In this document: positions 1 through 64,000 of the stretch, piece after piece
How the letters are laid out: each line of letters opens with the position of its first letter
How positions within the stretch are numbered: position 1 is the first letter of the stretch
Assembly: GCA_046309815.1 (NCBI GenBank)
Contig: JBKCOJ010000007.1
Coordinates: 26,179 to 90,178 of the forward strand
Source of the DNA: Pseudomonadota bacterium
GTDB lineage: Bacteria; Pseudomonadota; Alphaproteobacteria; Paracaedibacterales; CAITNM01
Length of the DNA stretch: 64,000 bases
Reading direction: 5' to 3'
Program-made: the position numbers and the translations under genes
The notes under the pieces: model-generated
Databases searched by the model: none
Told to the model about the DNA's origin: nothing
The model's input: only the letters and a program-made list of their open reading frames with translations

Positions 1-1123
1 TGGTGGCCTCGTCTGCTTGGTAAACGTTGAGTGTGTATTTTTTCAACAGCAGGCCATAGCCTAGATCGCTTTTGTGTTTTTCAAATTGTTCAACAGCTGT
101 TTGATTGGTACGATTTTTACGGAGTTCTTGAAGGGCTTGATAGGCCTTTTGACCGCTTTTAATACGAGTAATAGCCTGCGCTTCAAGTTCATTCATACCT
201 GGAATTTCAGTAGAAAACGAGCGCGTGGCGATTATTCCGAGCAGGTAAGGAATTTTAAGTTCAAAGGAATTTTGACGTTTTTGTTGATCGGGAATAGCAA
301 AAACCAAGAGATCAGCTGGTGCTTTTTCGGTATTCCAAACAGCCTCCATGGCGGCAATTTTCATTTTTTGATTTTGGGTGGCCGTGTATCCACTCTCGTC
401 TCCTAGAACAATCACACTTAAAGCGGAAGCAAGACCAAAGCTTACGGCGACGGTCATTGAGCGTTTGGCAAATTCCACGTAACGCTTTTGAAGAAGATAC
501 CAAGCACTAACCGCCATGACAAACACCGCACCGGTTACATAGCCAGCGCTTACGGTGTGGACAAATTTTGATTGAGCAACGGGATTGAAAAAAACATCGT
601 AAAAATTGGTAAGTTCCATGCGCAGCGTATCGACATTAAAGGTAGAACCGACAGGATTTTGCATCCATGCATTGGCGATAAGAATCCAAAGGGCAGAAAA
701 ATTCGTAGCCAACGCGAGGCCCCAAGTGACGCAAAGGTGCGCTTGTTTGGAAAGTTTTTTCCAACCAAAGAAGAAGAGACCAATCAGCGTTGCCTCCAAG
801 AAAAAGGCCATGAGTCCTTCGATGGCAAGGAGTGAGCCGAAAATATCGCCGACGTAATGACTGTAGTAGGCCCAATTGGTGCCGAATTGGAATTCGAGGG
901 TAATGCCGGTGGCAACACCCATAGCGAAATTGATGCCGAACAATAAACCCCAGAATTGCGTCATTTGTTTCCAGATAGGTTTTTGCGTCATCACGTAAAC
1001 GCTTTCCATGATGGCGAGGAGGAGACTGAGGCCTAGGGTGAGAGGCACGAAGAGAAAATGATAGGAAGCCGTGATGGCAAATTGAAGACGCGCGAGCTGG
1101 AGTGCCGTTAATGATTCAAACAT
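1..1123 (-). CDS. cydA: cytochrome bd ubiquinol oxidase subunit I, N-terminal part (gene runs off the left edge)
   Basis: Absent from the ORF track because there is no stop in the window. My reverse translation from ATG 1123-1121 gives MFESLTALQLARLQFAITASYHFLFVPLTLGLS...GITLEFQFGTNWAYYSHYVGDIFG...QNQKMKIAAMEAVW, and the frame stays open to position 1. These are classic CydA N-terminal and Q-loop motifs. Confidence 0.88.
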   Translation of the reverse strand, partial: MFESLTALQLARLQFAITASYHFLFVPLTLGLSLLLAIMESVYVMTQKPIWKQMTQFWGLLFGINFAMGVATGITLEFQFGTNWAYYSHYVGDIFGSLLAIEGLMAFFLEATLIGLFFFGWKKLSKQAHLCVTWGLALATNFSALWILIANAWMQNPVGSTFNVDTLRMELTNFYDVFFNPVAQSKFVHTVSAGYVTGAVFVMAVSAWYLLQKRYVEFAKRSMTVAVSFGLASALSVIVLGDESGYTATQNQKMKIAAMEAVWNTEKAPADLLVFAIPDQQKRQNSFELKIPYLLGIIATRSFSTEIPGMNELEAQAITRIKSGQKAYQALQELRKNRTNQTAVEQFEKHKSDLGYGLLLKKYTLNVYQADEAT

Positions 1124-1254
1124 TAGTTGGTGATGTGCTGAATGACTTGGTTAAAGCTTAGGTCAAAATGAGATTTACGTACATAGATAATTATCAACGT
1201 GAGGATGATGAGTTTAATAATAATAGCGATTTTGAGATCTTTGAATTTAGGCAT
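1123..1254 (-). CDS. small hydrophobic ORF (43 aa) translationally coupled to cydA
   Basis: Below the ORF-track size cutoff. It translates as MPKFKDLKIAIIIKLIILTLIIIYVRKSHFDLSFNQVIQHITN, with one predicted TM helix. Its TAA overlaps the cydA ATG in the sequence TAATG. Confidence 0.3.
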   Translation of the reverse strand: MPKFKDLKIAIIIKLIILTLIIIYVRKSHFDLSFNQVIQHITN

Positions 1255-1300
1255 GTTTTTAAAGCTTGTTAAGACATTTTAAGTCACTATATTACTTAAT

Positions 1301-2965
1301 ATGAATGTATTTTTTGGTATTCTACAAATGGTTTTTAGATTCTTGTGTTTATTGGGGATAGTAAGCTTTAAAATCTTTTCTGTATCATCACCAGAAACAA
1401 TAGAGCTTTGGAATAAAGCCGCGGAAGCTGTTGAATATAACCATTGCTACTGGTATATGGAAACCATTAAGGAGCTTAATAGCACGTTGTCAGGAAAAGT
1501 TGCTCCTGCAGATTTTTTAAGCGTGCATCAATTACCTAAAAGAGAATGGGAATCTGATTCAAGTTTTCAAGAAAGGTTAAAAATTCCTCAATTTTTTTGT
1601 GAAATTGGATGGGAAGGCACCTTATTTTTAATGATCGTACACCAATCTTTTAACGAAATATTTGCTTCAAATAAAGTACCTCCACTTTTGCATCGTCATC
1701 TTAAAGGAAACAAAGATTTTTTGACTAAGCATTTTGTTGATATTCAGCATACAGCTCAAAACGGTCAATTAGGACCAACTCTTTGCTTTATAGCAGCTGG
1801 TGTAGAAAATTCTGTTCATTCTTGGCAGCTTGATTTTATAAATGGTTTTTTCAAATATTGCCAAAAGGAAGGGTTTACTTCATTTGCCAAGTATGTGTTT
1901 GATCACTCTAAAACTTTTTTCACCAATATTACTGATCAATTTCTTTACAGCTTGAGGACAAAATGCATCATCGCTGCTTTAAGAAATCCTAGTTATGGAA
2001 TTAATCCCACAGAGGAAATACGAAATTATCAAAAACTTCACTTAAGACCCGAATATCAAGATGAAATTTTCCAACAATTAGTAGACGCTTTATACTGCAA
2101 ATTAGCTGAACAGGAGAACTATGAATTAATGGATGAAGTGCTGGATGGTTATTCATGGCCACAGCCCTCGACTGATGCAAAAGAATATGCAATGCACAGC
2201 TTGAATCAATCTCTACTTAAGAAAATAGAGCGCAAAAACTATCTGCAAGCTAGAGAAATGTTCGGAAATAGAAACGCATATAGACCATCAGAAAATACCT
2301 TGCATGCTTTTGTTGTAGGTGCAGCACAACATAATAAATGGGATGATGTAGATGACGTATTAGAAAATATGTATAGCGAATCGATCAGAGTGCCTCAACA
2401 CGTAACAGATTTCGTGTTTATTCAATCGATAATATCCGAAAATCCTAAGCATTTTCAGTTGATAACGGGCACCTATCATCTTGGGTATTTAACCGGGGAG
2501 CAATGGATTTATGGACCTCCGTCCCCTGCAGCGTTTGATACGGGATTATTAGAAGCCGTTAAATATAGGCACCAAGGTACATTTGATGTACTTTTAGATG
2601 AGCATGGCGAGCATTTATCAGAAAGTGGATCAAGGGCAGCTTTGGAGCAAGCGGGAAGGCCGACAGAAGTTGTTCGAAGAGCAGATATATTTGATTTATA
2701 TTCACCATTTGATTTATATCTAGCAATCAACCGCATCTTTGAATTTGATGAGAATCATTACCAACAGCGTCTTAAAAGGAAACTTGGAATACCTACAAAC
2801 AGAGAAGAATTAATAAGTATAACAACCTCTGACTCAACAGCGTTCCAGTCAGCTCTCACGCAGAATTTAAGCTCTCTTTATGTTCCTGTTGACGCACAAC
2901 TTACTGCAGAGGCTTTACCTCAGCAGCTCGATTATAATGATGCCAAGTCCAGCAGAGAAAATTAA
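1301..2965 (+). CDS. hypothetical protein with N-terminal signal/anchor; possible PPR/TPR-like helical repeats in the middle
   Basis: 554-aa ORF with hydrophobic N-terminus MNVFFGILQMVFRFLCLLGIVSF. It contains about 35-aa helical units, e.g. KNYLQAREMFGNRNAYRPSENTLHAFVVGAAQH / NKWDDVDDVLENMYSESIRVPQHVTDFVFIQSIIS. I recognised no family. Confidence 0.55.
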   Translation: MNVFFGILQMVFRFLCLLGIVSFKIFSVSSPETIELWNKAAEAVEYNHCYWYMETIKELNSTLSGKVAPADFLSVHQLPKREWESDSSFQERLKIPQFFCEIGWEGTLFLMIVHQSFNEIFASNKVPPLLHRHLKGNKDFLTKHFVDIQHTAQNGQLGPTLCFIAAGVENSVHSWQLDFINGFFKYCQKEGFTSFAKYVFDHSKTFFTNITDQFLYSLRTKCIIAALRNPSYGINPTEEIRNYQKLHLRPEYQDEIFQQLVDALYCKLAEQENYELMDEVLDGYSWPQPSTDAKEYAMHSLNQSLLKKIERKNYLQAREMFGNRNAYRPSENTLHAFVVGAAQHNKWDDVDDVLENMYSESIRVPQHVTDFVFIQSIISENPKHFQLITGTYHLGYLTGEQWIYGPPSPAAFDTGLLEAVKYRHQGTFDVLLDEHGEHLSESGSRAALEQAGRPTEVVRRADIFDLYSPFDLYLAINRIFEFDENHYQQRLKRKLGIPTNREELISITTSDSTAFQSALTQNLSSLYVPVDAQLTAEALPQQLDYNDAKSSREN

Positions 2966-4162
2966 GGCAAGTGCGACATTGCCCCCTACCACTGTGTACG
3001 GAGCGGTGCCGCCTACTTGACGCATTTTATAGGCCACCGCCGCTGGCATAATCACCGCTAAAATACTGAGGGCGATTGCGGCGTATCCTAAGGCGATGAT
3101 GAAACCATTTGGATAGAACAACGCAAAAAATAGCGGCGGCAAGAAGGTAAGAAGTGACGTTTGAAAGCGCTGACCTTTTGTGTCGCCTTTTTTAAGACTT
3201 TCAGCCAAGTAATCGAATAGGCCGATAGCCACGCCTAAGAAGGACGTTGATACACCAAAGAACGCAAAGATATTTGAGAAGTATTCAATGGTGCTGCCTT
3301 GCGTTGCCTGATTTAAATGGCTAATAAAGGAAGCAACGTTTTGTTCTTCTGCGGTTGTTGTAATGGTTGGCAATACACCAAGGGTAACGACTTGCCAGAC
3401 CAAGTAGATAAATAATGGCGTAACGCTACCAACGATAATCACTTTTCGTAAATAATTAACGTTAGGCCCGACATAGTTAATGAGTGTTGGAATACTTCCA
3501 TGAAAACCAAAAGACGTAAAAAATAGGGGAATCGCCAGCCATGTAGCGCTTGGCTCACTGCCCGGGTGCATTAAGCACTCGGATTTCACAAATGGGATCA
3601 GGGCAAATACCAAGCAAAAGAAAATGCTGACTTTGACAAATAACAAAAAGCGGTTTGCGTAATCGACATGTTTCGTGGAGGAATACACAACAACGCCAAG
3701 ACCTGCAGCAAATGCGGCAGCCATTGTTTGGAATGGAACTGAAATGCCTGCAATACTTTCAATGCCTGCTTTTAAAAACGAGGCTCCTCCAGTTGTGTAA
3801 GCAGCAAGCAGCGCATAGAACAAAAGACCAATACTTGCGGAAGCGATCCATTTGCCAACTTTTCCAAAAATTTTTTCGGCTAAATAAGAAATGCTATAGC
3901 CACCACCCATGCGCAGGTTGATTTCAAGGCTAACAAGCGCTGCAAAGCAGGTGAACATCCACATACCAATAAGCAGTAATGAGCTATACAAGAAACCTGC
4001 TTTTCCAGAGGTCATAGGCAGCGCTAGCATACCTGCTCCAAATGTCGTGCCGGCAACAATTAAGGTTGCTCCGATGAATCGGCTTTTTGAGGAGTCGTGC
4101 GCACTTCCTTTTTTATTACGATTTTGGGCAACGGGTTTGGTGGATTTTGCGGCGCTTTTCAT
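2915..4162 (-). CDS. aromatic amino acid permease (Tyr/Trp-type, HAAAP family)
   Basis: 415-aa polytopic membrane protein. The N-terminal motif FIGATLIVAGTTFGAGMLALPMTSGKAGF is typical of TyrP/Mtr-type permeases. Its 3' end overlaps the convergent 1301..2965 ORF by 51 nt. Confidence 0.78.
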   Translation of the reverse strand: MKSAAKSTKPVAQNRNKKGSAHDSSKSRFIGATLIVAGTTFGAGMLALPMTSGKAGFLYSSLLLIGMWMFTCFAALVSLEINLRMGGGYSISYLAEKIFGKVGKWIASASIGLLFYALLAAYTTGGASFLKAGIESIAGISVPFQTMAAAFAAGLGVVVYSSTKHVDYANRFLLFVKVSIFFCLVFALIPFVKSECLMHPGSEPSATWLAIPLFFTSFGFHGSIPTLINYVGPNVNYLRKVIIVGSVTPLFIYLVWQVVTLGVLPTITTTAEEQNVASFISHLNQATQGSTIEYFSNIFAFFGVSTSFLGVAIGLFDYLAESLKKGDTKGQRFQTSLLTFLPPLFFALFYPNGFIIALGYAAIALSILAVIMPAAVAYKMRQVGGTAPYTVVGGNVALALIFSAGLGIIIIELLR

Positions 4163-4235
4163 TACTCATTACTCAGATGTTTTTTTGTATGTTAGGATGT
4201 TTCCATAAAGAAAATCTAGATAAAATTTTTAGAGC

Positions 4236-4640
4236 ATGAAGCTTGTCGATTTTTGGGCGTGTTTACCTGGAGAGTGGTTATTTGAACGAAATATCTCAAA
4301 TGGTCTACATCAAACTGGTGTTTTAAAAGTAGAAGAGATCGACTCTACTCTTTGTCAGGCTCATGAAACTGGCAGATATACTGATAGCCATCAAGTGTTT
4401 TTTCGAAATTATCGCTTTGAATGGGCGAATGATTCTCTCAACATTTTTGGTGAGAACCCTAAGGAGGGGTTTGTGCTGCTGCATGAGTTAAGCGATGCAA
4501 AAAAATGGCACGTGCATAAGTGCAATAAGGATTTTTATGAATTTGAATTACATGAGGTTGGCGAGCAACGTTGGCACACGGTTATTACTATTACCGGACC
4601 AAAAAAGGCCTTGCAGTTGGTGACAGAATATAAGAGATAG
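4236..4640 (+). CDS. hypothetical cytosolic protein
   Basis: 134-aa ORF with no signal peptide. The motif HKCNKDFYEFEL...W..VITITGPKK vaguely recalls small beta-barrel DUF proteins. No secure assignment. Confidence 0.5.
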   Translation: MKLVDFWACLPGEWLFERNISNGLHQTGVLKVEEIDSTLCQAHETGRYTDSHQVFFRNYRFEWANDSLNIFGENPKEGFVLLHELSDAKKWHVHKCNKDFYEFELHEVGEQRWHTVITITGPKKALQLVTEYKR

Positions 4641-4643
4641 TTT

Positions 4644-4677
4644 CACTGGGTACAGCGATCAAGCCGCGGGACGTCAG
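4644..4677 (+). repeat. dispersed hairpin repeat, H3 subtype
   Basis: cactgggtacagcgatcaagccgcgggacgtcag. Confidence 0.6.
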
Positions 4678-4897
4678 AAAAACGGGTGCGTTAAAAATAT
4701 ATAAAATTAAACGTTGATCATAATGATTTTTTGTATTGGCATATTCGTTCTAACATTTTTTTAAAGAAAGTTTATGTACACTCGAATACCCACAATACTA
4801 ATCATCCTATTTTTTAAGCTCTTTAGCCTTGTTGCAGCAGTTCATTGGAATAACCACCCTGAAATAATAGACACAGAAGACAAGATATAAACTTAGT

Positions 4898-5392
4898 TTG
4901 AATTACGATGGAAGTGTCTATAGTCAGCAACCTGGTAATTATTATCTGATGAAGGATCTTCCTCAACGAAGCGCAATGGCTTTTGATCAAAACATTACCG
5001 TTGATCAATATAATTCCAAAGAGTATCAATTGCATTTGCTGGGAGAAATTTTACGCCGTAAAGCCGTTGACCCTTATAGAAATAATTTAGTTGATGAATT
5101 TAGCCGCATTCCAGTGGCGACAGGAATCGTGATGGCGACACAGTTAATTCGAGGTGGACAAGACCCAGATATTTTAAATCGATTTTGGAAAAAAGACGAG
5201 GCATACCATTTATTCTCTAGCACTTATGCCGTAAGAAGAGATAATTTTAATGCACTAACGCTTAGATACCTAAATCGCTATGGCATTCCGGTTGATAATG
5301 CAGAGCTTATCAAAAAGACTATAAATATGCATGCAGCGGAAGTATTTGGGTATGAAGACTATGAAAGTGCCCTTGATTCACTTTTTGTATAA
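4898..5392 (+). CDS. hypothetical protein (body of a possibly frameshifted secreted-protein gene)
   Basis: 164-aa ORF starting at TTG. A 38-codon ORF encoding a signal peptide (4774..4890) ends 7 nt upstream in another frame. Confidence 0.5.
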   Translation: MNYDGSVYSQQPGNYYLMKDLPQRSAMAFDQNITVDQYNSKEYQLHLLGEILRRKAVDPYRNNLVDEFSRIPVATGIVMATQLIRGGQDPDILNRFWKKDEAYHLFSSTYAVRRDNFNALTLRYLNRYGIPVDNAELIKKTINMHAAEVFGYEDYESALDSLFV

Positions 5393-5408
5393 GTTTAAAT
5401 ATTGAAAT

Positions 5409-5446
5409 CACTCATTGGGCCCCGTTTTTCAACGGGGCGTCTATTT
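5409..5446 (+). repeat. dispersed hairpin repeat, H1 subtype (also terminator-like between convergent genes)
   Basis: cactcattgggccccgtttttcaacggggcgtctattt. Confidence 0.7.
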
Positions 5447-5464
5447 AGGTGCTAATAAAGATAA

Positions 5465-6019
5465 CTACCCAAGCAACTTCTTTGCTGTTTCAATAACGCC
5501 CTCAAGAGTGCTTTCGATATGCAAGAATTGTTCGTGTTCTTTGCGTGCAAAATCTTCGTTGATAATGTGATGAAATAGGGAAACTAGGGGATCCCAGTAG
5601 CCATCGATATTAGCAAGAATGATAGGTTTTTGGTGGATATTCAGTTGGCGCCATGTAAAGATTTCAAAAAACTCGTCTAAGGTGCCAAAACCGCCTGGCA
5701 TGATGACAAAAGCATCAGCCTGTTGAGCCATTTGATGCTTGCGCGTGTGCATTGTATCAACGACAAATACCTGATCTAGACCGTCCTGCACGCCTTCACG
5801 ATTATCTAATTGGTGTGTGGTAATGCCAATAACGTGACCACCGTTTGCTATAACTGCGTTTGAAACGCGACCCATCAAACCAAAACGCCCTCCCCCATAC
5901 ACCATATTAAAGCCATTCGTTGCAATGAGTTTTCCAAAATCTTCCGCCGCCTTGTAATACTGAGGGTTAACACGTTCAGAGGCGCCACAATAGACGCAGA
6001 GATATTTGCCTTTAATCAT
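5465..6019 (-). CDS. LOG family protein (cytokinin riboside 5'-monophosphate phosphoribohydrolase-like, TIGR00730-type)
   Basis: The motifs VYGGGRFGLMG and PGGFGTLDEFFE are the LOG-family signatures. Confidence 0.85.
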   Translation of the reverse strand: MIKGKYLCVYCGASERVNPQYYKAAEDFGKLIATNGFNMVYGGGRFGLMGRVSNAVIANGGHVIGITTHQLDNREGVQDGLDQVFVVDTMHTRKHQMAQQADAFVIMPGGFGTLDEFFEIFTWRQLNIHQKPIILANIDGYWDPLVSLFHHIINEDFARKEHEQFLHIESTLEGVIETAKKLLG

Positions 6020-6133
6020 TCTTTATCCTTAATCTTTTCTAGTTCTTCCCACTAGACAAAGGTTTTTGTTCTGTCCCAGAATGACAAAGAGTACTTAAAA
6101 ATTTATTAAAAAGCTAATTTTCAAGGAACGCGC

Positions 6134-8245
6134 GTGTCAGCTGGTGAAATACTCTCAATCAAAATAAACACTTCGTTTGGAGATGGAGCTTTTGTTATTC
6201 AGCAGGCTGTTATTGAGGAAGCGCTATCAGAGCCATATCTTATTGATGTGTATGCATCCACGATGCTTTCTAGTTTTGATGGGGATGACCTGATTTATAC
6301 TAAAGCTGGTATTATTTTCGAAGTCTATGGCGGGAATGATCCCTCAGCTAAAAAGGAAGAGCGCTCTTACCAGGGTATAATCACCCATATGGAACACGTG
6401 CGAACGATTTTTGATGAAAAAAAACAAGTAACACATTTTTTTCATTTTCAAATACGGCCACTTTTTTGGATGTTAAAGCACAGCCGAGATCATCGAATTT
6501 TTCAAGAACAATCAGCGATTGATATTATTCAAACAATTTTTAGAGAAAATGGTTTGTCGGATTTTAAAATACAAGCATCTGGAGGCACGCAAGCACGAGA
6601 ATATTGCGTGCAGTATGGGGAAAGTCATTATGATTTCGTCTCACGATTACTAGAAGAAGAAGGCATTGGGTATTATTTTGTGCATGGTGATTCAGCGCAC
6701 ACGATGGTTCTGTTTGATAGTAATTCAAGTTTTGTGGGTATTGCGCAGGGAAGTTTGCCGTTTTTAAATATCGATACAGAGGGAGCTTTTGTGGATCATG
6801 TGGTTGCGTTTGGGAAAAAATCGCAAGTAGCTGCCAAGGCTTATAAAACTATTGATTACAACTACACGACACCTAATACGCAATTGTTAGGTAACAGCAC
6901 AGGAGCTGGATTTGGCGAGGAAATTTATGAATATCCCGGACTTTTTCAACAATCATCCGTTGGTGCCAAGCTTGCCGACCAGCGCATGGAAGAAATTGAA
7001 TGGTTTACAAAACGTGTGTATGGAAAATCATCCTGTGCAAGTTTAGCACCTGGAACAACGTTTACTCTGGCAGAACATCCTATTACACAGTACAACGCAG
7101 CTTATGCGGTTTCTTATGTAAAGCATGAACTTATTGCGCAGCCTACTGATGAGCACGATACCGATTCGTTTGCTTTAACATACACGAATTCGTTTGAAGG
7201 TTTTTTAAAAACAATTCCTTACAGGCCTTACCGAAAAACGCTGAAACCCCGAATTTATGGTTCACAAACAGCTTTTGTAACGGGAGCCGGCACAGAAGTT
7301 TATGGAGACGCGATGGCGCGCATCAAAGTTAAGTTTCATTGGGATTTGAAAAATCCAAACGATGAAACAAGTTCCCTGTGGGTGCGCGTAAGTCAATCAT
7401 TGAGTGGTGCAAGTTGGGGAGCACTTTACATGCCACGAATTGGTATGGAAGTTGTAGTATCTTTTATCGATGGTGATCCTGATAGACCATTGGTAACAGG
7501 ATGCGTGTACAATCAAGCCTTTATGCCACCCTACTCTCCTAAAGATTCACCTCATTATATGACCTTAAAAAGCAAGACTTTTGACGATGATACGGGAAGT
7601 AATGAATTGCGCTTTAGCGATGAAAAAGGCAAAGAAGAAATCTATTTGCACGGCCAATATGATATGAATACGGTTATTGAGCATAGCCGCACGGAAGATA
7701 TTAAAACGGGTGATGATTCTTTAACTCTTGATGCAGGTGACAAACTTATTCATCAAAAGGGTGATGGCACTATGTTTTTGACGCTTATCGATAGTGGAAA
7801 TCTCACCACTACTCTTAAAAAAGGAAATGTAGTCATTGACGTGAATGGTACTGTTCTTATTAAGGCCACCAAGGCAATTACGGTTACGACACCTGATAGC
7901 ATTACGATCAATGCCGGAAAAAATATCACGATGAAGGCTGGTGAGAATATTGTGATGAATGCTGGAAAAAGTATCCAAAAAAAGGCGGGACAAAATATTC
8001 AATCAACCGCTGGGAAAAGCATTCAAGAAAAAGCCAAAAAAATTCAAGAAAATGCGAGTGCCCAAATTCAACTGAAAACTGCCTCCATGCAGGCAAAAGC
8101 AGGAACATTGATTCAGCTAAAATCTGGAACAGCTTTTAAAGCAAATGCAGGTGCCATAATGGAGATTAAAAGTGGTGGCATGATTAAAGCGGAAGGCGCT
8201 GCTGTTGGTATGTTTAAGGGTGCTATTACGAAGCTTGGAGGCTAA
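6134..8245 (+). CDS. vgrG: type VI secretion system spike protein VgrG (TssI)
   Basis: 703 aa with a GTG start. It carries gp27/gp5-like motifs RIKVKFHWD and WVRVSQSLSGASWGALYMPRIGMEVVVSFIDGDPDRPLVTGCVYN. The C-terminus has beta-helix repeats AGKNITMKAGENIVMNAGKSIQKKAGQNIQ. Confidence 0.92.
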   Translation: MSAGEILSIKINTSFGDGAFVIQQAVIEEALSEPYLIDVYASTMLSSFDGDDLIYTKAGIIFEVYGGNDPSAKKEERSYQGIITHMEHVRTIFDEKKQVTHFFHFQIRPLFWMLKHSRDHRIFQEQSAIDIIQTIFRENGLSDFKIQASGGTQAREYCVQYGESHYDFVSRLLEEEGIGYYFVHGDSAHTMVLFDSNSSFVGIAQGSLPFLNIDTEGAFVDHVVAFGKKSQVAAKAYKTIDYNYTTPNTQLLGNSTGAGFGEEIYEYPGLFQQSSVGAKLADQRMEEIEWFTKRVYGKSSCASLAPGTTFTLAEHPITQYNAAYAVSYVKHELIAQPTDEHDTDSFALTYTNSFEGFLKTIPYRPYRKTLKPRIYGSQTAFVTGAGTEVYGDAMARIKVKFHWDLKNPNDETSSLWVRVSQSLSGASWGALYMPRIGMEVVVSFIDGDPDRPLVTGCVYNQAFMPPYSPKDSPHYMTLKSKTFDDDTGSNELRFSDEKGKEEIYLHGQYDMNTVIEHSRTEDIKTGDDSLTLDAGDKLIHQKGDGTMFLTLIDSGNLTTTLKKGNVVIDVNGTVLIKATKAITVTTPDSITINAGKNITMKAGENIVMNAGKSIQKKAGQNIQSTAGKSIQEKAKKIQENASAQIQLKTASMQAKAGTLIQLKSGTAFKANAGAIMEIKSGGMIKAEGAAVGMFKGAITKLGG

Positions 8246-8247
8246 TA

Positions 8248-9036
8248 ATGAGTATTGAAGCACAACAGCAAATAGAAGCAACAGAGGAGCCACACGCATC
8301 AAATTCAAATACCGAAGCTCCACCAGCTGAAAGTGCAGTTCCTAAAGAACAAGCTACGGATAAATCGCCTGTAAAAAAAAGTCCCATTAAAGAATTAGCA
8401 GAACAGGCAGCGAATCATAATGCCGGGGTGGCTCATGATGGTAAGCTAACCTATACACCCGGATATGAAAAAGATTTTCAAGAAAATGCAGAGATTCATG
8501 AAGAAGATGATGAGAGCGAAGAAGAAGAGGATGACGACGATGACCCCAAGGAAGATCCTCATGCCCCGGAACATGAAGTAAAAACACAAAAAATTGGATC
8601 AAAAACACTGCAAACGGAATTATCGAGAGGACTCAAGCAAGGCCTTACAAGCATCAAGACAAAAGATGGACATTACGAAATGCAGGCGCACTATGTAAAA
8701 GACAAGCTTGATGGATTAACGACGTATTACTTTGCTAATGGAAAAGTTGAGCGCGAAATTCATTTCAAGCATGGAAAAATGCATGGGTCGATGAAGGCTT
8801 TTCATGAGAATGGCCTACCCTCGATGGATGTGGAGTATGAAGATGGACTGATGCATGGCACCACCATCGTTTATGATGATTTTGGGCAAAAACAGGTAGA
8901 GTCGCATTACCAAAAAGGCAAATTGCATGGCGATACGATTGTATTTTCAAATGGAAAACCGTATCTGAAGAAGACATACCACGAAGGTAAAGAAACGCAC
9001 CAGGAATACGACGCCAGTGCAGCACATAGTTGTTAA
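8248..9036 (+). CDS. MORN-variant (YwqK-like) repeat protein with polyacidic N-terminal region
   Basis: It starts 2 nt after the vgrG stop. An acidic tract EEDDESEEEEDDDDDPKED is followed by about 23-aa repeats: YYFANGKVEREIHFKHGKMHGSMKAFHENGLPSMDVEYEDGLMHGTTIVYDDFGQKQVESHYQKGKLHG. Confidence 0.7.
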   Translation: MSIEAQQQIEATEEPHASNSNTEAPPAESAVPKEQATDKSPVKKSPIKELAEQAANHNAGVAHDGKLTYTPGYEKDFQENAEIHEEDDESEEEEDDDDDPKEDPHAPEHEVKTQKIGSKTLQTELSRGLKQGLTSIKTKDGHYEMQAHYVKDKLDGLTTYYFANGKVEREIHFKHGKMHGSMKAFHENGLPSMDVEYEDGLMHGTTIVYDDFGQKQVESHYQKGKLHGDTIVFSNGKPYLKKTYHEGKETHQEYDASAAHSC

Positions 9037-9084
9037 GGCGTGATTTGTTACTTATAATAAAACAAAAATAGTTGAGAAACCCCA

Positions 9085-9930
9085 ATGGCACTAAATTCCC
9101 TTATGGACTTATTAAAAATTAAGCAAGAAAAACGTGAAAAATTTAGGCATGAAGCAAAAAGCTTAACAAAATTTATCGTTGGTTTTTTGATTTTTAGCAC
9201 CTTGTTTTTTAAGCCGTTTAATATTCCCACCGGTTCAATGATCCCGAATTTATTGATTGGGGATTTTTTGGTAGTGAATAAATTTGCTTATGGATACACG
9301 CGCTACAGCTTGCCATTTGGAGCAGATGTAAACTGGTTCGAGGGACGAGTAATGCCTGAAAATCCGAAGATGGGTGACATTGGTGTTTTTCATAATCCTA
9401 AAGATGCAGAACCCTTTTCCATTCTTGGAATCAAACTTTGGGATTCAGCAAAAGATTACGTGAAGCGTATTATTGGATTACCGGGCGATCGAATCCAGAT
9501 GAAAAAAGGACGCTTATGGATTAATGGTAAAGAATGCCCCATTCAGCGTATTGAAGATTTTCCTTTGGAGCATAATGGAAAAACTATTATGGTGCCTCGC
9601 TACTTAGAAACGCTGCCAAATGGAGTACAGCATACGTTTATAAAATATGTCCCGTTTGGTGAAGCGAGAGCATTTTCGCATGACCCTGAGCATAGCACGG
9701 ATGATACGCCGGAGTATGTGGTACCGGAAGGACATTTCATGATTATTGGTGATAATCGTGATGGATCTCTTGATAGCCGTTATATGAATGATAAGGTAGC
9801 ATTTATTTCTTATGACCATTTAATGGGTAAAGTTGCTTTTGTGTTCTTTTCAACATCCGCTAAATGGTATGAAGTTTGGAAGTGGTTTACAAATGTCCGA
9901 TTAGAGCGGATTATGACGATCCCTAAGTAA
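9085..9930 (+). CDS. lepB: signal peptidase I
   Basis: S26 boxes TGSMIPNL, VKRIIGLPGDRI and GDNRDGSLDSRY. Confidence 0.9.
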   Translation: MALNSLMDLLKIKQEKREKFRHEAKSLTKFIVGFLIFSTLFFKPFNIPTGSMIPNLLIGDFLVVNKFAYGYTRYSLPFGADVNWFEGRVMPENPKMGDIGVFHNPKDAEPFSILGIKLWDSAKDYVKRIIGLPGDRIQMKKGRLWINGKECPIQRIEDFPLEHNGKTIMVPRYLETLPNGVQHTFIKYVPFGEARAFSHDPEHSTDDTPEYVVPEGHFMIIGDNRDGSLDSRYMNDKVAFISYDHLMGKVAFVFFSTSAKWYEVWKWFTNVRLERIMTIPK

Positions 9931-9958
9931 AAACATCAATAATATGAGTAATAAAAAA

Positions 9959-9989
9959 CACCTGCGCTGTTATATCGCAGGTGTTTTTT
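9959..9989. terminator. bidirectional rho-independent terminator between lepB and the patatin gene
   Basis: Hairpin CACCTGCG-ctgttatat-CGCAGGTG flanked by an A-run on the left and a T-run on the right. Confidence 0.6.
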
Positions 9990-10006
9990 CGTTTTAAGCT
10001 TTTAAA

Positions 10007-11107
10007 CTATTTTTTCTTTTTACCGTCAAGCATTTTTAAAGAGCCAGCATGGCCTTTGTGCATATCCCAGTCTTTGCCGGTAAAGTGTTCACGAATTGGC
10101 GCCGTTGTTTTCTTACCGATGCTATCATAATTTTGTTTAATCCAAGCATCAGCGGCATCACGTCCCTTTTGGAAAAGGTGATCAAAGAAGTCCATTTCTG
10201 TGTTTAATTTACTTCCCCAACCAAGTTCTTGGAAACATGCTTCGTCTTCAATTAAATGCATGTATACGCGCTTCATGCGACCTTCAGGAATAACACCTTC
10301 ATCTTGCAATTGACCAATCATATGAATTGCACGCATTTCACGAACAACAGACGCGTTGTTTGTGATTTCATTTAAGCGATCACCAATCTCGCGTGCACTT
10401 GTCGGTAATTTGTTTCGAATAGTTGGGTTTAACTGAATTAAAATAATATCAGATGTCTCACAATCATAAATCAGAGGGAACATCACAGGGTTTCCAATGA
10501 AACCACCATCCCAATAATATTCGCCATTTACCAGTACAGCGCCATGAATAGTGGGCAAACAAGCTGTTGCAAGTAGACACTCTATTTTCAATTCTTCTGT
10601 TTTAAACACCGTTAATTTTCCAGTGAATACGTGTGTAGCACAAAGGAAAACTTTACATTCCTTTTGTTTGCGTAACAATTCAAAGTCAAAAGTTTTTGCA
10701 ATCACGTCACGTAATGGATCTGTTTTCATAGGATTAAGCTCATATGGAGAATACATACGGCTTAGGTATTCAAACATCAAGAAACCTGGAGAGTTATACA
10801 TTGTCCAGTTATTCATGTATTTATCAATTGGACCACGATTGTTAAGAGAGCTATTTTTGCCACTTTCACAAATACGTTCCCAAAATAATCTTAGCGTAGC
10901 ACGCGCTTCTTTATTGCCACCCTTAGCCAAACCTTGTGCTGCAGCTACTGCGTTCATACCGCCCGCTGAAGTTCCTGTAAGGCCTTCAATTTCAAAACGA
11001 CCATCTTCTAATAACTTATCAAGCACACCCCAGGTAAAAGCACCATGAGAACCACCGCCTTGACATGCAATAGCCACCTTTTTTTTCTCTTTAGCTTTAG
11101 TTGTCAT
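10007..11107 (-). CDS. patatin-like phospholipase
   Basis: Oxyanion box CQGGGSHGAF, nucleophile elbow GTSAGG and catalytic DGG (WDGGFIGNP). Confidence 0.85.
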   Translation of the reverse strand: MTTKAKEKKKVAIACQGGGSHGAFTWGVLDKLLEDGRFEIEGLTGTSAGGMNAVAAAQGLAKGGNKEARATLRLFWERICESGKNSSLNNRGPIDKYMNNWTMYNSPGFLMFEYLSRMYSPYELNPMKTDPLRDVIAKTFDFELLRKQKECKVFLCATHVFTGKLTVFKTEELKIECLLATACLPTIHGAVLVNGEYYWDGGFIGNPVMFPLIYDCETSDIILIQLNPTIRNKLPTSAREIGDRLNEITNNASVVREMRAIHMIGQLQDEGVIPEGRMKRVYMHLIEDEACFQELGWGSKLNTEMDFFDHLFQKGRDAADAWIKQNYDSIGKKTTAPIREHFTGKDWDMHKGHAGSLKMLDGKKKK

Positions 11108-11196
11108 AGATTACCTTCCACAAATGTAAAAAATTCTTTATTAATTAAGTAATTCTAAACAAAAATACTTAAAAAAGAGTTAAAAACACTCAGCAT

Positions 11197-12222
11197 ATGA
11201 TCATCTTAGCCATCGAAACAAGTTGTGATGAAACCTCAATATCTATCCTTCAAGATTCTGATATTGATAAGCGCATTCTAAGTTTAGTAACGCGCTCACA
11301 AGTAAGCGTACACCAAGATTATGGAGGAGTTGTACCTGAACTCGCCGCACGAGCTCATCTAAGCAATATTGAACCCATCATGGAGCAAGCTCTTGCTCAA
11401 GCAAAAATAGAACTTAAAGATATTGATGCTATTGCAGTCACAGGCGGCCCTGGATTAATTGGGGGGGTACTAGTAGGTGTGACCTTAGCAAAGGCTCTGC
11501 ATGTTTCCCTGAATAAACCTTTGTACTGCATCAATCACCTTGAGGGGCATGCATTAACAGCCCGATTGAGTCATGATGTCGCCTACCCTTACCTGTTATT
11601 GTTAACATCGGGTGGGCATTGCATGTTTATGGAAGTGCTAGGTTTTCGTCAGTATGTTCTTTTGGGGCAAACTCTGGATGATGCAGCTGGCGAGTGTTTT
11701 GATAAGATTGCCAAGCTTTTAGACTTTGATTTTCCGGGAGGTCCAACCTTAGAAAAAAAGGCTAAATTGGGTGATCCGACACGATTTATCTTTCCAAAAC
11801 CTTTGCAGCATGAACCTGTACCTAATTTTTCTTTTTCAGGTCTGAAAACTGCTGTTAAGCAGACCATTGAAAAAAGCACGCTTGATGAACAGACTGTTTG
11901 TGACATTGCCGCGAGCTTTCAATATACGGTTGGAGAAATATTTAAAGAGCGTTTATCAAAAGCCTTGAAGTGCAGCCAACATAAGGTAGAGCGTTTAGTC
12001 ATGGCTGGTGGTGTGGCTGCAAATCGATATTTACGAGAACAACTTCAGCATGTATGTGCGAATCATGGCATTGAAGCGATTTTTCCACCGATGAATTTGT
12101 GTGTTGATAATGCAGCGATGATTGGATGGGTTGGTATTGAGGCAATACAGCATGGCGTGCTACCATCAGAGAGTGATTTTCAACCAAGACCGAGATGGCC
12201 ACTAGAACAGCTTCATTTATAG
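11197..12222 (+). CDS. tsaD: tRNA N6-adenosine threonylcarbamoyltransferase
   Basis: ILAIETSCDETSISI, INHLEGHAL and GGVAAN motifs of the Kae1/TsaD family. Confidence 0.9.
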   Translation: MIILAIETSCDETSISILQDSDIDKRILSLVTRSQVSVHQDYGGVVPELAARAHLSNIEPIMEQALAQAKIELKDIDAIAVTGGPGLIGGVLVGVTLAKALHVSLNKPLYCINHLEGHALTARLSHDVAYPYLLLLTSGGHCMFMEVLGFRQYVLLGQTLDDAAGECFDKIAKLLDFDFPGGPTLEKKAKLGDPTRFIFPKPLQHEPVPNFSFSGLKTAVKQTIEKSTLDEQTVCDIAASFQYTVGEIFKERLSKALKCSQHKVERLVMAGGVAANRYLREQLQHVCANHGIEAIFPPMNLCVDNAAMIGWVGIEAIQHGVLPSESDFQPRPRWPLEQLHL

Positions 12223-13376
12223 ATTTTCGTCTTCTGAGCCTCTGCTTAATGAATATTCTAGCTGGAATGGAGATGGATATCTTCACGCCCAGTTTCCCTG
12301 AAATCATGGACGCGTTTTCTGTAAATATTGAACAAGTGCAGCTAACGCTTAGTGTGAATTTCACGGCCTATGCATTAGCAACTCTGTGGGTGGGGCCGCT
12401 AGCTGAACGATTTAGCAGTAAGAACATTGCGATTTTATCGTTGGTTCTTTTTTCAATTGGCAGTATTTTTTGCTGCGTTGCTACTTCTTTCTCTGTTTTA
12501 CTAGTGGGCCGCTTATTACAAGGCTTGGGCATGAGCGGTCCCAATGCTTTAAGTTATGCGATTGTTTATGAGTTTTATCCAAAGCACCGCACCAAATACA
12601 TTAGCATTTTAAGTGGATTGAATGCCCTGATGATGGGTGCAGCTCCGGTTTTTGGTAGTTATCTTAATCTTTGGCTTGGGTGGAGATCGAATTTTTTGAG
12701 CTTGCTTATTTTATCGCTTGTGGCTTTAGCTCTTGCTTTTAAATGTTTACCAAAACAAAAAAGTCATCAACACACCGTTCCTGAACTTGGGTTAAAGACA
12801 TATCTGCCCCTTTTTAAATCAAGGCGATTCAACTATCCGGCAGCGTTGGTTGTAAGTTCTGCTGTTTGTTATTTTGTGTTTGTTGGTATTGCCCCTATTT
12901 TTTATCGCGAAGATCTGCATGTTTCATTAGAAGCATTTGGTTTATATCAGGGAGCCTTAGCCTCTTCTTATGGACTTATGTGCTTATTTGGTGGAGCACT
13001 TTGTAAGCGATTTGGAGAAGATACATGTTTTAAAACAAGCCTAGGCCTATATTGTCTTTTTGGCATATTAGCGGGAATTTATGGTTTCTTTTTGCCAACC
13101 AATCCTTTAGTCTTGACCGCCATTTTAATAGGCTGGAGTTTTTCATGCGCTTTGCCGGTAAATATCAGTTACACTCGCGCCTTGGGAGCTGTCAAAGGCG
13201 CTTCGGCTAGAGCTTCAGGAATATTAATAACATTTCGATTAGTGTTTAGCGCAATTGGGTTACAAATTATTGCTCACTTTTATAATCACACCTATTTCCC
13301 ACTAGCCGTGATGATTGGGATTGAAGGTTGCCTTGCCCTGTTTCTTGGCAGGCGCATCATAAAAAGACGCTATTAA
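12195..13376 (+). CDS. MFS transporter (Bcr/CflA-like drug-resistance type)
   Basis: About 12 hydrophobic segments. The start overlaps the tsaD end by 28 nt, and alternative starts lie slightly downstream. Confidence 0.78.
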   Translation: MATRTASFIDFRLLSLCLMNILAGMEMDIFTPSFPEIMDAFSVNIEQVQLTLSVNFTAYALATLWVGPLAERFSSKNIAILSLVLFSIGSIFCCVATSFSVLLVGRLLQGLGMSGPNALSYAIVYEFYPKHRTKYISILSGLNALMMGAAPVFGSYLNLWLGWRSNFLSLLILSLVALALAFKCLPKQKSHQHTVPELGLKTYLPLFKSRRFNYPAALVVSSAVCYFVFVGIAPIFYREDLHVSLEAFGLYQGALASSYGLMCLFGGALCKRFGEDTCFKTSLGLYCLFGILAGIYGFFLPTNPLVLTAILIGWSFSCALPVNISYTRALGAVKGASARASGILITFRLVFSAIGLQIIAHFYNHTYFPLAVMIGIEGCLALFLGRRIIKRRY

Positions 13377-13454
13377 ATTTACTAATAACCAAGACTTAAC
13401 GATATATTAATCCCTCGATAATATTCTTTTATTATTCTTAAGAGTAATAAAAAT

Positions 13455-15557
13455 ATGATCAAGAGCTGTTTAAAGACCTCCTTATGGATATGTCTTAATT
13501 TATTCAGTATGCTTCATTCCAGTCAGAGCTTCTCATCGTCTGAAGAAGAACTATCTTGGGTGCGAACCAAAACTAGTGAGCTTTCAGCATTAGGATACAC
13601 GCAGGCAGCAGATACTTTAGCGCGACAGATTACCCAACAGCTTATTAACCCGGGCGTTGATAAAGTATTATGCGTTGATGAAATCGATCAGCATTTAAAA
13701 TTAGAACTGTATTACGCGTTCAATACGAAATGGGGGTCAGGAAGAACCAAAGATCATCGCATTGTTTATGATTTTTTGAGTAGGCTTGATAAGGCAGCGC
13801 CAAAAAATCGAGCACAAAGAGAATTTTTAAGCGTACTAACGATTCTTTCACTCGCATCTCAGGAGTATTTTTGGAATGAAAAATCAACCGTAATTGATTT
13901 GAGAAATAGAGCAAAAAGAGAGCTACGTTACGGACTTTTTAAAAAAGCAGGACATAAACTTAACGTAGCAAATTTAATATACTTAGAAGAACCTGACATC
14001 GAACGCCTTACGACCGCATGGATTAGTGAGGAATTACTTGGAAAATTGCAGGCTTTAATGGGGAATTTTAGAGACAAAAATTTAGGTGTAACCTTTTCAG
14101 CCATTTTGGAAGATTTAACAACAAAACTAAGTAAGATAGGAATAGCAAAACTTCCCGTTAAGCTGGATGCTAACACCCGCGAAAAATTTAGCCTGGGTGA
14201 ACAAATGGATTTCAGACCAGCATCTTCAGCTGGTGATGGGATGTGTGGGGAAAACAGTCTTTTCATTTCAACCGATGGTGCTTGTGGTGGCATTTCTGAA
14301 GGCAATGCGCGCTATAAAATAGAACGAGCTATTTTAGATCAAGCAGTGGATCCTATTGCGCATCGTCTATATCTACTAATAAGTCCATACATTAATAATT
14401 CCGAGAAATTTTTAGAGATCATTCAATCTCACCTTGCATCTACAGTTGACCCGAATGAAGTTGCTATTAGAGAAGCTATTGTTGGCTACATGCAACAAGA
14501 GATGGATTTAAACACCAGAAGGCAAGAAGGTGCAAGTCAGCAATTACGAGACCTTATCGCACGTGTCACTAAGCCCTTATCAATAATTTTGAATAGGTTT
14601 AAAGATGAGCTTGCCGAGTCAGAAAAATTAAGTGCCTGGACAGGCAATGGAGCAGATGCTTTTAAAGATGCGTCCTGTCGCGATTTTAATAGTCTGATTG
14701 AAGAAGTGTTAAATAGTGAAAGCATAAACCCGGGATTAGTCTCAGTCATAGATCCAATTCGTGCAGAGATTACAAGAATTATGAGCCAACCTGGCATTCA
14801 ACGTCCTAAAAAAATGGCTGAGCGAAATAAGCTGGTGGGAGCTGCGCTTCGCTCATACCTTGATGCTGATATTTTGCCAGGCACGATGAGCGATAAATCT
14901 TTTGATATTGATAAACTTTGTGAGCCAAGAAATGAACGGTATTCTTTCTTAACAAGTTTATGCGTTGCTGCGTGTCGATTGGTTAGGCCTGTTTTAGCCA
15001 CTGCTGCTTCTACGGAAACTTTAATTGAGAGTGAAATTGCTGCAATCAGGGATGAAAAGGATGAGGTGATTCGAGAAATTGAACATACCCTTTCGATGGA
15101 AAGATTAAAGATTTTAGGGCTTTTTAGCACCCTGCCTGCGCAATTTTCCCCTGACATATTAAAAGAAGATATGCATAAAAAAGCCTTAAGTCCTGGAGAA
15201 CTAGCTGGGTGGTTACCTTGCGATGCTATTTATACGCAGCTTTGGGCAATGGTAAACAACTTAAATATTTTTGTTTTTTCAAGTGGGGAAAGCCATGGAA
15301 GATCAGGTCTTGATTTAATGATCCGCCTTAAAGATGATCCTTACACTCAAATAGCAACGCACTATTCACATGGCGTCAGCGGTAAACATTTAGCAACGGT
15401 GATTTTAACCTCACCAACGGCTAAAAATGTTTATTTAAGTAAGTCACCCGCGCATTATGACAAGCTTCTTTCGCCAAATGACTTGGCTGCCATGGCGCGT
15501 GAAGCGCGTCATCTTGAGTGGATGAAAGATCCACAACGATATGCGTTATATCCGTAA
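13455..15557 (+). CDS. secreted OTU-like cysteine protease candidate, paralog 1 (putative deubiquitinase-like effector)
   Basis: 700 aa with signal peptide MIKSCLKTSLWICLNLFSMLHSS. Cys box AGDGMCGENSLFI (Cys264, nt 14244-14246), loop GELAGWLPCDAIYTQLWAMVNNLNIFVF, and His box PAHYDKLL (His667, nt 15453-15455). Confidence 0.55.
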   Translation: MIKSCLKTSLWICLNLFSMLHSSQSFSSSEEELSWVRTKTSELSALGYTQAADTLARQITQQLINPGVDKVLCVDEIDQHLKLELYYAFNTKWGSGRTKDHRIVYDFLSRLDKAAPKNRAQREFLSVLTILSLASQEYFWNEKSTVIDLRNRAKRELRYGLFKKAGHKLNVANLIYLEEPDIERLTTAWISEELLGKLQALMGNFRDKNLGVTFSAILEDLTTKLSKIGIAKLPVKLDANTREKFSLGEQMDFRPASSAGDGMCGENSLFISTDGACGGISEGNARYKIERAILDQAVDPIAHRLYLLISPYINNSEKFLEIIQSHLASTVDPNEVAIREAIVGYMQQEMDLNTRRQEGASQQLRDLIARVTKPLSIILNRFKDELAESEKLSAWTGNGADAFKDASCRDFNSLIEEVLNSESINPGLVSVIDPIRAEITRIMSQPGIQRPKKMAERNKLVGAALRSYLDADILPGTMSDKSFDIDKLCEPRNERYSFLTSLCVAACRLVRPVLATAASTETLIESEIAAIRDEKDEVIREIEHTLSMERLKILGLFSTLPAQFSPDILKEDMHKKALSPGELAGWLPCDAIYTQLWAMVNNLNIFVFSSGESHGRSGLDLMIRLKDDPYTQIATHYSHGVSGKHLATVILTSPTAKNVYLSKSPAHYDKLLSPNDLAAMAREARHLEWMKDPQRYALYP

Positions 15558-15632
15558 AACGGCGTCATATTTTAACTCTTTGTTAATACTTCCTCTTTGA
15601 TACTTAGGTAAAGATTTTACCAGAGGGGATTT

Positions 15633-18143
15633 ATGGTATTTTGGGGATTTTTCTTACTTATCTATACATTTTTTTCATCTTTTGCATTTCCTGTAGAAAC
15701 TGAGGATCAACCTGGCGTAGAGCATATCATTTTTCGGCCAGAAATTCAGCATTTAATAAAAGAGCATATGCGATTTTGCACCCTTGGATATACAGAAGAA
15801 GCAGATACTTTAGCGCGAAAAAATACTCAAGACATTGGAACTTTATTTGCAGATATGGAACTTACAAAAGATGAGTTTAATGAATTGGTGGGAATTCATT
15901 TACGAACAGAGTTTTATTATGCGCTTAATTCAGTGTGGAATTGTGGAGCAACAAGGAATCCACGTCATATCTATGATTTTCTAAGTCAATTTGATAAAGG
16001 ATTTGCTAACACTCCAAAACGTAAAGAACATCTCACCACATTTACCATTCTTTCCCTAGCGGCTCATGAGTATTTTTGGAATGAACGATCCTCAACAGAA
16101 GATTTAAAAAAACATGTAGCACGTGAATTGCGTTATGGACTGTTTAGGGAATCTAGTCATGTATTAGACATGACATCATTGCTTTATTTGGATGAAGGAA
16201 ATATATCTCGTATTTCAAATGCTTTAATTGATGAATTATTTTTGCAGGCTCTATTTTTCTTCACGGAGAGTTATAGAGAGCAAACACTTGGGAGAACTTA
16301 TGCTCAGATATACAGACATTTGAACCAAGTAGTAGAAGAACAACTTAAATCTCCTCATCGACTTTCATTAGATATACTTCCAGAAAATTTACGCGACCAG
16401 GCTGGTTTATACCTTAAGTTACCCCTTTGCCTTGCTGATTCTTTTCCTGATGGTATGTGTGGACAGCACAGCCTTTTCATTCCAACAGATGGTCCTTTAG
16501 CCGCTTCGGAGAGTACTGGAATCGCTGAAGGAAACGGCAGATACAAAATGCTTCGTGCAATTTTAGACAATACTGCGGATGTTGATGCACGACGAATTTA
16601 TCTCATGATTAGTCGTCATATGGATGGTGTGGGTTTTTCTTCTTTAATAGAGAAAATGGTTGCGGAACTGGGAGAAAGAGATGTGGAGCAAGCGAGTGCT
16701 TTAAGAGAAAGAATGATACAGTACAGTCAATTTAAAAGTAATAAACAAGCAGAAAATGAAGAACATATTAATCAATCAAAACGAGAGATGCTAACTGCTG
16801 TGATAGCATTACCTGCTTTAGAAGACGCCTTGAAGGATTTTCATGCAAAAATTAGTGACCCAGAGCAGTTAAAAGTATTGATCCTAGATAAAAACTTTCG
16901 CGATATTATTGATGCAATCTTAAGCTTGAGAAAAGCAAGACCAACAATAGATGAGCGTTTGGCAGGGATAGACGTCGAGATTGAAAGGCTAAGCACTGAA
17001 ATAGCTGCCGAAAAAACAGCCGCTGTTGAGAAAGTAAGAGCAGAGCGAACGCGATTACAAGAAGAAATTAAAAAATTAAGAACCGAATCTCAAGAGTATC
17101 AACAACAGCATCAAGCCGAAGTAAATGAGCTTGCTGTATTGGTATCTCGGCGTCAGCAGCTTCTTAATTTGATACAAAGAAAGCAAGTTCAAGGAAACTC
17201 TGAACAACTAAAGCAAAATGTTGAAAAGCAATTTAAGGATTTTGAGGAAAAATACCCAGAATTTGCCCAATTTATGAATGAAAAACAAATAGCCATTGCT
17301 AAAGTACAACAAGAATATAAAGAACTTAGGGAAGATACTTCCCTTTATGAGCAAAAGTTAGCTGAGAAATATACGTTGATTTGCGAAACGATAAAAGAGT
17401 TTTTAAACCCAAGCATGTTACCTGGGAAAAGCACTGATGCATTTTTATTTGATGAACTTTGCGAGAGTGGATACTCAATATTTATTACCGAGGTTTGCCA
17501 GCCCGTTGCAGAACTTTTACAGCAACCAGAAACGGCAAGATCATGCGGAAAACTTTGGGATGATTTTCAAGATCGTAAGGATATTTTTAATCATCAGGTA
17601 GAGCAGGATTTAATAGCCCAAAGATTGGAAATTGTTAGTTCTTTAACTGAATTTCCTGAAGAATTATCGCCTGCATCATTGGGGGCAGAAATGCAAGAAT
17701 TGGCTTTACGTGGAGGAGAATTGGGAGGATGGTTGCCTTGTGATTCAGCGTATGTGCAATTATGGGCAGTTTTACACAATTTAAATGTTTTTGTTATATC
17801 TGATCAGGAACATTTCGGTAATCAGTTGATTAGACCAAAGCTTAATTTAATGTCGCGTTTTGCCGATCAGCCATATGCACAACAGACAATTTTGTATCCT
17901 CCAGAAAAAACAGGCTTTCATCTTGCAATGGTTATTTTAACGTCAGAACGAGCAAAAAGTGTTGTTTTGCGTAGGCAAAATAATCATTATGAAAAGCTAT
18001 ATGATCCAACTGATCATATCGCCACTTCTATGCAGCAGCGGCATCTTAAGTGGGTCGACCTGGGAGAAAAAATGTATGAGTCTTATCCGAAGAAAGCTGT
18101 AGCTATAACGAACACACAAAGCAACCCAGCGGAAGAGGCTTAA
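15633..18143 (+). CDS. secreted OTU-like cysteine protease candidate, paralog 2, with coiled-coil insertion
   Basis: 836 aa with signal peptide MVFWGFFLLIYTFFSSFAFP. Cys box FPDGMCGQHSLFI (Cys276, nt 16458-16460), GELGGWLPCDSAYVQLWAVLHNLNVFVI, and His box NNHYEKLY (His785). Colinear with 13455..15557. A heptad-rich segment spans about nt 16950-17360. Confidence 0.55.
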   Translation: MVFWGFFLLIYTFFSSFAFPVETEDQPGVEHIIFRPEIQHLIKEHMRFCTLGYTEEADTLARKNTQDIGTLFADMELTKDEFNELVGIHLRTEFYYALNSVWNCGATRNPRHIYDFLSQFDKGFANTPKRKEHLTTFTILSLAAHEYFWNERSSTEDLKKHVARELRYGLFRESSHVLDMTSLLYLDEGNISRISNALIDELFLQALFFFTESYREQTLGRTYAQIYRHLNQVVEEQLKSPHRLSLDILPENLRDQAGLYLKLPLCLADSFPDGMCGQHSLFIPTDGPLAASESTGIAEGNGRYKMLRAILDNTADVDARRIYLMISRHMDGVGFSSLIEKMVAELGERDVEQASALRERMIQYSQFKSNKQAENEEHINQSKREMLTAVIALPALEDALKDFHAKISDPEQLKVLILDKNFRDIIDAILSLRKARPTIDERLAGIDVEIERLSTEIAAEKTAAVEKVRAERTRLQEEIKKLRTESQEYQQQHQAEVNELAVLVSRRQQLLNLIQRKQVQGNSEQLKQNVEKQFKDFEEKYPEFAQFMNEKQIAIAKVQQEYKELREDTSLYEQKLAEKYTLICETIKEFLNPSMLPGKSTDAFLFDELCESGYSIFITEVCQPVAELLQQPETARSCGKLWDDFQDRKDIFNHQVEQDLIAQRLEIVSSLTEFPEELSPASLGAEMQELALRGGELGGWLPCDSAYVQLWAVLHNLNVFVISDQEHFGNQLIRPKLNLMSRFADQPYAQQTILYPPEKTGFHLAMVILTSERAKSVVLRRQNNHYEKLYDPTDHIATSMQQRHLKWVDLGEKMYESYPKKAVAITNTQSNPAEEA

Positions 18144-18144
18144 T

Positions 18145-19293
18145 TTAGGATTCCTCAGCCATCAGTTCATGCAGTTGTTGTTCGGTGATGCCTAAAATGT
18201 CACAAATATCTTCGGTTTTCATTTCTTTATTTTGCATGCGTGTAATTGCTGCGCGTTTTGTTCTTTTTTCACCAACTTTTTCGCCTTCTTCACGTTCCAC
18301 CGCCAGAGTTGCCGCATAAAGATCTCGATTCGCTAAATTCTCTCTGTATTCACCCGTCACTCTCGGACTCCATTGCTGTAAATCTAAACGGTTTAAGGCG
18401 TTGTATATGGCAACAGGCATTATTCCTGTACCTTCGTTATACCATTCTGCTACTTTTGCTGATGTGTACTCCTGCGCATGATGTAAGACACTCACCCACC
18501 AATCCGCCATCGTAAAATCTGCCTGTGGCGGAAACAACGATTTTGTTCTTTCCGCACGTGGTAACTCCACTTGGATCATCTGCAAATAATCAATTTGCTG
18601 TCCCGATTTATCCGTTAAAACATAGTGCTTAATAAATTGCTCTGTTGGTAATGGGTGTTCTTTTACTCTATCCACTAAAGTATCTGGCACCTCTGCCTTA
18701 AGACCACGAATGCGATTCGTGTCATAATCTAAAATTTGTAAGGCAATTACTGGTTTTAGGTTAATATACCAATTCTCAGCACTGAGTTGCCTTTCTGATA
18801 ATTGGCGCGCATAAATTCCACACGCATAAAATAAAGCTCGCTCATCAAACATCACATGACGCTGCGCCTGCATTTCGATAATGTAATGAACCCCGCTTTG
18901 CGATGTCACGTGCAAATCCATGAAGGTCTGTTTCTCTCCCGGGTGCCTAAGCGCTGGGATAGCAACAGGGGCTTCCTCAACTTCCACCACTGGGTCGCCC
19001 CTGAAGGGAGGAATAAAGCAATTTAAGAAAGAAATCACAATTGAAGGGTCACTTCCCATCGATAAAGATAACATATGCTTAAAAGCGGTATCGGTGGTAG
19101 CAATCGCGTAGTGATAGTCGCCAAGCTGATGCAACAATGCTTCTTTGACAACTTCATCGGAAGATTGTTCGATGGTGCGTTTGCGTGATAGTCCTTCTGG
19201 ATCTTTTGATTCCATCGCAAAGGAAGAACCAAGAGCAACACAAATGCCAAAAATAAAAAACTTCTGTAAAAATTGTTGGTTTTTTTTAACCAT
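18145..19293 (-). CDS. Rpn-family / PD-(D/E)XK nuclease family putative transposase
   Basis: FKHMLS...FMDLHVTSQSGVHYIIEMQAQ (D...E.Q nuclease core) with a C-terminal TEDICDILGITEQQLHELM helix-turn-helix-like tail. I prefer the ATG at 19293, which has a GAGGAG SD, over the ORF-track start at 19332. Confidence 0.68.
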   Translation of the reverse strand: MVKKNQQFLQKFFIFGICVALGSSFAMESKDPEGLSRKRTIEQSSDEVVKEALLHQLGDYHYAIATTDTAFKHMLSLSMGSDPSIVISFLNCFIPPFRGDPVVEVEEAPVAIPALRHPGEKQTFMDLHVTSQSGVHYIIEMQAQRHVMFDERALFYACGIYARQLSERQLSAENWYINLKPVIALQILDYDTNRIRGLKAEVPDTLVDRVKEHPLPTEQFIKHYVLTDKSGQQIDYLQMIQVELPRAERTKSLFPPQADFTMADWWVSVLHHAQEYTSAKVAEWYNEGTGIMPVAIYNALNRLDLQQWSPRVTGEYRENLANRDLYAATLAVEREEGEKVGEKRTKRAAITRMQNKEMKTEDICDILGITEQQLHELMAEES

Positions 19294-19453
19294 CGCGTTG
19301 TTCTCCTCGCCAGCTCTCCCCTGTCTTCCCATTACTACATTTCTCTTGTTCTTTCAAGAAAAAATGAGAAAAGCTAGGCATCTACATACTTTAGCTATTG
19401 TGCAGAAAAGCTATTCGACTTACCATTAAATGAGGTATTAAAAATCCAAATGC

Positions 19454-21262
19454 ATGGCAAAAGTCGACGACTCATTAGTTCGCTATTACCAAGAAGAGCT
19501 TGATTACTTACGTTCAAGCGGAAAAGAGTTTGCCAAACAATATCCAAAAATTGCGCGACGCCTCGAATTAACGGATGGAGAGTCCCCAGATCCACAGGTG
19601 GAAAGGCTGCTTGAATCATTTGCTTTTCTAACGGGACGTTTGAGTAGAGCGATTGATGATCGATTTCCGCAAACAGCGCAGGCTTTATTGAGTGTTTTGT
19701 ATCCTCATCTGGTTAATCCTATTCCAGCGATGGCAATTGCAAAACTACATGTTGATCATAGTCAAATTCCAGCAGATAAAGGGTATTATCTTGAGAAAGG
19801 CACGAAGCTTTTAGCGCATTCAGTTGAGGATGTGCAGTGCCAATTTCAAACAGTTTATAACACCCATCTTTGGCCTTTAAATATTCAAAAAGTTGAGCTG
19901 GTAGCAAGAGATGCTTTCACTTTTGAACACTCACCTCAACATCATTGGCTTTTAAAAATGACGATTCATTCAAAAAATTCGCCAATAAAAGCGATGAATG
20001 TGGATAATTTATTAGTGCATATTTCGTGTAATTGGATAAAAGCAAATTTGTTTTATGAAGCGTTATTTAGTGAATGCGCTGGCAAACTGTATGTTGCAAC
20101 GGATGAAAAAATAACGGCTGTAGAAGCGTGTACGCTGGAGCCTGTTGGCTATAAGCGTGATGAATTACCCCTTCCTGTTCCTGATTATAGTTTGCATCAT
20201 TATGCGCTGTTTCAAGAGTACTTCCATTTCAGTGAAAAATTTTTATTCTTTCGTATTGCAGGATTGCAAAAAGCCATTGCAGCGCTGGCCCCGCAGCAGG
20301 AAATGCATCTTTTAATTCCTTTAAAAAATGCCATGGTTTTTCAGCAAAAAGGAATTGATGCATCGGTATTTTCGTTGAACTGCTTGCCAGTTGTGAACTT
20401 ATTTGAGCGGCCTTCTGATCCGATACGTATTCATCATCGCCATTTACGTTATCGTTTAATCCCTGACATACGCCGAGAACGCACGAGCGAAGTGTACAGC
20501 GTTCAGCATGTGGAAGGCATTGAAGAAAAGACGCAAAAAGTCATTGAGTATAAGCCGTATTATGGTCTTGAAACGCGTGATAATGAAGGGTTCTTTTGGA
20601 CTGCTCAACGTGTGCCAGCGGGTCTTAGAGGACTGCCAGGAACTGATGTGTATTTATCCTTTATCAACCGAAATTTTAATCCTATTAAGGCGAAAGACGT
20701 TGTTGTAACGGCAAAAATTTTGTGCACCAATCGGTATCTGGCAGATCAATTAGCTGCTGGCTCGCTGCTGCAACCAGAGGGCAAAGCGCCGGTTTTAAAG
20801 ATTACGCTATTGAATAAGCCCACTTCGCAAAATTACACGATGCTGGATGGAGAGAGTTTGTGGATGTTGATATCGCAGCTTTCGACCAATTATTTAGGCG
20901 TGCTTAATGTTAATCAAGGCTTAAATTCTTTGAAAGAATTTTTGTATCTTTTTGCGAGTCGTTACCCCGATAAACCTGCGTCTTCTATTGAAGATTTGAA
21001 AAATATGACCATTAGCCAGATAACGAGGCGCTTTGGTGCGGATGCGTGGCGTGGTTTTGTGCAAGGCTATAAGGTGCAGCTTGAGATGGAAAAAACGAAT
21101 CATGAAGGCGGCAGTAATTTGATTTTGGGAACGATTTTGAATGCATATTTTAGCTCAACAGTCAGTTGGAATAGCTTTGTCGAGTGCAGTTTGAATGATG
21201 GCAAAAATAATGGAGAATGGATGCAATGGCAGCCCCAGCCCGGCGTGCAAACGCAGTTGTAA
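19454..21262 (+). CDS. tssF: type VI secretion system baseplate subunit TssF
   Basis: The N-terminus YYQEELDYLRSSGKEFAKQYPKIARRLEL...DPQVERLLESFAFLTGRL is the TssF (ImpG/VasA) signature. Confidence 0.9.
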   Translation: MAKVDDSLVRYYQEELDYLRSSGKEFAKQYPKIARRLELTDGESPDPQVERLLESFAFLTGRLSRAIDDRFPQTAQALLSVLYPHLVNPIPAMAIAKLHVDHSQIPADKGYYLEKGTKLLAHSVEDVQCQFQTVYNTHLWPLNIQKVELVARDAFTFEHSPQHHWLLKMTIHSKNSPIKAMNVDNLLVHISCNWIKANLFYEALFSECAGKLYVATDEKITAVEACTLEPVGYKRDELPLPVPDYSLHHYALFQEYFHFSEKFLFFRIAGLQKAIAALAPQQEMHLLIPLKNAMVFQQKGIDASVFSLNCLPVVNLFERPSDPIRIHHRHLRYRLIPDIRRERTSEVYSVQHVEGIEEKTQKVIEYKPYYGLETRDNEGFFWTAQRVPAGLRGLPGTDVYLSFINRNFNPIKAKDVVVTAKILCTNRYLADQLAAGSLLQPEGKAPVLKITLLNKPTSQNYTMLDGESLWMLISQLSTNYLGVLNVNQGLNSLKEFLYLFASRYPDKPASSIEDLKNMTISQITRRFGADAWRGFVQGYKVQLEMEKTNHEGGSNLILGTILNAYFSSTVSWNSFVECSLNDGKNNGEWMQWQPQPGVQTQL

Positions 21263-22230
21263 AGCAATCTCTTCCCGAACAGGTTTTAGAAACGCCTGAA
21301 GCGTTTGATCTGGATCAGCTGATTTATATTATCGAATCGTTGCGCACAAATGTGGCGCCGCTTGGCGAAGCTACCAATCCTCAAAAAGAGGCCGTGCGGC
21401 TTCGAAGCCCTATTACCATGCACCAAGAAGGTACTGAAGTTAATCGTTTGGAGGTGAAAAATACACTTTCAAAAGTGCCCGAGATTTATATTAATACGCT
21501 GAGCCTTGCGGGTGTAAATGGCCCGTTACCGACGCCTTATACGGAAAAGCTGCTTGAGCAAATGAAGCAAAAGGATTTTGCGGGCGCGCATTTTTTGGAT
21601 ATTTTTCATCACCGTTTGGCATCGATGTGGCATCGCTTGCGCAAGCGTACCTACCCTCACCTTTTCAAAAGTCCGCCAGCGCAAACACCGATTGGGAAGC
21701 TGCAAGAAAATTTGAGTGGTTTTGCGCAGCAAGGAGACGTTGATCATACGTTGTTTTTCGATCATTTTTGGAAGCGATCGAGATCGCTTGCAGGCCTGTT
21801 ACAAATGGTGAAAACATTTTTTGGCGTGGAAGCATCGATTAGCCCATTTGAGGGGGCATGGCGAAAGGTGGATGCGGCGGAGGGAAGCCGGATTGGTAAG
21901 CGAGGACAGTTTCAGGTTTTGGGCAAAGATGCCATTTTGGGTCTGCGGTGCTGGGATCAGGCGGCAGGATTTACGATTGAGGTGGCTCCTCTTGATTGGG
22001 AGGCATTGCAGGGATTTTTACCGTTTAAAAGCAATGCGCTGGGTGGAGGAAATTTTTATAAGCTGAAACAGCTGGTGGTGAGTTATATGGGAACATTGCC
22101 GAGGGTGTTTTTAAAGCTTTCGCTGAAAGAGGGTGAAAATCGTGGGGCGAGTTTAGACCACAACCATGGGCTTGGCTGGAACACATGGCTGAGTGGTGCG
22201 ACGGCGGAGAGTGTGCGGGTAAGGGTTTAA
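21217..22230 (+). CDS. tssG: type VI secretion system baseplate subunit TssG
   Basis: GVNGPLPTPYTEKLLEQ...FLDIFHHRLASMWHR matches the TssG (ImpH/VasB) core. It overlaps the tssF 3' end. Confidence 0.85.
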   Translation: MDAMAAPARRANAVVKQSLPEQVLETPEAFDLDQLIYIIESLRTNVAPLGEATNPQKEAVRLRSPITMHQEGTEVNRLEVKNTLSKVPEIYINTLSLAGVNGPLPTPYTEKLLEQMKQKDFAGAHFLDIFHHRLASMWHRLRKRTYPHLFKSPPAQTPIGKLQENLSGFAQQGDVDHTLFFDHFWKRSRSLAGLLQMVKTFFGVEASISPFEGAWRKVDAAEGSRIGKRGQFQVLGKDAILGLRCWDQAAGFTIEVAPLDWEALQGFLPFKSNALGGGNFYKLKQLVVSYMGTLPRVFLKLSLKEGENRGASLDHNHGLGWNTWLSGATAESVRVRV

Positions 22231-22241
22231 GAGAGGCTTAT

Positions 22242-23439
22242 TTAATATTCTCTTGAAAAATCAACTAATGAGCCATCTGCTTTAAACACGTACCTCAAAT
22301 CCCCAGAACTAGCCGTGCTATAAATAGATTTTTTTGTTGTAAATATTGACCATTTTGGGTTTTTATCTATAGCCATGAACTCAAAAATAGGTGAAAGCTG
22401 TCCTTTTGCATATTCAATATCTTTAAAATCAGGAATACCAATTGTTACTGAATGTAAATCCTCAAGAAGAAAAACATCATTTTCGGTATCTCTTAAGCAA
22501 TCAATTAAAATAAACTCCTGAAAGAGTGCTAAATCAGGATGCCCGTTATATCTATAACCTGCGCTAATTGCGACATGGTGAGGGCCCTTCTTACTTAACC
22601 ATAATCCATCATTTGAACCATCTTTATCTTTTGCTCCGTGATGACTAAAGACAGACAATTGAACATTTTGAAGAGGTTGTTGATGAGGAGCTGCCGTTAA
22701 ATTTTTCCTGCAATCTATCAAATACCTCCTTGTAGCGATAGCTGACGCATCCCCCATAATTAAAATGTTTTTGCCATTTAAAGAAAGTCTTACGATAGCA
22801 CTATTTGTGTTTTCATCATTCTCATAGGAGGTGCCTACACCCGCGTTAGCACATAAAATTGATAAAAATGTATGAGGATTATGAAGGCTTTCCGCATCTA
22901 AAAACCCATCTTTTAATAAAAGATCTATCGCATAGTGGGTAATAAAATGGACAATTCTTGGGGGTAACCGATTTAAGACTTCTTCGTATAGTTCTTTGCC
23001 CTCTTCTTTCCACAAATAACTGTGTTGATTATCGCCTAATATAAATTGATTAGTGCGTAAAAATAATGTTGTATTGAGATTAAATAATTTAGCAAGGTGA
23101 TGTTAAAAGATTAAGATGATCTTTATCACTGTGAGAAATAATAACCGTGATTTTTCCTGCATAATCTGGTAAATCTGCATGCACTTCACCTATTCCGAGA
23201 GCACAAGCAATACGGTTAATAATTTCATTAGGAGTGTCTGAAGATGTACCAAAATCTACAACTACATAGGATCCATTCTTTTTATTTTTTAGAAGGGTAT
23301 TACCTCCTTGCCCCACATTTTCAGCAATCACTTCGAAATTAGCACCATTGTTATAGCAATGATGAAAGTCAGCAGCGTCAAAACCTGATACCGCAAAAAT
23401 AACCTGACAAAAAGCAATAATAACTAAAAAGATAAGCAT
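22242..23439 (-). pseudogene. ComEC/Rec2-like metallo-beta-lactamase-fold hydrolase with signal peptide, split into two ORFs by a frameshift
   Basis: ORF 23089..23439 carries VGQGGNTLL...VVVDFG...IISHSDKDHLNLL. The ORF 22242..23015 frame is open up to 23102 and carries NSAIVRLSLNGKNILIMGDAS, SVFSHHGAKD, ISAGYRYNGHPD and STASSGDLRYVF. Together these follow the colinear ComEC C-terminal MBL motif order. The two frames overlap only in 23089-23102. Confidence 0.6.
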
Positions 23440-24827
23440 TTATCCCTCAATATGGCTTTCTGGTAGTTTTCGTAATTATTCACGTGTTGCTCTAACGCAA
23501 GGAAATTTTCTCTTCGATCAATACTCAATCCAGCAGCTTCAAGAAGGTTTCCGGCATAAATAAAACCTCTTTCTGCGGCGCGTGCTGCTATTGCTTCTAT
23601 TTTATTCTGAATGTTTGTTATAGGCTCTAAATTATTTATTTTTTTTAAAATTTCTATTTGTTTTTCATACCCTTTATCAATTCCACCTTCTATATCAATT
23701 CCGCCTTCTGTTGCTTTTTTATAGTGCTCTAGTGCTTGTTTAAGAGCGTGTACCCTTTTTTCCGGATCAATTTGTGAATATGCAAAATATTCAGTAAAGT
23801 CACCCGCGTCATAGGAAATTTCGGGGAATTCATTGGTTGTATTTTCAGCTAGAGAAGCTAGATAATATTCATTAGCTCTAACAAGATCACGAGGTGTAGA
23901 AATACCATATCTATGATATTGCGCAAGCTTCCACAAAGCATATGCTTTTATGCGCAAATGTAGTGAGTTACTAATAAAGTCATCCGCTTTTGATTGATCT
24001 TGTGTAAGAATCATAAAACCATGCTCTATCAATCCTCGACGAGATCCTTGAGCAACCGCCATTTGAAATAAATTAGTTGCTAAATCAGATCTTCCTAAAA
24101 ACTTATAGATGTATCCAGCATTTAAAAGCGTCGTGAGTTGTCTTCGCGCAAGATGAACTGTAGCAGAACTAGCATTAGCTACTTCTGCTTCTAAGTTACT
24201 GTAAAAGCTATTCTGTTTAGCTGTGTCATTTAAAATTTCTTTAGCCTTTTCTACAACCATACCGTTTTCTGTTGCAAAAGGTATAGAAAGCACTTGAGAT
24301 AAATGCTGTTCTGTAGAAATTGTTTCAAGATTTACGTTTTTGTAGCTCCCCAAAATAAGAATATTTTTTGCAAGTTTAAACCCGAAGTCTGCTGATACTA
24401 AAATCAAAGCTCTCTCAAAAAATGACAATTGATTAAAATTCGTCTTAAGGGTATTGGCAAAAAGATGGTGAGGAAAAAACAACGCTCCTATGAATTCTCC
24501 AACATTAGGCCTATCCCCTAGCATTAACTTTGATTGAAGAACTTCATGAGGCTGTGATCTCATGTATCGGCAAATATCTTCTTCCACCATTGTTGATAGT
24601 GTACCATTCTTTTTGAATTTTTTTATAAGCTTTGCTTTTTGTTCAAAAAGAGTTACTAAATTTCTCGTTTTATTAAGTTCTACAGCAAGACTATCCGTGC
24701 CTGCAGCGATACCAACATTTGATATAAGAAAAAATGAAAACCAAAATAAGACTAACTTACTGGGTTGCTCCTGGCTCAACATAATCAAATCCTGTTGCTT
24801 TATAAGCGGTATCAGGAACCCAACCAT
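23424..24827 (-). CDS. Sel1/TPR-like repeat protein with N-terminal signal/anchor
   Basis: 467 aa. The likely start is MLSQEQPSKLVLFWFSFFLISNVGIAAG at 24782. It has a Sel1-like unit AYALWKLAQYHRYGISTPRDLVRANEYYLASLAE. It overlaps both the downstream and upstream ORFs, which suggests an operon. Confidence 0.6.
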   Translation of the reverse strand: MVGFLIPLIKQQDLIMLSQEQPSKLVLFWFSFFLISNVGIAAGTDSLAVELNKTRNLVTLFEQKAKLIKKFKKNGTLSTMVEEDICRYMRSQPHEVLQSKLMLGDRPNVGEFIGALFFPHHLFANTLKTNFNQLSFFERALILVSADFGFKLAKNILILGSYKNVNLETISTEQHLSQVLSIPFATENGMVVEKAKEILNDTAKQNSFYSNLEAEVANASSATVHLARRQLTTLLNAGYIYKFLGRSDLATNLFQMAVAQGSRRGLIEHGFMILTQDQSKADDFISNSLHLRIKAYALWKLAQYHRYGISTPRDLVRANEYYLASLAENTTNEFPEISYDAGDFTEYFAYSQIDPEKRVHALKQALEHYKKATEGGIDIEGGIDKGYEKQIEILKKINNLEPITNIQNKIEAIAARAAERGFIYAGNLLEAAGLSIDRRENFLALEQHVNNYENYQKAILRDKCLSF

Positions 24828-25173
24828 TTATATGGATTCGCGCTCCACCATAATTTTTGAAATACCCCTCAAAAAGTACATTAAGATCTTGCAAATAGCC
24901 CTCAAGAATAGCGACTGTTAATTCATTAGGAAGTTGTGATGAATCAGCAATAGAAAAATTCCTCTCCATGGTATCATCTTCATCAGGAGAAGCTATTATT
25001 ATGTGAAAATTAACTGGTTTATGTAATTCTTGGCTTTGAGACTTAAGATAATTCATACTTGCAGGACCAATTAAAAGATGTTGCGATTCAGGCGACTCTG
25101 AATCCATTGCGGATGCGGTACACACAAAACCAAACAGGAATATCACAAAAAGTAACTGTTCAAACTTTTTCAT
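24757..25173 (-). CDS. hypothetical secreted protein
   Basis: 138 aa with a clear signal peptide MKKFEQLLFVIFLFGFVCTASA. No recognisable family. Confidence 0.5.
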   Translation of the reverse strand: MKKFEQLLFVIFLFGFVCTASAMDSESPESQHLLIGPASMNYLKSQSQELHKPVNFHIIIASPDEDDTMERNFSIADSSQLPNELTVAILEGYLQDLNVLFEGYFKNYGGARIHINGWVPDTAYKATGFDYVEPGATQ

Positions 25174-25324
25174 TTTTTCCTCCCTTTTAATATTAATACA
25201 GAAAGTATTAATTTTTTATTTAGCCACTCTTACAATAATACCCATATCCGAAATTTCATGAAAAATAAAGGATTATCTTTAACGTAACATCGGGGAAGCA
25301 TGTGCTACAAAGCTGAGGTTTCTT

Positions 25325-25362
25325 GGCTTGGATAAGGTTTGCTTACGCAGGCTTAGAATGAC
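25325..25362 (+). repeat. dispersed hairpin repeat, degenerate H4 subtype (..GCAGGCTTAGAATGAC)
   Basis: ggcttggataaggtttgcttacgcaggcttagaatgac resembles the copies at 26361, 34196 and 61545. Confidence 0.5.
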
Positions 25363-25391
25363 TTAATGAACGGCTGTGACTACTTTCAATA

Positions 25392-26279
25392 CTAGGCCTG
25401 GTCTTGCACGCTTTCGCTTGATATACTCATTCCTTCAATAGCGGTTACGATATCGTCCATTTCTTTTCCTGTTGATGCTACTTCATCAGATCTAGCTGGT
25501 GTCACTGAATTAGGTCTTGATACATTCATTCCTTCAATACCCGTTATGATATCGTCAATTTCGTTTCCTATTGATACTACTTTATCAGGTTTATTAGGTA
25601 CTGAAAGAAGAGTTTCTCCTTCAGCCTGCGGAGCAAGCCCATTTATCTCTATTCGTCGTCCATGGATGCTTGCTCTAATCTCTTCTGCAAATCTCTGTCG
25701 TATTACTGCACTAGGTCTAGCTGGTGTCCCTGAATTAGGTACTGAAAAAAGAGCGTCTCCTGCAGCCTGCGGAGCAAGCTCATTTAAAAAATTCTCCATT
25801 TGCCCATTGATGCTTGCTCTAATCTCTTCTGCAAATCCCTGCGCTACTGCATTAGACATAGCTGGTGTCATCGTACTGAGTCCAGGGTTTCCCAGTAATT
25901 CCGCAAAAGCACTTCTAAATTGCCCTCTTGATGCCGCTGTATCAGGTCTAGCTGGTGTCACTGAATTAGGTACTGAAAAAAGGTCTTCTCCTTCAGCCTG
26001 CGGAGCAAGTCCATTTAGAAAATCCCCTACTCTAGCTGGCGCTAAATAATTATCCACTACTTCCTGTATACGAACTGCTTGCTCTCTTTGCACTCTAGCT
26101 ACTACCCGTTGTATAAGCCTAACTTCTTGCCTTGTTGGCCCTGATATATTCGTTCTTCCAATACCAGATGCGAAATCTTCAAATTCACGTCTTTCTCCAG
26201 CCTTGGCGGGCGACATATAAACCGAGCAGTAAAATATGATCAACATCAAAAATTTGGTTTGCATAATACTATCCTTCAT
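25392..26279 (-). CDS. secreted tandem-repeat protein (about 76-aa period)
   Basis: Signal peptide MKDSIMQTKFLMLIIFYCSVYMSPAKA. Repeats LNGLAPQAEGEDLFSVPNSVTPARPD / LNELAPQAAGDALFSVPNSGTPARPS / INGLAPQAEGETLLSVPNKPD. The nucleotide period is about 228 (25493, 25720, 25949). Confidence 0.62.
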   Translation of the reverse strand: MKDSIMQTKFLMLIIFYCSVYMSPAKAGERREFEDFASGIGRTNISGPTRQEVRLIQRVVARVQREQAVRIQEVVDNYLAPARVGDFLNGLAPQAEGEDLFSVPNSVTPARPDTAASRGQFRSAFAELLGNPGLSTMTPAMSNAVAQGFAEEIRASINGQMENFLNELAPQAAGDALFSVPNSGTPARPSAVIRQRFAEEIRASIHGRRIEINGLAPQAEGETLLSVPNKPDKVVSIGNEIDDIITGIEGMNVSRPNSVTPARSDEVASTGKEMDDIVTAIEGMSISSESVQDQA

Positions 26280-26352
26280 TTTAAAAATTCAGTATTGCGA
26301 AATAAAAAACTGCTTATTGATAGCATAAAGGCACTTAATTTACCACCATTTT
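26175..26352 (-). repeat. shared 5' cassette, copy 1 (upstream region plus first ~35 codons)
   Basis: About 90% identical by eye to 27256..27435. It includes cattttaaaaattcagtattgcgaaataaaaaactg and the codons for M(K)xSIMQTKFLMLIIFYCxVYMSPAKA. Confidence 0.8.
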
Positions 26353-26360
26353 TAAAAAAC

Positions 26361-26488
26361 CTGGATTCTTACGCCTGCTGGCGCAGGCTCAGAATGACGA
26401 GGGAATTTATATCCCTAGATCCTCGGACTGCAGCGCTTTCGCGCTTTGCCAGGGATGACAAAGGGACTCCCTTCACAAGAATGACAAC
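26361..26488 (+). repeat. three consecutive dispersed hairpin-repeat units (H4-type, each ending RRRATGAC)
   Basis: ctggattcttacgcctgctggcgcaggctcagaatgacgagg; tagatcctcggactgcagcgctttcgcgctttgccagggatgacaaagg; gactcccttcacaagaatgacaac. Confidence 0.7.
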
Positions 26489-26494
26489 TTGTGC

Positions 26495-27361
26495 TTAATC
26501 AGCTCGTCTTGGCGGCTTAAGTGCGGAAAGACGTTTAATGATTTTTTGGTTACTCGAACGAGCTATTGTAGTCATTCTAAAGAGACCACTAACTGCTGTT
26601 TGATTACCCAAATTAGCGGCTCTTGCACAATAACTAATTCCTTCCGACAGATCTCTTTCAATGCCTTCTGCACCGTTAAAAAGGTAGATCGAGTAGTCAT
26701 ACAGCATCTTCGGTAGATCCTCTCGAGCTTTATCATTTCCTAATTTTTCTGCTCTTTCACAATATCCAATTGCCGCCAGCATATCTTTCTCAACACCTTC
26801 TTTCCCTTTAAAAAGGCACATTGAGTAGCTATACAACATCTGTGGTAGATATTCTTTTGCTTTACTATTTCCTAGTTCTGCAGCTCTTTCACAATAGCTA
26901 ATTGCCTCTGGTATATTTTTTTCAACACCTTCTTCACCTTTTAAAAGGTAAATTGAATATCTATACAGCATCTTTGGCAGTTGCTCTTGAGCTTTACTAT
27001 CTCCTAGTAGATTTGCAAGTCTTTCACAATATTCAATTGCCCTTGGTATATTTTTTTCAACACCATTTCCACCTTCTAAAAGTAGATATATCTCTTTATG
27101 CAACATTCTTAGAGTTTGGCTATTTTCTCGTCTAACTTCTTCCAAAAAAGTAGATGTTGTAGATGTTTCTGGTATATCAGCTTCTAAAAGAACTGGCTCT
27201 CTTCTTTCAATACTACGTTTAGCTATCTCTGATATATCTCGTATATTCGAGACGATATCTTCAAATTTGCCCTCTGCTGCGGCCTTGGCTGGCGACATAT
27301 AAACAGCGCAGTAAAAGATGATCAACATCAAAAATTTGGTTTGCATAATACTATTCTTCAT
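26495..27361 (-). CDS. secreted Sel1-like repeat protein
   Basis: Signal peptide MKNSIMQTKFLMLIIFYCAVYMSPAKA. Four ~44-aa units of the type LPKMLYRYSIYLLKGEEGVEKNIPEAISYCERAAELGNSKAKEY. Confidence 0.7.
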   Translation of the reverse strand: MKNSIMQTKFLMLIIFYCAVYMSPAKAAAEGKFEDIVSNIRDISEIAKRSIERREPVLLEADIPETSTTSTFLEEVRRENSQTLRMLHKEIYLLLEGGNGVEKNIPRAIEYCERLANLLGDSKAQEQLPKMLYRYSIYLLKGEEGVEKNIPEAISYCERAAELGNSKAKEYLPQMLYSYSMCLFKGKEGVEKDMLAAIGYCERAEKLGNDKAREDLPKMLYDYSIYLFNGAEGIERDLSEGISYCARAANLGNQTAVSGLFRMTTIARSSNQKIIKRLSALKPPRRAD

Positions 27362-27435
27362 TTTAAAAATTCAGTATTGCGAAATAAAAAACTGGTTATT
27401 GATAGCATATAGTGCACTGATTTGCCATCATTTTT
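27256..27435 (-). repeat. shared 5' cassette, copy 2
   Basis: Near-identical to 26175..26352 (offset about 1081-1082 nt). Confidence 0.8.
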
Positions 27436-27472
27436 CATAAGCGAAAGAGTGTGTGAAGGTTCGGCCCTGAGG

Positions 27473-27871
27473 CTAAACGCGTCGTTGAGCGCTTTTATCT
27501 TTTTTCAAAGCTAATGAGGCAAGGTACGCAGAGCGGCTGAGATGGGCTTTTTTCGCACTTTTATCGATGAGCTGCAAAAGATCTTCCGGAAAACAGACAT
27601 TGACCCGCACCGTTTTTGAGGAAGGCACCTCCACCAAAAAAGCGACGGCGTCTTGGTTATCGGCATCTTGCATGATGACATCTAGAGAGCTTGACTCAGG
27701 AATAGATTCTCCCATTTCCTTCATGAGTTCGACGTGGCCGATTAGGGCTTCTTTCGTGAAGGATTTTGCTTCGTCTAATGTTTTTCCGACGGTGATACAG
27801 CCTGGGAAATCTGGAAAGCTTACGCCATAGTCGGAAGCGGATGTTTTATGGATTAACGCGATGTAGTTCAT
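27473..27871 (-). CDS. HicB-family antitoxin-like protein (HicB fold plus C-terminal ribbon-helix-helix)
   Basis: The start MNYIALIHKTSASDYGVSFPDFPGCITVGKTLDEA at ATG 27871 is preceded by AGGAGA. The C-terminus LIDKSAKKAHLSRSAYLASLAL is CopG/RHH-like. The longer track ORF (to 28057) has no support. Confidence 0.62.
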   Translation of the reverse strand: MNYIALIHKTSASDYGVSFPDFPGCITVGKTLDEAKSFTKEALIGHVELMKEMGESIPESSSLDVIMQDADNQDAVAFLVEVPSSKTVRVNVCFPEDLLQLIDKSAKKAHLSRSAYLASLALKKDKSAQRRV

Positions 27872-28110
27872 GATGCTTCTCCTATGCGGGGTATTATAGT
27901 CTATACCCATAAAATAATGATCATTATTTTTCGAGATTGCCGCCCCCTTTGTGGGTTCGCAATGACGCAGAAAAGCATAGGAATTGGCGCAAACTTTTGC
28001 CGCCTGCGCCTTAGGAGAGAGTGTAGTTTCGTGTTCAAAGAAGTGCATCGTTTTCAAAGTTACGCTATGATCGCCTGTAACGATACCTATAAAAAATTAT
28101 AACTCAATTT

Positions 28111-28956
28111 ATGGAATTTCAGCGTTTAAAAGCCACTTTAGAAAAGCACCAATTGTGGGCGAAGAAGTCATTGGGGCAGCACTTTTTGCATGATGAATCA
28201 ATTTGTCAGCGGATGGTTCAGCACCTTCAGTTAAAGGGTCAGACGGTTGTTGAAGTGGGTCCAGGACCTGGGAGTTTAACGGATATTTTGCTGAAGGAAG
28301 AGCCTGGGCTTTTGCTGTTAATTGAAAAAGATCAACGTTTTATTGAGATTTTGAAAGAATTTGCGCCCTCACCTACTACCGAATTTGCGATTGAGCCGGC
28401 GGATGCGTTGAAGGTTTGTATCTCGGATCTTTTGAAAACGCATGGAAAGGAAGCTCCCTATCATATTGTCGCAAATTTGCCGTACAATATAGGAACAGAG
28501 TTATTGGTACGTTGGCTTGATGATATTAAAAATATCGGGTCGATCACGGTAATGTTGCAAAAGGAAGTGGTTGATCGGGTTAAAGCAGGAATTGGCACGA
28601 AAGATTATGGAAGGCTTTCGATTATTATGCAGTCGTGTTTTGAAGTACATGAGATGTTTCAGATTCCCCCAGAAGCTTTTATTCCGCCGCCAAAAGTTTG
28701 GTCGAGTGTGATGTATTTGAAACCGAAGAAGGAATTACCTGAACCGAAGGTGCTGAAAACGTTGGAAAAATTAACAGCGACGGCATTTTCGCAACGTCGA
28801 AAAATGTTACGCGTAACGCTTGGCAAAGCGCTGCCGTTAACTTTATGGCAAAATTTATGCACTACTCTTGATATACAAGAAACAATGCGCCCAGAAGAAA
28901 TAGATGCGCAAACCTTTTTAGCGATGGCCAAAGCATGCATCACCAACAGCATTTAA
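28111..28956 (+). CDS. rsmA: 16S rRNA (adenine1518/1519-N6)-dimethyltransferase
   Basis: LGQHFLHDE, VVEVGPGPGSLT and IVANLPYNIGT. Confidence 0.9.
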   Translation: MEFQRLKATLEKHQLWAKKSLGQHFLHDESICQRMVQHLQLKGQTVVEVGPGPGSLTDILLKEEPGLLLLIEKDQRFIEILKEFAPSPTTEFAIEPADALKVCISDLLKTHGKEAPYHIVANLPYNIGTELLVRWLDDIKNIGSITVMLQKEVVDRVKAGIGTKDYGRLSIIMQSCFEVHEMFQIPPEAFIPPPKVWSSVMYLKPKKELPEPKVLKTLEKLTATAFSQRRKMLRVTLGKALPLTLWQNLCTTLDIQETMRPEEIDAQTFLAMAKACITNSI

Positions 28957-30623
28957 AAGATTTACGTGAATGGATGAGCGCCAATAATATTCAGGCGTTG
29001 CTGGTGCCGCATGAAGACATGTTTGGAGGCGAATATATTGCAGCGCACGATGAGCGTTTAGCGTGGATTAGTGGCTTTACCGGTAGTGCAGGGTTAGCAA
29101 TTATTACACATGACAAGACGCACTTGTTTGTGGATGGGCGATATACACTGCAGGCGAAAGCGCAATCGCCTGATTTTACGATTCATGATTTTACGAAAGC
29201 AGCGATTGATGCAGTTTGTAAGGAGCTAGAAACCTTGCATTATGACCCATGGTTGTTATCAGCAGCACAACTAGAAGTGTGGGAAAAACGGCTGACTATG
29301 TGCGCGCTTGATAAAAATCCGGTAGATTTTCTGTGGGAGAATCGCCCTGCCTCTTTGCATAAACCAGCGTACATTTATCCACTTGAGTATGCAGGAGTTA
29401 GCGCGGTTGACAAACTGAAAGTGGTGCGTGCAGATATTGCTAAGCATAAAGCAGAAGCGTGGCTTTTGAGTAATTCAGAATCCGTTTGTTGGCTGTTAAA
29501 TATACGCGGAGAAGATTTGCCGTACACTCCCCTACTTCATTGCATGGCGCTGGTGACTGATACAGCGGTGACACTTTTTTGTGAACCAACAAAAATCTCA
29601 CCCAAAATGGCAAATGAGTTATCTGTACATGTTGTGAATCTTGACGAGATAAAGAGCACACTTAAAAGCGTTAAGGGAACAATTTGTGCGGATAAGCGCA
29701 CTACTTCTGCAGTATTTGGAGATATTAATTTTTCTTGGCAAACAGATCCATGTGAGCTGAAAAAAGCTATTAAGAATGCTACGGAACAGCAAGGAATGCG
29801 CAATTGCCATGCGCGGGATGCAGTTGCCTTGATGCGGTTTTGGATGTGGCTTGAGAAGCAGCAGTCGGTTACGGAAATGGATGCGCAAGATTATTTGGAG
29901 ACGTGTCGTCAACAACTAGACTTATATAAAGGGGATAGTTTCGCGACTATTTCAGGGTTTGCCCCGCATGGGGCGATTGTGCATTACAGATCAACGCCTG
30001 AAACGAATATACCCATTAGTAAGGGGATGTATTTATTGGATTCGGGTGGGCAGTACCTTGATGGTACGACGGATATTACGCGTACTTTTTATATTGGCGA
30101 ACCAACTAAAGAGCAGAAAGAGCATTATACATTAGTGTTAAAAGGACATATTGCGCTCGCACATATTCGTTTTCCAAAAGGAACAACAGGCGCACAGCTG
30201 GATAGCTTGGCGCGGCAGTTTTTATGGAATCATGGGCTTGATTATGCGCACGGCACGGGACATGGAGTTGGCAGTTACCTTAATGTGCATGAGGGACCTC
30301 AAGGTATTAATAAAATTCGGCAAGTACCTTTAGAAGTGGGGATGGTTGTATCGAATGAGCCGGGCTTTTATAGGGAGAATCTGTATGGGATTCGCATTGA
30401 GAATCTGCAGATGGTAAAGGAAGCGGAGCATTCGAATTTCTTGTGCTTTGAATCGTTGACGCTAGTTCCTTATGAATCGGCGCTGATTGATTATGAGATG
30501 TTAAGTAAGGCGGAGCTTGATTGGCTAGCTGCATACTATCAGAATATTTGGGAAACAGTTTCACCGATGTTGAATGAACATGAGCAAGAATGGTTAAAAA
30601 AGAAGCTAAGCAAGTTACAATAA
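28935..30623 (+). CDS. Xaa-Pro aminopeptidase (M24B family)
   Basis: HGTGHGVGSYLNVHEGPQ and SNEPGFY metal-binding boxes. The long N-terminal domain is typical of aminopeptidase P. Confidence 0.85.
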   Translation: MHHQQHLKDLREWMSANNIQALLVPHEDMFGGEYIAAHDERLAWISGFTGSAGLAIITHDKTHLFVDGRYTLQAKAQSPDFTIHDFTKAAIDAVCKELETLHYDPWLLSAAQLEVWEKRLTMCALDKNPVDFLWENRPASLHKPAYIYPLEYAGVSAVDKLKVVRADIAKHKAEAWLLSNSESVCWLLNIRGEDLPYTPLLHCMALVTDTAVTLFCEPTKISPKMANELSVHVVNLDEIKSTLKSVKGTICADKRTTSAVFGDINFSWQTDPCELKKAIKNATEQQGMRNCHARDAVALMRFWMWLEKQQSVTEMDAQDYLETCRQQLDLYKGDSFATISGFAPHGAIVHYRSTPETNIPISKGMYLLDSGGQYLDGTTDITRTFYIGEPTKEQKEHYTLVLKGHIALAHIRFPKGTTGAQLDSLARQFLWNHGLDYAHGTGHGVGSYLNVHEGPQGINKIRQVPLEVGMVVSNEPGFYRENLYGIRIENLQMVKEAEHSNFLCFESLTLVPYESALIDYEMLSKAELDWLAAYYQNIWETVSPMLNEHEQEWLKKKLSKLQ

Positions 30624-30720
30624 TTTTCTTAAAATTTCTACAAAATTTTTCAAAAACCCTATTGTGAAAATTTTAAAAGTTCTGTGTACTATATATAGTT
30701 ACTTTTAATTCGTATTGTTG

Positions 30721-31131
30721 ATGAGCAAGGAAAAAGTAGAGTCCCCTTTGGATGATGTTGATGCATTCATGAATCCCAAACAGTTGGAATATTTCAAAAC
30801 TAAACTGATCAACTGGAGAGATCAAATATTGCGAGAATGTTCTGACACTATTACCGATTTACAAGACAATCAAAGCGAAGCTGACATTATTGATGCAGCC
30901 GCTAAAGAAGCAGATTATAAACTTACCCTTCGCGCACGAAATAGAGATTTTAAACTGCTTCGAAAAATTGAAGAAGCACTTTTGCGTATTGATAATGGCA
31001 CGTATGGATACTGCGAAGAAACTGGCGAGCCTATTAGCCTAAAACGCCTGGATGCTCGGCCTATTGCTACTCTTGGCATTGAAGCTCAAGAGCGTCATGA
31101 GCGAGAAGAACGCACACATCGTGATATTTAA
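30721..31131 (+). CDS. dksA: RNA polymerase-binding transcription factor DksA
   Basis: Coiled-coil N-terminal part and zinc-finger region GTYGYCEETGEPISLKRLDARPIATLGIEAQERHE. I prefer ATG 30721 over TTG 30715. Confidence 0.88.
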   Translation: MSKEKVESPLDDVDAFMNPKQLEYFKTKLINWRDQILRECSDTITDLQDNQSEADIIDAAAKEADYKLTLRARNRDFKLLRKIEEALLRIDNGTYGYCEETGEPISLKRLDARPIATLGIEAQERHEREERTHRDI

Positions 31132-31156
31132 TTTCTAAATTAGGCAATAGAACACC

Positions 31157-31185
31157 TTGACTAAGTGGTCACATTTTGTGATACT
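31157..31185 (+). promoter_or_regulatory. candidate sigma70-type promoter for the M23 peptidase gene
   Basis: TTGACT, a 17-nt spacer, then GATACT preceded by TGT. It lies inside the 5' end of the track ORF, which argues that the real start is ATG 31222 (SD GGAGAA). Confidence 0.35.
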
Positions 31186-31221
31186 TTTGGTGTTCTGTTT
31201 TTTTGTAATTGGGGGGAGAAA

Positions 31222-32496
31222 ATGCAGGGACTACATCTCCGTTATAAGCGATTAGGAACATTTTTTGCAGTGATTGTGGTCTTATTTGGATCCTCTCGCC
31301 TTTACAAATACTGTTCATCGAACCCTACTATATCACCAGAAATTGCTACCTCTGTTTCAAATATCATTCCCAAAGAACCTGAGATTCTTGAAACAACCCT
31401 TACTTTAGGAAGTGGTGGCAGCGTACAAAAACTCCTTACAAGTTTTGGCGTTACAAAAGAAGCAGCTTTGCAAATATCGAATGCTTTTTCTCAATATCAA
31501 TCTCATCGAACCCTGAAATCCGGACAAAGCTTTTATATTCGATATAAAAAATTAGAAGATGGCGTGCAGATTGAATCGTTACAAGCGCAGCCGAGCATAG
31601 ATCAAAAAGTATCTGTTACCATGATAGACGGTTGTTATGTTGGCAAAGCAGAAAAAATCAATCTAACGCCCACTGTACATGTATTTGAAGGCAATGTTCG
31701 CTCAAGTTTTTACAGCTCAGCATTAAAAGCAGGAGTTCCTTCCAAGCTCGTTCAAGAAGCTGCCGATGTCTTAAGTTATGTTGTGAATTTCCAGCATGGC
31801 ATAAAGGCAGGAGCAACGTTCAAGATACTATGTAATGCTTTAAAAAATGATCAAGGAAATATTGTAAAAATTGAGCAATTGCGTTTTGTTTCATTACATA
31901 CGAACGGCCAAAGACATGAAATCTATTCTTTTAAAGACAACGGAAAAATACGCTTTTTTGACAGTAATGGAAATAGCGTGGTGCGTTCACTTTTGCAAAC
32001 CCCTTTAAACGCGGCCAAGCTTTGCGTTACGTCAGGATTTGGCGTGAGAAGGCACCCTATTCACGGATTTAGCCATAAGCATAAGGGCGTAGATTTTGGC
32101 GCTGCAAGTGGAACGCCTGTGCTTGCTGCTGGTGACGGCCGTGTTGTTTCTTGTGGATGGTATGGCGGCTATGGCAACCATGTAAAAATACGCCATGAAG
32201 GCGGTTATGAAACTCTTTATGGACATTTAAAGTATATAAATAAAGGGATTAGACCCGGCACCCATGTTTCACAGCGTCAAGTTCTAGGTGGAGTTGGTAT
32301 GACAGGAAGCGCCACTGGCCCTCACCTGCATTTTGAAGTCATTCTTAACGGACGCCACATTAATCCTATGAAAGTTCAAGGACTTCCAACTTTTAAATTA
32401 ACAGGCGGTTCTTTAAAAAAGTTTGAAGCAATGAAGCAACAAACCTTGAAAGAGGTTGTGGAAATCATTCAAACTAAAGCTGTAGTAGCTGAATAA
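31222..32496 (+). CDS. M23 family peptidoglycan metalloendopeptidase
   Basis: HKGVDFGAASGTPVLAAGDGRVV, GYGNHVKIRHEGGYETLYGHL and GPHLHFEV. N-terminal TM anchor. Confidence 0.85.
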   Translation: MQGLHLRYKRLGTFFAVIVVLFGSSRLYKYCSSNPTISPEIATSVSNIIPKEPEILETTLTLGSGGSVQKLLTSFGVTKEAALQISNAFSQYQSHRTLKSGQSFYIRYKKLEDGVQIESLQAQPSIDQKVSVTMIDGCYVGKAEKINLTPTVHVFEGNVRSSFYSSALKAGVPSKLVQEAADVLSYVVNFQHGIKAGATFKILCNALKNDQGNIVKIEQLRFVSLHTNGQRHEIYSFKDNGKIRFFDSNGNSVVRSLLQTPLNAAKLCVTSGFGVRRHPIHGFSHKHKGVDFGAASGTPVLAAGDGRVVSCGWYGGYGNHVKIRHEGGYETLYGHLKYINKGIRPGTHVSQRQVLGGVGMTGSATGPHLHFEVILNGRHINPMKVQGLPTFKLTGGSLKKFEAMKQQTLKEVVEIIQTKAVVAE

Positions 32497-32517
32497 TTTT
32501 TCTTCTTATTTTTCTGA

Positions 32518-33414
32518 TTGGAGCAGATGATGAAACTGCCTATGGTTACCGTAATGTTTATAGCTTGTTTTTTTTGGAACTTGCATACCGCTTGTGAGGA
32601 AGAACACATGAAAGAAAATCCTTATGTTTTAGCAACTGGAGAAAAAGCCAAGAAAATTCTTGATACGCAGCATGAGCTTTTTGCCGAAGTGTCATATCGA
32701 CATTTAGAAGAAGCTGAATTAGCCGCCGGCAAAAAAGTATATGACATAGGGTGCGGTAGCGGTGTGATGACCGAGTATTTGGCAAATAAAGTTGGTGAAG
32801 AAGGTCATGTAGTTGCTGTGGATATTAGTCCTGAACAAATAGGTGTAACACGCGCGCGTATAGAGGAAGCCGGTCTTTCAAATGTAACATTTATAACTGG
32901 CGATATGGCAACGATTGATTTACCTGAAGGTGAAGCTGATATTGTATATGCGCGTTTCTTTTTAATGCATCAACGAAAAGTATCAAGTATCATTAAAAAA
33001 ATGAAATCTCTTTTAAAGCGAGGGGGCGTCTTAGTTTTAGAAGAGTCCGTCATGAGTTCTCATCATTTTTCAGAAAGAAGCGATGCATTTGATGCTTTTG
33101 TAAAATCTCTCGTTGCTTTAGGCAATCACAAAGGCGTCAATTTTGATATTGGTTATCAATTAAATGCGTTATGTGAAGCAGTAGGATTCGATCAGATTTT
33201 ATCACGATCCATTGAATTCAAATTACCAACAAGTAAAGTTGCTCCGACTTTACTTGCGCGTATTGATGAGCTTCGAGACGGCGTTATTGGCGCTGAGCTG
33301 GCTACATCTGAGCAAGTTGATGCCTGGAAGGAAGCAATTGGTGAAGCATTTGCAACGGGTGGACCTGATTCTTATGTAACTTCTAAGCAAGGGCATATTT
33401 TAGCTTGGAAGTAA
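32518..33414 (+). CDS. class I SAM-dependent methyltransferase
   Basis: Motif I VYDIGCGSGVMTEYL, then post-I VVAVDIS. The start is uncertain (hydrophobic N-terminal extension). Confidence 0.72.
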   Translation: MEQMMKLPMVTVMFIACFFWNLHTACEEEHMKENPYVLATGEKAKKILDTQHELFAEVSYRHLEEAELAAGKKVYDIGCGSGVMTEYLANKVGEEGHVVAVDISPEQIGVTRARIEEAGLSNVTFITGDMATIDLPEGEADIVYARFFLMHQRKVSSIIKKMKSLLKRGGVLVLEESVMSSHHFSERSDAFDAFVKSLVALGNHKGVNFDIGYQLNALCEAVGFDQILSRSIEFKLPTSKVAPTLLARIDELRDGVIGAELATSEQVDAWKEAIGEAFATGGPDSYVTSKQGHILAWK

Positions 33415-33516
33415 ATCGGCTATCTGAAAAATAAATATACATAAGCTTTTTTATTGAAAAATACGCAATAATATTATATAATAAAGCATCTATATTTTTT
33501 CTTTAAAGTATTTATC

Positions 33517-34008
33517 ATGAGAAATTTGCCCATTTTATCGTATATACTTATCACCTCCATGTTCCCTGTGGTCAATGGGGCTGAGGAAAGCAAGATGGGT
33601 GAAAACCATCGTAATAGCTCCTCGTCTGTTGCTAATGCTCATACTGTTGATGAGTACTTTGAAGGACTTAAGGAAAAGGCTGCTTCTTCTGAAAATGCTC
33701 GTGATATTACTCAGCAGTGCCGAAAGTTTGTAGAGCAAAAAGCACATGAATTTGCAGAACATGGGCAAGGATATTTGTTGGCAGAAAGTTTAATAAACGA
33801 GCTATCGAGCGCAGAGACACAGTGGGGTTTTGAGAGCAAGCTCTTATTTAATAAATCTGTTAAATCAATCGAGGAGATCTTAATACAAACGGTTGAAGAG
33901 TGGAGGGAAAGTGAAGTGAAGCTACATAAAGATGATGCAAAAAGCTTGGGACAAATTGAAGCGTTAGCAAATGCCGCGAAAGAGTTCTTAGAACCGACTT
34001 TCAAATAG
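33517..34008 (+). CDS. hypothetical secreted protein
   Basis: 163 aa, signal peptide MRNLPILSYILITSMFPVVNGAEE, helical and charged body. Confidence 0.5.
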   Translation: MRNLPILSYILITSMFPVVNGAEESKMGENHRNSSSSVANAHTVDEYFEGLKEKAASSENARDITQQCRKFVEQKAHEFAEHGQGYLLAESLINELSSAETQWGFESKLLFNKSVKSIEEILIQTVEEWRESEVKLHKDDAKSLGQIEALANAAKEFLEPTFK

Positions 34009-34073
34009 TGAGCATGTTCACATTATTATGAAGCCGTGAGCTGCACAACCCAATTTATGTTATCGGTAACATT

Positions 34074-34482
34074 CACTGAATCCCCCAGTCAAGCCACGAG
34101 ACGTCATAAGTAGAGCAAGTCGCGAGAAGTCTCGCGTCTTTGTGAGGAGAAATAGCTTTGTAGCAATCCAGTTTTATGTTTCGATATTATGAACTGGATC
34201 CTTACGCCTGCTTCGCAGACTCAGGATGAAGAGGAATGAGGAAATATAGGCTCAGGATGACGGAAAAAGAAAAGCGCTGGAGAATGACGAAGAGGAGAAC
34301 TGTGCAGGCTTAAGATGACAAGGAACGAGATCACGTTCGTACCAATGGGCAGTTAGCTCTCTCAACGTCTTCCTGGAGCGCAGCTCCCGTAAGGGTCCAG
34401 TTCTATAATATCGATAGCTATGCACCGAGCTCCGTTCCCATTCTTCAACGGGACTGCGTTTTCAACGGGGCGTCTATTTTTT
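34074..34482 (+). repeat. cluster (~410 bp) of dispersed hairpin-repeat modules
   Basis: It contains H3-like cactgaatcccccagtcaagccacgagacgtca. It also holds four H4 units (gcagactcaggatgaag, aggctcaggatgacgg, ctggagaatgacgaag, gcaggcttaagatgacaagg). It ends with H1 ccgttcccattcttcaacgggac...ttcaacggggcgtctattttt. Confidence 0.75.
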
Positions 34483-34496
34483 ATGTTACGGTGTAC

Positions 34497-35924
34497 TTAC
34501 TGCAGGTTGCCGAATTTTGTGTGTTTGCCATCGAAGAAGAGTTTGACTGTACCAACAGGCCCGTGACGTTGCTTAGCCACAATAATTTCCGCTTGATTTT
34601 GCACTTTTGACATACGTTGTTGCCACTCTAGGTGCTTATCGGTGCCTACCGGTGGTTCTTTGCGTGCTTCGTAGTATTCATCACGATAGATAAACATGAC
34701 GACGTCAGCATCTTGCTCAATAGATCCGGATTCACGCAAGTCTGAGAGCTGAGGGCGTTTGTCCTCACGCTGTTCAACCGCACGAGACAATTGAGAAAGA
34801 GCAATCACGGGAATGTTTAATTCCTTCGCAAGAGCTTTCAATCCTCGAGAAATATCTGAAATTTCTTGAACACGATTATCGCTACTACGTGATTTGCCGC
34901 TGCCTTCAAGTAATTGCAAGTAGTCTACTATCACTAATCCGATGCCATGCTGACGTTGTAGGCGACGTGCACGGTTACGCAAGGCTGTAACGGTAAGAGC
35001 AGGGGTATCGTCAATAAAAAGACCTAGATTTTCAATATCACGGCTTGCAGATACTAAATTAGGAAATTCTTCGGCTTTAATTTCACCGCGGCGAATGCGA
35101 TCGGAGGAAATTCTTGATTGAGTTGAGAGAATACGGGTTGCTAATTGCTCAGCGGACATTTCGAGTGAGAAGAACGCAACATTTGCTCCTTCTTTAGCGT
35201 TATCAAGAAAAGCTTTAGCTGCGTTAAAAGCAATATTGGTGCCTAAAACGGTTTTTCCCATGGAAGGACGTCCGGCAACAATGAGTAAATCGGAGGGGTG
35301 AAGACCACCCAGCATTTTATCAATATCTAATAGTCCTGAGGTCACACCAACGATAGGTGTTTCACGACGATAGGCGATCTCAGCCATTTTCACCGCTTCA
35401 GTTAGAGCTGTTTTAAAGGGTACAGCACCGCGTGTTGTGTCGCCGCTGCTGGCTAGATCATACAGCTGCTTTTCGGCATCCTCGATCTTTTCCATTGCGG
35501 AGCCTTCAGATTTTAGTTCATGGGCTTCGCGCACGATGCCATCACCGATTGAGACGAGGCTTCGCCTTAGATAAAGCTCGTGAATCATTTGGCCATAATC
35601 ACGCACACTGACAGTACTTGAAACACCTGCTGCTAGATCAACCAGGTACCCTATTCCTCCCGCTTCTTGCATTAAAGGATCTGTTTCGAGCATCGGCTTT
35701 AGAGTAATTGGATCCGCTACTTGGGTGCGATTAATGAGTCGTGAAATTGTTTCATAAATTGTTTTGTGTAAGGGGTGCGAGAAATGTTCAGGCTTTAAGA
35801 ATTCGTTCACAGCTTCAAATGCTTGGTTATTAAGCATTAATGCGCCTAACAATGACTGCTCAGCTTCTAAATTGTGCAATGGGTGAATTTCTGGTTGCTT
35901 TTCAAAGGCTAAAACCTGAGCCAT
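34497..35924 (-). CDS. dnaB: replicative DNA helicase
   Basis: HNLEAEQSLLGALMLNN, Walker A GRPSMGKT, and the SLEMS and QLSR motifs. Confidence 0.93.
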   Translation of the reverse strand: MAQVLAFEKQPEIHPLHNLEAEQSLLGALMLNNQAFEAVNEFLKPEHFSHPLHKTIYETISRLINRTQVADPITLKPMLETDPLMQEAGGIGYLVDLAAGVSSTVSVRDYGQMIHELYLRRSLVSIGDGIVREAHELKSEGSAMEKIEDAEKQLYDLASSGDTTRGAVPFKTALTEAVKMAEIAYRRETPIVGVTSGLLDIDKMLGGLHPSDLLIVAGRPSMGKTVLGTNIAFNAAKAFLDNAKEGANVAFFSLEMSAEQLATRILSTQSRISSDRIRRGEIKAEEFPNLVSASRDIENLGLFIDDTPALTVTALRNRARRLQRQHGIGLVIVDYLQLLEGSGKSRSSDNRVQEISDISRGLKALAKELNIPVIALSQLSRAVEQREDKRPQLSDLRESGSIEQDADVVMFIYRDEYYEARKEPPVGTDKHLEWQQRMSKVQNQAEIIVAKQRHGPVGTVKLFFDGKHTKFGNLQ

Positions 35925-36029
35925 GACATCTCTCTCCTACATAGGCCTTCAACGTATCATATTCTGAGGTGTTTACCAACTATTAAAACTCTTATTTTAT
36001 AATAGAAAAAAGCATGTTTTTTTTATTTT

Positions 36030-36494
36030 ATGAAGTTTTTATTTCTTTTTTATTTCTTAGTACAGTGCAGCTGGGCTAGTTATTATAATAACGATCAAGA
36101 CTATGATTATTTAGGAGCTGCAACACAAGGGTATTCAGGCATGACGCAAGGGTACAACATGCTGAAAAGTGCCACTAAAAAAAAGTCTAAAAAAGGAAAA
36201 AAGAAGAGCAAAGAAGAAAAACGAAAAGAAAGAAAAGAAAAAACAAAACAGATGAAAGAATCTGTTAAAAAAATGGCCATAGAAAAGATAGAAAACATGG
36301 CTTTCGATGAAGTGAAAAAAGCAACTCTTAATTCGCTTAACGGCACCCCCTCTTCTCAAAGCCAACCCTCTTCAAGCTCTTCCTTTCAAGATATTATGGG
36401 TAACCTGCAGCAATCTATAGGTACGCTTGGCGGAAGTAGCTCAACAACTGGTGCTAATCAAAACAATTCTCCAGGAGGAATCTCTGGCAAGTAG
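36030..36494 (+). CDS. hypothetical secreted lysine-rich low-complexity protein
   Basis: Signal peptide MKFLFLFYFLVQCSWA. Basic tract KKKSKKGKKKSKEEKRKERKEKTK. Ser/Gly/Gln-rich tail. Confidence 0.5.
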   Translation: MKFLFLFYFLVQCSWASYYNNDQDYDYLGAATQGYSGMTQGYNMLKSATKKKSKKGKKKSKEEKRKERKEKTKQMKESVKKMAIEKIENMAFDEVKKATLNSLNGTPSSQSQPSSSSSFQDIMGNLQQSIGTLGGSSSTTGANQNNSPGGISGK

Positions 36495-36598
36495 GGCTTT
36501 AGATACATATATTATTAAGAAATTCTTGGTTAAATTACGATTGAACTGAAGAAGCATTTTAGGCAGAGAGAAATTAAATGGGGGTTCTGAGGTTTTTA

Positions 36599-37870
36599 AT
36601 GAAAAAATCATGGCGAATATATTTTATCCTGGTCGTAGGCTTATTGTCTGACCAACCCTTTTTTGGCAGCTTAGCATTTGCAAGCACAAGATCAACGATC
36701 CGCTTTTCCCTTTCAAGAGGTCCTGATATACACCCAATATTCTTTGATGAGAGGATGTTGCTCTTCGGGAGCTCCGGAGCTTTGACTTCTACAGCAGCCG
36801 ATTCTAGTACTACTTTTGTACATCGAAGAGACCTTTCTGCTAGAGGCGTCGATAATAACATGATTAACGAGCCAGCAGAAGCAGCCTCCCCAGAACATCA
36901 GCCAGCAGTTACTGATGCCGTAGAGCGTCTCCCTCTCTCCGTTGTACACTGCTGGATAACTGAAGAGCTAGCAAAGTTTGAGCCAATACATCTGCCTGCT
37001 TTTATAAATACCGTAAAATATCTCACATACGGCTTGAATGAATACAATAAACGATGTCTGAGCATAGCCCTTGCGAAGATTAATCCAGAAAATCTGTCTG
37101 ATTTTACAGACGCCGTAGAACGCCTCTCGCCAGACAGTGATGACTCTTATAAACGGTGGCTATTTGAGGAGCTATTAAACGTTGAGCCAGAACATCTACA
37201 TGCTTTTACAGAGGCAGCAAACCGCCTCACGCTAGGGATGGAGGAAATAGAAAAAAAGGTCCTCATTTGCCAACTAATAAATGTAAAACCAAAACATCGA
37301 TCCGCTTTTGTAGACACCTTAAAACGCCTCTCGATAGGCGTGAGTAACTCTTATAAAAGTGTCATAGGTGAGGAGCTAGAAGAAGTAGAACAAGAACATC
37401 TGTCAGCATTTGCAGACACCGTAGTACCTCTCTCGCTAGGCATGGATCAATACGATAAAAGACGCCTGATTAGTGTACTTGCAAAAGTAGAGCCAGTACG
37501 CCTTCCCCTTGTTGGAGAGAGGGTTGCAAAGAGAATCGAATGTCTCTCTCAAGGCATGGATTTCCACAATAAAGCGAGCCTGAGCAGAGCACTAGTAAAA
37601 GTAGGGAAAGTAAAACCAGAACACCTGTCAGCATTTGCAGACACTCTACACTCCCTCTCTCAAGGTATGGATAAAGATGATAAAGCTCGCGTGTTTGAGA
37701 CGCTAACATGGGTAAGTTCACTAGATGTGCTAGCTTTTGTAGAATCCGTAGAGTTCCTCTCGCGCGACATGGATGGAAAAAGTAAAGCCCTACTGATTGA
37801 GAGGACTCGGGCAGAAATACCGCTAGCATATCTGCTACCCTTTGCAGGGGAAACCACTGGGGCAGTATAA
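36599..37870 (+). CDS. secreted 34-residue helical-repeat protein, family member A
   Basis: I prefer the start MKKSWRIYFILVVGLL, which is conserved with the paralog. About 9 units such as HLHAFTEAANRLTLGMEEIEKKVLICQLINVKPK / HRSAFVDTLKRLSIGVSNSYKSVIGEELEEVEQE. Confidence 0.62.
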   Translation: MKKSWRIYFILVVGLLSDQPFFGSLAFASTRSTIRFSLSRGPDIHPIFFDERMLLFGSSGALTSTAADSSTTFVHRRDLSARGVDNNMINEPAEAASPEHQPAVTDAVERLPLSVVHCWITEELAKFEPIHLPAFINTVKYLTYGLNEYNKRCLSIALAKINPENLSDFTDAVERLSPDSDDSYKRWLFEELLNVEPEHLHAFTEAANRLTLGMEEIEKKVLICQLINVKPKHRSAFVDTLKRLSIGVSNSYKSVIGEELEEVEQEHLSAFADTVVPLSLGMDQYDKRRLISVLAKVEPVRLPLVGERVAKRIECLSQGMDFHNKASLSRALVKVGKVKPEHLSAFADTLHSLSQGMDKDDKARVFETLTWVSSLDVLAFVESVEFLSRDMDGKSKALLIERTRAEIPLAYLLPFAGETTGAV

Positions 37871-37880
37871 TAAATTCTCA

Positions 37881-46842: not shown

Positions 46843-47829
46843 TTACACGGTTTCTATTTGTTGTTTATAAAAATCTTGAACAAGGCTGCGCATTTTTACC
46901 GGGCATTCCGTTTGATTGACGTGCACTCGATAATCGGCAGAGTCTTTAAGTCCCTTACTGTACCACCCTAAATGCTTGCGAGCAATCTTAACTCCACCCT
47001 CTACGCCATAAAGTTGTAAAATATCTTCAAAATGCTCCAAGACAATGGCGAGTTGTTCTTCAATAGAAGGATCGCTGCATACGGTTTTGCCAGATATGTA
47101 ATCATACGCTTGCTGTATAAACCATGGGCGGCCATACGCACCACGGCCAATCATGACACCATCGGCACCACTTTGCTCGAGAAGATTTTTAGCATCTTCG
47201 ACCGTTACCACATCGCCGTTTCCAATAACAGGGACTTTTACGGCTTCTTTTACGGAGCGGATAAATTTCCAATCAGAACGACCGTTATAGAGCTGACAGC
47301 GTGTGCGACCATGCACGGTAATCATTTGCACGCCTAAATCTTCAGCAATTTTTGCAAGCTTAGGCGCATTACGGCTTTTATCGTCCCATCCAGTACGCAT
47401 TTTAAGAGTGACGGGCACTTTTACAGCCTTAACGGTTGCTTCAATAATTTTAGCAGCTAAGGCTTCGTCGCGCATAAGTGCTGAACCTGCGTGACCATTG
47501 ACCACTTTTTTAACAGGACACCCCATGTTGATATCAATGATTTTAGCACCTAGATCTTCGTTGAGTTTGGCAGCTTCAGCCATGACATCTGGTTCGCAAC
47601 CGGCAAGCTGCACAACCATAGGTTCTTCCCCGTGCGATTGAATCATACGCATACTGGCACGCGTAAGGCGAATCATGGCTTGACTTGCGATCATTTCAGA
47701 AATGACAAGCCCTGCCCCCATTTTTTTGACGAGACTTCTGAAGGCTCGATCACTAACGCCGGTCATGGGCGCTAGGAAGACATTCATATCAAGGCAAACA
47801 GGGCCAACGGTAATTTTTGAAGCAAGCAT
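46843..47829 (-). CDS. dusB: tRNA dihydrouridine synthase B
   Basis: LAPMTGVSDRAFR, DINMGCP and VHGRTR motifs. Confidence 0.9.
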   Translation of the reverse strand: MLASKITVGPVCLDMNVFLAPMTGVSDRAFRSLVKKMGAGLVISEMIASQAMIRLTRASMRMIQSHGEEPMVVQLAGCEPDVMAEAAKLNEDLGAKIIDINMGCPVKKVVNGHAGSALMRDEALAAKIIEATVKAVKVPVTLKMRTGWDDKSRNAPKLAKIAEDLGVQMITVHGRTRCQLYNGRSDWKFIRSVKEAVKVPVIGNGDVVTVEDAKNLLEQSGADGVMIGRGAYGRPWFIQQAYDYISGKTVCSDPSIEEQLAIVLEHFEDILQLYGVEGGVKIARKHLGWYSKGLKDSADYRVHVNQTECPVKMRSLVQDFYKQQIETV

Positions 47830-47952
47830 GAAACTAAACTAAGCCAAAAGTGCTTAAAAAACAAGCAGAAAATGAGGGGTTAGGACTTATACAAATAATA
47901 TTCACTGAATTTCCACGCCCGCCTAAGCAGCATCAAGACAACGAACTTAAAA

Positions 47953-49257
47953 TTATGCTTGCCCCTCTAATTTTTCGAAGTGACGAACTCCCCAAAGAAA
48001 ACCTATATTCACCGGAATCATGATAATCCATAAGCCATAGTAGCCTAAGCAATCTGTCAAGAATACCAAACTAAATGATGTAATAACATACGTAAGAGCC
48101 CTACTTGAAGCATATACGAAGCTAGCTGTAGTAAAGCGTTTTAAGATGGGGATATATTTTAAGAAAAGCGAATACCCGGGAACTAATGACATTGCTGTAA
48201 CAATTAAAACAGCTTGTAATAAAAAAATATGGATATAGCTATTCGAATTCATGATGCATAGAGGAAGTAATAACATAACAACCAAACTAGCTCTGCCTTT
48301 TAAATTCACTATCTTTAAAGGGTTAATTCTATAGCTAAGAATAGCAATGGTAATAATAACAATAAGTGAAACAATTGATAGTAAGAAATTATGAAAAATA
48401 ACATCCTCTGACGTATACCCGTAGTCTACTTTTAACGTCTGATTAAAATACATGTAGGTTAAATAAAACGATAGCGGCCACCCAGGCGTAGCAGCAATAT
48501 ATGCCCAAAATGTTTTTCTATCCATTTTCTCATGATTAATAAGTTTTTGAGTTTTAATCGCTCCTATTATCTTATTAGAACTCCCTTTGGATTGTATTTC
48601 GACCATTTCTTGTATTTTTTGTCTTTTTTTAAGAAATTCAGGTGTTTCTCGGAGGCGTGTTCTAGCAACAGACCCTACAACAGCAATGGCAGCGCCTATC
48701 CAAAACGCATTACGCCAATTAAAACCAAAATGAGTAACTAAGGACGCAACACCTAAAGCAAACGCTGCACCAAATTGTGAAGCAACGGCAACACAAGAAA
48801 CCATAGGATATTGAGCCGGAGGCTTTACAATTTCTGTAGTGTACACTTCAGCACCAATAATCTCTCCCATGGAAGAAAGGCCTTGAGCAATACGACACCC
48901 AGTTACTAGCCAAGCTGCTGCTATTCCTATTTGAGAATACGTGGGCAAGGTAGCCATGATAATACAACTTAAAGCCATCATCATGGTAGTAAGAATAACA
49001 GTAGGTTTTCTGCCAATATGGTCGCCAATATAACCAAAAAGTAATGCCCCAAAAGGTCTCAAGACATAGGTGGAGCAGAAAGCAAAAGCCATTAATAAAG
49101 AAGCTGTATGGGGATCTGTCTTAGGAAAAAAGAGTTCGTTAAGTAACACTGCCATATGGACGTAGAGCATAAGATCAAAATACTCGAGGAAAGTGCCAAC
49201 TTGCAGAAGCCCAACTGCCTCTTTTTGTTGCCTATTTAAGGAAGAAAAAATACTCAT
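47953..49257 (-). CDS. MFS transporter, MHS (ProP-like) family
   Basis: N-terminus GTFLEYFDLMLYVHMAVLLNELFFP and 12 TM segments. Confidence 0.78.
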   Translation of the reverse strand: MSIFSSLNRQQKEAVGLLQVGTFLEYFDLMLYVHMAVLLNELFFPKTDPHTASLLMAFAFCSTYVLRPFGALLFGYIGDHIGRKPTVILTTMMMALSCIIMATLPTYSQIGIAAAWLVTGCRIAQGLSSMGEIIGAEVYTTEIVKPPAQYPMVSCVAVASQFGAAFALGVASLVTHFGFNWRNAFWIGAAIAVVGSVARTRLRETPEFLKKRQKIQEMVEIQSKGSSNKIIGAIKTQKLINHEKMDRKTFWAYIAATPGWPLSFYLTYMYFNQTLKVDYGYTSEDVIFHNFLLSIVSLIVIITIAILSYRINPLKIVNLKGRASLVVMLLLPLCIMNSNSYIHIFLLQAVLIVTAMSLVPGYSLFLKYIPILKRFTTASFVYASSRALTYVITSFSLVFLTDCLGYYGLWIIMIPVNIGFLWGVRHFEKLEGQA

Positions 49258-49333
49258 GAGAATCCAATATTATCCCAATTAGGTCATTTACACCTATTTC
49301 AGGGCATTAAGCAAGATATTTTAGTAATATCCT

Positions 49334-49365
49334 CTAGGTCACGCTATCAAGTAGTGAGGCATCAT
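49334..49365 (+). repeat. dispersed hairpin repeat, H3 subtype (degenerate)
   Basis: ctaggtcacgctatcaagtagtgaggcatcat, compared with 59621 aactgggtcccgctatcaagtagcgggacgcc. Confidence 0.55.
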
Positions 49366-49473
49366 GCGTCCTACAGGCATAAAATGCCCACATTTGATCC
49401 TATCGGACCTCGTAGAGATGGCAAAAGAAAGAATTAAAAGAACGTAAGAATTAGTTTTTCTTTAAATCCGTAT

Positions 49474-49989
49474 CTAACACTTCTTTTTTTTCTCTGATTT
49501 TTTCATGTCCTGGTAAGACGTTGTAAAAATATAGCTTGAAATACCACCGACAAGTGCGCCACCGATGACATCTGTCCAATCGTGGCGTCGCACCTGGACA
49601 CGAGAATAACCAACATAAGAAGCAGCTGCTGCAGATGGAACACCATACGCGTAACCATATCTCATACCAAGGAATGTTGAACCAGTGAAGGCAAGACTTG
49701 TATGGGCCGAAGGAAAGGCGTATTTGCCGCCTCTTGGTCTTTTTTTATGAACAGCAAATTTTAGAGCCCAGGTAGCAGCAGTGGACGCAGCAACGCTGTA
49801 GGCAAGCTGTTTCATTCCTTCGGTATCATCTTTACTGAAAGCGGTGATTAAGGCTGCGACGGGAATAGTAATTTGCAGAACGTCGCCCGTGGTTTCTGTT
49901 TTTGTACGTTTACGTGCTGAAAGGGGAGTAGAAACTATTGCTACGATGAGTAAGCTTGCAAGAATATATTTCATGTTTAAAAAGCGCAT
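49474..49989 (-). CDS. PAP2-family phosphatase
   Basis: KxxxxxxRP (KFAVHKKRPRG), PSAH (FPSAHTS) and SRxxxxxHxxxD (SRVQVRRHDWTDV). Confidence 0.82.
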   Translation of the reverse strand: MRFLNMKYILASLLIVAIVSTPLSARKRTKTETTGDVLQITIPVAALITAFSKDDTEGMKQLAYSVAASTAATWALKFAVHKKRPRGGKYAFPSAHTSLAFTGSTFLGMRYGYAYGVPSAAAASYVGYSRVQVRRHDWTDVIGGALVGGISSYIFTTSYQDMKKSEKKKKC

Positions 49990-50175
49990 ATTGGAAATTA
50001 TTAATAATTATAATTTTTGGACTATATCAAAATGTCTGCATTAAAACAAATAGATTGCTAAGACATAAGAGAAATGTTATTTAAAATGGTTACCTTACTT
50101 TTAAATAAAATTTTAATAAATTCTTAACCTTTTGTTTTCTAAGGTGAAGATATAGAGAACAAAAACCTTAACGTT

Positions 50176-50946
50176 ATGCGCCAAAATATATCAGAAATTG
50201 AATGGAATACACGCCTTGAATTAACAGCTGCTTATCATCTTGCGGGAAAGTTTGGATGGACAGATTTAATATACACGCATTTTACCGCTAGAGTTCCAGG
50301 AGAAGAAGGCTGTTTTTTAATTAATCCTTTTGGACTCCACTTTCATGAAATCACACCAACTAACCTTATTAAAGTTAATTTTAATGGGGAAGTAATAAGC
50401 GAGACGGAATACGAAGCTAATCCTACAAGTGCCGTCGTACATGGCACCATACACGATGTGCGTCCAGATGTACTTTGTACGCTTCATTTACATACAGCAA
50501 ATGGTGTCGCTGTTAGCTCAACAAAAGATGGTCTACTTCCTTTATCGCAGCATGCTTTACATCTTTATGATGAAATTGCCTATCACGATTATGAGGGTAT
50601 TGCCCTGGATGAGGATGAGAAGGTCACGATTGCTCATGATTTAGGGGACAAAAAAGTGATGTTGATGAAAAATCACGGCACTTTAACAGCAGGGGCAAGT
50701 ATTCCTGAAGCATTTATGTTAATGTATATGCTTGAAAAGGCTGCTGAAATTCAAGTTAAAACACTTGCACAAGGACTGCCTATTTGTACTATACCTAAAA
50801 ACGTATGTGAAAGAGCCTACGCACAAGCGCTCGCAAAGCGTGGTAAGCATTTGAAATTAGAGTGGATGGCACTATTACGATTACTGGATACACCCTATGT
50901 ACGGCCTTTATTGAATGAAGAACATCCTTTAGCAAACGCTGCATAG
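50176..50946 (+). CDS. class II aldolase/adducin-domain protein
   Basis: VVHGTIH...HLHT metal-binding histidines and MKNHGTLTAG. Confidence 0.82.
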   Translation: MRQNISEIEWNTRLELTAAYHLAGKFGWTDLIYTHFTARVPGEEGCFLINPFGLHFHEITPTNLIKVNFNGEVISETEYEANPTSAVVHGTIHDVRPDVLCTLHLHTANGVAVSSTKDGLLPLSQHALHLYDEIAYHDYEGIALDEDEKVTIAHDLGDKKVMLMKNHGTLTAGASIPEAFMLMYMLEKAAEIQVKTLAQGLPICTIPKNVCERAYAQALAKRGKHLKLEWMALLRLLDTPYVRPLLNEEHPLANAA

Positions 50947-51015
50947 GGCCACCATTAAGAGATTTTTAATATTTTTTCGTTAAAGTATATCTACAAAAAC
51001 AGTTAGGTATTTTTT

Positions 51016-51363
51016 ATGAAAAAAGTTTTATTGACACTAATTTTTGCAGCACTTGTAAGCACAAGCGGCAATGCGATGGATCAATTCTCGCAGTATGCGA
51101 ATAAAGCAAAATCTGCAATGGGCAGCGCGAAAATGCCATCGATGCCTTCAATGAATTCTTTTAAAGGAATGATGGGGGGAAAAAGCAGAGCAAAAGCAAG
51201 TACTCCTCATCAGAACAACGCAGGTAGTTCTTCAATGATGGGCTCTGCTATGGAATCTGCTAAAAGAGGAATGGGATCTTTTAGTAATTACGCAAAAGGT
51301 GGTATGAGTTCTCTAAGCCAAAATGCGCAAGGACTTATGAACAAAGCTCGCGGACAAAAATAA
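51016..51363 (+). CDS. small secreted Met/Gly/Ser-rich protein
   Basis: Signal peptide MKKVLLTLIFAALVSTSGNA. Repeated MGS/MMG motifs. Confidence 0.5.
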   Translation: MKKVLLTLIFAALVSTSGNAMDQFSQYANKAKSAMGSAKMPSMPSMNSFKGMMGGKSRAKASTPHQNNAGSSSMMGSAMESAKRGMGSFSNYAKGGMSSLSQNAQGLMNKARGQK

Positions 51364-51377
51364 GATAAGATTGTTGA

Positions 51378-51406
51378 ACAATGGCGCTTATTACAGCGCC
51401 TTGTTT
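51378..51406 (+). terminator. rho-independent terminator
   Basis: GGCGCT-tattac-AGCGCC followed by ttgttt. Confidence 0.5.
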
Positions 51407-51410
51407 GAAT

Positions 51411-51472
51411 TGACTGGATCCCGGCTTTCGCCGGGACGTCTCTATTAGCCATCCACGGGGATGACGCCTAGG
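51411..51472 (+). repeat. dispersed hairpin repeat, H2 subtype plus GGGGATGAC tail
   Basis: tgactggatcccggctttcgccgggacgtctctattagccatccacggggatgacgcctagg. Confidence 0.75.
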
Positions 51473-52364
51473 CGGGCTTGCCCTTGCGATTGGCGTTAAT
51501 TGTTTTGATTGTTTCCGGCGTTACTTTTAAGAAATAACGCTCTGGAGAACGCAGATCTACTTCTAGGACGTGCCCTACCGATAGCCTATGCTCTAACAAA
51601 AGTTTTTCTAAGACACTTAGCCCTTGGTTTATTGCATTGTCCGAAAGCTTCACTAAAATTCCTCCTACTAGGTGAAGATTCCATCTTCTTTCACGCACTC
51701 TGGATAATGCTTGCAGGTTTTTTTGCACCATTGGATAGCTGGCCAATGTTTTTAATATTTCTGGAGATTTTTGCGGGGCACCCTCGCCTATTACCAAAGG
51801 CAGAACACCATAATGTTTATAATTTTTGGTGATAATAGCCGTACCATCGATATCGACAAGATTGAACTGACCCTGATGCTGCCAAATAGCAATAGGCTGA
51901 CGTTCTTCAATTTTGATTTGAATAATGTCAGGGAGTCTACGAATCACCGTTGCATGACGGATCCATTCAAGCTTTTCTAGGCGAAATCGCACCTGCTGAG
52001 GATCAATCGCGAAGATAGAATCCCCGCGCTTTATTTGCAGAATTTTCATTAGATCTTGGTGATGCGTGTTGCTACGGCCCTGCACGATGACTTCGTCAAC
52101 TTTAAATCCCAGTGACGTTACAGCTTTATCAAGCTTATGGAGGCTTTCTGTGTACAGGCGCTCGGGGTACCCTAACAGCCATAAAATTGCCACTGCAATG
52201 ATGGCTGCAACCCCAATAAAAGCCTTGCTATAATCCGCATAAACGCGCAATGTCCGTGCGTTTTTCTTTTTATTAACTTTACGCCTTACTGTCGGCTTTT
52301 GTGGCTCTTTATACAAGCGCTTCACAGACAACAATTGTTCTTTTACAGCTTGGTTTAATCGCAT
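51468..52364 (-). CDS. ftsQ: cell division protein FtsQ
   Basis: TM anchor followed by POTRA VDEVIVQGRSNTHHQDLMKILQIKRGDSIFAID. Downstream of ddl. Confidence 0.85.
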   Translation of the reverse strand: MRLNQAVKEQLLSVKRLYKEPQKPTVRRKVNKKKNARTLRVYADYSKAFIGVAAIIAVAILWLLGYPERLYTESLHKLDKAVTSLGFKVDEVIVQGRSNTHHQDLMKILQIKRGDSIFAIDPQQVRFRLEKLEWIRHATVIRRLPDIIQIKIEERQPIAIWQHQGQFNLVDIDGTAIITKNYKHYGVLPLVIGEGAPQKSPEILKTLASYPMVQKNLQALSRVRERRWNLHLVGGILVKLSDNAINQGLSVLEKLLLEHRLSVGHVLEVDLRSPERYFLKVTPETIKTINANRKGKPA

Positions 52365-53257
52365 CGGGCACTTTCCACCATTTTTCCAACAAGCTGAGTA
52401 AAAGATATGCCTTGGTTTTTAGCAATTTGCGGCGCGAGGGATGTTGCGGTGAAACCTGGTTGGGTGTTGAGTTCAAGCACAGAGAATTTTTGACCATCAA
52501 ACATCATGTCCACTCGTGAAAGACCTCTGCAACCCAATGCTTGGTATGCTTTAAGGGCAGTGTCTTTGGCAAGTTGTTCAAATTCTTTTTCAATGGGCGC
52601 TGGGCACGTAAAGCAGGCTTCTCCTGGCACATACTTTGCTTGATAGCTAAAAATAGAAAATTTTTCATTGGGGCGAATTTCAATGGTACCTAGAGATACG
52701 CCATCAAGAACAGCTACGTGAATTTCACGAGCTTTGAGGTATTCTTGGACAATACAGTCATTGCCATAGGTCCAGTTCTTTTTCAGGTTATCCCAATCTT
52801 CATTTGACGTAAGCAATTGAATACCAACACTTGAGCCTTCATTGATGGGTTTAATAATGCAGGGAAAATCAAGTGGGCACGTCGTTTGAGCGGCAAGATT
52901 AATACGATGCGTTTCTGGAGTTGGGATATTGTGTTGCTTAAATAGTTGGTAAGAGTCCCATTTATCCATAGCCAGTTCTGAAGCTTTAACGCCAGAGTGT
53001 GTGTAGGGAATATTTAAATCGTTCAAGATTTGTTGGACAGTGCCGTCTTCGCCAACGGGACCGTGCAAGCAATTGAAGACGACATCAGGCTTATGGGTTT
53101 TTAACTGAGCAATGAGCTCATCAAGATTACTTGGCAAATCGATTGTTATAGGTTTAAACCCAAGCTCTTCCAGAGCACTTAACGTTGCTTTGCCAGAGTT
53201 TAGAGAAACTTCACGTTCTTTACCTGGACCACCTAATAAAACGACAACTTTTTTCAT
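52355..53257 (-). CDS. ddl: D-alanine--D-alanine ligase
   Basis: KKVVVLLGGPGKEREVSLNSG, the ATP-grasp core, and ELNTQPGFT. Confidence 0.9.
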   Translation of the reverse strand: MKKVVVLLGGPGKEREVSLNSGKATLSALEELGFKPITIDLPSNLDELIAQLKTHKPDVVFNCLHGPVGEDGTVQQILNDLNIPYTHSGVKASELAMDKWDSYQLFKQHNIPTPETHRINLAAQTTCPLDFPCIIKPINEGSSVGIQLLTSNEDWDNLKKNWTYGNDCIVQEYLKAREIHVAVLDGVSLGTIEIRPNEKFSIFSYQAKYVPGEACFTCPAPIEKEFEQLAKDTALKAYQALGCRGLSRVDMMFDGQKFSVLELNTQPGFTATSLAPQIAKNQGISFTQLVGKMVESARCD

Positions 53258-53360
53258 ATAAGATATTATTTTTTGATTGAAGGTATATTACAGAAAAAAA
53301 TCAATAAAGAGAATCAATATGATGATTTTTTTAGAATATATATGGTATTAATGGCATTTG

Positions 53361-53418
53361 GCTGGATCCCGGCCTACGCCGGGAAGACTATAAAAAGCAT
53401 ACCGGGAAAACTATAAAA
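53361..53418 (+). repeat. dispersed hairpin repeat, H2 subtype with duplicated tail
   Basis: ggctggatcccggcctacgccgggaagactataaaaagcataccgggaaaactataaaatg. Confidence 0.75.
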
Positions 53419-53435
53419 TGATTTGTTTGAAAAGA

Positions 53436-53475
53436 AAAACCCAATGCCTGATTAAGACATTGGGTTTTGATTTTT
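53436..53475. terminator. bidirectional rho-independent terminator (serves minus-strand gene 53477..54418)
   Basis: AAAACCCAATG-cctgattaaga-CATTGGGTTTT with A/T runs on both sides. Confidence 0.55.
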
Positions 53476-53476
53476 T

Positions 53477-54418
53477 TTAATTAGAAAGAGTAAGTTGGCT
53501 AGTTAGGGCTGCTAGAGCACTTTCATGCAAATCGCTAAACATGTCATGAGCTAGAGTTATTTCTAGTAACACAGGATCATGGCGAATATTCATATCGTTT
53601 TCCACTTGATTATTAATATTACATTTTAAAATTTCCGTAACAGCACTTAGAAGTGGCATTTCTGGGTGGGCTGATGGTAATAGCATTACCGCGAGCTTAA
53701 GAGCTTTTCTATGCTCATACTCCTGATGCAGGAAACTCCAGGCAAAGCTTTCCAGCACTAATAAATTCGATAAAGCTGTGAAAGCTTTTGGATGCAATGA
53801 TTCAAAAACATTATAGGAAAATATTATTTCTAAAAAATCCTCATTGTATATTGGTCTTCCATTTCCATAAGTAGTTGAAGGATTGCAAAGACTATAATCC
53901 AAAATCGCAACAACCTTATTCATTAACGGCTGCATTTCCGGGTTCGTCGTGGGTGATCGCTTTGAAAGCTGATCTGCTGCTAGATAAAGGGCATCCATTT
54001 GTGGATACTCATGATGAGCAACATTATCTTTATCTAGTCCCTCTAATACTAATTGGTTTGTTAAAGCTGTTAAAGCGCCTTGATGCAAAGGCTGGAACAT
54101 CTCATGATCTAAGGTTATTTTCACCAAGTCTAGATTGTATGCTGGGCCGTTAGCACCAATCAAAGGATGACGAAGGTTCCAGTCCAAAATTGACATTACC
54201 TTATTGTGCATCGCTGCCATTTCTGGGTGCGTTAAAGATGGTCTCTTTGAAAACTGCTCTACTGCCAGATTAAGAAAATTCATAAAGCGATATTCGTGAT
54301 TGGGGCCAAAATTATGAGCCATTGCCTCGTCTGGGGTTATGACTACTGCCTCATCTATAGCTTCTGCGCTCGCCCATAGAGATGCTGCTATTAAAATGAT
54401 GTGTTTTAATTTTTTCAT
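53477..54418 (-). CDS. hypothetical secreted protein made of three ~95-aa repeats
   Basis: Signal peptide MKKLKHIILIAASLWASAEA. Three units are marked by HPEM..(M/L)..KV..ILD...L and ...(F/L)..LH..AL(T/A)ALT(N/S)QL.L. Confidence 0.55.
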   Translation of the reverse strand: MKKLKHIILIAASLWASAEAIDEAVVITPDEAMAHNFGPNHEYRFMNFLNLAVEQFSKRPSLTHPEMAAMHNKVMSILDWNLRHPLIGANGPAYNLDLVKITLDHEMFQPLHQGALTALTNQLVLEGLDKDNVAHHEYPQMDALYLAADQLSKRSPTTNPEMQPLMNKVVAILDYSLCNPSTTYGNGRPIYNEDFLEIIFSYNVFESLHPKAFTALSNLLVLESFAWSFLHQEYEHRKALKLAVMLLPSAHPEMPLLSAVTEILKCNINNQVENDMNIRHDPVLLEITLAHDMFSDLHESALAALTSQLTLSN

Positions 54419-54506
54419 GTCGCACCCTTCAAAAAATTTTGCTTCTTATTTGCTTTTTATATAGAGATTCAATTTTTAAAAGCAAGTTTTTTATATCGAT
54501 GGCAGT

Positions 54507-54543
54507 TGGCTGGATCCCGACCTACGCCGGGAAAACTATAAGA
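54507..54543 (+). repeat. dispersed hairpin repeat, H2 subtype
   Basis: ttggctggatcccgacctacgccgggaaaactataag. Confidence 0.72.
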
Positions 54544-54550
54544 AGCGTAT

Positions 54551-55468
54551 TTATTGGCGGAATAATACGAAACGTAACCATTTAAGCGGCGGGAAGCGCC
54601 AGGCTTTGTGCTCGATATAGGACATGGAGGATTGCTGGTACGGCATGAGACTATAGCGTGCTTCTTGTGGGTGGCGATGTTGCCATTTAATAATAGGTTG
54701 GAAATCATTCTCAGGCAACGCAATTATCCGGTTGGGATGCTTTAAAAAGGTTACGTTTAGCAGGCTTTGATCGTGGTGATGCATGCCTTTTCCATAGCCT
54801 TTTATATAATTGGGGTTAAGGCAGAGATCTAACCAAGTTTTTACAAAATCACGCGTGACTTTACAATTACGAAATATCATTAGCCCAGCCCATAGTTCTC
54901 GCATTTTTGAAAAATCAGGATGCATTGAGACATGAAGTTCGGCTGCTACTTGGGGATCAATTGTTTTATTTAAGATGCTGTATATTTCTTCAGTGTACCT
55001 GTAAAATACGGCGTCGTAGTCATGCAAATATTTCAAAATCGGTGCGAGGGAGCCCGTAAAAATCGCGCCAGAATCCGCATACACGATGATGCTGCCTTCG
55101 GACGTATTTTCCAGCGCTTTTAAAATGAAATAGGGCTTCCACAACCAAAACCCTGCTCCAGATTTTTGATCAAGAATGGCTTTATGCTTTTGGTAAAAGG
55201 CTTTATCAATGTGTGAACGACGGTAATTAAAAATAAAATCAATGCCGCGGTTTAAGGCGGATTGCGCCAAGGCATTTTGGTTTTGGAAAAAAACTTCATG
55301 ACCATCTGCGTAGGATACTAAATAAACGCCGTCGTGGTAGAGTTTTTCTGGTGCACCAAAATCTGGATGAGCAACGGAATCAATACTGCGCGTGGAAATG
55401 TCAAAAAGAGTGTAGCCAAGCTGCAGGCAGGCATAGCAGATAGAAAATAGGATGAGGAATTTTTTCAT
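54551..55468 (-). CDS. hypothetical signal-anchored protein, possibly a nucleotide-sugar transferase-like enzyme
   Basis: MKKFLILFSICYACLQLG N-terminus. GAGFWLWKPYFILKALE...IIVYADSGAIF recalls small glycosyltransferase-like families. Weak assignment. Confidence 0.45.
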   Translation of the reverse strand: MKKFLILFSICYACLQLGYTLFDISTRSIDSVAHPDFGAPEKLYHDGVYLVSYADGHEVFFQNQNALAQSALNRGIDFIFNYRRSHIDKAFYQKHKAILDQKSGAGFWLWKPYFILKALENTSEGSIIVYADSGAIFTGSLAPILKYLHDYDAVFYRYTEEIYSILNKTIDPQVAAELHVSMHPDFSKMRELWAGLMIFRNCKVTRDFVKTWLDLCLNPNYIKGYGKGMHHHDQSLLNVTFLKHPNRIIALPENDFQPIIKWQHRHPQEARYSLMPYQQSSMSYIEHKAWRFPPLKWLRFVLFRQ

Positions 55469-55477
55469 AGTTCTACT

Positions 55478-55715
55478 CACTGGACTGGATCCTCACGCCT
55501 TCTTCGAAGACTCAGGATAACGGGAATGGTGAACAAAGAAGTGTCAGTGACATAACAATTCATCGTTATGCTATCGATGCTATTCACTGGACCCCGTTTT
55601 TCAACGGGGGGTCTATAATTTCTCAACGGACGTGTGGCTATGCTCTTTATCAGAGATGATGAAACTTTTCTCTGAGCCCCGTTCCCGTTCTTCAACGAGA
55701 CGTCGTTTTTCGATG
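55478..55715 (+). repeat. cluster (~240 bp) of dispersed hairpin-repeat modules
   Basis: H4 cactggactggatcctcacgccttcttcgaagactcaggataacggg. H1 cactggaccccgtttttcaacggggggtctataatt. H1-like gagccccgttcccgttcttcaacgagacgtcg (compare 34420-34460). Confidence 0.75.
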
Positions 55716-55724
55716 AGAGAGAGG

Positions 55725-56324
55725 TCATATTCGTCCTAATAGTTCTTGCTCAAACATCTTAAATGCTTTGACGCGGTGGGATGTTTGCGCTTTTTCAACC
55801 TTAGTCATTTCGCCATAGGTGCGTGTATCATTCAAGGGGATAAACATGGAGTCATAGCCAAACCCATTTTCACCGCGCGCAGGCCATATAAGCGTGCCAT
55901 GACTTTCAGCTTTGAAAATTTTTGAGGAACCATCAGGCCAAGCAACCGCTAGTACGCAGACAAAGTATGCATCTCGAGGTTTATCATCAAGTAAAGCATG
56001 AACTTTTTCACGAGCAGCGGCAAAATTACGATCTGGCCCTGCCCATCTGGCGGAATAAATACCTGGCATGCCACCAAGTGCAGGTACGACAAGACCTGAA
56101 TCATCAGCTAGGGAAACATGTCCTGTCTTTTCAGCTGTATAACGGGCTTTTAAAAGAGCGTTACCTTCAAAAGTATCTTCGGTTTCTTCTGGTTCCTTTA
56201 TGTTTAGATTTCCCGAACAGTTGATATGTAAGCCATACGGGGAAAGTAGAGTTTGTATTTCTTCTAACTTTCCCGTATTGTGCGTCGCTAAAATAAGTGT
56301 GTCGCCCGCCTTAAGCTGCAGCAA
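55725..56324 (-). CDS. rdgB: dITP/XTP pyrophosphatase (Ham1/RdgB)
   Basis: LATHNTGKLEEI, ETEDTFEGNALLKA, DDSGLVVPALGGMPGIYSARW and SHR. Confidence 0.88.
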   Translation of the reverse strand: MLQLKAGDTLILATHNTGKLEEIQTLLSPYGLHINCSGNLNIKEPEETEDTFEGNALLKARYTAEKTGHVSLADDSGLVVPALGGMPGIYSARWAGPDRNFAAAREKVHALLDDKPRDAYFVCVLAVAWPDGSSKIFKAESHGTLIWPARGENGFGYDSMFIPLNDTRTYGEMTKVEKAQTSHRVKAFKMFEQELLGRI

Positions 56325-57447
56325 GTTTTTCTCCCGAAAGAGCTTCCTCAGGTGCGATGTAGCTTAGACTCAAGCTTTCCGCTACAACTTTATGGGTAAC
56401 GTGACCCTTGAACACATTCAAACCATTTAATAAGTGCTTGTCACTTAGAAGAGATTGCTTGTAGCCCTTATTTGCTAAAGCCATCGTAAATGGTAGTGTT
56501 GCGTTGTTTAAGGCAAATGTTGATGTACGAGCAACCGCACCTGGCATGTTTGCCACGCAATAGTGAAGAATACCATCAACTTCGTAGTATGGATCGGCGT
56601 GCGTTGTGGCACGGCTGGTTTCAAAACATCCACCTTGGTCAATTGCAACGTCAACAAGAACACTGCCTGGTGTCATGGTTTTTAACATGCTACGTGTTAC
56701 AAGACGTGGAGCTGCTGCACCCACTACAAGAACTGCACCGATGACAAGGTCAGCTTTTGCGACAAGACTTTCAACGGTTGCCTGCGTTGAGAATGCTGTT
56801 TTTAAGCGACCCATGAACATCCAGTCTAATTCGTTGAGACGCTTTAGGTTACGATCAACGATGGTAACATCAGCACCAAGCGCTGTTGCCATACGTGCAG
56901 CGTTTGCACCAACAACACCACCACCAAGCACGACAACTTTTGCTGGCACAACACCTGGAACGCTTCCAAGAAGCATACCTTTGCCGCCTTGGCTTTTTTC
57001 AAGCATCCACGCACCAACTTGCACCGACATACGGCCAGCAACTTCGCTCATTGGCGCTAGAAGTGGTAAACCACCGCGTTCATCAGTCACTGTCTCATAA
57101 GCAATGGCTACGCATTTAGAATTCACAAGACCTTTTGCTTGCTCTGGATCTGGAGCCAAATGGAGATAAGTAAACAAAATTTGGTTTTCGCGTAAAAGTC
57201 CATATTCGCTAGGTTGAGGTTCTTTAACCTTTACAATCATATCGGCTTTATCAAAGACTTCCTTAGCGTTGGAAAGAATTTTTGCGCCAGCCGCTTTATA
57301 GTCATCATCCGTTAAGCCAATGCCATTACCTGCATTTGTTTCCACGAATACTTCGTGACCTGCATTAACTAATTCTTTAACAGATAGCGTTGTTAAACCC
57401 ACGCGATACTCGTGATTCTTTATTTCTTTTGGAACACCAATTTTCAT
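56311..57447 (-). CDS. ald: alanine dehydrogenase
   Basis: MKIGVPKEIKNHEYRVGLT start at ATG 57447, so the track ORF is over-extended to 57549. NAD fold VVVLGGGVVGANAA. Confidence 0.9.
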   Translation of the reverse strand: MKIGVPKEIKNHEYRVGLTTLSVKELVNAGHEVFVETNAGNGIGLTDDDYKAAGAKILSNAKEVFDKADMIVKVKEPQPSEYGLLRENQILFTYLHLAPDPEQAKGLVNSKCVAIAYETVTDERGGLPLLAPMSEVAGRMSVQVGAWMLEKSQGGKGMLLGSVPGVVPAKVVVLGGGVVGANAARMATALGADVTIVDRNLKRLNELDWMFMGRLKTAFSTQATVESLVAKADLVIGAVLVVGAAAPRLVTRSMLKTMTPGSVLVDVAIDQGGCFETSRATTHADPYYEVDGILHYCVANMPGAVARTSTFALNNATLPFTMALANKGYKQSLLSDKHLLNGLNVFKGHVTHKVVAESLSLSYIAPEEALSGEKLAAA

Positions 57448-57730
57448 GTATTTACTTAATAAAAAACGATACATTTTAATAGCCGGTTCAATAAAAAATT
57501 TCAATAAAAGAATGGAATTTCTGAAAACGTAGAATGCAGAATTTGCCAAAATGAGTGTTCATAAAGTTCTTGCCACCAACAAACATTTTAATAAATTAAC
57601 GAATAGGCAAGCAGAACATAAAAATCTCGTTGAGGAGCGCCTTCTAAAATAAAAAATTTCTTTCGATAGCCTAATGACATTATTATGCCAAATGGCTATA
57701 ACTTGGGCATTGTCTTAACAAGAAATCCCT

Positions 57731-59608
57731 ATGTTACGTTTATCTTTCATTGCCCTTGCCGCTTTTTGTTTTTCTTTAGCGGCAGAAAAAAACCATGCAA
57801 TGGCACGATTTGGTGCCCCTTTATACTCAAAGGACTTTAGTTATTTTCCCTATGTAAATCCCAACGCACCAAAAGGTGGAACGTTACGATTAGGAACAAT
57901 TGGTACGTTTGATACATCAAACCCGCATGCAATTAAGGGTACAAAAGCTGAAGCTGGCTTGATGTTATGCCTTGATCCTCTGATGATGCGCAATAGCGAA
58001 GAACCATTTACGCTTTATGGGCTAGTTGCTGAGTATGTAGATGTGGCCGCAGATAATTCGCAAATCACTTATTATCTTAACCCTCACGCAAAATTTCATG
58101 ATGGCACCCCAATTACTGCAGAAGATGTAAAGTTTACGTATGAATATCTGCGTGACCAAGGAAATCCTGCGTATAAACACTACTATAGTAAAATCGAAAA
58201 AATTGAGATTATTGATACGCTAACAATACGGTTAACGCTTAAGAAAGAAGAAGATGGAAGATATAATTCCGAGCTTCCGTTTAATTTATCTTTATTGCGT
58301 CCTTTGCCAAAGCATGCACTAGAAGGAAAAGAACTTGCATCTGTTAATTTTCAGGAATGTCCTTGTTCAGGTCCCTACAAAATTGGCGAGGTAGATTTAG
58401 GTCACAGTATTACTTACGAGAAAGTTCCAAATTACTGGGCAGAAAACCTGAATCTAACAAAAGGTATGAACAACTTTGACAAAATTCGTATTGATTACTA
58501 CAAAACAACGCAGGCACAATTCCAGGCATTTACGGCGGGTGAGTTCGATGTGTTCTTTGAAACGAATCCGTCAAACTGGGAAACAGGATATGATTTTCCA
58601 GCAATTAAGGAAGGACGCGTAAAGAAAGTAGACTTATCGCACGAGCGCCCTGTGGCTGTGCGTACGATCTTGCTCAATTTGAAAAAGCCTATTTTTGCTG
58701 ATTGGCAGGTTCGTAAGGCTCTTGCTTTAGCATTTGATTTTGATACGTTAAACAAGATGATTTTCTCAGGATCGATGTGTCCTGTAGATAGTTTGTTTGC
58801 CAACACCAGCCTTGCGCATAAGGGTGCTGCTGAAAGTGAAGAACTTAATATACTTGAAGCATTTAAAGACAAGGTTCCCGCTGAGCTGTATGAGCCAATG
58901 GTTAAAACAGGATTTATGCCTGCTCGCACAAAAGGCGATGGAGATCAACGTGAAAACCTAGATCAAGCAGGAAAATTATTAGATAGCGCAGGTTGGATTA
59001 TTAAGGATGGTATGCGCGTAAACAAAGCTGGCGAAAAGCTCAAAATCGAAATTATGTATAAAGATTTGAAGCTTGAAAAGATTGTATTGGCATTCAAAGA
59101 AAGTTTGCGCAAGCTTGGTGTTGAGCTAATCGTGCGTGTGATGGATAACGCTCAGTATGAAAACCGTGTAACGGATAGAGATTTTGATATGATCATCCAC
59201 ACCTGGGCAAACGGCACAAGCGCTGGGAATGAGCAAATGCTTTACTTTTCACAAAAATCTGCAGAGGTTTCTGGAAGCAGCAATTATAACGGCTTGAAGG
59301 ATCCTATTGCTGAGCAGTTAGCTTTAAATGTTACCGAAGCAAAAACACCTGAAGAGCTTGCACCGAGAGTACACGCTCTAGATCGTTATATTATGTGCAT
59401 GTATTACCAAATTCCGTTGTTTTACGATAATAAAAACAGGTTTGCGTACTGGGTGGATAAGCTGGCGTTTCCAGAAGTGCATCCAAAGATTGGCACGAAC
59501 GTGATGGCGTATGCGTGGCAGCCAGAAGGAGTGCAATCTGCGGCGACAGAAGAAAAACCAGGATTCTTTGCAAAGCTTAAGAAATTTTTCCAGTCGTTAG
59601 CTGGTTAA
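57731..59608 (+). CDS. ABC transporter substrate-binding protein, family 5 (YejA-like peptide binding)
   Basis: Signal peptide. PYVNPNAPKGGTLRLGTIGTFDTSNP is typical of YejA-type SBPs. No permease or ATPase genes are adjacent. Confidence 0.82.
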   Translation: MLRLSFIALAAFCFSLAAEKNHAMARFGAPLYSKDFSYFPYVNPNAPKGGTLRLGTIGTFDTSNPHAIKGTKAEAGLMLCLDPLMMRNSEEPFTLYGLVAEYVDVAADNSQITYYLNPHAKFHDGTPITAEDVKFTYEYLRDQGNPAYKHYYSKIEKIEIIDTLTIRLTLKKEEDGRYNSELPFNLSLLRPLPKHALEGKELASVNFQECPCSGPYKIGEVDLGHSITYEKVPNYWAENLNLTKGMNNFDKIRIDYYKTTQAQFQAFTAGEFDVFFETNPSNWETGYDFPAIKEGRVKKVDLSHERPVAVRTILLNLKKPIFADWQVRKALALAFDFDTLNKMIFSGSMCPVDSLFANTSLAHKGAAESEELNILEAFKDKVPAELYEPMVKTGFMPARTKGDGDQRENLDQAGKLLDSAGWIIKDGMRVNKAGEKLKIEIMYKDLKLEKIVLAFKESLRKLGVELIVRVMDNAQYENRVTDRDFDMIIHTWANGTSAGNEQMLYFSQKSAEVSGSSNYNGLKDPIAEQLALNVTEAKTPEELAPRVHALDRYIMCMYYQIPLFYDNKNRFAYWVDKLAFPEVHPKIGTNVMAYAWQPEGVQSAATEEKPGFFAKLKKFFQSLAG

Positions 59609-59620
59609 GGTTTAGTAGTT

Positions 59621-59659
59621 AACTGGGTCCCGCTATCAAGTAGCGGGACGCCTTATATC
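59621..59659 (+). repeat. dispersed hairpin repeat, H3 subtype
   Basis: aactgggtcccgctatcaagtagcgggacgccttatatc (stem CCCGC/GCGGG). Confidence 0.72.
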
Positions 59660-59789
59660 TGATTCATTATAAAATATCCCTTCAATAATTGTGATAAAGC
59701 AGGAACTCTCAGCTAGCACTAAAATCTTCTTCACTTTTGGCAAACATGTTGTTAGCTTAGGCGAACGAATAGAAGAATAATTAAATCAC

Positions 59790-60230
59790 ATGCGCTTAGC
59801 CCTTTATCAACCTGAGATTCCACAAAACGTCGGCACGCTGATCAGGCTTGGCGCGTGTGTAGGTGTGCCGATTGATATTATTGAACCTACGGGTTTTGTG
59901 TGGAGCGATAAGCATTTGAAACGTGCGGGCATGGATTACGTAGAGTTAGCTAATGTTAAGCGTATTGAGAGTTGGGATGCATACAAAACATTGAATGATT
60001 CTAAGCGTATTGTTTTGATTGATACTAAAGCCGATACAATTTTTTGGGATTTGAAGTTTAAACCTGATGATATTTTGATGTTGGGTAAGGAAAGTTCGGG
60101 CGTACCGGATGAAGTGTTTGCGGAAATTCCGCATCGCGTACGAATTCCCATGTTGCCTGACAGACGCTCTTTGAATATGGCTATTGCCGGTGCTATGGTG
60201 CTTGCAGAAAGTTTACGCCAAACTAGATAA
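59790..60230 (+). CDS. trmL: tRNA (cytidine/uridine34-2'-O)-methyltransferase
   Basis: SpoU/TrmL: LYQPEIPQNVGTLIRLGA, LGKESSGVPDEV and RSLNMAIAGAMVLAE. Confidence 0.88.
   Translation: MRLALYQPEIPQNVGTLIRLGACVGVPIDIIEPTGFVWSDKHLKRAGMDYVELANVKRIESWDAYKTLNDSKRIVLIDTKADTIFWDLKFKPDDILMLGKESSGVPDEVFAEIPHRVRIPMLPDRRSLNMAIAGAMVLAESLRQTR
60189..60220 (+). repeat. 32-nt perfect direct repeat, left copy (3' end of trmL)
   Basis: ggtgctatggtgcttgcagaaagtttacgcca is identical to 60631..60662. Confidence 0.95.
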
Positions 60231-60269
60231 CAGCACGATACAGAATATTTTATTTAAGAGAAAGCTTTT

Positions 60270-60491
60270 ATGTGTAAATTATTTTTAGGGATCTTTTTAT
60301 TGAGCGCATGCGCTGCGGGATTTTCAACAGACATGGCGGCAGTTGGGCAAGAAATGGCGTTAGAGAATGCTGAAATGGTTGCTGAAGGAATTGTCGATGA
60401 AGTAACCAAAGACAAATATCCTGATCAGCAAGATGAAGATTCTGATAAATCAGAAGCAGAAAAGCCTGCCAAAAAGAATGAAGTAAATTAA
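60270..60491 (+). CDS. small acidic lipoprotein
   Basis: MCKLFLGIFLLSAC has lipobox LSAC. It lies inside the segment bracketed by the 32-nt direct repeat. Confidence 0.45.
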   Translation: MCKLFLGIFLLSACAAGFSTDMAAVGQEMALENAEMVAEGIVDEVTKDKYPDQQDEDSDKSEAEKPAKKNEVN

Positions 60492-60559
60492 TACGTCGGC
60501 GTTTGCGTCTCTCCCCAAAAAAAATGTTGCGGAATCAGCTTTGCAATAGCGATATTACC

Positions 60560-60596
60560 CACTGAATACCGTTCTTCAACGGGACGTCGTCTATTT
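60560..60596 (+). repeat. dispersed hairpin repeat, H1 subtype
   Basis: cactgaataccgttcttcaacgggacgtcgtctattt. Confidence 0.7.
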
Positions 60597-60630
60597 AGAA
60601 GGGTTGAACTGCTTGAACCAAGTTATTACG

Positions 60631-60662
60631 GGTGCTATGGTGCTTGCAGAAAGTTTACGCCA
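60631..60662 (+). repeat. 32-nt perfect direct repeat, right copy (5' end of hemF)
   Basis: Identical to 60189..60220. The flanking tattRcS upstream is also similar. Confidence 0.95.
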
Positions 60663-61531
60663 GGTTCGATGTGAGCATCCCTCCCTTTTATGCTGATGAA
60701 TTGCACGCGTGGTATTCAGATTTACAAAATCAAATTTGCCATGCTTTAGAAACGATTGAACAAGAATCGTTAGCACTACCACTGTATGATCAATGGCAAC
60801 CCGAGACGTTTGAAAAACGCAGTTGGGACTATAGCCAATCGGGTGGCGGGCAAATGCGGGTTTTGCAAAACGGTCGTGTGTTTGAAAAGGCCGGCGTGAA
60901 TGTTTCATGCGTATGGGGCGAATTTTCTAAAGAATTTGCGAAAGAAATTCCCGGTGCTGAAGAAGATCCGCGCTTTTGGGCAAGTGGAATATCGCTGGTG
61001 ATTCATCCACGGAATCCTTATGTTCCTATTGTACACATGAATACGCGCCACATTGTCACCACAAAATCATGGTTTGGTGGAGGAGCAGATTTAACGCCGA
61101 GCATGCCGCTTGAAGAAGATACAGCAGCGTTTCATCAAGCATTTAAAGAGTGCTGTGATAGCCATGATGCAGGGTATTATGATCGATTTAAGCAATGGTG
61201 CGATGAGTATTTTTATTTGAAGCATCGTAAAGAAATGCGCGGTATTGGGGGCATTTTCTATGATTATGTCAATACAGGCGATTTTGAAGCGGATAAGGCT
61301 TTCAATAAAAGTGTGGGAGAAACTTTTCTTAAGGTTTATCCAAAAATTGTCCGGCGAAGAATGGAAATGACGTGGGGAGATGTGGAAACGCAAAAGCTTC
61401 AGCATAAGCGTAGTCGCTATGTAGAATTCAATTTAATTTATGATCGGGGCACACATTTTGGATTAAAAACCGGAGGGAATACCGATGCGATTTTGATGTC
61501 GATGCCCCCATCCGCAAGCTGGGCTGCTTAG
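60632..61531 (+). CDS. hemF: oxygen-dependent coproporphyrinogen III oxidase
   Basis: RSWDYSQSGGGQMRVLQNGRVFEKAGVNVS, HPRNPYVPIVHMN and GGIFYD motifs. The exact start is uncertain. In-frame GTG/TTG candidates lie at 60632 and 60644 inside the duplicated 32-mer and at 60674 just downstream of it. Confidence 0.88.
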   Translation: MLWCLQKVYARFDVSIPPFYADELHAWYSDLQNQICHALETIEQESLALPLYDQWQPETFEKRSWDYSQSGGGQMRVLQNGRVFEKAGVNVSCVWGEFSKEFAKEIPGAEEDPRFWASGISLVIHPRNPYVPIVHMNTRHIVTTKSWFGGGADLTPSMPLEEDTAAFHQAFKECCDSHDAGYYDRFKQWCDEYFYLKHRKEMRGIGGIFYDYVNTGDFEADKAFNKSVGETFLKVYPKIVRRRMEMTWGDVETQKLQHKRSRYVEFNLIYDRGTHFGLKTGGNTDAILMSMPPSASWAA

Positions 61532-61532
61532 T

Positions 61533-61577
61533 AGAGATGGCTCTTGGCGCCTGCTTTCGCAGGCTCGGGATGACAAG
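61533..61577 (+). repeat. dispersed hairpin repeat, H4 subtype
   Basis: gagatggctcttggcgcctgctttcgcaggctcgggatgacaagc. Confidence 0.7.
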
Positions 61578-61586
61578 CAAATTTTA

Positions 61587-62441
61587 TTAGGCTGCTGCAG
61601 CTACTGATCCTTCAGCTGGAGCTTCTATAGGTTTTGGTATTTTAGTATCAATCGTGCTACTCTCTGGAACTGCTGCTTCTATAGCTTTTTCAGGTGCTTT
61701 AGCTTCAGCTGCTGGCGTCTCTTTAGCATCGCTGCCTACTGCAGGAGCTTCTGGTGTTTTTTCTGCAGAAGAAGACATCGACGCTGAAGCAAGAGCATTG
61801 ACTATACTCGCTGCTGGCTTTTCTTCTTTATGCTCAACCTTAGTTTCTTCTTTTTTAGGCTCTTCTTTAGCTTCAGCTGGTTTTGTCTCTTCCTTTTTTT
61901 CTTCTTTTTTAGGTTCTGGAGCTGGGGTTGGCTTTACGGCAGTGTCTGCTTTTCCTTGCGCTTTCAAAAAGCCTTCCACTTCGTCTTTCGTTGGGCAAAT
62001 GTTAAAAACTAAACAATCTCCATGCCTTTCAATAACCGCATATAATTTTTTATCCCCCGCTTGGAAATCAAAATCTACCGGGCCATTACCCCCCGCCAAT
62101 TTTTCTTCTGCTGACGTCATGACAGGAGCTAAAACCGGTTCAACTGCTTGACCAATTTTATCTTTCTTTGCGTGCGCTTCGCGCTTGTAAGCTCCATCTG
62201 ACTGCTTTTTCAAAACAACCACATAACTTTGATCATCTGTTTCAATTTCAGGCAGCTTGTCATCTTTTTTTTGCTGCTTTTCGTTGATTTCCTTTAGAGC
62301 ATCTGATTCCGAATTCTTAAAAGCTTTTTCTATCATTTCAGCACGCTGCGCTAAAGTCGAAAGGCCGGCAAAACCGTCGCTTATAGAAGCAAGCAATAGA
62401 CTTATAAGAATTTTTGATGTCATAACTAAAGAAATCTCCAA
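61587..62441 (-). CDS. hypothetical secreted protein with Lys/Glu/Pro/Ala-rich low-complexity C-terminal half
   Basis: Signal-like MTSKILISLLLASISDGFAG (alternative start 62423). PTPAPEPKKEEKKEETKPAEAKEEPKKEETK tract. Confidence 0.5.
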   Translation of the reverse strand: MEISLVMTSKILISLLLASISDGFAGLSTLAQRAEMIEKAFKNSESDALKEINEKQQKKDDKLPEIETDDQSYVVVLKKQSDGAYKREAHAKKDKIGQAVEPVLAPVMTSAEEKLAGGNGPVDFDFQAGDKKLYAVIERHGDCLVFNICPTKDEVEGFLKAQGKADTAVKPTPAPEPKKEEKKEETKPAEAKEEPKKEETKVEHKEEKPAASIVNALASASMSSSAEKTPEAPAVGSDAKETPAAEAKAPEKAIEAAVPESSTIDTKIPKPIEAPAEGSVAAAA

Positions 62442-62673
62442 AAGGTGTCTTAATGATAATCCTACAAGAAGATTTTAGTAATTGTAAAACTTTTTTGATA
62501 AAAAAAATTAAGTATAAGAACTTCGCGTATTTAGAAATTTTCAGTCTCAATTTTCAAGTAAACAGATTAAAAAAAACGCTTCAGATGCCTATAGCTTTTT
62601 TCATGAAGGATTTCATAGCTTAAAAACTTTGCAACTACCACTCAGACGCACTGCATACTCTCTCTGTAATTAG

Positions 62674-64000
62674 TTAGAGTATTCTACGCCTTTTTGTAGC
62701 TGGATATTCCAGCGCCTTCTCTGCTTGGTATCGAGTGATTTCTGCTTGGTATTGATTAGGATGTAGGTGGGCTAATCGCTTTATCAAGCAATGGACTGCA
62801 TTATTATTCGATACAAATTGCAATATTGGGTCTGTAAAATGTTGCATAAGAGTGATAAGATTTTGCGACGGCACCTTATTTAATTCGAACATCACGTTAC
62901 ATTTATCTGCTCCATCCATGTTCAGGGAGAGGCGATTTAATGCTGTTTCAAAATCGGAGATTAAATGGCCTTCTGATACCTGGCTTAATCCACTAATCAT
63001 CCAACATTTATTATGAGGTGACATGTTCAGTGTGAGGCGATTCACAGCGGCTTCAAATTCCGATAATTTTTGTTTTGTCCCATCTAAAGCTATAATCACG
63101 TCTATTTTATCTGCTCCACTCATGTCCTCTGAGAGGCGATTAAAAGTTGCTTCAAACTCCGGTAAATCAACTTCTGAAATGTCCCTTAATATATCAACAG
63201 CTGAACTTTGATACTCTCTGTCTTCTTCGTTTATACCCTGTAAGAAGCGACTAGCAACTTTTTGTAAACGTATAGCCCTATCAATTTCTGCTTGGTATTG
63301 ATTAGGTTGCATAGGCGCTAATCGTTTTATCAACTCAGTAACTTTTTCTGTATCTCTACTTAATACAATTTGCAGTACTGAATCTGTAAAATGTTGCATA
63401 AGAGCAGTAAAATTTTCTACTGGCACCTTATTTAATGTATCAATTATCTCACCTTTATCCTCTCCATCCATATTCAATGAGAAGCGATTCACAGCAGCTT
63501 CAAATTCAGGTGTTAAACGCTTTGTTGGTACATCGCGTAATCTAAAAAATATGTGACGTCTATCCTTTTTTCTTATATTCAGTGAGAAGCGATTCACAGC
63601 AGCTTCAAATTCTGGTAATTCCTTTTTTTGCACCTTTGCTACTAAGGTTTTAAACAAGAAACCTTTATCGTCTTCTCTCATTCCCTTTAAAAGTCGACGT
63701 GCAGCGCCTGCAACTATTTGTAAATCTTGGTCTGTTGACAAGAGACCTAATGCCTCGATCATGCATGCTATGGTATTTGCTCTCATGCCCGGTGAGAGTC
63801 TCTTTACGATTTTTTTAAATTTTGGGGTGAAACGCTCGGTAGGTATTTCTTTTAGTACGCCAAGCATCCTGGCTTCTTCTGCTGCAGACATATCTGCAGG
63901 GATACCTAATGAAGAGTAACGAGTATATGCTAAACATTCTTTTGCTTGGGAACATTCTTCTATACTACAAAATACATAAGATAATCCTAAGTTAAGAACT
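62674..64000 (-). CDS. 34-residue helical-repeat protein, family member C (probably continues past the right edge)
   Basis: Units LPEFEAAVNRFSLNIRKKDRRHIFFRLRDVPTKR / LTPEFEAAVNRFSLNMDGEDKGEIIDTLNKVPVEN / LSEFEAAVNRLTLNMSPHNKCWMISGLSQVSEGH. The frame upstream of ATG 63891 stays open to position 64000 (…LGLSYVFCSIEECSQAKECLAYTRYSSLGIPAD-M). Confidence 0.58.
   Translation of the reverse strand, partial: VLNLGLSYVFCSIEECSQAKECLAYTRYSSLGIPADMSAAEEARMLGVLKEIPTERFTPKFKKIVKRLSPGMRANTIACMIEALGLLSTDQDLQIVAGAARRLLKGMREDDKGFLFKTLVAKVQKKELPEFEAAVNRFSLNIRKKDRRHIFFRLRDVPTKRLTPEFEAAVNRFSLNMDGEDKGEIIDTLNKVPVENFTALMQHFTDSVLQIVLSRDTEKVTELIKRLAPMQPNQYQAEIDRAIRLQKVASRFLQGINEEDREYQSSAVDILRDISEVDLPEFEATFNRLSEDMSGADKIDVIIALDGTKQKLSEFEAAVNRLTLNMSPHNKCWMISGLSQVSEGHLISDFETALNRLSLNMDGADKCNVMFELNKVPSQNLITLMQHFTDPILQFVSNNNAVHCLIKRLAHLHPNQYQAEITRYQAEKALEYPATKRRRIL

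Follow-up and report, generated by a model that had tools for sequence, protein, structure and literature searches.

Single, nearly always co-oriented CGTC-tagged REP-like hairpins in a 64-kb stretch of alphaproteobacterial DNA

The closest described relatives of the repeats analyzed here are the CGTC-tagged REPs, which occur mainly in α-proteobacteria and consist of a CGTC tag, a stem, a loop of 4-5 nt, and a CCA tail (Di Nocera, De Gregorio & Rocco 2013, PMC3733652). Their stem has 8-9 bp, the first two pairs being A-T, and the tag has the variants TGTC and CCTC. The superfamily comprises the families CGTC-1 to -4 and takes in dRS3 of Neisseria and RPE-4 and RPE-6 of Rickettsia conorii. The repeats occupy unidirectional and convergent gene gaps, mainly as head-to-head dimers, and are associated with neither a transposase nor a RAYT (PMC3733652).

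A second line of work concerns the Neisseria repeat NTS, CGTCATTCCCGCGMAVGCGGGAATCYRG. Its nuclease, SsnA, a GIY-YIG protein of 94 aa, binds and cleaves just one strand of the repeat, in the single-stranded form (Chenal et al. 2025, PMC11893778). Binding needs the C just after the palindrome, cutting needs the three nucleotides (GTC) before it, and activity is lost after a change of the palindrome sequence. The same study describes an IS-like NTS-ssnA-NTS architecture, the single-domain GIY-YIG genes (cd10448) being often flanked by the repeats, and an enrichment in symbionts (PMC11893778); it did not address orientation relative to replication.

The stretch studied here (the window, 64 kb of one contig, analyzed together with 17 kb of extensions, 81 kb in all) belongs, judging by its sequence, to an uncultured Holosporales-like α-proteobacterium. 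Its DnaB is 63-65% identical to those of Finniella, Paracaedibacter, and Odyssella, and 89-93% identical to those of the close relatives used for comparison. The dispersed repeats of the window (Table 1) are DNA hairpins of the CGTC-tagged REP superfamily, that is, of a kind already described. Read on the - strand, a unit consists of a 5' (C)GTC tag, a GC-rich stem arm, a loop of 3-5 nt, the second arm, and a 3' C-CAG(TG) tail. Most copies start on this strand with (GA)CGTC, GTC, or TGTC directly before the stem (for instance, GACGTC-CCGGC in e51411, CGTC-ATTCTGAG in e26361, and TGTC-ATCCCGAG in e61536), and the tag is gone from decayed copies. On the + strand the tail reads TGG, the complement of the CCA tail of the superfamily, in 15 of 21 aligned copies, mostly as CACTGG, and TGA or TAG in most others.

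Table 1. Repeat copies and associated tag-side fragments in the window
Element	Type and sequence	Positions	Strand	Context and evidence
e4644	H3b-like, loop TCAAG, left arm decayed	4644..4676	+	3 nt past stop of + gene 4236-4640
e5409	Intact H1, GCCCCGTT tttc AACGGGGC; left extension and GTCTAT tag side	5399..5447	+	Convergent gap; covariance E 9.5e-12; fold z -4.96; degenerate pattern
Fragment	Tag-side fragment CCCAGAATGAC	6075..6085	+	Divergent gap; tag motif
e25325	Decayed H4 (..GCAGGCTTAGAATGAC)	25326..25364	+	27 nt from stop of - gene 25392-26279
e26361	Intact H4, two-tier stem; - strand CGTCATTCTGAGCCTGCgccaGCAGGCGTAAGAATCCAG	26360..26399	+	Tag motif, folding
e26413	H4-like, inner stem AGCGC/GCGCT, with tag-side fragment (..CACAAGAATGAC)	26413..26485	+	Adjoins stop of - gene 26495-27361; tail motif
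e34074	Decayed H3b-like (CACTGAATCCCCCAGTCAAGCCACGAGACGTC)	34074..34105	+	Covariance E 0.058; tail motif
e34196	H4, one arm mismatch; then tag-side half-copies 34239, 34275, 34303	34192..34322	+	Tag motif
e34400m	TATCGATATTATAGAAC TGG ACCCTTACG GGAGC tgc GCTCC AGGAAGACG; left half near-identical to e34196	34365..34424	-	Sole - copy in window; tail motif, folding
e34438, e34460	Tailless H1 with a single mismatch; right half of H1 carrying GTCTATTT	34431..34480	+	Covariance E 0.0017
e37881	Rare stem GACCCTcCC/GGaAGGGTC	37881..37910	+	Immediately 3' of stop of + gene 36578-37870
e39026	Decayed duplicate of e37881, hairpin lost, with tag-side fragment TTTTAGGAATGAC	39026..39090	+	Copied together with paralogous gene
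e40983	Exact tail CACTGGATCC, rare weak stem (CAAGGCATGCCTTG)	40969..41029	+	Covariance E 0.24
e43091	H1, one mismatch	43077..43125	+	Right end adjoins stop of - gene 43124-43705; degenerate pattern, covariance model
e47903	Decayed H4-like	47903..47945	+	Orthologue in relative L197
e49332	Decayed H3a (CACGCTATCAAGTAGTGAGG)	49332..49361	+	
e51411	Intact H2, TCCCGGC tttc GCCGGGA CGTC, with tag-side fragment CACGGGGATGAC	51398..51465	+	Degenerate pattern, covariance model, folding
e53361	Intact H2, with tag-side half-copy 53396-53420	53345..53420	+	Degenerate pattern, covariance model, SRM pattern
e54507	H2, one mismatch	54493..54542	+	8 nt from stop of - gene 54551-55468; degenerate pattern, covariance model
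e55478	H4, variant inner stem GCCTTC/GAAGAC, duplicated tail (CACTGGACTGGATCC)	55478..55522	+	Tail and tag motifs
e55585	Intact H1, with tag-side half-copy (TTTCTCAACGGACGTG)	55571..55640	+	Covariance E 1.8e-12; degenerate pattern, folding
e55685	H1 without tail (CCCGTTcttcAACGAGACGTCG)	55677..55705	+	Covariance E 0.023
e59621	Intact H3a, GTCCCGCTA tcaag TAGCGGGAC	59610..59659	+	Immediately 3' of stop of + gene 57731-59608; covariance E 0.044; fold z -4.34
e60560	H1, one mismatch, GTC duplicated in tag	60546..60597	+	Degenerate pattern, covariance model
e61536	H4, GCCTGC tttc GCAGGC TCGGGATGAC, degenerate tail	61541..61575	+	Convergent gap; tag motif

The repeats share with the CGTC REPs the unpaired (C)GTC at one foot, the GC-rich stem, and the CCA tail, as well as the α-proteobacterial host, the unidirectional and convergent gaps, the coexistence of several stem and loop subtypes in one genome, and the lack of a transposase nearby. 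They differ in the stem, which in types H1-H3 has 7-9 bp without A-T pairs after the tag and is fused to the tag directly, whereas H4 has an AT...AT frame and a longer, two-tier stem of ~15 bp. Loops measure 4 nt in H1 and H2, 5 nt in H3, and 3-4 nt in H4, which is compatible with the published 4-5 nt. A further difference is a conserved AT-rich extension of ~16 nt past the tail, TATYGATRSYATTCAC, in the left flank of H1, H2, and some H4 copies, which brings H1 and H2 units to ~50-55 bp.

The four recurrent stem types described in an earlier note on this DNA are real and differ through paired changes. In the alignment of H1 with H2, both sides have changed in three of the seven pairs and one side alone in none, and 94% of the cells are paired, compared with 29-53% in slid controls. 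DNA folding of intact H1-H3 copies gives hairpin z-scores of -3.3 to -5.0. Selection on structure, which the note had read from these changes, is borne out between subfamilies, where both arms change, but not for individual copies: e39026, a duplicate, and e47903, which has a better preserved orthologue in relative L197, decay neutrally, without compensation. The elements at 4644, 49334, 25325, 47903, and 40983 are decayed and fold no better than shuffles.

The likeness to NTS is closest in H4. On the - strand, e26361 reads CGTCATTC...GAATCCAG and is identical to the Neisseria NTS in the outer 8+8 nt. The nucleotides that SsnA needs for cutting and binding, GTC ahead of the palindrome and C directly behind it, are conserved in intact copies of all four types. 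The symbiont-type host lineage and the asymmetric flanks, which give each copy a direction, are also shared. The strict pattern of Ssn-related motifs, HGTCWYN(0-2)YYVSBRHN(0-5)WNVSBRGN(0-2)RNCYNB, in contrast, fits only 1 of 24 copies (e53361, - strand; shuffle mean 0.16), the others failing at WY after the tag or by the longer H4 stem. No GIY-YIG or ssn gene was found in the window, its extensions, or the relatives' loci, either with Pfam or by tblastn with the GIY-YIG protein of an unrelated metagenome locus, L109, one of those retrieved with the H1+H2 pattern (see below). There a 101-aa gene (PF01541, E 2e-14) is flanked by CGTC repeats, which reproduces the published architecture. Since SsnA depends on the palindrome, at least four stem types in one genome would call for more than one enzyme or for an enzyme of relaxed specificity, unless most copies are relics. 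Natural competence is improbable for this host, and the role in transformation control found in Neisseria may therefore not apply.

All 18 loci listed previously hold the described element. The list had missed the copies at 26413, 34074, 34431, 39026, 47903, and 55677 and eleven further tag-side half-copies, and its locus 34460 is a right half only. The curated tally for the window is 23 hairpin-bearing copies and 11 tag-side half-copies on the + strand and one copy on the - strand; over 81 kb it is about 29 on + versus 2 on -. The proposed uniform + orientation thus nearly holds, the exceptions being the copy at 34365-34403 and a second one 7 kb past the window end. Binomial p-values, computed on earlier, slightly smaller tallies than 23:1 and ~29:2, are 2e-5 for 20:1 and 3e-6 for 26:2. 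The elements also exceed chance expectation: a degenerate H1+H2 pattern has seven matches, all on + (0.00 expected from 100 shuffles), and the covariance-model check suggested in the note, made with H1+H2, returned 12 window matches, again all on +. Allowing up to two mismatches, the tail motif CACTGGATCC marks 12 intergenic element sites on + and one on -, and the tag motif CTCAGGATGAC matches 22 times where 9.6 are expected, with all 8 intergenic matches on +.

This arrangement departs from the published one, in which head-to-head (HH) dimers are typical, if not strictly defining. Copies in the window are single and co-oriented 23:1; HH pairs are absent, TT is represented by one distant pair (34192+/34365-), and there are a few tandem pairs. 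The right extension has one HH pair. In other metagenomes, hundreds of canonical CGTC REPs (gTTCA TGGGTCCCGGCyTTCGCCGGGATGAC) were found with the H1+H2 pattern, and their close pairs (n=87; 74 HH, 8 TT, 5 HT) agree with the published dimers.

Of the gene gaps, 6 of 7 convergent, 8 of 12 -/-, and 4 of 13 +/+ contain elements, and the 10 divergent ones contain none, apart from a tag fragment in one of them. The elements lie about 0-60 nt from a stop codon, which may belong to a + or a - gene. This location, found for all copies but one in a divergent gap of the right extension, together with the GC-rich, stable hairpins and the published view that many REPs are transcribed (PMC3733652), would fit intrinsic terminators or mRNA 3'-end stabilizers, where RNA is selected for a hairpin at gene ends. 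Orientation, as the earlier note had stated, is independent of gene direction. The asymmetric flanks stay on one DNA strand whether the preceding gene is + (4 gaps) or - (8 gaps), and the transcribed RNA would therefore not be the same in the two arrangements. Canonical terminators with T-runs, moreover, stand separately beside the elements, at 40804-40830 (e40983), 51383-51400 (e51411), and 53436-53468 (e53361). A loose terminator scan from 40 to 60 kb flagged a T-run at only one of nine elements, e51411, which sits 11 nt past the terminator hairpin 51383-51400. No Rfam family matches the elements, and single copies decay without compensation. We consider a terminator function improbable, in line with the note, which had argued against it.

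The search for a RAYT or IS200-like partner that the note had recommended came out against such an enzyme. Classical GTAG-type REPs, BIMEs, and REPINs moved by a RAYT (TnpA-REP, an IS200/IS605-like Y1 transposase) are likewise short hairpins between genes, have a conserved tetranucleotide left unpaired at one foot, are thought to be handled as single-stranded DNA, and keep subfamily pairing by two-arm changes; moreover, IS200/IS605 elements have a known orientation bias, inserting into the lagging-strand template. The tag here, however, is (C)GTC, GTAG/CTAC is absent from either foot, no REPIN doublets are seen, and the published CGTC families have no RAYT association (PMC3733652). No Y1_Tnp domain occurs in the ~55 window proteins scanned or the annotated extensions, and no relevant transposase of any kind in the 81 kb. 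IS200/IS605 elements proper (IS608, ISDra2) differ from the repeats in being autonomous, with a Y1 transposase and covalent intermediates, and their active strand would be on the template opposite to the putatively active strand here, if the strand assignment given below is right. A RAYT-driven origin is thus very unlikely, and we give as little credit to fragments or terminal repeats of a MITE or IS. The latter reading could draw on the conserved 16-nt AT-rich extension and the ~50-55-bp units of H1 and H2, but terminal inverted repeats and target-site duplications are absent, the left extension bears no relation to the tag side, and no larger element has the same ends. The single transposase-like gene (PDDEXK_2, 18145-19332) has no elements at its sides, and its context is one and the same in all 18 contigs read. 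Somewhat less remote, though still unlikely, is that the repeats are chiefly recombination or integration targets whose oriented use sets their orientation. Neisseria dRS3 is a recombinase target for filamentous-phage and IS110-type recombinases (PMC11893778), and the orientation bias of the IS110 family has been ascribed to oriented targets such as REPs; on the other side, all 24 copies are free of an interrupting IS110/Piv-type gene, prophage, or insertion. Use as a target could coexist with the main explanation and would not replace it.

That explanation, which we hold to be the best overall (probability about 0.7), is that the repeats are lineage-specific CGTC-tagged REPs of the same superfamily as dRS3/NTS, RPE-4/-6, and the "Ssn-related motifs". 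Types H1-H3 were not found in 75 kb of close relatives' DNA, which suggests a recent expansion of these subtypes; e43091, for instance, is missing from the syntenic gap of relatives L196 and L197. Some H4 copies are common to the relatives and are old. With SsnA known for the superfamily, the proposal of a REP-like hairpin served by a dedicated enzyme and linked to single-stranded DNA points the right way (PMC11893778).

A link of the co-orientation with replication is plausible. When split by gene strand, the GC skew is +0.039 for all positions and +0.117 for third codon positions, with G exceeding C on the + strand in genes of both orientations. From the skew of this one 81-kb stretch we infer that the whole window is in one replichore. 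Given its leading-strand type of skew, the + strand would be the lagging-strand template, and the strand cleavable by an SsnA-type enzyme would therefore be rarely exposed at the fork. The elements may act or spread while DNA is single-stranded and for the rest be passengers that the 3' ends of genes tolerate, and their co-orientation may mirror the replication asymmetry, caused either by strand-biased insertion or by selection against copies in the other orientation. The tag-side half-copies, which sit exactly at the SsnA cut side of the motif, could be scars left by template switching or by repeated cycles of cutting and repair. Head-to-head dimers elsewhere, which put the cleavable strand on both templates, argue against a strong universal counter-selection. 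We offer only tentatively the specific proposal that in this endosymbiont-like lineage these are single, replication-oriented copies that keep the Ssn-cut strand on the leading-strand template and accumulate half-copies at the cut side.

In annotation terms there is nothing out of the ordinary here: the appropriate label is CGTC-type REP/NTS-like repeats, and small ORF calls that span the elements, such as 26259-26498 and 55477-55728, should be viewed with suspicion. CGTC-tagged repeats are among the commonest in α-proteobacteria, Neisseria, Rickettsia, and Wolbachia, and a cognate nuclease was identified only in 2025. What is unusual here is the single, nearly always co-oriented copies, set against a family norm of inverted dimers. 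Together with the suggested recent expansion and the polar half-copies on the putative cleavage side, this makes the genome a convenient natural test case of whether CGTC repeats and Ssn-type nucleases interact with replication. If the tentative proposal is true, it would provide the first evidence for a coupling between the replication fork and this very widespread pair of repeat and nuclease, either as self-avoidance of a genome-encoded single-strand nuclease or as a route of repeat multiplication, and would provide a mechanism for a repeat superfamily without known means of spreading.

The described hairpin element is present at every coordinate that the earlier note had listed, and four stem types account for most copies: H1 (CCCCGTT/AACGGGG), H2 (CCCGGC/GCCGGG), H3 (CCCGC/GCGGG), and H4 (GCCTGC/GCAGGC). 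A degenerate pattern for H1 and H2 has seven matches in the window, all on the + strand, versus 0.00 expected from 100 dinucleotide shuffles. Seven H1/H2 copies served to build a covariance model, which has 12 matches in the window, again all on +; it covers these two types, MAFFT having misaligned H3 with them. The tail motif CACTGGATCC, with at most two mismatches, picks out intergenic elements of the window, 12 of them on + and a single one on -, and the H4 tag-side motif CTCAGGATGAC has 22 window matches versus 9.6 expected, the intergenic ones lying on + in eight cases of eight. Additional copies were recognized by reading all intergenic gaps (see the table). The curated window tally comprises 23 hairpin-bearing copies on + and one on -, along with 11 half-copies (the tag and the adjacent arm), all on +. 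The uniform orientation claimed earlier thus holds for nearly all copies, with a single - strand exception. Intact H1-H3 copies fold strongly as DNA hairpins (z-scores -3.3 to -5.0), and the copies listed as decayed fold no better than shuffles.

Positions of added, decayed, and partial element copies in the window
Feature	Position	Strand	Remark
Copy	4644		decayed
Copy	25325		decayed
Copy	26413		from intergenic gaps
Copy	34074		from intergenic gaps
Half-copy	34239	+	after e34196
Half-copy	34275	+	after e34196
Half-copy	34303	+	after e34196
Copy	34365-34403	-	from intergenic gaps; own left extension to 34424
Copy	34431		from intergenic gaps
Copy	39026		from intergenic gaps
Copy	40983		decayed
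Copy	47903		from intergenic gaps; decayed
Copy	49332		decayed
Half-copy	53396	+	after e53361
Half-copy	55617	+	after e55585
Copy	55677		from intergenic gaps

On the - strand, each copy has a (C)GTC tag, followed by a stem with a loop of 3-5 nt, and lastly a C-CAG(TG) tail. The published CGTC-tagged REPs have this anatomy: their tag is CGTC (variants TGTC and CCTC), their loop measures 4-5 nt, and their tail is CCA (PMC3733652). Members of this superfamily, among them dRS3 of Neisseria and RPE-4/-6 of Rickettsia, occur chiefly in alphaproteobacteria, in gaps between unidirectional and convergent genes, with several stem/loop subtypes per genome and without an associated transposase (PMC3733652). 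In public metagenomes, the H1+H2 pattern recovered at least 119 loci with canonical CGTC REPs (consensus gTTCA-TGGGTCCCGGCyTTCGCCGGGATGAC), and close pairs among the matches listed are head-to-head in 74 cases, tail-to-tail in eight, and tandem in five, an arrangement as in PMC3733652. Among the matches listed, one locus (L111) belongs to the window organism and lies within the window. Stems of the H1 and H4 types were seen in the unrelated contigs L175, L240, and L248, hence they are not private to the window genome. Scans of viral contigs for H1 and H4 cores matched only unrelated organisms with H1- or H4-type CGTC repeats, and the H1 pattern over genome contigs gave 44 single matches in unrelated phyla, which is the chance expectation.

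L175, a metagenome locus of 13.6 kb with an extreme GC skew of +0.34 and 52% GC, contains dense arrays of several hairpin repeats, nearly all in one orientation (for instance, at 150-570 and 10250-10670), among them TGGATTCCGCCCcaaGGGCGGAATGACG and a CGTC repeat of the H1 type, CTGGGCCCCGTTCTCCAACGGGGTGAC. By its appearance, the locus is a mosaic of clustered, co-oriented hairpin repeats from an unrelated organism. At 8254-8743 of L116, a metagenome contig of 39% GC, three GTAG-type REPs (GGGCGGAC n6 GTCCGCCC CTAC) adjoin one CGTC-type repeat; the two superfamilies coexist in this organism, as reported for some species (PMC3733652).

The dRS3 repeat is the core of NTS, an oriented 28-nt motif (CGTCATTCCCGCGMAVGCGGGAATCYRG) bound and cut by SsnA, a 94-aa single-domain GIY-YIG nuclease (PMC11893778). 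SsnA acts on single-stranded DNA only, and only on the NTS-sense strand, with its cut placed 5' of the tag by a few nucleotides; binding relies chiefly on the C that follows the palindrome, and cutting on the three bases that precede it (PMC11893778). Motifs of this kind often flank its homologues, in the manner of an IS, and genomes rich in the motif are enriched for symbionts (PMC11893778). Read on the - strand, e26361 (single copies are named by approximate window position), CGTCATTC...GAATCCAG, is identical to the Neisseria NTS in the outer 8+8 bases, and the two SsnA-critical features are kept in intact window copies of all four types. The strict published NTS search pattern is matched only by e53361; H1-H3 differ from the published motif in being without A-T pairs after the tag, and H4 in its two-tier stem of ~15 bp. 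No GIY-YIG gene was found in the window, in 17 kb of flanking extensions, or in the relatives' loci around dnaB. In the unrelated locus L109 (3165-3870), a 101-aa single-domain GIY-YIG gene (PF01541, E 2e-14) has CGTC REPs on both sides: its stop codon is inside one REP with a head-to-head partner downstream, and another lies 260 bp upstream. This layout independently reproduces the published NTS-ssn-NTS architecture.

The interpretation in the earlier note is partly supported: the elements are DNA-level hairpin repeats of a known superfamily, probably read as single strands, with a dedicated enzyme known elsewhere. The earlier note had proposed a REP-like hairpin with a dedicated enzyme; the superfamily and an enzyme are now known, the latter not being a RAYT. 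A RAYT/IS200-like partner, also suggested there, finds no support, since a scan of ~55 proteins and the annotated extensions revealed no Y1 transposase, and the window elements have no GTAG tag, which also speaks against GTAG REPs. The sole transposase-like gene (18145-19332, - strand; PF12784, PDDEXK_2, Rpn/YhgA-like) encodes a 395-aa PD-(D/E)XK protein; it has no flanking hairpin elements, and its context does not vary among the 18 contigs read, where it sits between a pair of large genes without known function and tssF. Terminal inverted repeats and target duplications, as in MITE or IS-type elements, are absent from the copies, and Rfam yielded nothing relevant (gathering threshold for the whole window; E<=1 for 51-62 kb). 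Against intrinsic terminators, the asymmetric flanks point the same way along the DNA whether they follow + genes (four gaps) or - genes (eight gaps) or lie in convergent gaps (six of seven), so that the transcribed sequence would differ from case to case; this bears out the earlier view that orientation is indifferent to gene strand and that the elements do not serve termination. Of nine elements located at 40-60 kb, just one has a T-run-like feature, and separate canonical T-run terminators adjoin elements at 40804-40830, 51383-51400, and 53436-53468.

Between H1 and H2, three of seven stem pairs are changed on both sides and none of the seven on one side only; 94% of the cells in the H1/H2 alignment are paired, versus 29-53% when the partner column is slid. 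Paired changes in H4, judged by eye, follow the same pattern, with outer stems ATTCT/AGAAT or ATCCT/AGGAT and inner stems GCCTGC/GCAGGC, GCTTGC/GCAAGC, GGAGC/GCTCC, or AGCGC/GCGCT. An AT-rich left extension of ~16 nt, TATYGATRSYATTCAC, is common to H1/H2 and some H4 copies. The structure-linked stem changes noted earlier are thus real between subtypes, where the arms change together, but single copies decay without compensation: e39026, duplicated along with its gene (repeat D2), and e47903, relative to its better preserved orthologue in L197, both lost the hairpin by uncompensated changes. Individual copies are not maintained by selection on structure, and the paired differences between subtypes would therefore reflect the needs of propagation rather than the upkeep of each copy.

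The relatives' dnaB loci, L196-L199, have DnaB identities of 93, 89, 86, and 80%, respectively. No H1-H3 copies were found in them (model R1, no match below E=1, 75 kb), and the syntenic gaps of e43091, e39026, e40983, and the 488-bp dnaB-adjacent cluster are short and empty in relatives. These types may thus have expanded in the window lineage or been lost in all four relatives. H4 copies, in contrast, occur in two of the relatives, as the orthologue of e47903 in L197 and near the Sel1 genes of L196 in the same orientation; H4 is thus old. Genes at 32518-34008, 40502-40798, and 45483-46061 lack counterparts at the syntenic L196/L197 positions, the products absent there being a methyltransferase, a 163-aa protein, a 98-aa secreted-looking protein, and an AAA_28 protein; these insertions coincide with hairpin-carrying gaps.

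The window belongs to the chromosome of an uncultured bacterium, clonally recurrent in freshwater metagenomes, whose proteins carry the NCBI names "Alphaproteobacteria/Pseudomonadota bacterium"; population variants around dnaB are all identical, with no indel polymorphism. DnaB is 63-65% identical to that of Candidatus Finniella, Paracaedibacter, and Odyssella, which places the host near Holosporales/Paracaedibacteraceae. Housekeeping genes (tsaD, dnaB, tyrS, ddl, ftsQ, ksgA, dksA) occur alongside genes for type VI secretion, Sel1-repeat proteins, and a patatin; VgrG, TssF, TssG, Sel1-repeat (132-nt repeats), MORN-repeat, and patatin-like phospholipase genes lie at 6134-8245, 19454-22230, 23424-27361, and 10007-11107. 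Intracellular protist symbionts typically have a repertoire of this kind. Tandem paralogs at 36578-39015 (430 and 331 aa, no Pfam match, 102-nt or 34-aa internal repeats) have 83% identity (D15) between their upstream regions and 78% (D2) between their 3' ends, a stretch that includes one hairpin element; relatives have a single gene of 395-409 aa in this dnaB-adjacent position. A 188-nt direct repeat (26171-26358 and 27253-27440, 86% identity) spans the starts and upstream regions of the - strand genes 25392-26279 and 26495-27361 (Sel1), and is a local duplication taking in the putative promoter region. The "divergent gap" 43706-43908 contains the + strand gene of the 56-aa ribosomal protein L33, annotated in L196 and L197 and below the 70-aa threshold of ORF calling in the window. 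The ORFs 26259-26498 (+) and 55477-55728 (-), of 79 and 83 aa, run across hairpin-element clusters and are almost certainly spurious, being the kind of repeat-derived "hypothetical protein" that reaches annotation.

With the extensions of 8.7 kb left and 8.4 kb right, about 29 copies lie on + and two on -; slightly smaller earlier tallies gave binomial p of 2e-5 (20:1) and 3e-6 (26:2). The second - copy, in an extension, is paired head-to-head with a + copy; a divergent gap in an extension contains one + copy. Window genes are divided almost evenly, 29 on + and 28 on -. Split by gene strand, the GC skew shows G>C on the + strand whichever way the genes point, with values of +0.039 for all positions and +0.117 for third codon positions. 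By this intrinsic skew, a single replichore probably includes the whole window; + would have the sequence of the leading strand and thus serve as template for the lagging strand, and the strand cleavable by an SsnA-type enzyme (-) would then be the leading-strand template. On this sequence evidence, co-orientation may be linked to replication. At the foreign metagenome loci (at least 119), 121 of 235 copies among the matches listed are on the G-rich strand, a comparison that is uninformative because symmetric dimers predominate among them.

Each of the 11 partial copies comprises the tag and its adjacent arm and is placed to the tag side of a full copy (rightward on +), the side of the SsnA cut relative to NTS (PMC11893778). 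Speculatively, they could be scars of repeated cutting and repair, or of template switching. Orientation relative to replication is not addressed in PMC3733652 or PMC11893778. To a specialist, nothing about these elements would be unexpected except the polar half-copies and the arrangement as single, co-oriented copies.

Follow-up and report, generated by a model that had tools for sequence, protein, structure and literature searches.

The window analysed here, a stretch of 64,000 nucleotides, carries the gene for a type VI secretion system (T6SS) spike, vgrG, and, across a gap of 11 kb, the baseplate pair tssF-tssG. Its source is probably an uncultured, Finniella-like alphaproteobacterium (Holosporales) living as a protist endosymbiont. 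Searches with TssF returned Ca. Finniella, Ca. Odyssella, Paracaedibacteraceae and Holosporales metagenome-assembled genomes (MAGs) as its closest relatives. DnaB is 87-93% identical to that of the nearest genomes, whose labels (Ca. Finniella inopinata, Ca. Odyssella sp., Paracaedibacteraceae or Holosporales), not a marker-gene tree, give the Holosporales name. When the genes were re-called, the vgrG, MORN, signal peptidase, patatin, tsaD, MFS, Rpn and tssF-tssG assignments made in an earlier note on this DNA all held, as did the distances between them. A candidate stretch of pseudogene debris at 407-1300 was rejected; the sequence there is cydA in antisense, and that gene crosses the window's left edge.

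The vgrG gene (6134-8245, + strand) encodes a protein of 703 aa that matches TIGR03361 (494 bits, cut-off 186). The gp27-like hub, OB-fold and gp5-like needle domains are all present (Pfam Phage_GPD, Phage_base_V and Gp5_trimer_C; PF05954, PF04717 and PF22178), with no C-terminal effector extension, and the protein is deposited in NCBI as MCE2716301.1 / MFN6414779.1. Only 3 nt separate the vgrG stop from the start of a gene (8248-9036, +) that is probably co-transcribed with it and encodes a MORN_2-repeat (YwqK-like) protein (PF07661, E=2.4e-10) with an acidic N-terminal region and no recognisable toxin domain. The MORN_2 gene also lies directly 3' of vgrG in the relatives L012, L013, L015 and L024. 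We take the YwqK family to consist of MORN_2-repeat proteins. A [ywqK-vgrG] module has been published for Holosporales endosymbionts, and the vgrG-MORN_2 pair of the window fits it (PMC8163844).

An intervening block of mostly housekeeping genes on both strands (9085-13376) was assigned by Pfam and comprises an S26 signal peptidase (9085-9930, +), a patatin-like lipase (10007-11107, -), tsaD (11197-12222, +) and an MFS transporter (12195-13376, +). Up to 9 of the 13 loci from close relatives keep this order, at 64-92% identity. A 25 kb synteny block is common to 13 related species. Among 29 distant Holosporales-type loci, linkage of patatin, MFS or MORN genes to tssF-tssG gave no qualifying match, one weak MFS match excepted.

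Between the MFS gene and the Rpn gene lie two paralogous genes that the earlier note does not mention, p700 and p836, whose products share 33-38% identity. The first (13455-15557, +) is clade-specific, has a signal-peptide-like N-terminus and matched no Pfam family in a Pfam scan. The second (15633-18143, +) belongs to a clade-specific family with only 23 homologues, all within the window's clade, where it is fast-evolving, bears a signal peptide and an invariant Cys box, and is locked in synteny directly upstream of tssF (13 of 13 close-relative loci). A DG-CG box is invariant in the family and an HYDK motif nearly so, omega is ~0.2-0.3, and the predicted structure (AF2, pLDDT 82.7) found no fold match in the PDB; p836 is a candidate secreted protein. 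In the window's species only, a divergent gene for an Rpn / PD-(D/E)XK_2 nuclease (18145-19332, -; PF12784, TIGR01784), present as a single copy in the window, sits between p836 and tssF, 121 nt from the latter. It is absent from 13 of 13 relatives, and its insertion could have altered expression of tssF-tssG.

The tssF gene (19454-21262, +) encodes a full-length baseplate wedge subunit of 602 aa, matched by PF05947 over residues 5-598 (543 bits, cut-off 25) and by TIGR03359 (525.6 bits, cut-off 260.3). The other wedge subunit gene, tssG (21217-22230, +; 337 aa), overlaps the end of tssF by 46 nt, and its product matches PF06996 (203 bits, cut-off 24.6) and TIGR03347 (190.6 bits, cut-off 143.3); tssG is found 3' of tssF in every Holosporales-type locus that reaches past tssF. 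Conservation upstream of tssF revealed a promoter-like element, CTATTGT-N17-CTTACCATT (19395-19427, +), readable as TTGTnn-17-TACCAT. The window has a single copy of the CTTACCATT box, which all 12 aligned species retain; CTATTGT is present in 8 of them, and we infer that the element functions as the promoter of tssF-tssG. The box was not found upstream of the other T6SS loci (vgrG, tssBC), and a search for a k-mer motif common to the upstream regions of vgrG, tssF and tssBC gave only AT-rich chance matches. RNAalifold predicted no conserved RNA structure in the tssF leader, and scanning the window for Rfam families and tRNAs returned no matches. A sigma-70 promoter and terminator scan over 5300-23200 produced fewer sites than shuffled sequence and is hence uninformative. 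The convergent gene that the earlier note placed 11 nt past tssG is an ORF at 22242-23015 (-). It begins a variable region (22242-28057, -) of unknown ORFs, Sel1-repeat proteins and a HicB-like antitoxin (Pfam), whose content differs among close relatives.

The statement that the 64 kb hold no other T6SS core gene was borne out. When every ORF of 100 aa or more in the window was scanned with Pfam, none matched Hcp, TssB/C, TssE, TssK/L/M/A, ClpV or PAAR. TssJ was not found there either, and HMMs built from outgroup sequences for TssL, TssM, TssA, TssB, TssE and Hcp had no match. The flanks, about 15 kb in all (8.7 kb on the left and 6 kb on the right, the latter looked up with the SpoU gene as query), likewise contained no T6SS core gene, which brings the sequence covered to ~79 kb. 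Upstream of tssF there is indeed no tssE, as had been claimed; the divergent Rpn gene and p836 are there instead. The arrangement of vgrG and tssF-tssG is not an assembly artefact, because 21 contigs, obtained independently from different samples and with different assemblers, carry an identical TssF with the same neighbours. The window thus has neither tssE directly upstream of tssF nor the ~13 core genes in one locus that define a canonical T6SS.

This isolation is shared across the lineage. In ~40 Holosporales-type loci, tssF-tssG stands without tssL, tssM, tssA, tssB, tssC, hcp or tssE within 10 kb on either side, whereas in ~34 of 39 outgroup loci tssE is contiguous upstream of tssF, together with hcp-tssC-tssB-tssA-tssM-tssL where the flank allows; the remaining 5 are short or contig-end fragments. 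The pattern therefore splits cleanly between an isolated pair and genes kept together, and in the nearest outgroups (Azospirillum, Acidobacteria) tssL-M-A-B-C-hcp-E-F-G are contiguous.

A sheath locus of the same MAG lies on another contig. This locus (L155-L160) holds a fused tssB-tssC, a divergent Hcp-like gene and tssE, without tssF or tssG; tssE resides here and is therefore missing upstream of tssF. The sheath protein (MCE2716721.1 / MFN6415415.1) is a TssB-TssC fusion of 643 aa in a single chain, and its best 120 database matches are all fusions. A TssC alignment searched against viral_contigs returned no relatives. The Hcp-like protein scores 17.3 bits, under the Pfam cut-off of 23.5. 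The locus is assigned to the MAG by its accession series, its composition and its co-occurrence in samples, not by a closed genome: the sheath accessions are 420 and 636 numbers away from those of the window's proteins in the same two series, tetranucleotide frequencies of the locus and the window correlate with r = 0.96-0.98, and the locus and the tssF-tssG contig are both present in run SRR30451266.

The earlier note had offered two readings of the layout, a scattered apparatus or a decaying one. The first is upheld by the sheath locus elsewhere, by the ~40 loci and by the literature. The second, that of a T6SS in the course of loss whose vgrG and tssF-tssG are turning into pseudogenes, could draw on the lack of tssE, hcp or tssBC nearby, on the Rpn nuclease gene inserted beside tssF and on a gene-loss-prone endosymbiont lineage. 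However, it is largely refuted because the ORFs of vgrG, tssF and tssG are full length, with family models matched end to end, and their dN is housekeeping-like. Against relatives, dN is 0.13-0.22 for TssF and 0.13-0.17 for VgrG; the values for TssF, TssG and VgrG are close to the TsaD value and lower than the PepP value, dS is saturated, and omega is ~0.09 or less for the window's T6SS genes. These genes are under purifying selection and are not decaying. In addition, the tssF-tssG pair is conserved across ~40 genomes down to 38% identity, and the sheath, Hcp-like and TssE genes of the same MAG are intact. We regard ongoing decay as extremely improbable.

Many Proteobacteria have orphan vgrG islands in addition to a main cluster. 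The window's copies might similarly be accessory duplicates if a complete canonical cluster elsewhere in the genome included tssF, tssG and vgrG of its own. Such a second cluster is very unlikely: the sheath locus of this MAG carries neither tssF nor tssG, and in Ca. B. vickermanii, whose genome is complete, tssF and tssG each occur once and no contiguous cluster exists (PMC8163844). The TssF search, which found one sequence lineage per species-level group, argues against redundancy as well.

It could also be supposed that tssF-tssG and the p836-family gene have been co-opted for a role other than that of the canonical T6SS baseplate. In its favour, every locus of the genus-level clade has a p836-family gene immediately before tssF, the T6SS genes listed for Ca. 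B. vickermanii do not include ClpV (PMC8163844), and the Holosporales system has been termed non-standard (2025 review). Nevertheless, the p836 linkage is missing in 29 more distant Holosporales-type loci, all of which keep tssF-tssG. Relatives also retain all the remaining genes for baseplate, sheath and membrane complex (PMC8163844), and a working T6SS is therefore the simplest explanation; we give co-option very little credence.

Our preferred interpretation, to which we assign a probability of roughly 0.85, is that vgrG and tssF-tssG are intact pieces of a single functional T6SS with its core genes divided among several chromosomal sites, as in relatives. The tssF-tssG module would supply the baseplate wedge under its own conserved promoter-like leader, and the vgrG-MORN/YwqK-like module would supply the spike plus a protein that is likely to be an adaptor, an immunity protein or cargo. 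A third module, on the other contig, would contribute the fused TssB-TssC sheath, the divergent Hcp-like tube protein and TssE. A fourth, seen in relatives as a separate tssK-tssL-tssM-tssA locus with a tssJ-like gene (PMC8163844), would make up the membrane complex and complete the baseplate; the window's MAG, for which no tssJ, tssK, tssL, tssM, tssA, ClpV or PAAR/DUF4280 gene was located, presumably has such a locus too. Together these parts may assemble into a working injector, with expression of the separate loci presumably co-ordinated. More tentatively, and on balance doubtfully, the Holosporales T6SS may differ mechanically too, with its single-chain TssB-TssC, highly divergent Hcp, no reported ClpV and p836 by tssF; if true, the fusion might accompany ClpV-independent recycling of the sheath.

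The layout itself is not new. A dispersed T6SS has been stated for Bodocaedibacteraceae, Paracaedibacteraceae and Caedimonadaceae, and all T6SS loci of Ca. B. vickermanii are transcribed according to RNA-seq (Midha et al. 2021, PMC8163844), while a 2025 review describes the system as conserved across almost every genome sequenced from the suborder. Because the layout was already published for this lineage, the novelty that the earlier note implied is unsupported; the stakes are small, and the window contributes one more genome, from an uncultured Finniella-like bacterium, to a pattern already on record. Nonetheless, dispersal offers a natural experiment on how the stoichiometry of a ~13-component machine is kept without operon linkage. 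The private promoter-like element of tssF-tssG, the placement of tssE with the sheath genes and the TssB-TssC fusion are starting points for this question, and the fusion, which would set a 1:1 ratio of TssB to TssC, would be one partial answer.

Three known arrangements invite comparison. In Vibrio and Pseudomonas, orphan islands that lie apart from the main cluster combine vgrG with adaptor, effector and immunity genes. The window resembles them in that vgrG stands off from the structural genes and is followed by a small co-oriented partner gene; in contrast, a complete main cluster exists in those genera, whereas the window has none and the partner is MORN/YwqK-like. By TssF similarity, the nearest systems are the canonical contiguous T6SS-i of Azospirillum, Rhodospirillaceae and Acidobacteria, in which vgrG is often 3' of tssG. 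These share homologous TssF (35-38% identity), TssG, VgrG, TssB/C (~63-69%) and TssE with the window's lineage, but their genes are contiguous where those of the window's lineage are broken up, and only the outgroups have tssE upstream of tssF. The dispersed Holosporales T6SS (PMC8163844) is alike in its isolated [tssF-tssG] pair, its [vgrG + YwqK/MORN] module, its separate sheath/Hcp-like locus, its housekeeping neighbours and its divergent Hcp. Compared with Ca. B. vickermanii, in which TssB and TssC are separate and tssE stands alone, the window's MAG has a 643-aa TssB-TssC fusion and carries tssE in the sheath locus. The window further differs from the dispersed Holosporales systems in having its MORN gene downstream of vgrG, in the clade-specific p836 gene before tssF, and in holding vgrG and tssF-tssG 11 kb apart within one block conserved at genus level.

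[quoted passage not shown] At the first site, vgrG (6134-8245, +) encodes a full VgrG (TIGR03361 score 494 bits, cut-off 186; Phage_GPD, Phage_base_V and Gp5_trimer_C), and a MORN_2-repeat gene (8248-9036, +) starts 3 nt past its stop, followed in order by genes for an S26 signal peptidase, a patatin-like lipase (opposite strand), tsaD and an MFS transporter. The second site comprises tssF (19454-21262, +; PF05947, 543 bits, residues 5-598 of 602) and tssG (21217-22230, +; TIGR03347 score 190.6 bits, cut-off 143), with a divergent Rpn/PD-(D/E)XK_2 gene (18145-19332, -) 121 nt from tssF and a convergent ORF 11 nt beyond the end of tssG. Pfam and TIGRFAM matches upheld the gene calls of an earlier note from vgrG to the MFS gene, and its description of a tssF with no tssE upstream, enclosed by these two opposing genes, was correct. 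Its list of interleaving genes held for those it named, but omitted two paralogous genes, p700 (13455-15557, +; 700 aa) and p836 (15633-18143, +; 836 aa). Its remark that it recognised no hcp, tssBC, tssK/L/M, clpV or PAAR gene in the 64 kb also stands: across all ORFs of 100 aa or more in the window, Pfam matched nothing else from a T6SS, custom HMMs built from outgroup proteins found no TssL, TssM, TssA, TssB, TssE or Hcp there, and the flanks (8.7 kb left, 6 kb right) contained no additional T6SS gene. Mis-assembly is excluded because 21 contigs, built from independent samples with different assemblers, carry an identical TssF among the same neighbours.

The other window genes are housekeeping genes, such as ksgA, pepP, dksA, dnaB, tyrS, ftsQ, ddl, pntA, hemF and, at the left edge, cydA. 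The last (cytochrome bd oxidase subunit I; 1-1150, -) is missing from the ORF list because it runs beyond that edge; the many short, overlapping forward-strand ORFs seen at 300-1000 simply reflect its antisense strand, and their interpretation as pseudogene debris was rejected.

The earlier note had proposed either a scattered apparatus or a decaying one. Against nine relatives, dN was 0.13-0.22 for tssF, 0.16-0.28 for tssG and 0.13-0.17 for vgrG, equal to that of tsaD (0.11-0.17) and below that of pepP (0.22-0.31). Since synonymous sites are saturated (pS 0.7-0.8), omega is roughly 0.09 or less. By these substitution rates the three genes are not decaying, and decay of the T6SS is extremely unlikely.

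The scattered apparatus is supported by a further locus on another contig assigned to the same metagenome-assembled genome (MAG). Because TssC proteins of canonical systems, used as queries, do not retrieve this lineage among their best matches, metagenome contigs were searched for three TssC motifs (WGN..CPTE..AAFF) by means of a DNA pattern biased towards AT; this yielded 63 loci. These included loci of low GC in which housekeeping genes flank the sheath genes and tssF and tssG are absent; cluster look-ups tied some of them to Ca. Paracaedimonas acanthamoebae and Holosporales MAGs. In tetranucleotide composition, two of the fetched loci, L096 and L140, resemble the window (r = 0.95). Searching with the sheath protein of L096 and then looking up its cluster led to a cluster member listed as MCE2716721.1 and MFN6415415.1, from the same two accession series as the window proteins and 420 and 636 numbers away. 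In the corresponding contigs (L155-L160; GC 0.38, tetranucleotide r against the window 0.96-0.98), a 643 aa TssB-TssC fusion (L155:5535-7466; VipA, VipB and VipB_2) is followed by a 187 aa Hcp-like gene (sub-threshold Hcp match, E = 0.006), a 174 aa TssE (GPW_gp25) and a 115 aa coiled-coil ORF, between housekeeping flanks (MscS, M16 peptidase, RND pump, truA, bipA). The same placement of tssE after a divergent Hcp-like gene of ~190 aa recurs across loci (L155:7478-9000, L096:2345-3877, L133:2320-3418), and the coiled-coil ORF behind it (112-115 aa) is conserved in the window's clade. Run SRR30451266 holds both a sheath-locus contig and a tssFG contig. Accession series, composition and this shared run indicate that the sheath locus belongs to the window's MAG. 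Thus tssF has no tssE upstream because tssE sits in the sheath locus, and tssE appears not to have been lost but to travel with the sheath genes. That the window genes are redundant orphans beside a hidden canonical cluster is very improbable, as the sheath locus is itself without tssF and tssG.

Holosporales are obligate protist endosymbionts. The window proteins are deposited as MCE2716301-329 and MFN6414779-807 from MAGs named only "Pseudomonadota bacterium" or "Alphaproteobacteria bacterium". About 25 homologues are close to TssF (55-80% identity); the next group, at 38-46%, comes from Ca. Paracaedibacter symbiosus, Ca. Odyssella thessalonicensis, Ca. Finniella inopinata and Holosporales MAGs. 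Among the species-representative genomes scanned, those with the nearest loci (69-79%) bear the names Ca. Finniella inopinata, Ca. Odyssella sp. or are Alphaproteobacteria MAGs. TssF similarity and these labels place the organism as a probable Finniella-like member of the Holosporales.

Isolation of tssFG extends across this lineage. In tblastn searches of all fetched loci with Pfam-verified Azospirillum cavernae T6SS proteins, about 40 Holosporales-type loci (TssF sharing 38-79% identity with the window protein), including those of Ca. P. symbiosus and Ca. O. thessalonicensis, carried tssF-tssG with no other T6SS gene within 10 kb on either side, an absence confirmed with profile HMMs. In contrast, the outgroup cluster is contiguous (Azospirillum, Rhodospirillaceae, Marivibrio, Acidobacteria, Thermoanaerobaculia and Nitrospirales; TssF 35-38% identity): tssE lies directly upstream of tssF in about 34 of 39 loci, the remaining five being short or contig-end fragments, and where the flank allows, hcp-tssC-tssB-tssA-tssM-tssL is also found upstream, often with vgrG after tssG. 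Given this clean split, the break-up is ancient and has become fixed in this T6SS lineage.

Locally, 13 related-species loci keep the order vgrG, MORN, S26, patatin (-), tsaD, MFS, p836-family gene, tssF and tssG, then a variable region and ksgA, pepP, dksA, M23 and dnaB. Apart from one weak MFS match, none of these neighbours, the p836 family included, lies beside tssFG in 29 more distant Holosporales-type loci, which argues against co-option of tssFG for a role outside the T6SS, a highly doubtful alternative. The conserved unit is the tssFG pair, the 11 kb spacing to vgrG being a genus-level feature. The Rpn gene, single-copy within the window, is confined to the window species; in the 13 relatives p836 ends ~70 nt before tssF. 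The tssG-ksgA interval (22242-28057, -) is hypervariable among close relatives. In the window it encodes two Sel1-repeat proteins, a HicB-like antitoxin lacking an evident HicA partner, and uncharacterised ORFs; in one relative (L012) a long Sel1 array takes their place. The patatin-like lipase is highly conserved across the clade (81-92%), is tandemly duplicated in another relative (L007:200-2491; copies 81% and 86% identical to that of the window) and, in more distant Holosporales, is not linked with tssFG.

A conserved element, CTATTGT-N17-CTTACCATT (19395-19427), precedes the start of tssF by 27-59 nt and persists despite the Rpn insertion; the CTTACCATT box is kept in 12/12 aligned species and CTATTGT in 8/12. 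It is readable as a weak promoter, TTGTnn-17-TACCAT, and has no conserved RNA fold. The box occurs once in the window and was not found upstream of vgrG or tssBC, nor was any motif common to the regions upstream of vgrG, tssF and tssBC.

Homologues of the p836/p700 family number only 23 and are confined to this clade; in each of the 13 related loci, a p836-family gene immediately precedes tssF. These fast-evolving proteins (omega 0.2-0.3) begin with a segment resembling a signal peptide and contain long coiled coils; a DG-CG box is invariant among them and a HYDK motif nearly so. A confident AF2 model (pLDDT 82.7) had no fold match in the PDB. As a guess, they are candidate secreted effectors of cysteine-protease type.

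In the dispersed T6SS that we favor, TssF and TssG would form the baseplate wedge with TssE from the sheath locus and a predicted TssK encoded elsewhere. VgrG would be the spike, the probably co-transcribed MORN/YwqK-like protein may be its partner (adaptor, immunity or cargo), and fused TssBC would polymerise around the divergent Hcp. Such fusions (632-712 aa) occur in the window species and many Holosporales (L096:405-2333, L127:4141-6039, L134:1281-3353), the TssB tail passing through a short linker into the TssC N-terminal helix. All of the best 120 matches to the L096 sheath protein were fusions (640-760 aa); "Holosporaceae bacterium" MAGs contributed many of them, and the gammaproteobacterium Bacterioplanes sanyensis one. 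In the PGAP annotation the fusion protein of the window MAG is given as 495 aa, the TssC part only, and we found no description of natural TssB-TssC fusions in the literature searched.

The dispersed layout has already been published for this lineage, and the window is another case rather than a new arrangement. In the complete genome of Ca. Bodocaedibacter vickermanii, Supplementary Table 3 of Midha et al. (2021; PMC8163844) places tssFG at CPBP_00125-126, tssE at CPBP_00258, ywqK and vgrG at CPBP_00352-355, tssJ-like, K, L, M and A at CPBP_00933-937, tssB, tssC and Hcp-like at CPBP_00985-987 and DUF4280 at CPBP_01201, with low-level RNA-seq reads for almost all of these genes and none for DUF4280. 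According to a 2025 review, nearly every sequenced genome of the suborder outside Holospora retains the T6SS, which the review regards as probably non-standard (PMC11909080). The vgrG and tssFG modules match published ones, so the window holds two of them. The two species differ in that tssE stands alone in Ca. B. vickermanii, whereas in the window species it lies within the sheath locus, and in that tssB and tssC, separate in Ca. B. vickermanii as in two fetched loci (L151, L110), form one fused ORF in the window species.

Follow-up and report, generated by a model that had tools for sequence, protein, structure and literature searches.

A MORN_2 protein encoded directly behind vgrG in Paracaedibacteraceae as a candidate passenger of the T6SS spike

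What is the role of a MORN-repeat protein whose gene starts only two nucleotides behind the stop codon of a vgrG gene? The question is raised by a 64-kb stretch of bacterial DNA, in the following called the window, in which a gene on the plus strand (8248-9036, ATG start) encodes such a protein of 262 amino acids. In the databases the product is labelled 'YwqK family antitoxin', and the pairing of ywqK with vgrG has already been published for Holosporales and diplonemid endosymbionts, where the gene was interpreted as coding for an immunity protein or antitoxin (PMC8163844; bioRxiv 10.1101/719211). As the T6SS is viewed as the key host-interaction machine of the Holosporales endosymbionts, with no secreted molecule known and with an activity that has never been demonstrated experimentally (PMC11909080), the identity of a protein which is so closely tied to the spike gene is of some consequence.

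The partner of the MORN gene is a canonical VgrG. The upstream ORF (6134-8245, plus strand), which encodes this T6SS spike protein of 703 amino acids, matches TIGR03361 with an E value of 3.7e-148, and Phage_GPD, Phage_base_V, Gp5_trimer_C and, weakly, DUF2345 are found in addition. The protein consists of the gp27/gp5 (+ OB) domains and beta-helix repeats. A C-terminal toxin domain was sought in it with Pfam and NCBIfam and none was found, so that it is not an 'evolved' VgrG. At the junction of the two genes (8237-8250, plus strand) the Shine-Dalgarno sequence GGAGG (8237-8241) lies within the final vgrG codons, 6 nt 5' of the ATG of the MORN gene, and is followed by the stop codon TAA (8243-8245), two nucleotides, and the ATG (8248-8250). 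The start 2 nt past the vgrG stop, which had been pointed out in the initial annotation, can thus be read directly from the sequence. The same tight junction is kept in the orthologous loci, with aggagg or aggaaa, the stop codon, 2-3 nt, and ATG, and the two genes adjoin each other in every orthologous locus whose upstream sequence is included. Thirteen orthologues of the MORN protein with 46-68% identity were found. Judged by these orthologues and by a conserved MORN domain and a tight junction in eight out of eight compared loci, the ORF 8248-9036 is a real gene and no chance ORF. A signal-peptide-like hydrophobic stretch was looked for by eye at the N-terminus of the protein and none was visible. 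The next gene is lepB, encoding signal peptidase I (9085-9930, TIGR02227, E=4.6e-37), and no toxin gene accompanies the MORN gene, which agrees with the initial annotation. A promoter-like site which possibly belongs to lepB itself is seen at 9030-9058.

The orthologues come from metagenome-assembled genomes (MAGs) that carry the labels Ca. Finniella, Ca. Odyssella or Alphaproteobacteria. These belong to the Paracaedibacteraceae (Holosporales), whose members live as obligate endosymbionts of protists (PMC11909080). Their loci were located by an alignment-based scan of genome contigs, a scan with the single protein having given no match, and they show a strict synteny consisting of LOG (minus strand), vgrG, the MORN gene, lepB, a patatin gene (minus strand), tsaD, an MFS gene, one or two genes for large unknown proteins, tssF, and tssG. 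The latter two, coding for T6SS baseplate proteins, are located at 19454-22230 on the plus strand of the window (Pfam T6SS_TssF E=1.1e-162, T6SS_TssG E=7.4e-60) and show that a T6SS is encoded, its genes being dispersed among housekeeping genes, of which the remainder of the window is made up. When identities to the window proteins were computed across eight orthologous loci, the MORN domain (67-77%) tracked VgrG (69-77%), somewhat under the housekeeping proteins LepB (84-90%) and TsaD (78-84%). This parallel would fit a co-evolution of MORN domain and VgrG and was counted in favour of a passenger of the spike. A gene for a PAAR-like or DUF4280 protein was found neither in the window, over its 64 kb, nor at a distance of up to 10 kb in any of 16 orthologous loci (L001-L016), so the complete module of vgrG, MORN gene and PAAR-like gene is absent here.

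Other parts of the window gave a number of separate observations. Two tandem paralogues on the plus strand (13455-15557 and 15633-18143) encode proteins of 700 and 836 amino acids which are 33-38% identical, have signal-peptide-like N-termini, and share the motifs DGMCG[EQ][NH]SLFI..TDG and, at the C-terminus, HY[DE]KL. Both motifs are reminiscent of the loops that bear Cys and His in OTU-type cysteine proteases; an OTU-like identity of the two proteins was dropped, no Pfam or PDB match being found in its support. In related genomes the corresponding orthologues are flanked by the MFS gene and tssF, so the large paralogues may be candidate host-directed effectors. An ORF of the PD-(D/E)XK transposase family (18145-19332, minus strand) separates them from tssF and is not present at the corresponding position in three relatives (L001, L003, L006). 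Downstream of tssG two Sel1-repeat proteins and a HicB-like antitoxin are encoded (23424-24827, 26495-27361, 27473-28057, all on the minus strand); Sel1-repeat proteins are typical among the host-interaction factors of amoeba symbionts. A conserved ORF upstream of vgrG (4898-5392, plus strand), flanked by a DUF6314 gene and the LOG gene, encodes 164 amino acids here and 205-221 in relatives, with no Pfam match. At the start of the window (1-1300) about 1.3 kb are free of long ORFs. Only short ORFs, overlapping and on both strands, occur there, Rfam and tRNA searches gave no match, and the region is perhaps the remnant of a gene or a long intergenic stretch. A search for RNA genes in the window found none.

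The domain content of the protein behind VgrG is simple. Pfam MORN_2 (PF07661) is matched with 39.9 bits, the gathering cut-off being 29.6 (E=2.4e-10), and from Pfam and the predicted hairpins together MORN_2 repeats are the sole domain type. An AlphaFold2 model, as had been proposed in the initial annotation, was built on the 13 orthologues and yielded a confident MORN array behind a disordered N-terminal part (residues 1-95, pLDDT ~30). Thirteen beta-strands between residues 110 and 254, all with a pLDDT above 93, form about six MORN hairpins, the array extending over residues 108-255 (8569-9012, plus strand, pLDDT 93-97). The presence of MORN repeats had been recognized correctly before; their count of four to five and their start at nt 8710 have to be changed to about six repeats from nt ~8569. 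The model has the beta-hairpin array and the periodic G-x-x-x-G/Y motifs of the MORN-repeat fold (CL0251), its best Foldseek matches in the PDB are MORN1, radial-spoke MORN proteins, junctophilin, and the N-domain of SET7/9, and the MORN domain of SET7/9 is matched by sequence, too (E=2.3e-5). MORN arrays are known as generic scaffolds for protein binding. A peculiarity of the present one is its wealth of histidines, which account for 14 of the 158 residues of the C-terminal region aa 105-262 (nt 8569-9033), or 8.9%, versus a mean of 3.0% in 28 other VgrG-linked MORN proteins. Sensing of pH or binding of metals are conceivable possibilities for such a histidine-rich array.

In front of the array lies an extension of 104 amino acids (8248-8559, plus strand) with a net charge of -23, low pLDDT (~30), and low identity. 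The disordered polyacidic tract which had been noted at nt ~8500-8545 was found again within this region as EEDDESEEEEDDDDD (aa 85-99, nt 8500-8544, plus strand). Its length differs among orthologues, and a search with TRF for a DNA tandem repeat, from which it might have originated by slippage, gave no match in the tract. While the MORN domain is 67-77% identical between orthologues, the N-terminal ~100 residues reach only 25-49%, with conserved islets formed by an IK[DE][LF]AK helix (aa 46-56) and by PGYE (aa 71-74). The strongly negative charge is nevertheless retained in this region of the orthologues (-14 to -36). The acidic extension is restricted to the clade of the window, the proteins of Finniella inopinata, Azospirillum, Odyssella, and of the metagenomic survey described below having none; the remaining VgrG-linked MORN proteins comprise 164-240 amino acids with at most 4-8 D/E per 20 residues, apart from two exceptions (L047, L052) with a weaker acidic patch at the N-terminus. 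At the other end, a flexible tail with the residues SAAHSC and the stop codon (9013-9036, plus strand) was delineated in the alignment of the orthologues. Its last residue, a cysteine, is kept in 10 of the 13 orthologues of the alignment and nowhere outside this clade, to which the terminal motif A-[AQ]-[HQ]-S-C is also restricted, and its lipidation is a conceivable possibility. As far as it can be judged from the proteins and their neighbourhoods, the acidic extension, the histidine-rich array, the C-terminal cysteine, and the absence of a nearby PAAR-like gene suggest a lineage-specific target. These clade-specific traits are what is new here, the MORN protein family and the pairing of ywqK with vgrG in Holosporales being already known.

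A MORN protein directly after vgrG had been regarded in the initial annotation as unusual and unlike the known partners of VgrG. This view has to be abandoned. A metagenome scan with an alignment of VgrG yielded 80 loci, 73 of which had a same-strand ORF within 300 nt downstream, and this first gene encoded a MORN_2 protein in 36 of the 73, followed at a distance by DUF4280 (8), DUF4123 and FHA (4 each), and DUF2169 (3). MORN_2 is thus the commonest first downstream gene in this VgrG subfamily, and TseF of Pseudomonas aeruginosa is a protein of just this kind. Of 62 second genes, 15 encoded DUF4280 and two a PAAR motif. The survey of vgrG neighbourhoods which had been suggested at the outset showed linkage to vgrG in the orthologous loci as well as in part of the metagenomic ones. 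When the family of the window was compared by hhalign with 28 VgrG-linked MORN_2 proteins, the probability was 99.6% (E=1.1e-23, 132 columns); generic MORN_2 proteins of other phyla recovered in the same scan (L017-L021) do not adjoin a VgrG.

Among more distant homologues of the window VgrG (35-40% identity) the order of vgrG, a MORN_2 gene, and a DUF4280 gene was seen in Ca. Finniella inopinata (221-aa MORN_2 protein, 2-nt gaps throughout), in Azospirillum (197-aa MORN_2 protein), and in a Holosporaceae MAG (192-aa MORN protein, with an LRR protein behind DUF4280). It also occurs on plasmid pBPHY01 of Paraburkholderia phymatum and on a Cupriavidus megaplasmid, in agreement with the literature (PMC8356804). 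In Ca. Odyssella acanthamoebae and a Paracaedibacteraceae MAG the MORN gene directly follows vgrG, while it is absent after the homologous vgrG in O. thessalonicensis and in one Holosporales MAG. The gene of O. acanthamoebae (L023:7274-7969) encodes 231 amino acids and is embedded in a synteny of OmpA-like, vgrG, and RND efflux genes; in the matching synteny of O. thessalonicensis a 300-nt AT-rich gap takes its place (L110:6034-6336), an apparent recent loss. A set of VgrG-linked MORN proteins of 180 amino acids, with the order clpV-x-vgrG-MORN and 58-65% GC, is consistent with H3-like loci. From all this, the combination of vgrG and MORN_2, with or without a PAAR-like gene, emerges as a common module across Proteobacteria.

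Two of the metagenomic loci carry the association one step further. Directly after vgrG each of them has a single ORF (L030:6036-7154 and L031:6154-7125) in which a MORN_2 array is nested in a DUF4280 PAAR-like domain. About 30 residues correspond to the N-terminal strand of DUF4280, comparable to MGGQQVVNGAPCMCSFG in the unfused protein of L029, and are followed by the MORN array and then by the rest of DUF4280. With no more than 33% identity between the two proteins, the insertion must be old and cannot be an artefact of read-through, frameshift, or assembly. The PAAR-like protein belongs to the ejected spike, so the MORN array leaves the cell in these lineages. Protein searches found no DUF4280 fusions among the MORN homologues, and no description of a MORN array inside DUF4280 was found in the literature consulted. 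Together with the wide spread of the module, these rare insertions favour a binding over a toxic role for MORN proteins of this type at the tip of the spike.

The best studied protein of this type is encoded in the H3-T6SS cluster of P. aeruginosa, which contains vgrG3 (PA2373), tseF (PA2374, 178 amino acids with MORN motifs), and PA2375 (PMC5379069, PMC7376260), the last one, downstream of tseF, encoding a DUF4280 PAAR-like protein (PMC7376260). For its release to the supernatant TseF largely requires clpV3, hsiB3-C3, and hcp3 (Lin 2017, PMC5379069), although its secretion is reduced and not abolished in H3-T6SS mutants (PMC5379069). GST-TseF retained VgrG3 and VgrG1b. TseF also binds to the PQS of outer-membrane vesicles and, for the uptake of iron, engages FptA and OprF (PMC5379069). 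The gene of the window likewise lies directly downstream of vgrG on the same strand, with a conserved gap of 2 nt. A DUF4280 gene does not come next at this locus, and in the survey (15/62) this feature was frequent and not universal. PQS being specific for Pseudomonas, the target of TseF cannot be transferred to the organism of the window. Among the best-ranked matches of a literature search, TseF or MORN was mentioned nowhere together with Holosporales or endosymbionts. TagA/B-5 and TagB-5 of the Burkholderia T6SS-5, which had been considered as MORN proteins, are pentapeptide-repeat proteins according to a review and were discarded.

Taken together, the MORN protein of the window is probably a cargo of the spike tip of the TseF type, which is co-translated with VgrG and acts by binding. 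The present analysis itself provides the structure of the gene, its homology and synteny, and the architecture of the insertions, and secretion and VgrG binding are taken over from TseF only. Of the three roles offered by the initial annotation, cargo, adaptor or orphan immunity protein, a cargo or spike-associated role is thus preferred, and immunity is disfavoured by the missing toxin, the conserved locus, and the precedent of TseF. In such a mechanism the protein would be produced together with VgrG by translational coupling, as indicated in the sequence by the 2-nt gap and the internal Shine-Dalgarno motif. The six MORN hairpins (aa ~108-255), forming a rigid array, would then dock on the tip formed by VgrG and a PAAR-like protein, which is suggested by the pull-downs of TseF with VgrG3 and by the natural MORN-in-PAAR-like proteins. 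Upon contraction of the sheath it would be expelled with the spike, as the T6SS-dependent release of TseF leads one to expect. More speculatively, once outside the bacterium it might act by binding and not by catalysis, the target in a protist host being most likely a host membrane or protein, and the acidic disordered N-terminus and the histidine-rich array might be the target-specific parts.

The most serious competitor is a non-secreted adaptor or assembly factor, the MORN array of which would help the PAAR-like tip or another cargo onto VgrG as a chaperone or positioning device and stay inside the cell, as the adaptors Tap-1/Tec, Eag and DUF2169 do. This is possible, if rather unlikely. 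In many genomes the MORN gene occupies exactly the typical adaptor position between vgrG and the PAAR-like gene, it is highly conserved and tracks VgrG, and the retention of the pair in reduced endosymbiont genomes fits a part of the machine (bioRxiv 10.1101/719211; PMC8163844). A non-secreted assembly role also predicts an identical synteny, and the secretion data for TseF are partial. TseF, however, occurs in supernatants and on outer-membrane vesicles and has an extracellular function, and in the two nested proteins (L030, L031), where one covalent chain comprises both the array and the PAAR-like domain, the MORN part is bound to be ejected. At the window locus, moreover, the next gene is lepB and not a cargo gene, and some related VgrGs do without a MORN gene at all. 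The established families DUF4123 (Tap-1/Tec), DUF1795 (Eag), and DUF2169 are likewise encoded directly after vgrG and possibly serve in loading of the spike, but their folds are unrelated to MORN and none of them is matched by the window protein in Pfam.

The spike passenger may also be thought of in more specific terms. In this clade of Paracaedibacteraceae a TseF-like passenger could have been re-tooled to serve the Holosporales T6SS as its main host-directed effector, tethering or remodelling a membrane or an organelle of the host; this extended version is doubtful and is put forward tentatively. At an acidic pH, as in a vacuole, the histidine-rich array would become more positively charged, the polyacidic head would mask the array or bind host cations or basic proteins, and the terminal cysteine could, once in the host, receive a lipid or form a cross-link. 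More generally, MORN arrays beside or inside the PAAR-like tip, as in L030 and L031, could represent a widespread class of T6SS cargo forming a 'target-binding tip', and not toxins. The TseF-like re-reading itself offers a concrete first candidate for what the T6SS of Holosporales delivers, and it corrects an 'antitoxin' annotation which has spread through papers and databases.

That annotation corresponds to the assumption of a YwqK-type immunity protein, either orphan or guarding against a toxin delivered by this T6SS. YwqK of Bacillus subtilis is the immunity protein of the LXG toxin YwqJ and the source of the database name, and immunity genes are often linked to vgrG, a point which speaks for such a role. 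The window protein shares the MORN_2 domain and the COG2849 annotation with YwqK, and it is solely by this common domain that it received the name; the protein is most likely not an antitoxin. A role in immunity has been the reading of the Holosporales literature (PMC8163844; bioRxiv 10.1101/719211), and is nonetheless very improbable. The ywqK gene of B. subtilis lies directly behind the toxin gene in a polymorphic toxin locus, whereas at the window locus there is no toxin, the VgrG partner is plain, and the neighbours LOG, lepB, patatin, and tsaD stand in conserved synteny. The locus is strictly conserved and not polymorphic, its MORN domain being 67-77% identical throughout the clade, and the wider module of vgrG, MORN gene, and PAAR-like gene contains no conserved toxin. 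No NCBIfam immunity model is matched, generic MORN_2 proteins outside the family (L017-L021) are not linked to VgrG, and TseF, the member of the family that has been characterised, is secreted as a substrate. The combination of an evolved VgrG toxin with YwqK immunity, as found in the literature, was rejected for the window since its VgrG carries no toxin domain. A housekeeping or otherwise unrelated cytoplasmic protein, linked to vgrG by inherited gene order and with no part in the T6SS, is hardly credible: the T6SS genes of the lineage are indeed dispersed among housekeeping genes such as lepB and tsaD, and the next gene may own a promoter-like site (9030-9058), but the adjacency recurs in Alpha-, Beta-, and Gammaproteobacteria amid otherwise different neighbourhoods, and the MORN insertion into the PAAR-like protein (L030, L031) also stands against it.

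The favoured spike passenger can be compared with three known systems. With the eukaryotic MORN proteins MORN1, the junctophilins, RSP1/10, and SET7/9 it has the elongated array of beta-hairpins in common (Foldseek E=4.5e-6 to 1e-3), yet the identity is merely 13-18%, MORN_2 is a differing bacterial variant, and, in contrast to these proteins, that of the window has no membrane anchor or catalytic domain. IglG of Francisella is a DUF4280 protein with an N-terminal extension (PMC5014421) and, like the nested proteins of L030 and L031, illustrates that DUF4280 tips carry extra modules, but the extension of IglG is not MORN and the window protein lacks DUF4280. The closest parallel is TseF (PA2374), to which the window protein is likened by shared domain, synteny, and published description. 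Both are small MORN_2 proteins with no enzymatic domain, encoded directly behind vgrG genes of one and the same broad subfamily, and the TseF family has been published as defined by MORN_2 motifs and by synteny with vgrG and a PAAR-type gene (PMC5379069). The window protein differs from TseF by an extra acidic N-terminus of ~100 residues, a histidine-rich array, and a conserved C-terminal cysteine, and its locus by the absence of an adjoining PAAR-like gene. As a protist endosymbiont, unlike Pseudomonas, has no reason to deal with PQS, another target is to be expected. The full order of vgrG, MORN gene, and DUF4280 gene, as in the TseF locus, is found in relatives of the window clade, namely in Finniella inopinata and the Holosporaceae MAG.

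Follow-up and report, generated by a model that had tools for sequence, protein, structure and literature searches.

Two large open reading frames lie in tandem on the forward strand of the window (the whole 64,000-nt stretch of contig analyzed here). ORF1, the short-form paralog, occupies positions 13455..15557 (+) and encodes 700 aa (open reading frame list, BLASTP and 38 homologues), and ORF2, the long-form paralog, occupies 15633..18143 (+) and encodes 836 aa (open reading frame list and BLASTP). Both were found exactly where the initial annotation had placed them, and its description of the two as colinear paralogs was borne out by BLASTP, which aligned them in two blocks, one in the N-terminal half (33% identity, E 8e-68) and one in the C-terminal quarter (38% identity, E 1e-46). 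The ATG of ORF1 has an SD-like AAGAG 9–13 nt on its 5' side, and that of ORF2 is immediately preceded by an SD-like AGAGGGG. Scanning for promoters and terminators around the pair was uninformative, with fewer sites detected than in shuffled sequence.

When 1.84 billion representative proteins were searched exhaustively with HMMER, 31 belonged to the family; a Pfam scan of ten of these showed no OTU or other informative domain, so that no homologue bridging the family to a known one emerged. Every member is named 'hypothetical protein' in the databases. The members come from Paracaedibacteraceae/Holosporales-like MAGs, among them Finniella and Odyssella, which are host-associated lineages and agree with the earlier impression of a host-associated genome. 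The family is best read as small and confined to Holosporales/Paracaedibacteraceae; its gene has been duplicated and has diverged repeatedly, and ORF2 sits on a long branch of the family tree. Searches with the full-length or spliced sequences against Pfam (E up to 10) returned no match, and the full-length proteins had no informative match in NCBIfam. Among PDB sequences, no OTU match was obtained with the full-length proteins (phmmer and hmmsearch, coiled-coil noise only) or with spliced-core profiles. Given these results and the uniform database names, the architecture does appear to be undescribed, as had been proposed.

Upstream of the pair, vgrG (6134-8245, from Pfam-based neighborhood annotation) is separated from ORF1 by five genes: a MORN/YwqK-like gene, lepB, a patatin gene, tsaD, and an MFS transporter gene. 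Downstream are the T6SS baseplate genes tssF (19454-21262, +; Pfam E 1.1e-162) and tssG (21217-22230, +; Pfam E 7.4e-60). Between ORF2 and tssF is a PD-(D/E)XK_2 transposase-like gene on the minus strand (18145..19332; PF12784, E 1.4e-18), which is missing at the equivalent position in related genomes and is not a family member. The coordinates place ORF1 and ORF2 between vgrG and tssF-tssG, as noted at the outset, but the genetic link is to tssF-tssG and not to vgrG. At 13 of 16 species-representative GTDB loci, a family gene stands directly 5' of tssF-tssG on the same strand at a distance of 57–110 nt, and such a gene adjoins tssF-tssG in two more contigs. This adjacency holds where the upstream neighbors differ (L009, L013, L014, and L015); at L004, L016, L019, L020, and L022, the family gene is not beside T6SS genes. 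ORF1 and ORF2 showed no homology to Tss or Tag families in Pfam or NCBIfam, and Pfam found in them no adaptor domain and none of the PAAR, MIX, and Rhs domains that often mark T6SS effectors. Relative to their L001 orthologues, ORF1 and ORF2 are 58% and 42% identical, respectively, with neighboring genes at 64–91%. No other genes in the syntenic block evolve as fast, a behavior typical of host-interface proteins.

Conserved motifs and N-termini of the family

All motifs and residue numbers reported initially were correct, including the Cys-to-His spacings of 403 aa in ORF1 and 509 aa in ORF2. The Cys box of ORF1 (aa 258-288; 14226..14318, +) carries the invariant residues S258, C264, G265, S268, and R286, and contains the sequence DGMCG (aa 261-265; 14235-14249, +) with Cys264 as the candidate nucleophile. 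The DGMCG of ORF2 (aa 273-277; 16449..16463, +) contains Cys276. A longer PDGMCG had been read in both proteins, but the Pro is found in ORF2 only, ORF1 having G-DGMCG. Further downstream, aa 581-609 of ORF1 (15195..15281, +; GELAGWLPCDAIYTQLWAMVNNLNIFVFS) comprise a loop with Trp586, the first residue of WLPCD (aa 586-590), followed by a helix and the first core beta-strand, which bears the invariant N604; the WLPCD loop of ORF2 is at aa 700-704 (17730..17744, +) and starts with Trp700. Finally, the His box of ORF1 (aa 646-676; 15390..15482, +; LATVILTSPTAKNVYLSKSPAHYDKLLSPND) has invariant H667, K670, and D676 and includes HYDKL (aa 667-671; 15453-15467, +), in which the candidate general base, His667, opens a beta-strand. 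ORF2 has HYEKL at aa 785-789 (17985..17999, +), beginning with His785.

Ten residues are invariant family-wide (Ser258, Cys264, Gly265, Ser268, Arg286, Asn604, His667, Lys670, Asp676, and Arg685), even in members with 26–31% identity in the aligned core, and ORF1 and ORF2 both retain all ten. Conservation of the motifs over 38 homologues, together with the invariance of Cys264 and His667 in the farthest relatives, indicates that the motifs did not arise by chance; the Cys and His on which the first interpretation hinged are the family's most strictly kept residues. Less uniform are the Asp three residues before the Cys (Asp261) and the Trp of WLPCD, which characterize the core family but are both lost in distant members: the core family almost always has Trp586, but P0161, P0162, and P0165 have Leu or Phe in its place, and P0175 and P0177 lack it. 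Two residues after the His, nearly all members carry D, E, N, or S, and P0165 carries Met. The cysteines C503, C507, and C589 are also conserved, but unlike C264 they are lost in remote members. A second possible D-G-x-C box, TDGAC at Cys277 of ORF1, was considered and rejected, as few members have a Cys at position 277.

N-terminal to the Cys box, ORF1 has a conserved all-alpha domain (aa 30-230; 13542..14144, +) with a mean column identity of 0.63 and pLDDT >90 in the full-length model. Its motifs are ELYYAFNT, YDFLS, LSLA.QEYFWNEKST, and RELRYGLF, of which EYFWNE, RELRYGLF, and YDFLS are present in both ORF1 and ORF2. A QEY.WN..ST..DL motif is kept in the remote homologues P0174–P0177. Neither a fold match nor a family match was found for this domain.

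Signal peptides were judged by a heuristic analysis of n-, h-, and c-regions, not by SignalP. By this measure ORF1 begins with a Sec-type signal-peptide-like segment of about aa 1-26 (13455..13532, +; MIKSCLKTSLWICLNLFSMLHSSQSF), and ORF2 with a hydrophobic segment (15633..15692, +; MVFWGFFLLIYTFFSSFAFP) that is signal-peptide-like or anchor-like and is without a basic n-region. Nearly all family members, remote ones included, have a signal-peptide-like hydrophobic N-terminus, typically with 1–4 K/R, an uncharged core of 12–16 residues, and a polar c-region, in line with the Sec-like signal peptides first ascribed to the two proteins. The NCBI version of ORF1 is 682 aa long and begins at Met19, which removes the hydrophobic segment; this internal alternative Met is absent from most homologues. 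A lipoprotein (TssJ-like) reading was dropped, the N-termini having no conserved lipobox before a Cys. The cytoplasm is where canonical T6SS cargo is loaded onto VgrG, Hcp, or PAAR, and a Sec-type signal peptide across the family argues against such a status for ORF1 and ORF2, in conflict with the suggestion that they are T6SS-related effectors.

Predicted fold of the core

About two-thirds of ORF1 is helical in the full-length AlphaFold model, and a Foldseek search with this model returned only helical-bundle noise (E >= 0.3) and zero OTU matches. Much of the helix belongs to an insertion at aa 333-559 (14451..15131, +; defined from the secondary structure of the full-length model), which runs from the Cys-box lobe to the WLPCD loop, holds two very long helices (335-386 and 516-555), and is the least conserved region of the protein (0.47). 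Measured from Cys to Trp, the distance is 322 aa in ORF1 (Cys264 to Trp586) and 424 aa in ORF2 (Cys276 to Trp700), almost wholly helical. The additional length of ORF2 includes a coiled-coil-like segment at about aa 440-580 (16950..17372, +; alignment columns about 560-690 and heptad heuristic) that long forms of the family have and short forms lack. It is charged, poor in Pro and Gly, and weakly matches coiled-coil proteins and SMC. An extra segment is indeed present where a long heptad-rich coiled coil had been described, and a strict heuristic finds a heptad-like stretch at 455-492.

The core was also modeled with the helical insert removed, using an alignment with the spliced sequence as first row and full-length homologues as the remaining rows. 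AlphaFold then predicted a compact alpha/beta domain (pLDDT 82.1, pTM 0.80). In a Foldseek search of this model against the PDB, OTU deubiquitinases accounted for 47 of the 50 top matches and represented at least eight subfamilies: Cezanne, wMelOTU, nairovirus vOTU, OTUD1/3/5, A20, OTUB1/2, TRABID, and LotB. The best matches were Cezanne (5lrw; E 2.7e-3, prob 0.92), Wolbachia wMelOTU (6w9r; E 3.3e-3, prob 0.97), and CCHFV vOTU (3pse; E 4.6e-3), and LotB (6ks5) ranked 29th (E 0.11, prob 0.16). The PDB matches are weak in absolute terms, none having E <= 1e-3, with TM-scores of 0.2–0.45 and RMSD >10 A. Among BFVD viral structures, three matches reached E <= 1e-3, and several were labeled OTU or ubiquitinyl hydrolase.

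The elements of the spliced model follow the order strand, Cys loop, helices, Trp loop, helix, strand, strands, and His-initiated strand, which is the order of motifs in genuine OTUD5 and OTU1 sequences. Helix 138-146 and strand 149-155 come after the Trp loop, and strand 213-218 begins at His667. An OTU fold is papain-like, with helical lobes flanking a central beta-sheet, and in papain-like enzymes the Cys sits at the start of a helix. Residues 257-284 around Cys264 are coil in both models, with pLDDT below 50–65 and no helix start. Taken together, the predictions suggest with moderate confidence a core that resembles an OTU fold split by a very long helical insertion; the OTU fold expected from the motifs is recovered, through its structural neighbors, from the spliced core but not from the full-length model.

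Profile comparisons used alignments built from real PF02338 proteins of the OTUD5 and OTU1/YOD1 types, collected with bait sequences that matched at 96% identity. For these two OTU subfamilies, and with scoring that did not use secondary structure, hhalign gave the spliced family profile probabilities of 0.2–13% and never aligned it in the Cys/His register. The motif-based assignment to OTU proteases is partly supported, by the invariant Cys and His and by the OTU-like spliced model, but not by the Pfam OTU model or hhalign. In canonical OTUs the catalytic His is followed two positions on by an acidic residue, a pattern that the H-Y-D/E/N/S of the family fits (PMC10133868). OTUs also conserve an aromatic residue, which clamps the Gly-Gly of ubiquitin, and a basic one, which supports the Cys loop (PMC7396840); placed by sequence order only, Trp586 and Arg286 are candidates for these respective roles.

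Comparable known enzymes and the proposed function

Classical OTUs (PF02338; OTUD5, OTU1/YOD1, Cezanne/A20, nairovirus vOTU, and wMelOTU), which are the family's top Foldseek neighbors, agree with it in the predicted alpha/beta core and the element order and resemble it in short motifs (D-G-x-C, an aromatic loop leading into a helix and a strand, and H-Y-D). They differ in that the family lacks a Pfam match, is negative by hhalign against the OTUD5 and OTU1 types, has a Cys-to-His spacing of 403–509 aa, carries a signal peptide, and does not have its Cys modeled at a helix N-terminus. The Legionella Lots (LotA, LotB/Ceg23, LotC/Lem27, and LotD/Ceg7) form a subclass of OTUs whose helical lobe is extended. 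Like the ORF1/ORF2 family they are bacterial, come from bacteria living inside protists, and have a Cys-then-His catalytic order; the core family also has D261 N-terminal to the Cys, as in the A20/Lot-type triad, and its insert appears to occupy the position of the extended lobe, which in Lots binds ubiquitin. Helical lobes measure 50–60 aa in classical OTUs, 110–120 aa in otubains, and 178–210 aa in Lots (PMC7690952), whereas the family inserts of 322 and 424 aa are about 1.5–2 times longer than those of Lots. Unlike Lots, the family has an extra conserved N-domain of 200 aa, bears a Sec signal peptide in place of Dot/Icm translocation, and occurs in Alphaproteobacteria, not Legionellales; its match to LotB is no better than to other OTUs, and there is no detectable sequence similarity. 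The Coxiella EmcB family likewise consists of divergent OTU-derived bacterial deubiquitinases recognized mainly via structure (PMC12501173), but these are circularly permuted and Dot/Icm-translocated, whereas the present family has the canonical Cys-then-His order and a signal peptide.

A working model for the sense of a signal-peptide-bearing deubiquitinase is Burkholderia TssM, which is encoded near T6SS genes, yet is not T6SS cargo. TssM, a deubiquitinase made by a cytosolic bacterium, depends on Sec and the T2SS (PMC10719079) and takes ubiquitin off LPS on the bacterial surface (PMC10371091). It differs from the family in being a USP-type deubiquitinase or esterase, not an OTU, and is unrelated to it in sequence; moreover, a T2SS is known in Burkholderia but unreported for this lineage (PMC8163844).

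We tentatively favor, at a little short of an even chance, the view that ORF1 and ORF2 are exported, highly divergent OTU-fold cysteine proteases, probably deubiquitinases at the symbiont-host interface. The proteins would be exported by Sec and then undergo a further step across or onto the outer membrane. Behind the conserved all-alpha N-domain, the catalytic core would have the papain-like fold of OTU-type cysteine proteases in a very divergent form, in which Cys264/Cys276 may serve as nucleophile and His667/His785 as general base, with Asp669/Glu787 two residues on as in canonical OTUs. A helical lobe of about 320 aa in ORF1 and about 420 aa in ORF2, the latter including the added coiled coil, would split this core after the helices on the Cys side and ahead of the loop that bears the Trp. 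Substrates on or close to the surface of the symbiont, which dwells in the cytoplasm, may then lose ubiquitin or a ubiquitin-like modifier through cleavage by the enzymes, and this would blunt host ubiquitin-dependent recognition, with TssM as the model. Against this view stands the published Bodocaedibacter genome analysis, which reports Sec and a T6SS only (PMC8163844), since a Sec-exported protein would still have to reach host ubiquitin. 

Amoebae, ciliates, kinetoplastids, and other protists widely harbor Holosporales/Paracaedibacteraceae as obligate symbionts. The group has no characterized effector, and the T6SS is just a candidate route in reviews (PMC11909080, PMC8163844). If the favored view is right, the family offers a concrete, testable candidate for escape from ubiquitin-dependent clearance in the host cytoplasm. 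The OTU fold would be extended to a 320–420-aa helical lobe and to Sec-dependent export, and bacterial OTUs would again be shown to evade sequence-based annotation.

Alternative explanations

The tight linkage to tssF-tssG could mean a bacterial rather than a host function. A broader formulation, which is possible but rather unlikely in our estimate, is that the family constitutes an unrecognized Sec-exported OTU subclass that is tied to the T6SS baseplate genes and acts at the envelope or surface, where it would either strip host ubiquitin/Ubl from the symbiont itself, as a self-protecting deubiquitinase whose helical lobe would be the largest known for an OTU fold, or cleave a bacterial isopeptide-type bond for an atypical T6SS. 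Such a subclass would for the first time give a functional handle on how Holosporales endosymbionts interact with their hosts, and with a bacterial substrate the OTU fold would have been put to an unexpected use.

It is unlikely that the proteins assist the unusual T6SS of the lineage, as a cysteine hydrolase or structural factor of the periplasm or envelope, and act on a bacterial substrate, not ubiquitin. They might, for instance, remodel peptidoglycan or a lipoprotein link for assembly or replace a missing envelope component, the OTU-like fold being a scaffold of papain type that now acts on another amide or isopeptide bond. Adjacency to tssF-tssG at 13 of 16 loci despite differing upstream neighbors and envelope placement by the Sec-type signal peptide are consistent with this idea, as is a review according to which some standard components seem to be missing from Holosporineae T6SSs (PMC11909080). 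Against it, the fold neighbors are deubiquitinases and not NlpC/P60, CHAP, or other cell-wall hydrolases; Tss/Tag homology is lacking, and five loci have no T6SS adjacency. The family evolves much faster than TssF, TssG, and VgrG and has repeatedly duplicated and diverged, both unusual for a core machine part. Moreover, the surrounding block is largely syntenic, housekeeping genes included, so that the adjacency may reflect genome stasis.

We doubt still more that ORF1 and ORF2 are deubiquitinase-like effectors injected into the host by the T6SS, with the hydrophobic N-terminus acting as a host-membrane anchor or the true start lying downstream. The OTU-like predicted fold, the T6SS genes nearby, the standing of the T6SS as main candidate effector route in the group (PMC11909080, PMC8163844), and the NCBI start at Met19 of ORF1 would all suit injection. 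However, the N-terminus has signal-peptide proportions throughout the family (basic n-region and 12–16-residue core), the long starts are preceded by SD-like sequences, and most homologues have no alternative internal Met. The absence of PAAR, MIX, Rhs, and adaptor domains also speaks against injection, as does the gene order, in which the neighbors are baseplate genes rather than vgrG/hcp and five unrelated genes separate vgrG from ORF1.

It is very improbable that the two are secreted or envelope helical proteins without enzymatic activity (adhesin-like or scaffolds), whose Cys and His are structural (disulfide or metal) and whose OTU resemblance is an artefact of modeling a spliced sequence from a shallow alignment: the largely helical composition, the poorly modeled Cys loop, the uniformly negative sequence-based OTU tests, and the frequency of disulfides in exported proteins, along with the other conserved cysteines C503, C507, and C589, would fit, but those cysteines are not kept in remote members as C264 is, a single Cys and a single His invariant at 26–31% overall identity form the pattern of a catalytic dyad, small residues flank that dyad (S.G..CG and G.H.xK), and fold matches so consistently to OTUs have a specificity that is hard to get by chance.

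Gene pair and predicted export signal

The forward-strand genes ORF1 (13455-15557, 700 aa) and ORF2 (15633-18143, 836 aa) are co-directional and separated by a gap of 75 nt. As proposed in the initial annotation, they are tandem and, judging from their sequences, colinear paralogs: in BLASTP alignments, identity was 33% over the N-terminal half (E 8e-68) and 38% over the C-terminal quarter (E 1e-46). The residue numbers given for the candidate catalytic boxes were all correct, with Cys264 of ORF1 and Cys276 of ORF2 lying within DGMCG, WLPCD found at 586-590 and 700-704, and the C-terminal His box represented by His667 in HYDKL and His785 in HYEKL, respectively. Cys-to-His spacings of 403 and 509 aa were also confirmed. 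The sole slip among the motifs concerned PDGMCG, which had been read in both proteins; DGMCG is indeed shared, but ORF1 reads GDGMCG.

Nearly all family members, remote ones included, start with 1-4 basic residues; an uncharged core of 12-16 residues follows, and then a polar stretch containing small residues. Such proportions indicate a Sec signal peptide that is cleaved off and not a membrane anchor, so that the Sec-like signal peptides originally noticed in the pair were borne out, by a heuristic call, as a feature of almost the whole family. Shine-Dalgarno-like sequences lie 5' of both long start codons. The ORF1 product deposited at NCBI (P0183) is 682 aa long and starts at Met19, which removes the signal-peptide-like segment (window 13455-13508). 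Because of the Shine-Dalgarno-like motif and the family-wide conservation, the 700-aa start is favored, and the public annotation of ORF1 may conceal an export signal. At the other end of the proteins, an R/K-Y-x-x-Y-P tail is nearly invariant and located at or near the extreme end of most members (window 15537-15554 in ORF1). It is modeled with low confidence and might be a sorting or secretion signal.

Distribution and evolution of the family

When 5.8 billion clusters were searched by indexed words, 38 homologues were returned, none with a Pfam domain or an informative name. In an exhaustive HMMER profile search, just 31 of 1.84 billion representatives matched at E <= 1e-3. The database entries for the ORF1 and ORF2 proteins are titled 'hypothetical protein' and come from metagenome-assembled genomes (MAGs) of Alphaproteobacteria or Pseudomonadota. 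Among species-representative genomes, the carriers are MAGs named Candidatus Finniella, Candidatus Odyssella or unclassified Alphaproteobacteria. They belong to the Paracaedibacteraceae/Holosporales, which are obligate protist symbionts. We know of no effector from this symbiont group.

Conservation peaks in an all-alpha N-domain (aa 30-230), the Cys-box region, and the C-terminal 140 residues, while the helical middle is the least conserved part. Ten residues (S258, C264, G265, S268, R286, N604, H667, K670, D676, and R685) are invariant even in the most distant relatives, which share 26-31% identity in the core, and all ten are kept in both ORF1 and ORF2. Distant members do not conserve Asp261 (the 'D-G-x-C' Asp), Trp586, or the other cysteines C503, C507, and C589.

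In a simple distance tree, the short forms (ORF1 type) form a single clade nested among the long forms. It follows that the short form probably arose as a duplicate and has since lost the coiled-coil segment. Another lineage has a second tandem pair upstream of tssF, and this one is more divergent. This older pair (locus L021, 8001-13032) consists of P0161 (690 aa), then the long form P0011 (841 aa), followed by tssF-tssG; the upstream copy, P0161, has lost Asp261 and Trp586 and kept the Cys and His. The existence of the second pair suggests that duplication is recurrent, with the upstream copy diverging. Relative to their orthologues at locus L001, ORF1 and ORF2 are the fastest-evolving genes of the syntenic block, with identities of 58% and 42%, respectively, compared to 64-91% for all neighbors, including TssF, TssG, and VgrG. 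Divergence at this rate is more in keeping with a protein at the host interface than with a component of the machine. Degraded copies were also encountered: a frameshift or an assembly error has broken the family gene at L013 (9998-12431) into two ORFs that overlap, and two short fragments at the end of a contig binned as Sphingomonadaceae (L017, 19-522) are either a remnant or the result of mis-binning.

Possible relationship to the OTU fold

Sequence methods did not connect the family to OTU proteases. No OTU was found in Pfam, NCBIfam, or PDB-sequence searches with full-length proteins, profiles, or insert-removed profiles. Using hhalign, the spliced family profile (helical insert removed in silico) was compared with two alignments of real, OTU-labeled PF02338 sequences, one of the OTUD5 type and one of the OTU1/YOD1 type; probabilities were 0.2-13%, in wrong registers.

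Structure prediction was more informative on this question. The full-length ORF1 model was confident overall (pLDDT 83, pTM 0.74) but poor precisely around Cys264 and in the C-terminal sheet, and its Foldseek neighbors were helical noise. When residues 228-332 of ORF1 were joined to 560-700, with full-length homologues as the alignment rows, the resulting 246-residue core was predicted to be a compact alpha/beta domain (pLDDT 82.1, pTM 0.80) with a six-stranded C-terminal sheet whose last strand begins at His667. The Cys loop is a low-confidence coil in this model too. OTU deubiquitinases made up 47 of its 50 best Foldseek matches in the PDB, spanning Cezanne, A20, TRABID, OTUD1/2/3/5, OTUB1/2, nairovirus vOTUs, Wolbachia wMelOTU, Legionella Ceg23/LotB, and Otu2. 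Probabilities reached 0.97, with TM-scores of 0.2-0.45 and a best E of 2.7e-3, such that no PDB match was obtained at E <= 1e-3. Three matches at that threshold were found among predicted viral structures, where the matches include several labeled OTU or ubiquitinyl hydrolase as well as nairovirus and tenuivirus L proteins. The fold matches favor the OTU reading of the core, but the scores are weak and the sequence and profile searches empty. On balance, we consider it fairly probable that the modeled core is a true OTU-type fold, and less so that the enzyme would be a deubiquitinase. The initial observation was confirmed and its interpretation partly supported.

The Cys and the Trp are 322 aa apart in ORF1 and 424 aa apart in ORF2; almost the entire stretch is helical and contains two helices of 40-50 residues. 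Should the fold assignment hold, the family shares with the Legionella Lots a type of elaboration that it extends much further and combines with an extra conserved N-domain. It is not specifically close to the Lots, LotB ranking 29th (E 0.11) among the PDB matches of the spliced core. The long heptad-rich coiled coil attributed to ORF2 corresponds to a real extra segment (~aa 440-580, roughly 120-140 residues) that is charged and Pro/Gly-free, but it is only partly heptad-like and has only weak coiled-coil and SMC matches. Bacterial OTUs are an established theme, including in alphaproteobacterial endosymbionts and in forms invisible to sequence searches (PMC7396840, PMC12501173), and the family is therefore not categorically new. 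Its novelty would lie in combining, in an unannotated family, the longest helical lobe so far observed in an OTU fold with an added N-domain, Sec export, and a conserved position beside T6SS baseplate genes.

Genomic neighborhood and possible function

The pair was said to lie between vgrG and tssFG, which is literally true but loose, with five unrelated genes separating vgrG from ORF1. The link to the baseplate genes is closer: in 13 of 16 species-representative loci and two further contigs, a family gene precedes tssF-tssG in the same orientation at a distance of 57-110 nt, and the adjacency persists despite different upstream neighbors. A PD-(D/E)XK_2 (Rpn/YhgA-like) 'transposase' gene (18145-19332, reverse strand) sits exactly between the ORF2 stop codon and tssF. 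Because the ORF2-like gene and tssF are just 57-110 nt apart in relatives, it is an insertion specific to this lineage and has probably interrupted what was once a single transcription unit.

Our best, tentative reading is that the pair encodes very divergent OTU-fold cysteine proteases that would be exported via Sec, use a putative Cys264/His667 dyad, and probably remove ubiquitin or a ubiquitin-like tag at the surface of the symbiont or close to it. Burkholderia TssM offers a precedent: this deubiquitinase, from a bacterium that lives in the cytosol, depends on Sec for its secretion (PMC10719079) and de-ubiquitylates LPS (PMC10371091). Genome analysis of Bodocaedibacter found only Sec and a T6SS (PMC8163844). 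The synteny with tssF-tssG and the signal peptide would also suit an envelope hydrolase or an accessory factor for an atypical T6SS. This alternative is unlikely: the fold neighbors and the rate of evolution speak against it, and so do the loci that break the synteny, the linkage being absent in L004, L016, L019, L020, and L022. Synteny extends over the entire block in these genomes, which rearrange slowly, and the dispersed T6SS groups [tssG-tssF] and [ywqK-vgrG] have already been noted as conserved (PMC8163844). Less probable still is the initial suggestion, drawn from location, of a true T6SS-injected deubiquitinase: no cargo markers were found, and a Sec-type N-terminus fits poorly with canonical T6SS cargo, which is loaded in the cytoplasm. 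That the proteins are non-enzymatic and helical, with the OTU resemblance a modeling artefact, is very improbable, since the Cys/His pattern is invariant and the fold matches are specific.

Several other genes of the block deserve mention. The vgrG gene is followed by a MORN_2/YwqK-like gene (together 6134-9036), matching the [ywqK-vgrG] module of this group (PMC8163844); the N-half of the latter is an extremely acidic low-complexity run (EEDDESEEEEDDDDD). The adjacent reverse-strand ORFs 22242-23015 and 23089-23439, which have no Pfam or NCBIfam match, may be two parts of one gene that was split or frameshifted; an HSDKDH motif in the second recalls metallo-beta-lactamase-fold enzymes. Just downstream of tssG are two proteins with the eukaryote-like Sel1 repeat (23424-24827 and 26495-27361, both reverse strand), the first with a hydrophobic N-terminus, which are possible host-interaction factors. 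Finally, a patatin-like phospholipase gene beside tsaD is duplicated, or duplicated and fragmented, at L003 (220-2480) and L021 (3364-5638), suggesting another candidate host-interaction gene undergoing turnover in the same block.

Follow-up and report, generated by a model that had tools for sequence, protein, structure and literature searches.

In compact genomes, the order of overlapping, co-translated genes is usually regarded as locked. The 3′ end of the E. coli icd gene serves as an integration site for phage 21. The element e14 likewise resides in the 3′ end of icd. It supplies the last codons of the gene, a relic 3′ fragment stays behind on its other side, and the gene is whole again after excision (PMC6379469, PMC13626634). 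Same-strand gene overlaps are described to evolve by a shift of the stop or the start codon (PMC3887535). We analyzed the junction of the genes trmL and hemF in a stretch of 64,000 nt (the window, part of contig JBKCOJ010000007.1) from a protist-endosymbiont-like alphaproteobacterium with a reduced genome. The best explanation overall, which we hold with good confidence, is that the tail of trmL was duplicated around an ancient insertion upstream of the hemF start. The features of the locus are collected in Table 1.

Table 1. Features at the trmL-hemF junction, in window coordinates
Feature	Position	Strand	Basis or remark
trmL (SpoU-family tRNA 2′-O-methyltransferase), 146 aa	59790..60230	+	ORF, Pfam
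Repeat copy 1	60171..60235 (exact core 60189-60220)	+	functional trmL 3′ end
Spacer with Shine-Dalgarno-like AAGAGAAAG ahead of the small ORF	60231..60269	+	sequence
Orphan lipoprotein-like ORF, 73 codons	60270..60491	+	signal peptide, lipobox L-S-A-C, acidic tail
Terminator-like hairpin, dispersed H1 family	60549..60597 (stem 60570-60586, then TCGTCTATTT)	+	terminator-like match
Relic in trmL frame, 30-codon ORF from TTG, ending in LNQVITGAMVLAESLRQVRCEHPSLLC and stop	60604..60696	+	rebuilds the ancestral 154-aa TrmL end
Repeat copy 2	60613..60677 (exact core 60631-60662)	+	relic trmL tail, directly 5′ of the hemF start
hemF (oxygen-dependent coproporphyrinogen oxidase), 286 aa	60671..61531	+	start GTG 60671 by homology
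Ancestral 26-nt trmL/hemF overlap footprint	60671..60696	+	hemF start to old trmL stop (60694-60696)

The 32-mer GGTGCTATGGTGCTTGCAGAAAGTTTACGCCA occurs exactly twice in the window, both times on the plus strand and with 442 nt from start to start, just as an earlier reading of the sequence alone had claimed. It is the fourth-longest exact repeat of the window, and the expectation for a chance exact pair of this length is about 1e-10 (64000^2/2 x 4^-32). The weaker similarity which the sequence-only reading saw beyond the 32-mer is also real, and the ungapped alignment of the two copies extends over 65 nt at 78% identity. Copy 1 does code for the TrmL C-terminus, as proposed; GAMVLAESLRQ is here followed by TR and the stop codon. 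Nucleotides 60221-60230 (A ACT AGA TAA) form this new tail of two codons plus stop, which stands in place of an ancestral tail of ten codons, and two related loci, L096 and L106, have this left junction too (A[CT]T A[AG]A TAA). Copy 2 is non-coding for TrmL today. An assembly artefact is excluded because the 1,742 nt from trmL start to hemF stop are the same, base for base (100% identity), in nine contigs of independent ENA, JGI and NCBI assemblies. A tenth contig (L104) has 15 SNPs over the locus, none of them in either repeat copy.

The product of the upstream gene matches the Pfam family SpoU_methylase (PF00588, E = 8e-28) over residues 2-138 of 146. Its by far best NCBIfam matches are the TrmL models, though the scores stay below the cut-offs for equivalogs (TIGR00185, 121.7 bits against 190.6; NF007683, 120.9 bits against 282). 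Relatives of the protein are named tRNA (cytidine(34)-2′-O)-methyltransferase by their sources, and it is best called TrmL-like. With 146 aa against 153-154 aa in relatives free of the insert, the protein is shortened yet domain-complete. The idea that both gene ends were preserved does not hold for trmL, since its last ten codons were lost and two gained.

The downstream gene is hemF by Pfam (Coprogen_oxidas, PF01218, E = 7.5e-101) and by an NCBIfam equivalog (NF003727, 384 bits, above the cut-off of 297). Where this gene starts decides what the 32-mer is. The frame is open from GTG 60632 on, and the repeat holds GTG and TTG codons; the sequence-only reading took the 32-mer for the old overlap of the two genes which now codes for the N-terminus of HemF, with the start at GTG 60632 or TTG 60644. 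Insert-free relatives, however, have the same open upstream frame, and yet the gene callers let hemF begin at an ATG or GTG which corresponds to GTG 60671. The homologous codon is an ATG in L091 and L094 and also in the insert-bearing L106. HemF is 286 aa long for the callers in 10 contigs, and all close homologues have 284-286 aa. Alignments to distant HemF proteins start 9-14 residues past 60671, and in distant relatives the typical N-terminal length, 11 residues ahead of the anchor, fits 60671. The ancestral trmL stop, moreover, gives an overlap of 26 nt when counted from 60671. By this homology the hemF start is most likely GTG 60671 and not 60632. Therefore the 32-mer lies upstream of hemF and is not its 5′ coding end, and we regard the older interpretation of the repeat as very improbable.

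In the clade of the window, insert-free genomes have the direct gene overlap which was to be expected if an insertion had parted the two genes. In L091, L093, L094, L095 and L110, HemF is 78-85% identical to that of the window, TrmL has 153-154 aa, and the genes overlap by 23-26 nt. The overlap is 26 nt in L091, L093, L094, L110 and also L105, and 23 nt in L095. Read in the trmL frame, copy 2 completes a TrmL of exactly 154 aa with its stop 26 nt into hemF. Thus, the former overlap, which had been put at about 30 nt, did exist in the relatives, but it maps to 60671-60696 and so downstream of the 32-mer. The objection that relatives might have the two genes unlinked, which would have spoken against an insertion, fails as well: of 80 alphaproteobacterial loci, 47 have trmL next to hemF in the same orientation, and this supports an ancestral linkage. 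In other alphaproteobacteria 24 of the 47 adjacent pairs have a 4-nt overlap (ATGA or GTGA). The 26-nt overlap of the window's clade is a derived extension of this 4-nt overlap, which fits an origin by loss of the stop codon.

The segment which separates trmL and hemF is indeed an insertion, flanked by the duplicated trmL tail, and it contains the lipoprotein ORF of 73 codons and the H1 hairpin which had been noticed before. Matching against the pattern [LVI][ASTVI][GAS]C, we read the lipobox as MCKLFLGIFLLSAC (L-S-A-C) in the window and in L096; the L106 version reads LLGTC. Homologues of the small ORF are present only at the trmL-hemF junction, with 77% identity in L096 and 42% in L106 (pairwise E = 3e-10). 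There are no other matches among 5.8e9 proteins or among 1.84e9 representative proteins, and no Pfam or NCBIfam family is hit. AAGGA-like motifs 8-10 nt 5′ of the ATG recur in L096 and L106. The ratio dN/dS amounts to 0.37 for the whole ORF and to 0.20 for its core. We conclude that the small ORF is a real gene under purifying selection, because the ORF, the lipobox and the Shine-Dalgarno-like motif are kept in three species at a dN/dS of 0.20-0.37. The hairpin belongs to a family with seven sites in the window, where chance would give 0.28, and most of the sites lie just 3′ of plus-strand genes. Its stem shows compensatory changes towards L096 (CCGTT/AACGG vs CCCGAC/GTCGGG). The whole window contains no Rfam family at the gathering thresholds.

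An origin of the insert from trmL, hemF or other DNA of the window was rejected as far as such similarity is detectable. Outside the hairpin repeat, neither blastn nor tblastx finds significant similarity between the 377-nt insert and the rest of the window; the best match there is a weak tblastx alignment at 38344-38466 (E = 0.004). This bears on a simple explanation by recent tandem duplication or slippage, in which the intervening DNA would derive from trmL and hemF copies that have decayed and have given rise to the small ORF de novo. The similarity does fade outward on the sides that have become non-functional (the 3′ flank of copy 1 and the 5′ flank of copy 2), and the small ORF lacks homologues beyond the locus. 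However, the insert does not resemble its supposed sources, the event is not recent, and a fresh insertion at the same junction (L101, see below) has sharp repeat boundaries and a complete foreign gene as cargo. We give hardly any credence to this explanation. A transposon or MITE was likewise rejected; the repeats are 50-84 nt long, inverted repeats are absent from the cargo ends by our reading, and no transposase domain is present.

The insertion had been taken for a fresh and clean footprint, and in this respect the comparison with relatives gives a different picture. L096, whose HemF has 90.6% amino acid identity to that of the window (dS 0.65-0.90), and L106 both contain the homologous small ORF, the same left junction ending in A[AG]A TAA, and the relic tail. 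In these two the 32-nt cores of copy 1 and copy 2 differ at 6 and 7 of 32 positions, respectively. The lipoprotein insertion is thus old and common to two other species. The perfect identity in the window seems to reflect retention of ancestral sequence: the single copy of L091 is identical over 29 nt, and copy 2 of L096 is off by one nucleotide. Gene conversion is a possible cause of the identity, but the explanation does without it, since both copies match the near-ancestral sequence. The exact 32 nt are therefore the slowly evolving core of an older, longer duplication and not a sign of recency.

The insert is distributed patchily. Ordered by HemF identity to the window, it is present at 100% and 90.6%, absent at 85%, present at 83% and again absent at 82.5%. 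L091 and L110, which lack the insert, stand closer to the window than does L106, which has it; the placement of L106 reaches a bootstrap of only 42%. Losses or lateral transfer must therefore be assumed. An empty allele of the window species is not found among the 10 contigs, and the protein database holds no 154-aa TrmL at 97% identity or more, the window's own 146-aa TrmL being absent there too. The insert may have arisen once in a lineage with a QT-type tail, as in L106, and spread laterally into the ancestor of the window and L096 by homologous recombination in the flanking trmL and hemF genes. Next to the patchiness, the QT-type 3′ flank of copy 1 in the window and L096 is in line with this, as the native flank of copy 2 is of QV type. 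The core of the small ORF, moreover, has an identical run of 70 nt and a dS of 0.24 against 0.65-0.90 in the flanking genes, which could mark a later exchange. On the other hand, recombination between the repeats offers an easy and scarless loss, so vertical inheritance with several losses fits equally. The fast-evolving TrmL tail alternates between QT, QV, QA and QI across the tree, the position of L106 is poorly supported, and outside the ORF core, in the signal peptide, the tail of the ORF and the stretch after it, the insert has diverged as much as the flanking genes or more. Lateral spread is possible, and we think it the less probable course.

The same junction was struck independently by a different gene in a related lineage, where the insertion is still polymorphic. 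In L101 and L097, an ATPase gene (AAA_14+DUF4143 in Pfam) or an internal-deletion derivative of it lies between a shortened trmL (ending in VRSSHLI and stop) and a relic tail of 81-84 nt. The ATPase is the only gene of the 1.3-kb insert of L101 and is clearly a foreign, complete gene; it matches PDC-S01 of PADLOC (E = 5.7e-78), and a role in phage defence is a candidate annotation. Copy 1 and copy 2 of this recent event differ at only 2 of 84 positions. L105, which is 98.3-98.9% identical on both flanks, lacks the cargo and has the tail only once. This lineage thus has occupied, empty and internally deleted alleles side by side at 98-99% identity. The empty allele fits a precise excision and could equally be the never-occupied ancestral state. 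In the tree, insert-free lineages part the two insert-bearing groups. The left junctions of the two events lie only about 5 nt from each other, that of the window following CGCCA and that of L097 and L101 following CAGGTTC. The relic left boundaries differ (trmL codon 137 vs 118), and the cargo ends have no common sequence.

With two events at hand, a further origin can be weighed. The insert could be what is left of an element that integrated site-specifically, in the manner of e14 in icd or of a tRNA island, brought along a substitute trmL 3′ end and used an att core within the tail of trmL. The element would then have contributed copy 1 (the core and the new tail), the native end would have been displaced and survive as copy 2, and later deletions would have removed the integrase along with most other parts of the element. 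Direct repeats like attL and attR, taken from the target's 3′ end, are present in both events (a 32-nt core in 65 nt in the window, 81-84 nt in L097/L101). The architecture resembles e14 in icd, with last codons supplied, a relic at the far end and restoration by excision. Further in keeping with such an element are the exact core with its diverged flanks, the closeness of two independent left junctions, the clean presence and absence within one species, and the 3′ flank of copy 1, CAAACTAGATAA, which is like the QT-type tails of other lineages (L094, CAAACTAAAAATGA), copy 2 being of QV type. Yet by Pfam and ORF analysis neither insert has an integrase, recombinase or transposase in it or beside it; the only ORFs inside are the lipoprotein of 73 or 62 aa, or the ATPase. 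Even the recent, polymorphic insert of L101 holds nothing more than its ATPase gene, and the events share neither a relic left boundary nor a cargo end. The 2 of 84 differences of the recent event are what is expected of a duplicated host tail and not of a foreign mimic. We therefore find an integrating element improbable. Neither cargo, small ORF or ATPase, was found elsewhere in the approximately 0.9 Mb of sequence fetched.

The relic is well conserved. Between the window and L096, 47 of the 50 nucleotides at 60613-60662 are identical, against 41% identity in the adjacent 60492-60601 and 85-87% in coding DNA. The relic tail matches P0123 (VRCDHPSLC) and L091 (VRYGYPSPLC), and its ORF may act as an upstream ORF. 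Copy 2 contains a promoter-like arrangement of TTGAAC (60613), 17 nt and TATGGT (60636-60641); by our own reading of the sequence it is weak (8/12) and sub-threshold, a sigma-70 scan of the relic gave no promoter above threshold, and its role as promoter can be put forward as a hypothesis only. Synonymous codon identity in the trmL tail is modestly raised (0.61-0.66 against 0.51 overall) and not an outlier. A conserved RNA structure over the relic and the hemF start was rejected; eight species yield no covarying pairs and the window's own sequence folds no better than shuffles (z = +0.5). hemF is without a clear Shine-Dalgarno sequence.

The comparisons show the following course. In the ancestor of the clade, a trmL of about 154 codons ran 26 nt into hemF. 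Then, in the lineage of the window, a segment with the small lipoprotein gene and the terminator-like hairpin entered just 5′ of the hemF start codon, and with its arrival the last 50-65 nt or more of the trmL tail became duplicated. The resulting order is the trmL body, tail copy 1, the new two-codon end with its stop, the cargo, the relic copy 2, and hemF. Copy 1 completes the shortened TrmL with its domain, and copy 2 leaves hemF joined to the approximately 60 nt that always preceded it. The relic could supply what hemF needs for expression, now that a terminator-like hairpin parts it from trmL. The signal might be a weak promoter, a region for ribosome loading or a short upstream ORF for translational coupling; the last is considered because hemF has no clear Shine-Dalgarno sequence. 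Selection for this could explain why duplicative insertions alone are seen at the junction. Because of the flanking direct repeats, the insertion should also be reversible, and a crossover from one repeat to the other would bring the ancestral overlap back in its exact form. Candidates for the origin of the duplication are single-crossover integration of a circular DNA bearing the tail, template switching in replication, and homology-facilitated illegitimate recombination.

It is conceivable, although we find it rather doubtful, that the trmL/hemF overlap is a recurrent and reversible landing pad in small genomes of the endosymbiont type. Single accessory genes would enter as units of tail plus cargo, with no dedicated recombinase involved or else through some unrecognised mechanism whose breaks fall at one position to within about 5 nt, and the duplicated tail would serve both as excision substrate and as translated upstream ORF or promoter for hemF. 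If true, this would be a general route for new genes into overlapping, translationally coupled pairs.

The locus is a natural-sequence example of how the lock on gene order can be opened. As the common gene end is duplicated, the upstream gene gains a new stop and the downstream gene retains its native leader. Two events hit one junction with different cargos and one of them is polymorphic; therefore the process and its reversal are directly open to study. For an orphan lipoprotein gene which purifying selection maintains in a reduced genome, the locus also provides a dated example, and the conserved relic makes it testable how hemF, without a clear ribosome-binding site, is expressed.

How does the junction compare with known systems? 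As with transposons, MITEs and insertion sequences, direct repeats of the target sequence flank the insert; unlike in these, the repeats measure 50-84 nt instead of 2-14 nt, and terminal inverted repeats and a transposase are lacking. In the literature on overlap evolution, overlaps arise and shrink by point mutation, whereas at the trmL-hemF junction the overlap was undone by a duplication of the shared part on either side of an insert; the phrase "duplication of the overlap" is absent from 4,407 papers that match two of its terms.

The closest parallel is e14 in icd, and more broadly the islands that enter the 3′ ends of genes or tRNAs and bring a replacement end with them. In both systems the insert is flanked by direct repeats of the target gene's 3′ end. 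The copy on the gene side keeps the gene functional and changes its C-terminus slightly, what is left of the old 3′ end remains on the far side, and the original gene returns on removal of the insert. The empty and occupied alleles of L105 and L101 parallel strains without and with e14. The trmL-hemF inserts differ from e14 in that no integrase or other recombinase is present and the cargo is a single small gene of 0.4-1.3 kb and not an element of 15 kb. In the recent event of L101, the gene-side copy looks derived from the host and not from an element. Further, the trmL relic is no dead pseudogene but the conserved native upstream context, and once the overlapping partner, of the essential hemF.

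Finally, the locus resembles the hotspots of accessory or defence genes, as different cargos occupy one conserved core-gene junction, one of them matches PDC-S01, and presence and absence vary within a species. Unlike at such hotspots, only two types of cargo with one gene each are seen at the site, and it lies within a gene overlap and not between genes; each gain therefore requires the duplication of a gene end.

The 32-mer GGTGCTATGGTGCTTGCAGAAAGTTTACGCCA occurs exactly twice in the window, both times on the forward strand, within a longer ungapped similarity (60171-60235 against 60613-60677; 65 nt, 78% identity). The first copy encodes the C-terminus of a 146-aa SpoU-family methyltransferase ending in GAMVLAESLRQTR and a stop, and the lipoprotein ORF and the hairpin of the sequence-only reading lie between the copies. 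About 1e-10 exact 32-mer pairs are expected by chance in 64 kb (own arithmetic). Independent assemblies (ENA, JGI and NCBI) supply nine contigs that are 100% identical over the 1,742 nt between trmL start and hemF stop, and a tenth contig (L104) carries 15 SNPs over the locus, all outside the two repeat copies. The repeat is therefore real and nonrandom, and the nine identical contigs rule out an assembly artefact as its source. Longer exact repeats in the window (51 nt at 37754/38899; 26236-26312/27318-27394; 25491-25986) fall in adjacent paralogous ORF pairs (36578-37870/38020-39015 and 25392-26279/26495-27361).

Features of the trmL-hemF region and sites of the hairpin family
Feature	Position	Strand	Length	Remark
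Repeat copy 1	60189-60220	+	32 nt	trmL C-terminus
Small ORF	60270-60491		73 codons	signal peptide and lipobox (LLSAC)
Identical run	60370-60439		70 nt	inside small ORF; window against L096
Hairpin of dispersed family	60570-60586 (stem)			between repeat copies
Repeat copy 2	60631-60662	+	32 nt	relic trmL tail
Low-complexity ORF	61587-62441	-	284 aa	K/E/A/P-rich, 27-nt periodic repeats
Repeat-containing ORF	62674-63891	-	405 aa	PEFEAAVNRFSLNM motifs; exact 22-30-nt repeats at 62738/63284, 62831/63383, 63478/63583
Hairpin family sites	5428, 34444, 34461, 51427, 55600, 55691, 60575	+	about 40 nt	consensus CACTGGAyCCCG..TTC..CGGGrCGTCTAT

HemF has a Pfam match and scores over the NCBIfam equivalog cut-off; the methyltransferase has a Pfam match, and TrmL equivalog models are its best matches, yet under their cut-offs. 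Among GTDB species representatives, HemF finds its best relatives in Alphaproteobacteria (at most 64% identity), and TrmL has Candidatus Odyssella, Paracaedibacteraceae and Ca. Finniella as named neighbours; this points to a protist symbiont of the Holosporales/Paracaedibacteraceae type. GC content is 40.3% in the window. The endosymbiont of Bodo saltans (1.39 Mb, 40.6% GC; PMC8163844) is a lead only. Downstream of hemF, relatives carry different ORFs at the position homologous to the two repeat-rich ORFs of the window.

Among 80 distant alphaproteobacterial loci (L001-L080), trmL lies directly upstream of hemF on the same strand in 47, and the commonest junction (24 of these 47 pairs) is a 4-nt overlap of hemF start and trmL stop (ATGA/GTGA). 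In the clade of the window, where HemF relatives form a graded series from 67% to 90% identity, L091, L093, L094, L095, L105 and L110 are free of the insert; their TrmL has 153-154 aa, and the last 23-26 nt of trmL overlap a 285-286-aa hemF. The direct overlap of about 30 nt expected from the window thus exists in relatives, but it is not the 32-mer. Read in the trmL frame, copy 2 continues to LNQVITGAMVLAESLRQVRCEHPSLLC and a stop at 60694-60696; this tail brings TrmL residues 1-144 to exactly 154 aa and resembles the tails of relatives (VRCDHPSLC in the TrmL protein P0123, VRYGYPSPLC in L091). The reconstruction maps the ancestral overlap to 60671-60696. The most likely hemF start is GTG 60671: relatives have ATG there, the protein predicted by gene callers has 286 aa, and an N-terminus of that length agrees with distant HemFs. 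It follows that the 32-mer would lie just upstream of hemF, outside its coding sequence, which disfavours the proposal that it supplies the 5′ end and first starts of the gene. Copy 2 does adjoin hemF, but the duplication did not keep both genes intact, as ACT AGA TAA now stands in place of the final 10 codons of trmL. The sequence-only reading is thus borne out as an observation and in part as an interpretation. Since the 4-nt overlap is commonest in other Alphaproteobacteria, we regard the 23-26-nt overlap as a derived trmL extension, which probably arose via stop codon loss.

Some relatives differ in other ways. L107 shows the opposite resolution of the overlap (148-aa TrmL, 24-nt gap, no insert). 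The 593-aa product called in L093 (1245-3026) has the SpoU_methylase domain at its end; trmL has either fused with some 440 codons upstream of it in this lineage, or its start is mis-called. In the JGI contigs L098 (~6043-6047) and L103 (~4351-4355), tblastn with hemF gives two overlapping segments that break near residue 150, a frameshift due to a pseudogene or a sequencing error.

The insert is shared with L096, a different species (nucleotide identity 87% in trmL and 85% in hemF; dS 0.65-0.90), which has a 146-aa TrmL ending in QTK, a 73-aa ORF (77% identical), a hairpin with compensatory stem changes and the relic tail. L106 has a 146-aa TrmL ending in QIR, a 62-aa ORF (42% identical, E = 3e-10) and the relic LNVTIAGAMVLAENSRQTENDHPSFLC. 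The repeat cores differ between the two copies at 6 of 32 positions in L096 and at 7 of 32 in L106. The 32-mer of the window is identical over 29 nt to the single copy of L091 and 1 nt different from copy 2 of L096, so it is nearly ancestral; the perfect identity of its copies thus reflects retention and not recency, possibly helped by gene conversion. Between window and L096 the relic 60613-60662 is identical at 47 of 50 positions, against 41% identity in the adjoining 60492-60601 (85-87% in coding DNA), which argues that the relic is under constraint. The trmL tail (LNMAIA) has an in-frame Met codon (60619-60621) that is replaced in every old relic: ATG has become CAA in the window, while L096 has CAG and L106 GTG, with TTGAAC and ATT beside it retained; selection may act against initiation at that ATG.

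We regard the small ORF as a selected, lineage-restricted orphan. Its dN/dS is 0.37 overall and 0.20 in the core (0.06-0.07 for trmL and hemF), and homologues beyond the trmL/hemF junction were found neither in 5.8e9 proteins nor when HMMER was run index-free over 1.84e9 representatives. The 70-nt identical run lies inside this ORF, where dS is 0.24, against longest runs of 45-47 nt and a dS of 0.65-0.90 in trmL/hemF; this points to additional constraint on the nucleotide sequence (an antisense or RNA element?) or to lineages having exchanged DNA more recently. The hairpin family has seven window sites against 0.28 expected, most of them just past 3′ ends of forward-strand genes or in the gap between two convergent ones; this placement makes the family terminator-like or REP-like.

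A metagenome scan for the conserved core revealed a second insertion. In L101, a complete 379-aa AAA_14+DUF4143 ATPase (E = 6e-78 to the PADLOC candidate PDC-S01) comes after a shortened trmL (ending in LRQVRSSHLI), and an 81-84-nt relic trmL tail from codon 118 separates the ATPase gene from hemF. L097 carries this unit minus 1,074 internal nt, deleted between 3-nt ATG microhomologies (~716-720, oriented, against ~174-1250 in L101); 238 nt with a 25-codon stub ORF remain. L105 and L104 come from one JGI sample. L105 has a single tail and a 26-nt overlap without cargo, and is 98.3-98.9% identical to L101 and L097 on each flank, which argues that one species carries empty, full and deleted alleles. 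In a neighbour-joining tree of TrmL+HemF, the window and L104 group with L096 and next with L091 (100% support each), and L097 and L105 with the insert-free L094 (bootstrap only 52-86%). Cargos, relic boundaries (codon 137 in the window, codon 118 in L101) and new TrmL tails all differ, so we consider the insertions two independent events, although their left junctions, just upstream of the hemF start, are separated by only about 5 nt.

The lipoprotein insert has a patchy distribution: L091 and L110 (HemF 82.5% and 85%) are empty and as near to the window as the insert-bearing L106 (83%, placement weakly supported), or nearer. This fits inheritance followed by loss, scarless via recombination between the repeats; it also fits lateral spread through homologous flanks. 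A QT-type flank of copy 1 against a QV-type flank of copy 2, together with the low dS of the ORF core, hints at exchange, and the TrmL tail is too variable to discriminate. A homology search with the reconstructed 154-aa TrmL found no empty-site allele; as it also missed the window's own 146-aa TrmL, present on 23 contigs by exact look-up, this is weak evidence.

We suggest that only insertions duplicating the trmL tail would be viable at this junction, because the last helix would be indispensable to TrmL and the native leader to hemF. Given its family's place at gene 3′ ends, the hairpin probably ends transcription, and a promoter for hemF would then have to lie in the remaining 85 nt; the relic holds TTGAAC-17-TATGGT, a weak 8/12 promoter match. 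Ancestral hemF was probably translationally coupled to trmL, and hemF has no clear Shine-Dalgarno sequence in most lineages. The relic's trmL frame, preceded closely by AAGG in window and L096, is open from TTG 60604 or 60613 through the old stop and could keep the coupling. A conserved RNA structure at the relic/hemF start was rejected after testing, and the trmL tail shows only a modest excess of synonymous constraint. The duplication may have arisen by Campbell-type integration of a tail-carrying circle, by template switching or by homology-facilitated illegitimate recombination; neither a transposon or MITE insertion nor a simple tandem duplication passes the tests that define it.

What heightens the interest of the locus is that insertion recurred at one overlap and that a sister species is still polymorphic. 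The nearest known architecture is e14 in icd, where the last codons of icd come from the element, a 163-bp relic lies at the opposite end and the gene is restored on excision (PMC6379469, PMC13626634). Unlike e14, the trmL/hemF insert has no integrase, its cargo is a single gene and its relic serves the downstream overlapping gene.
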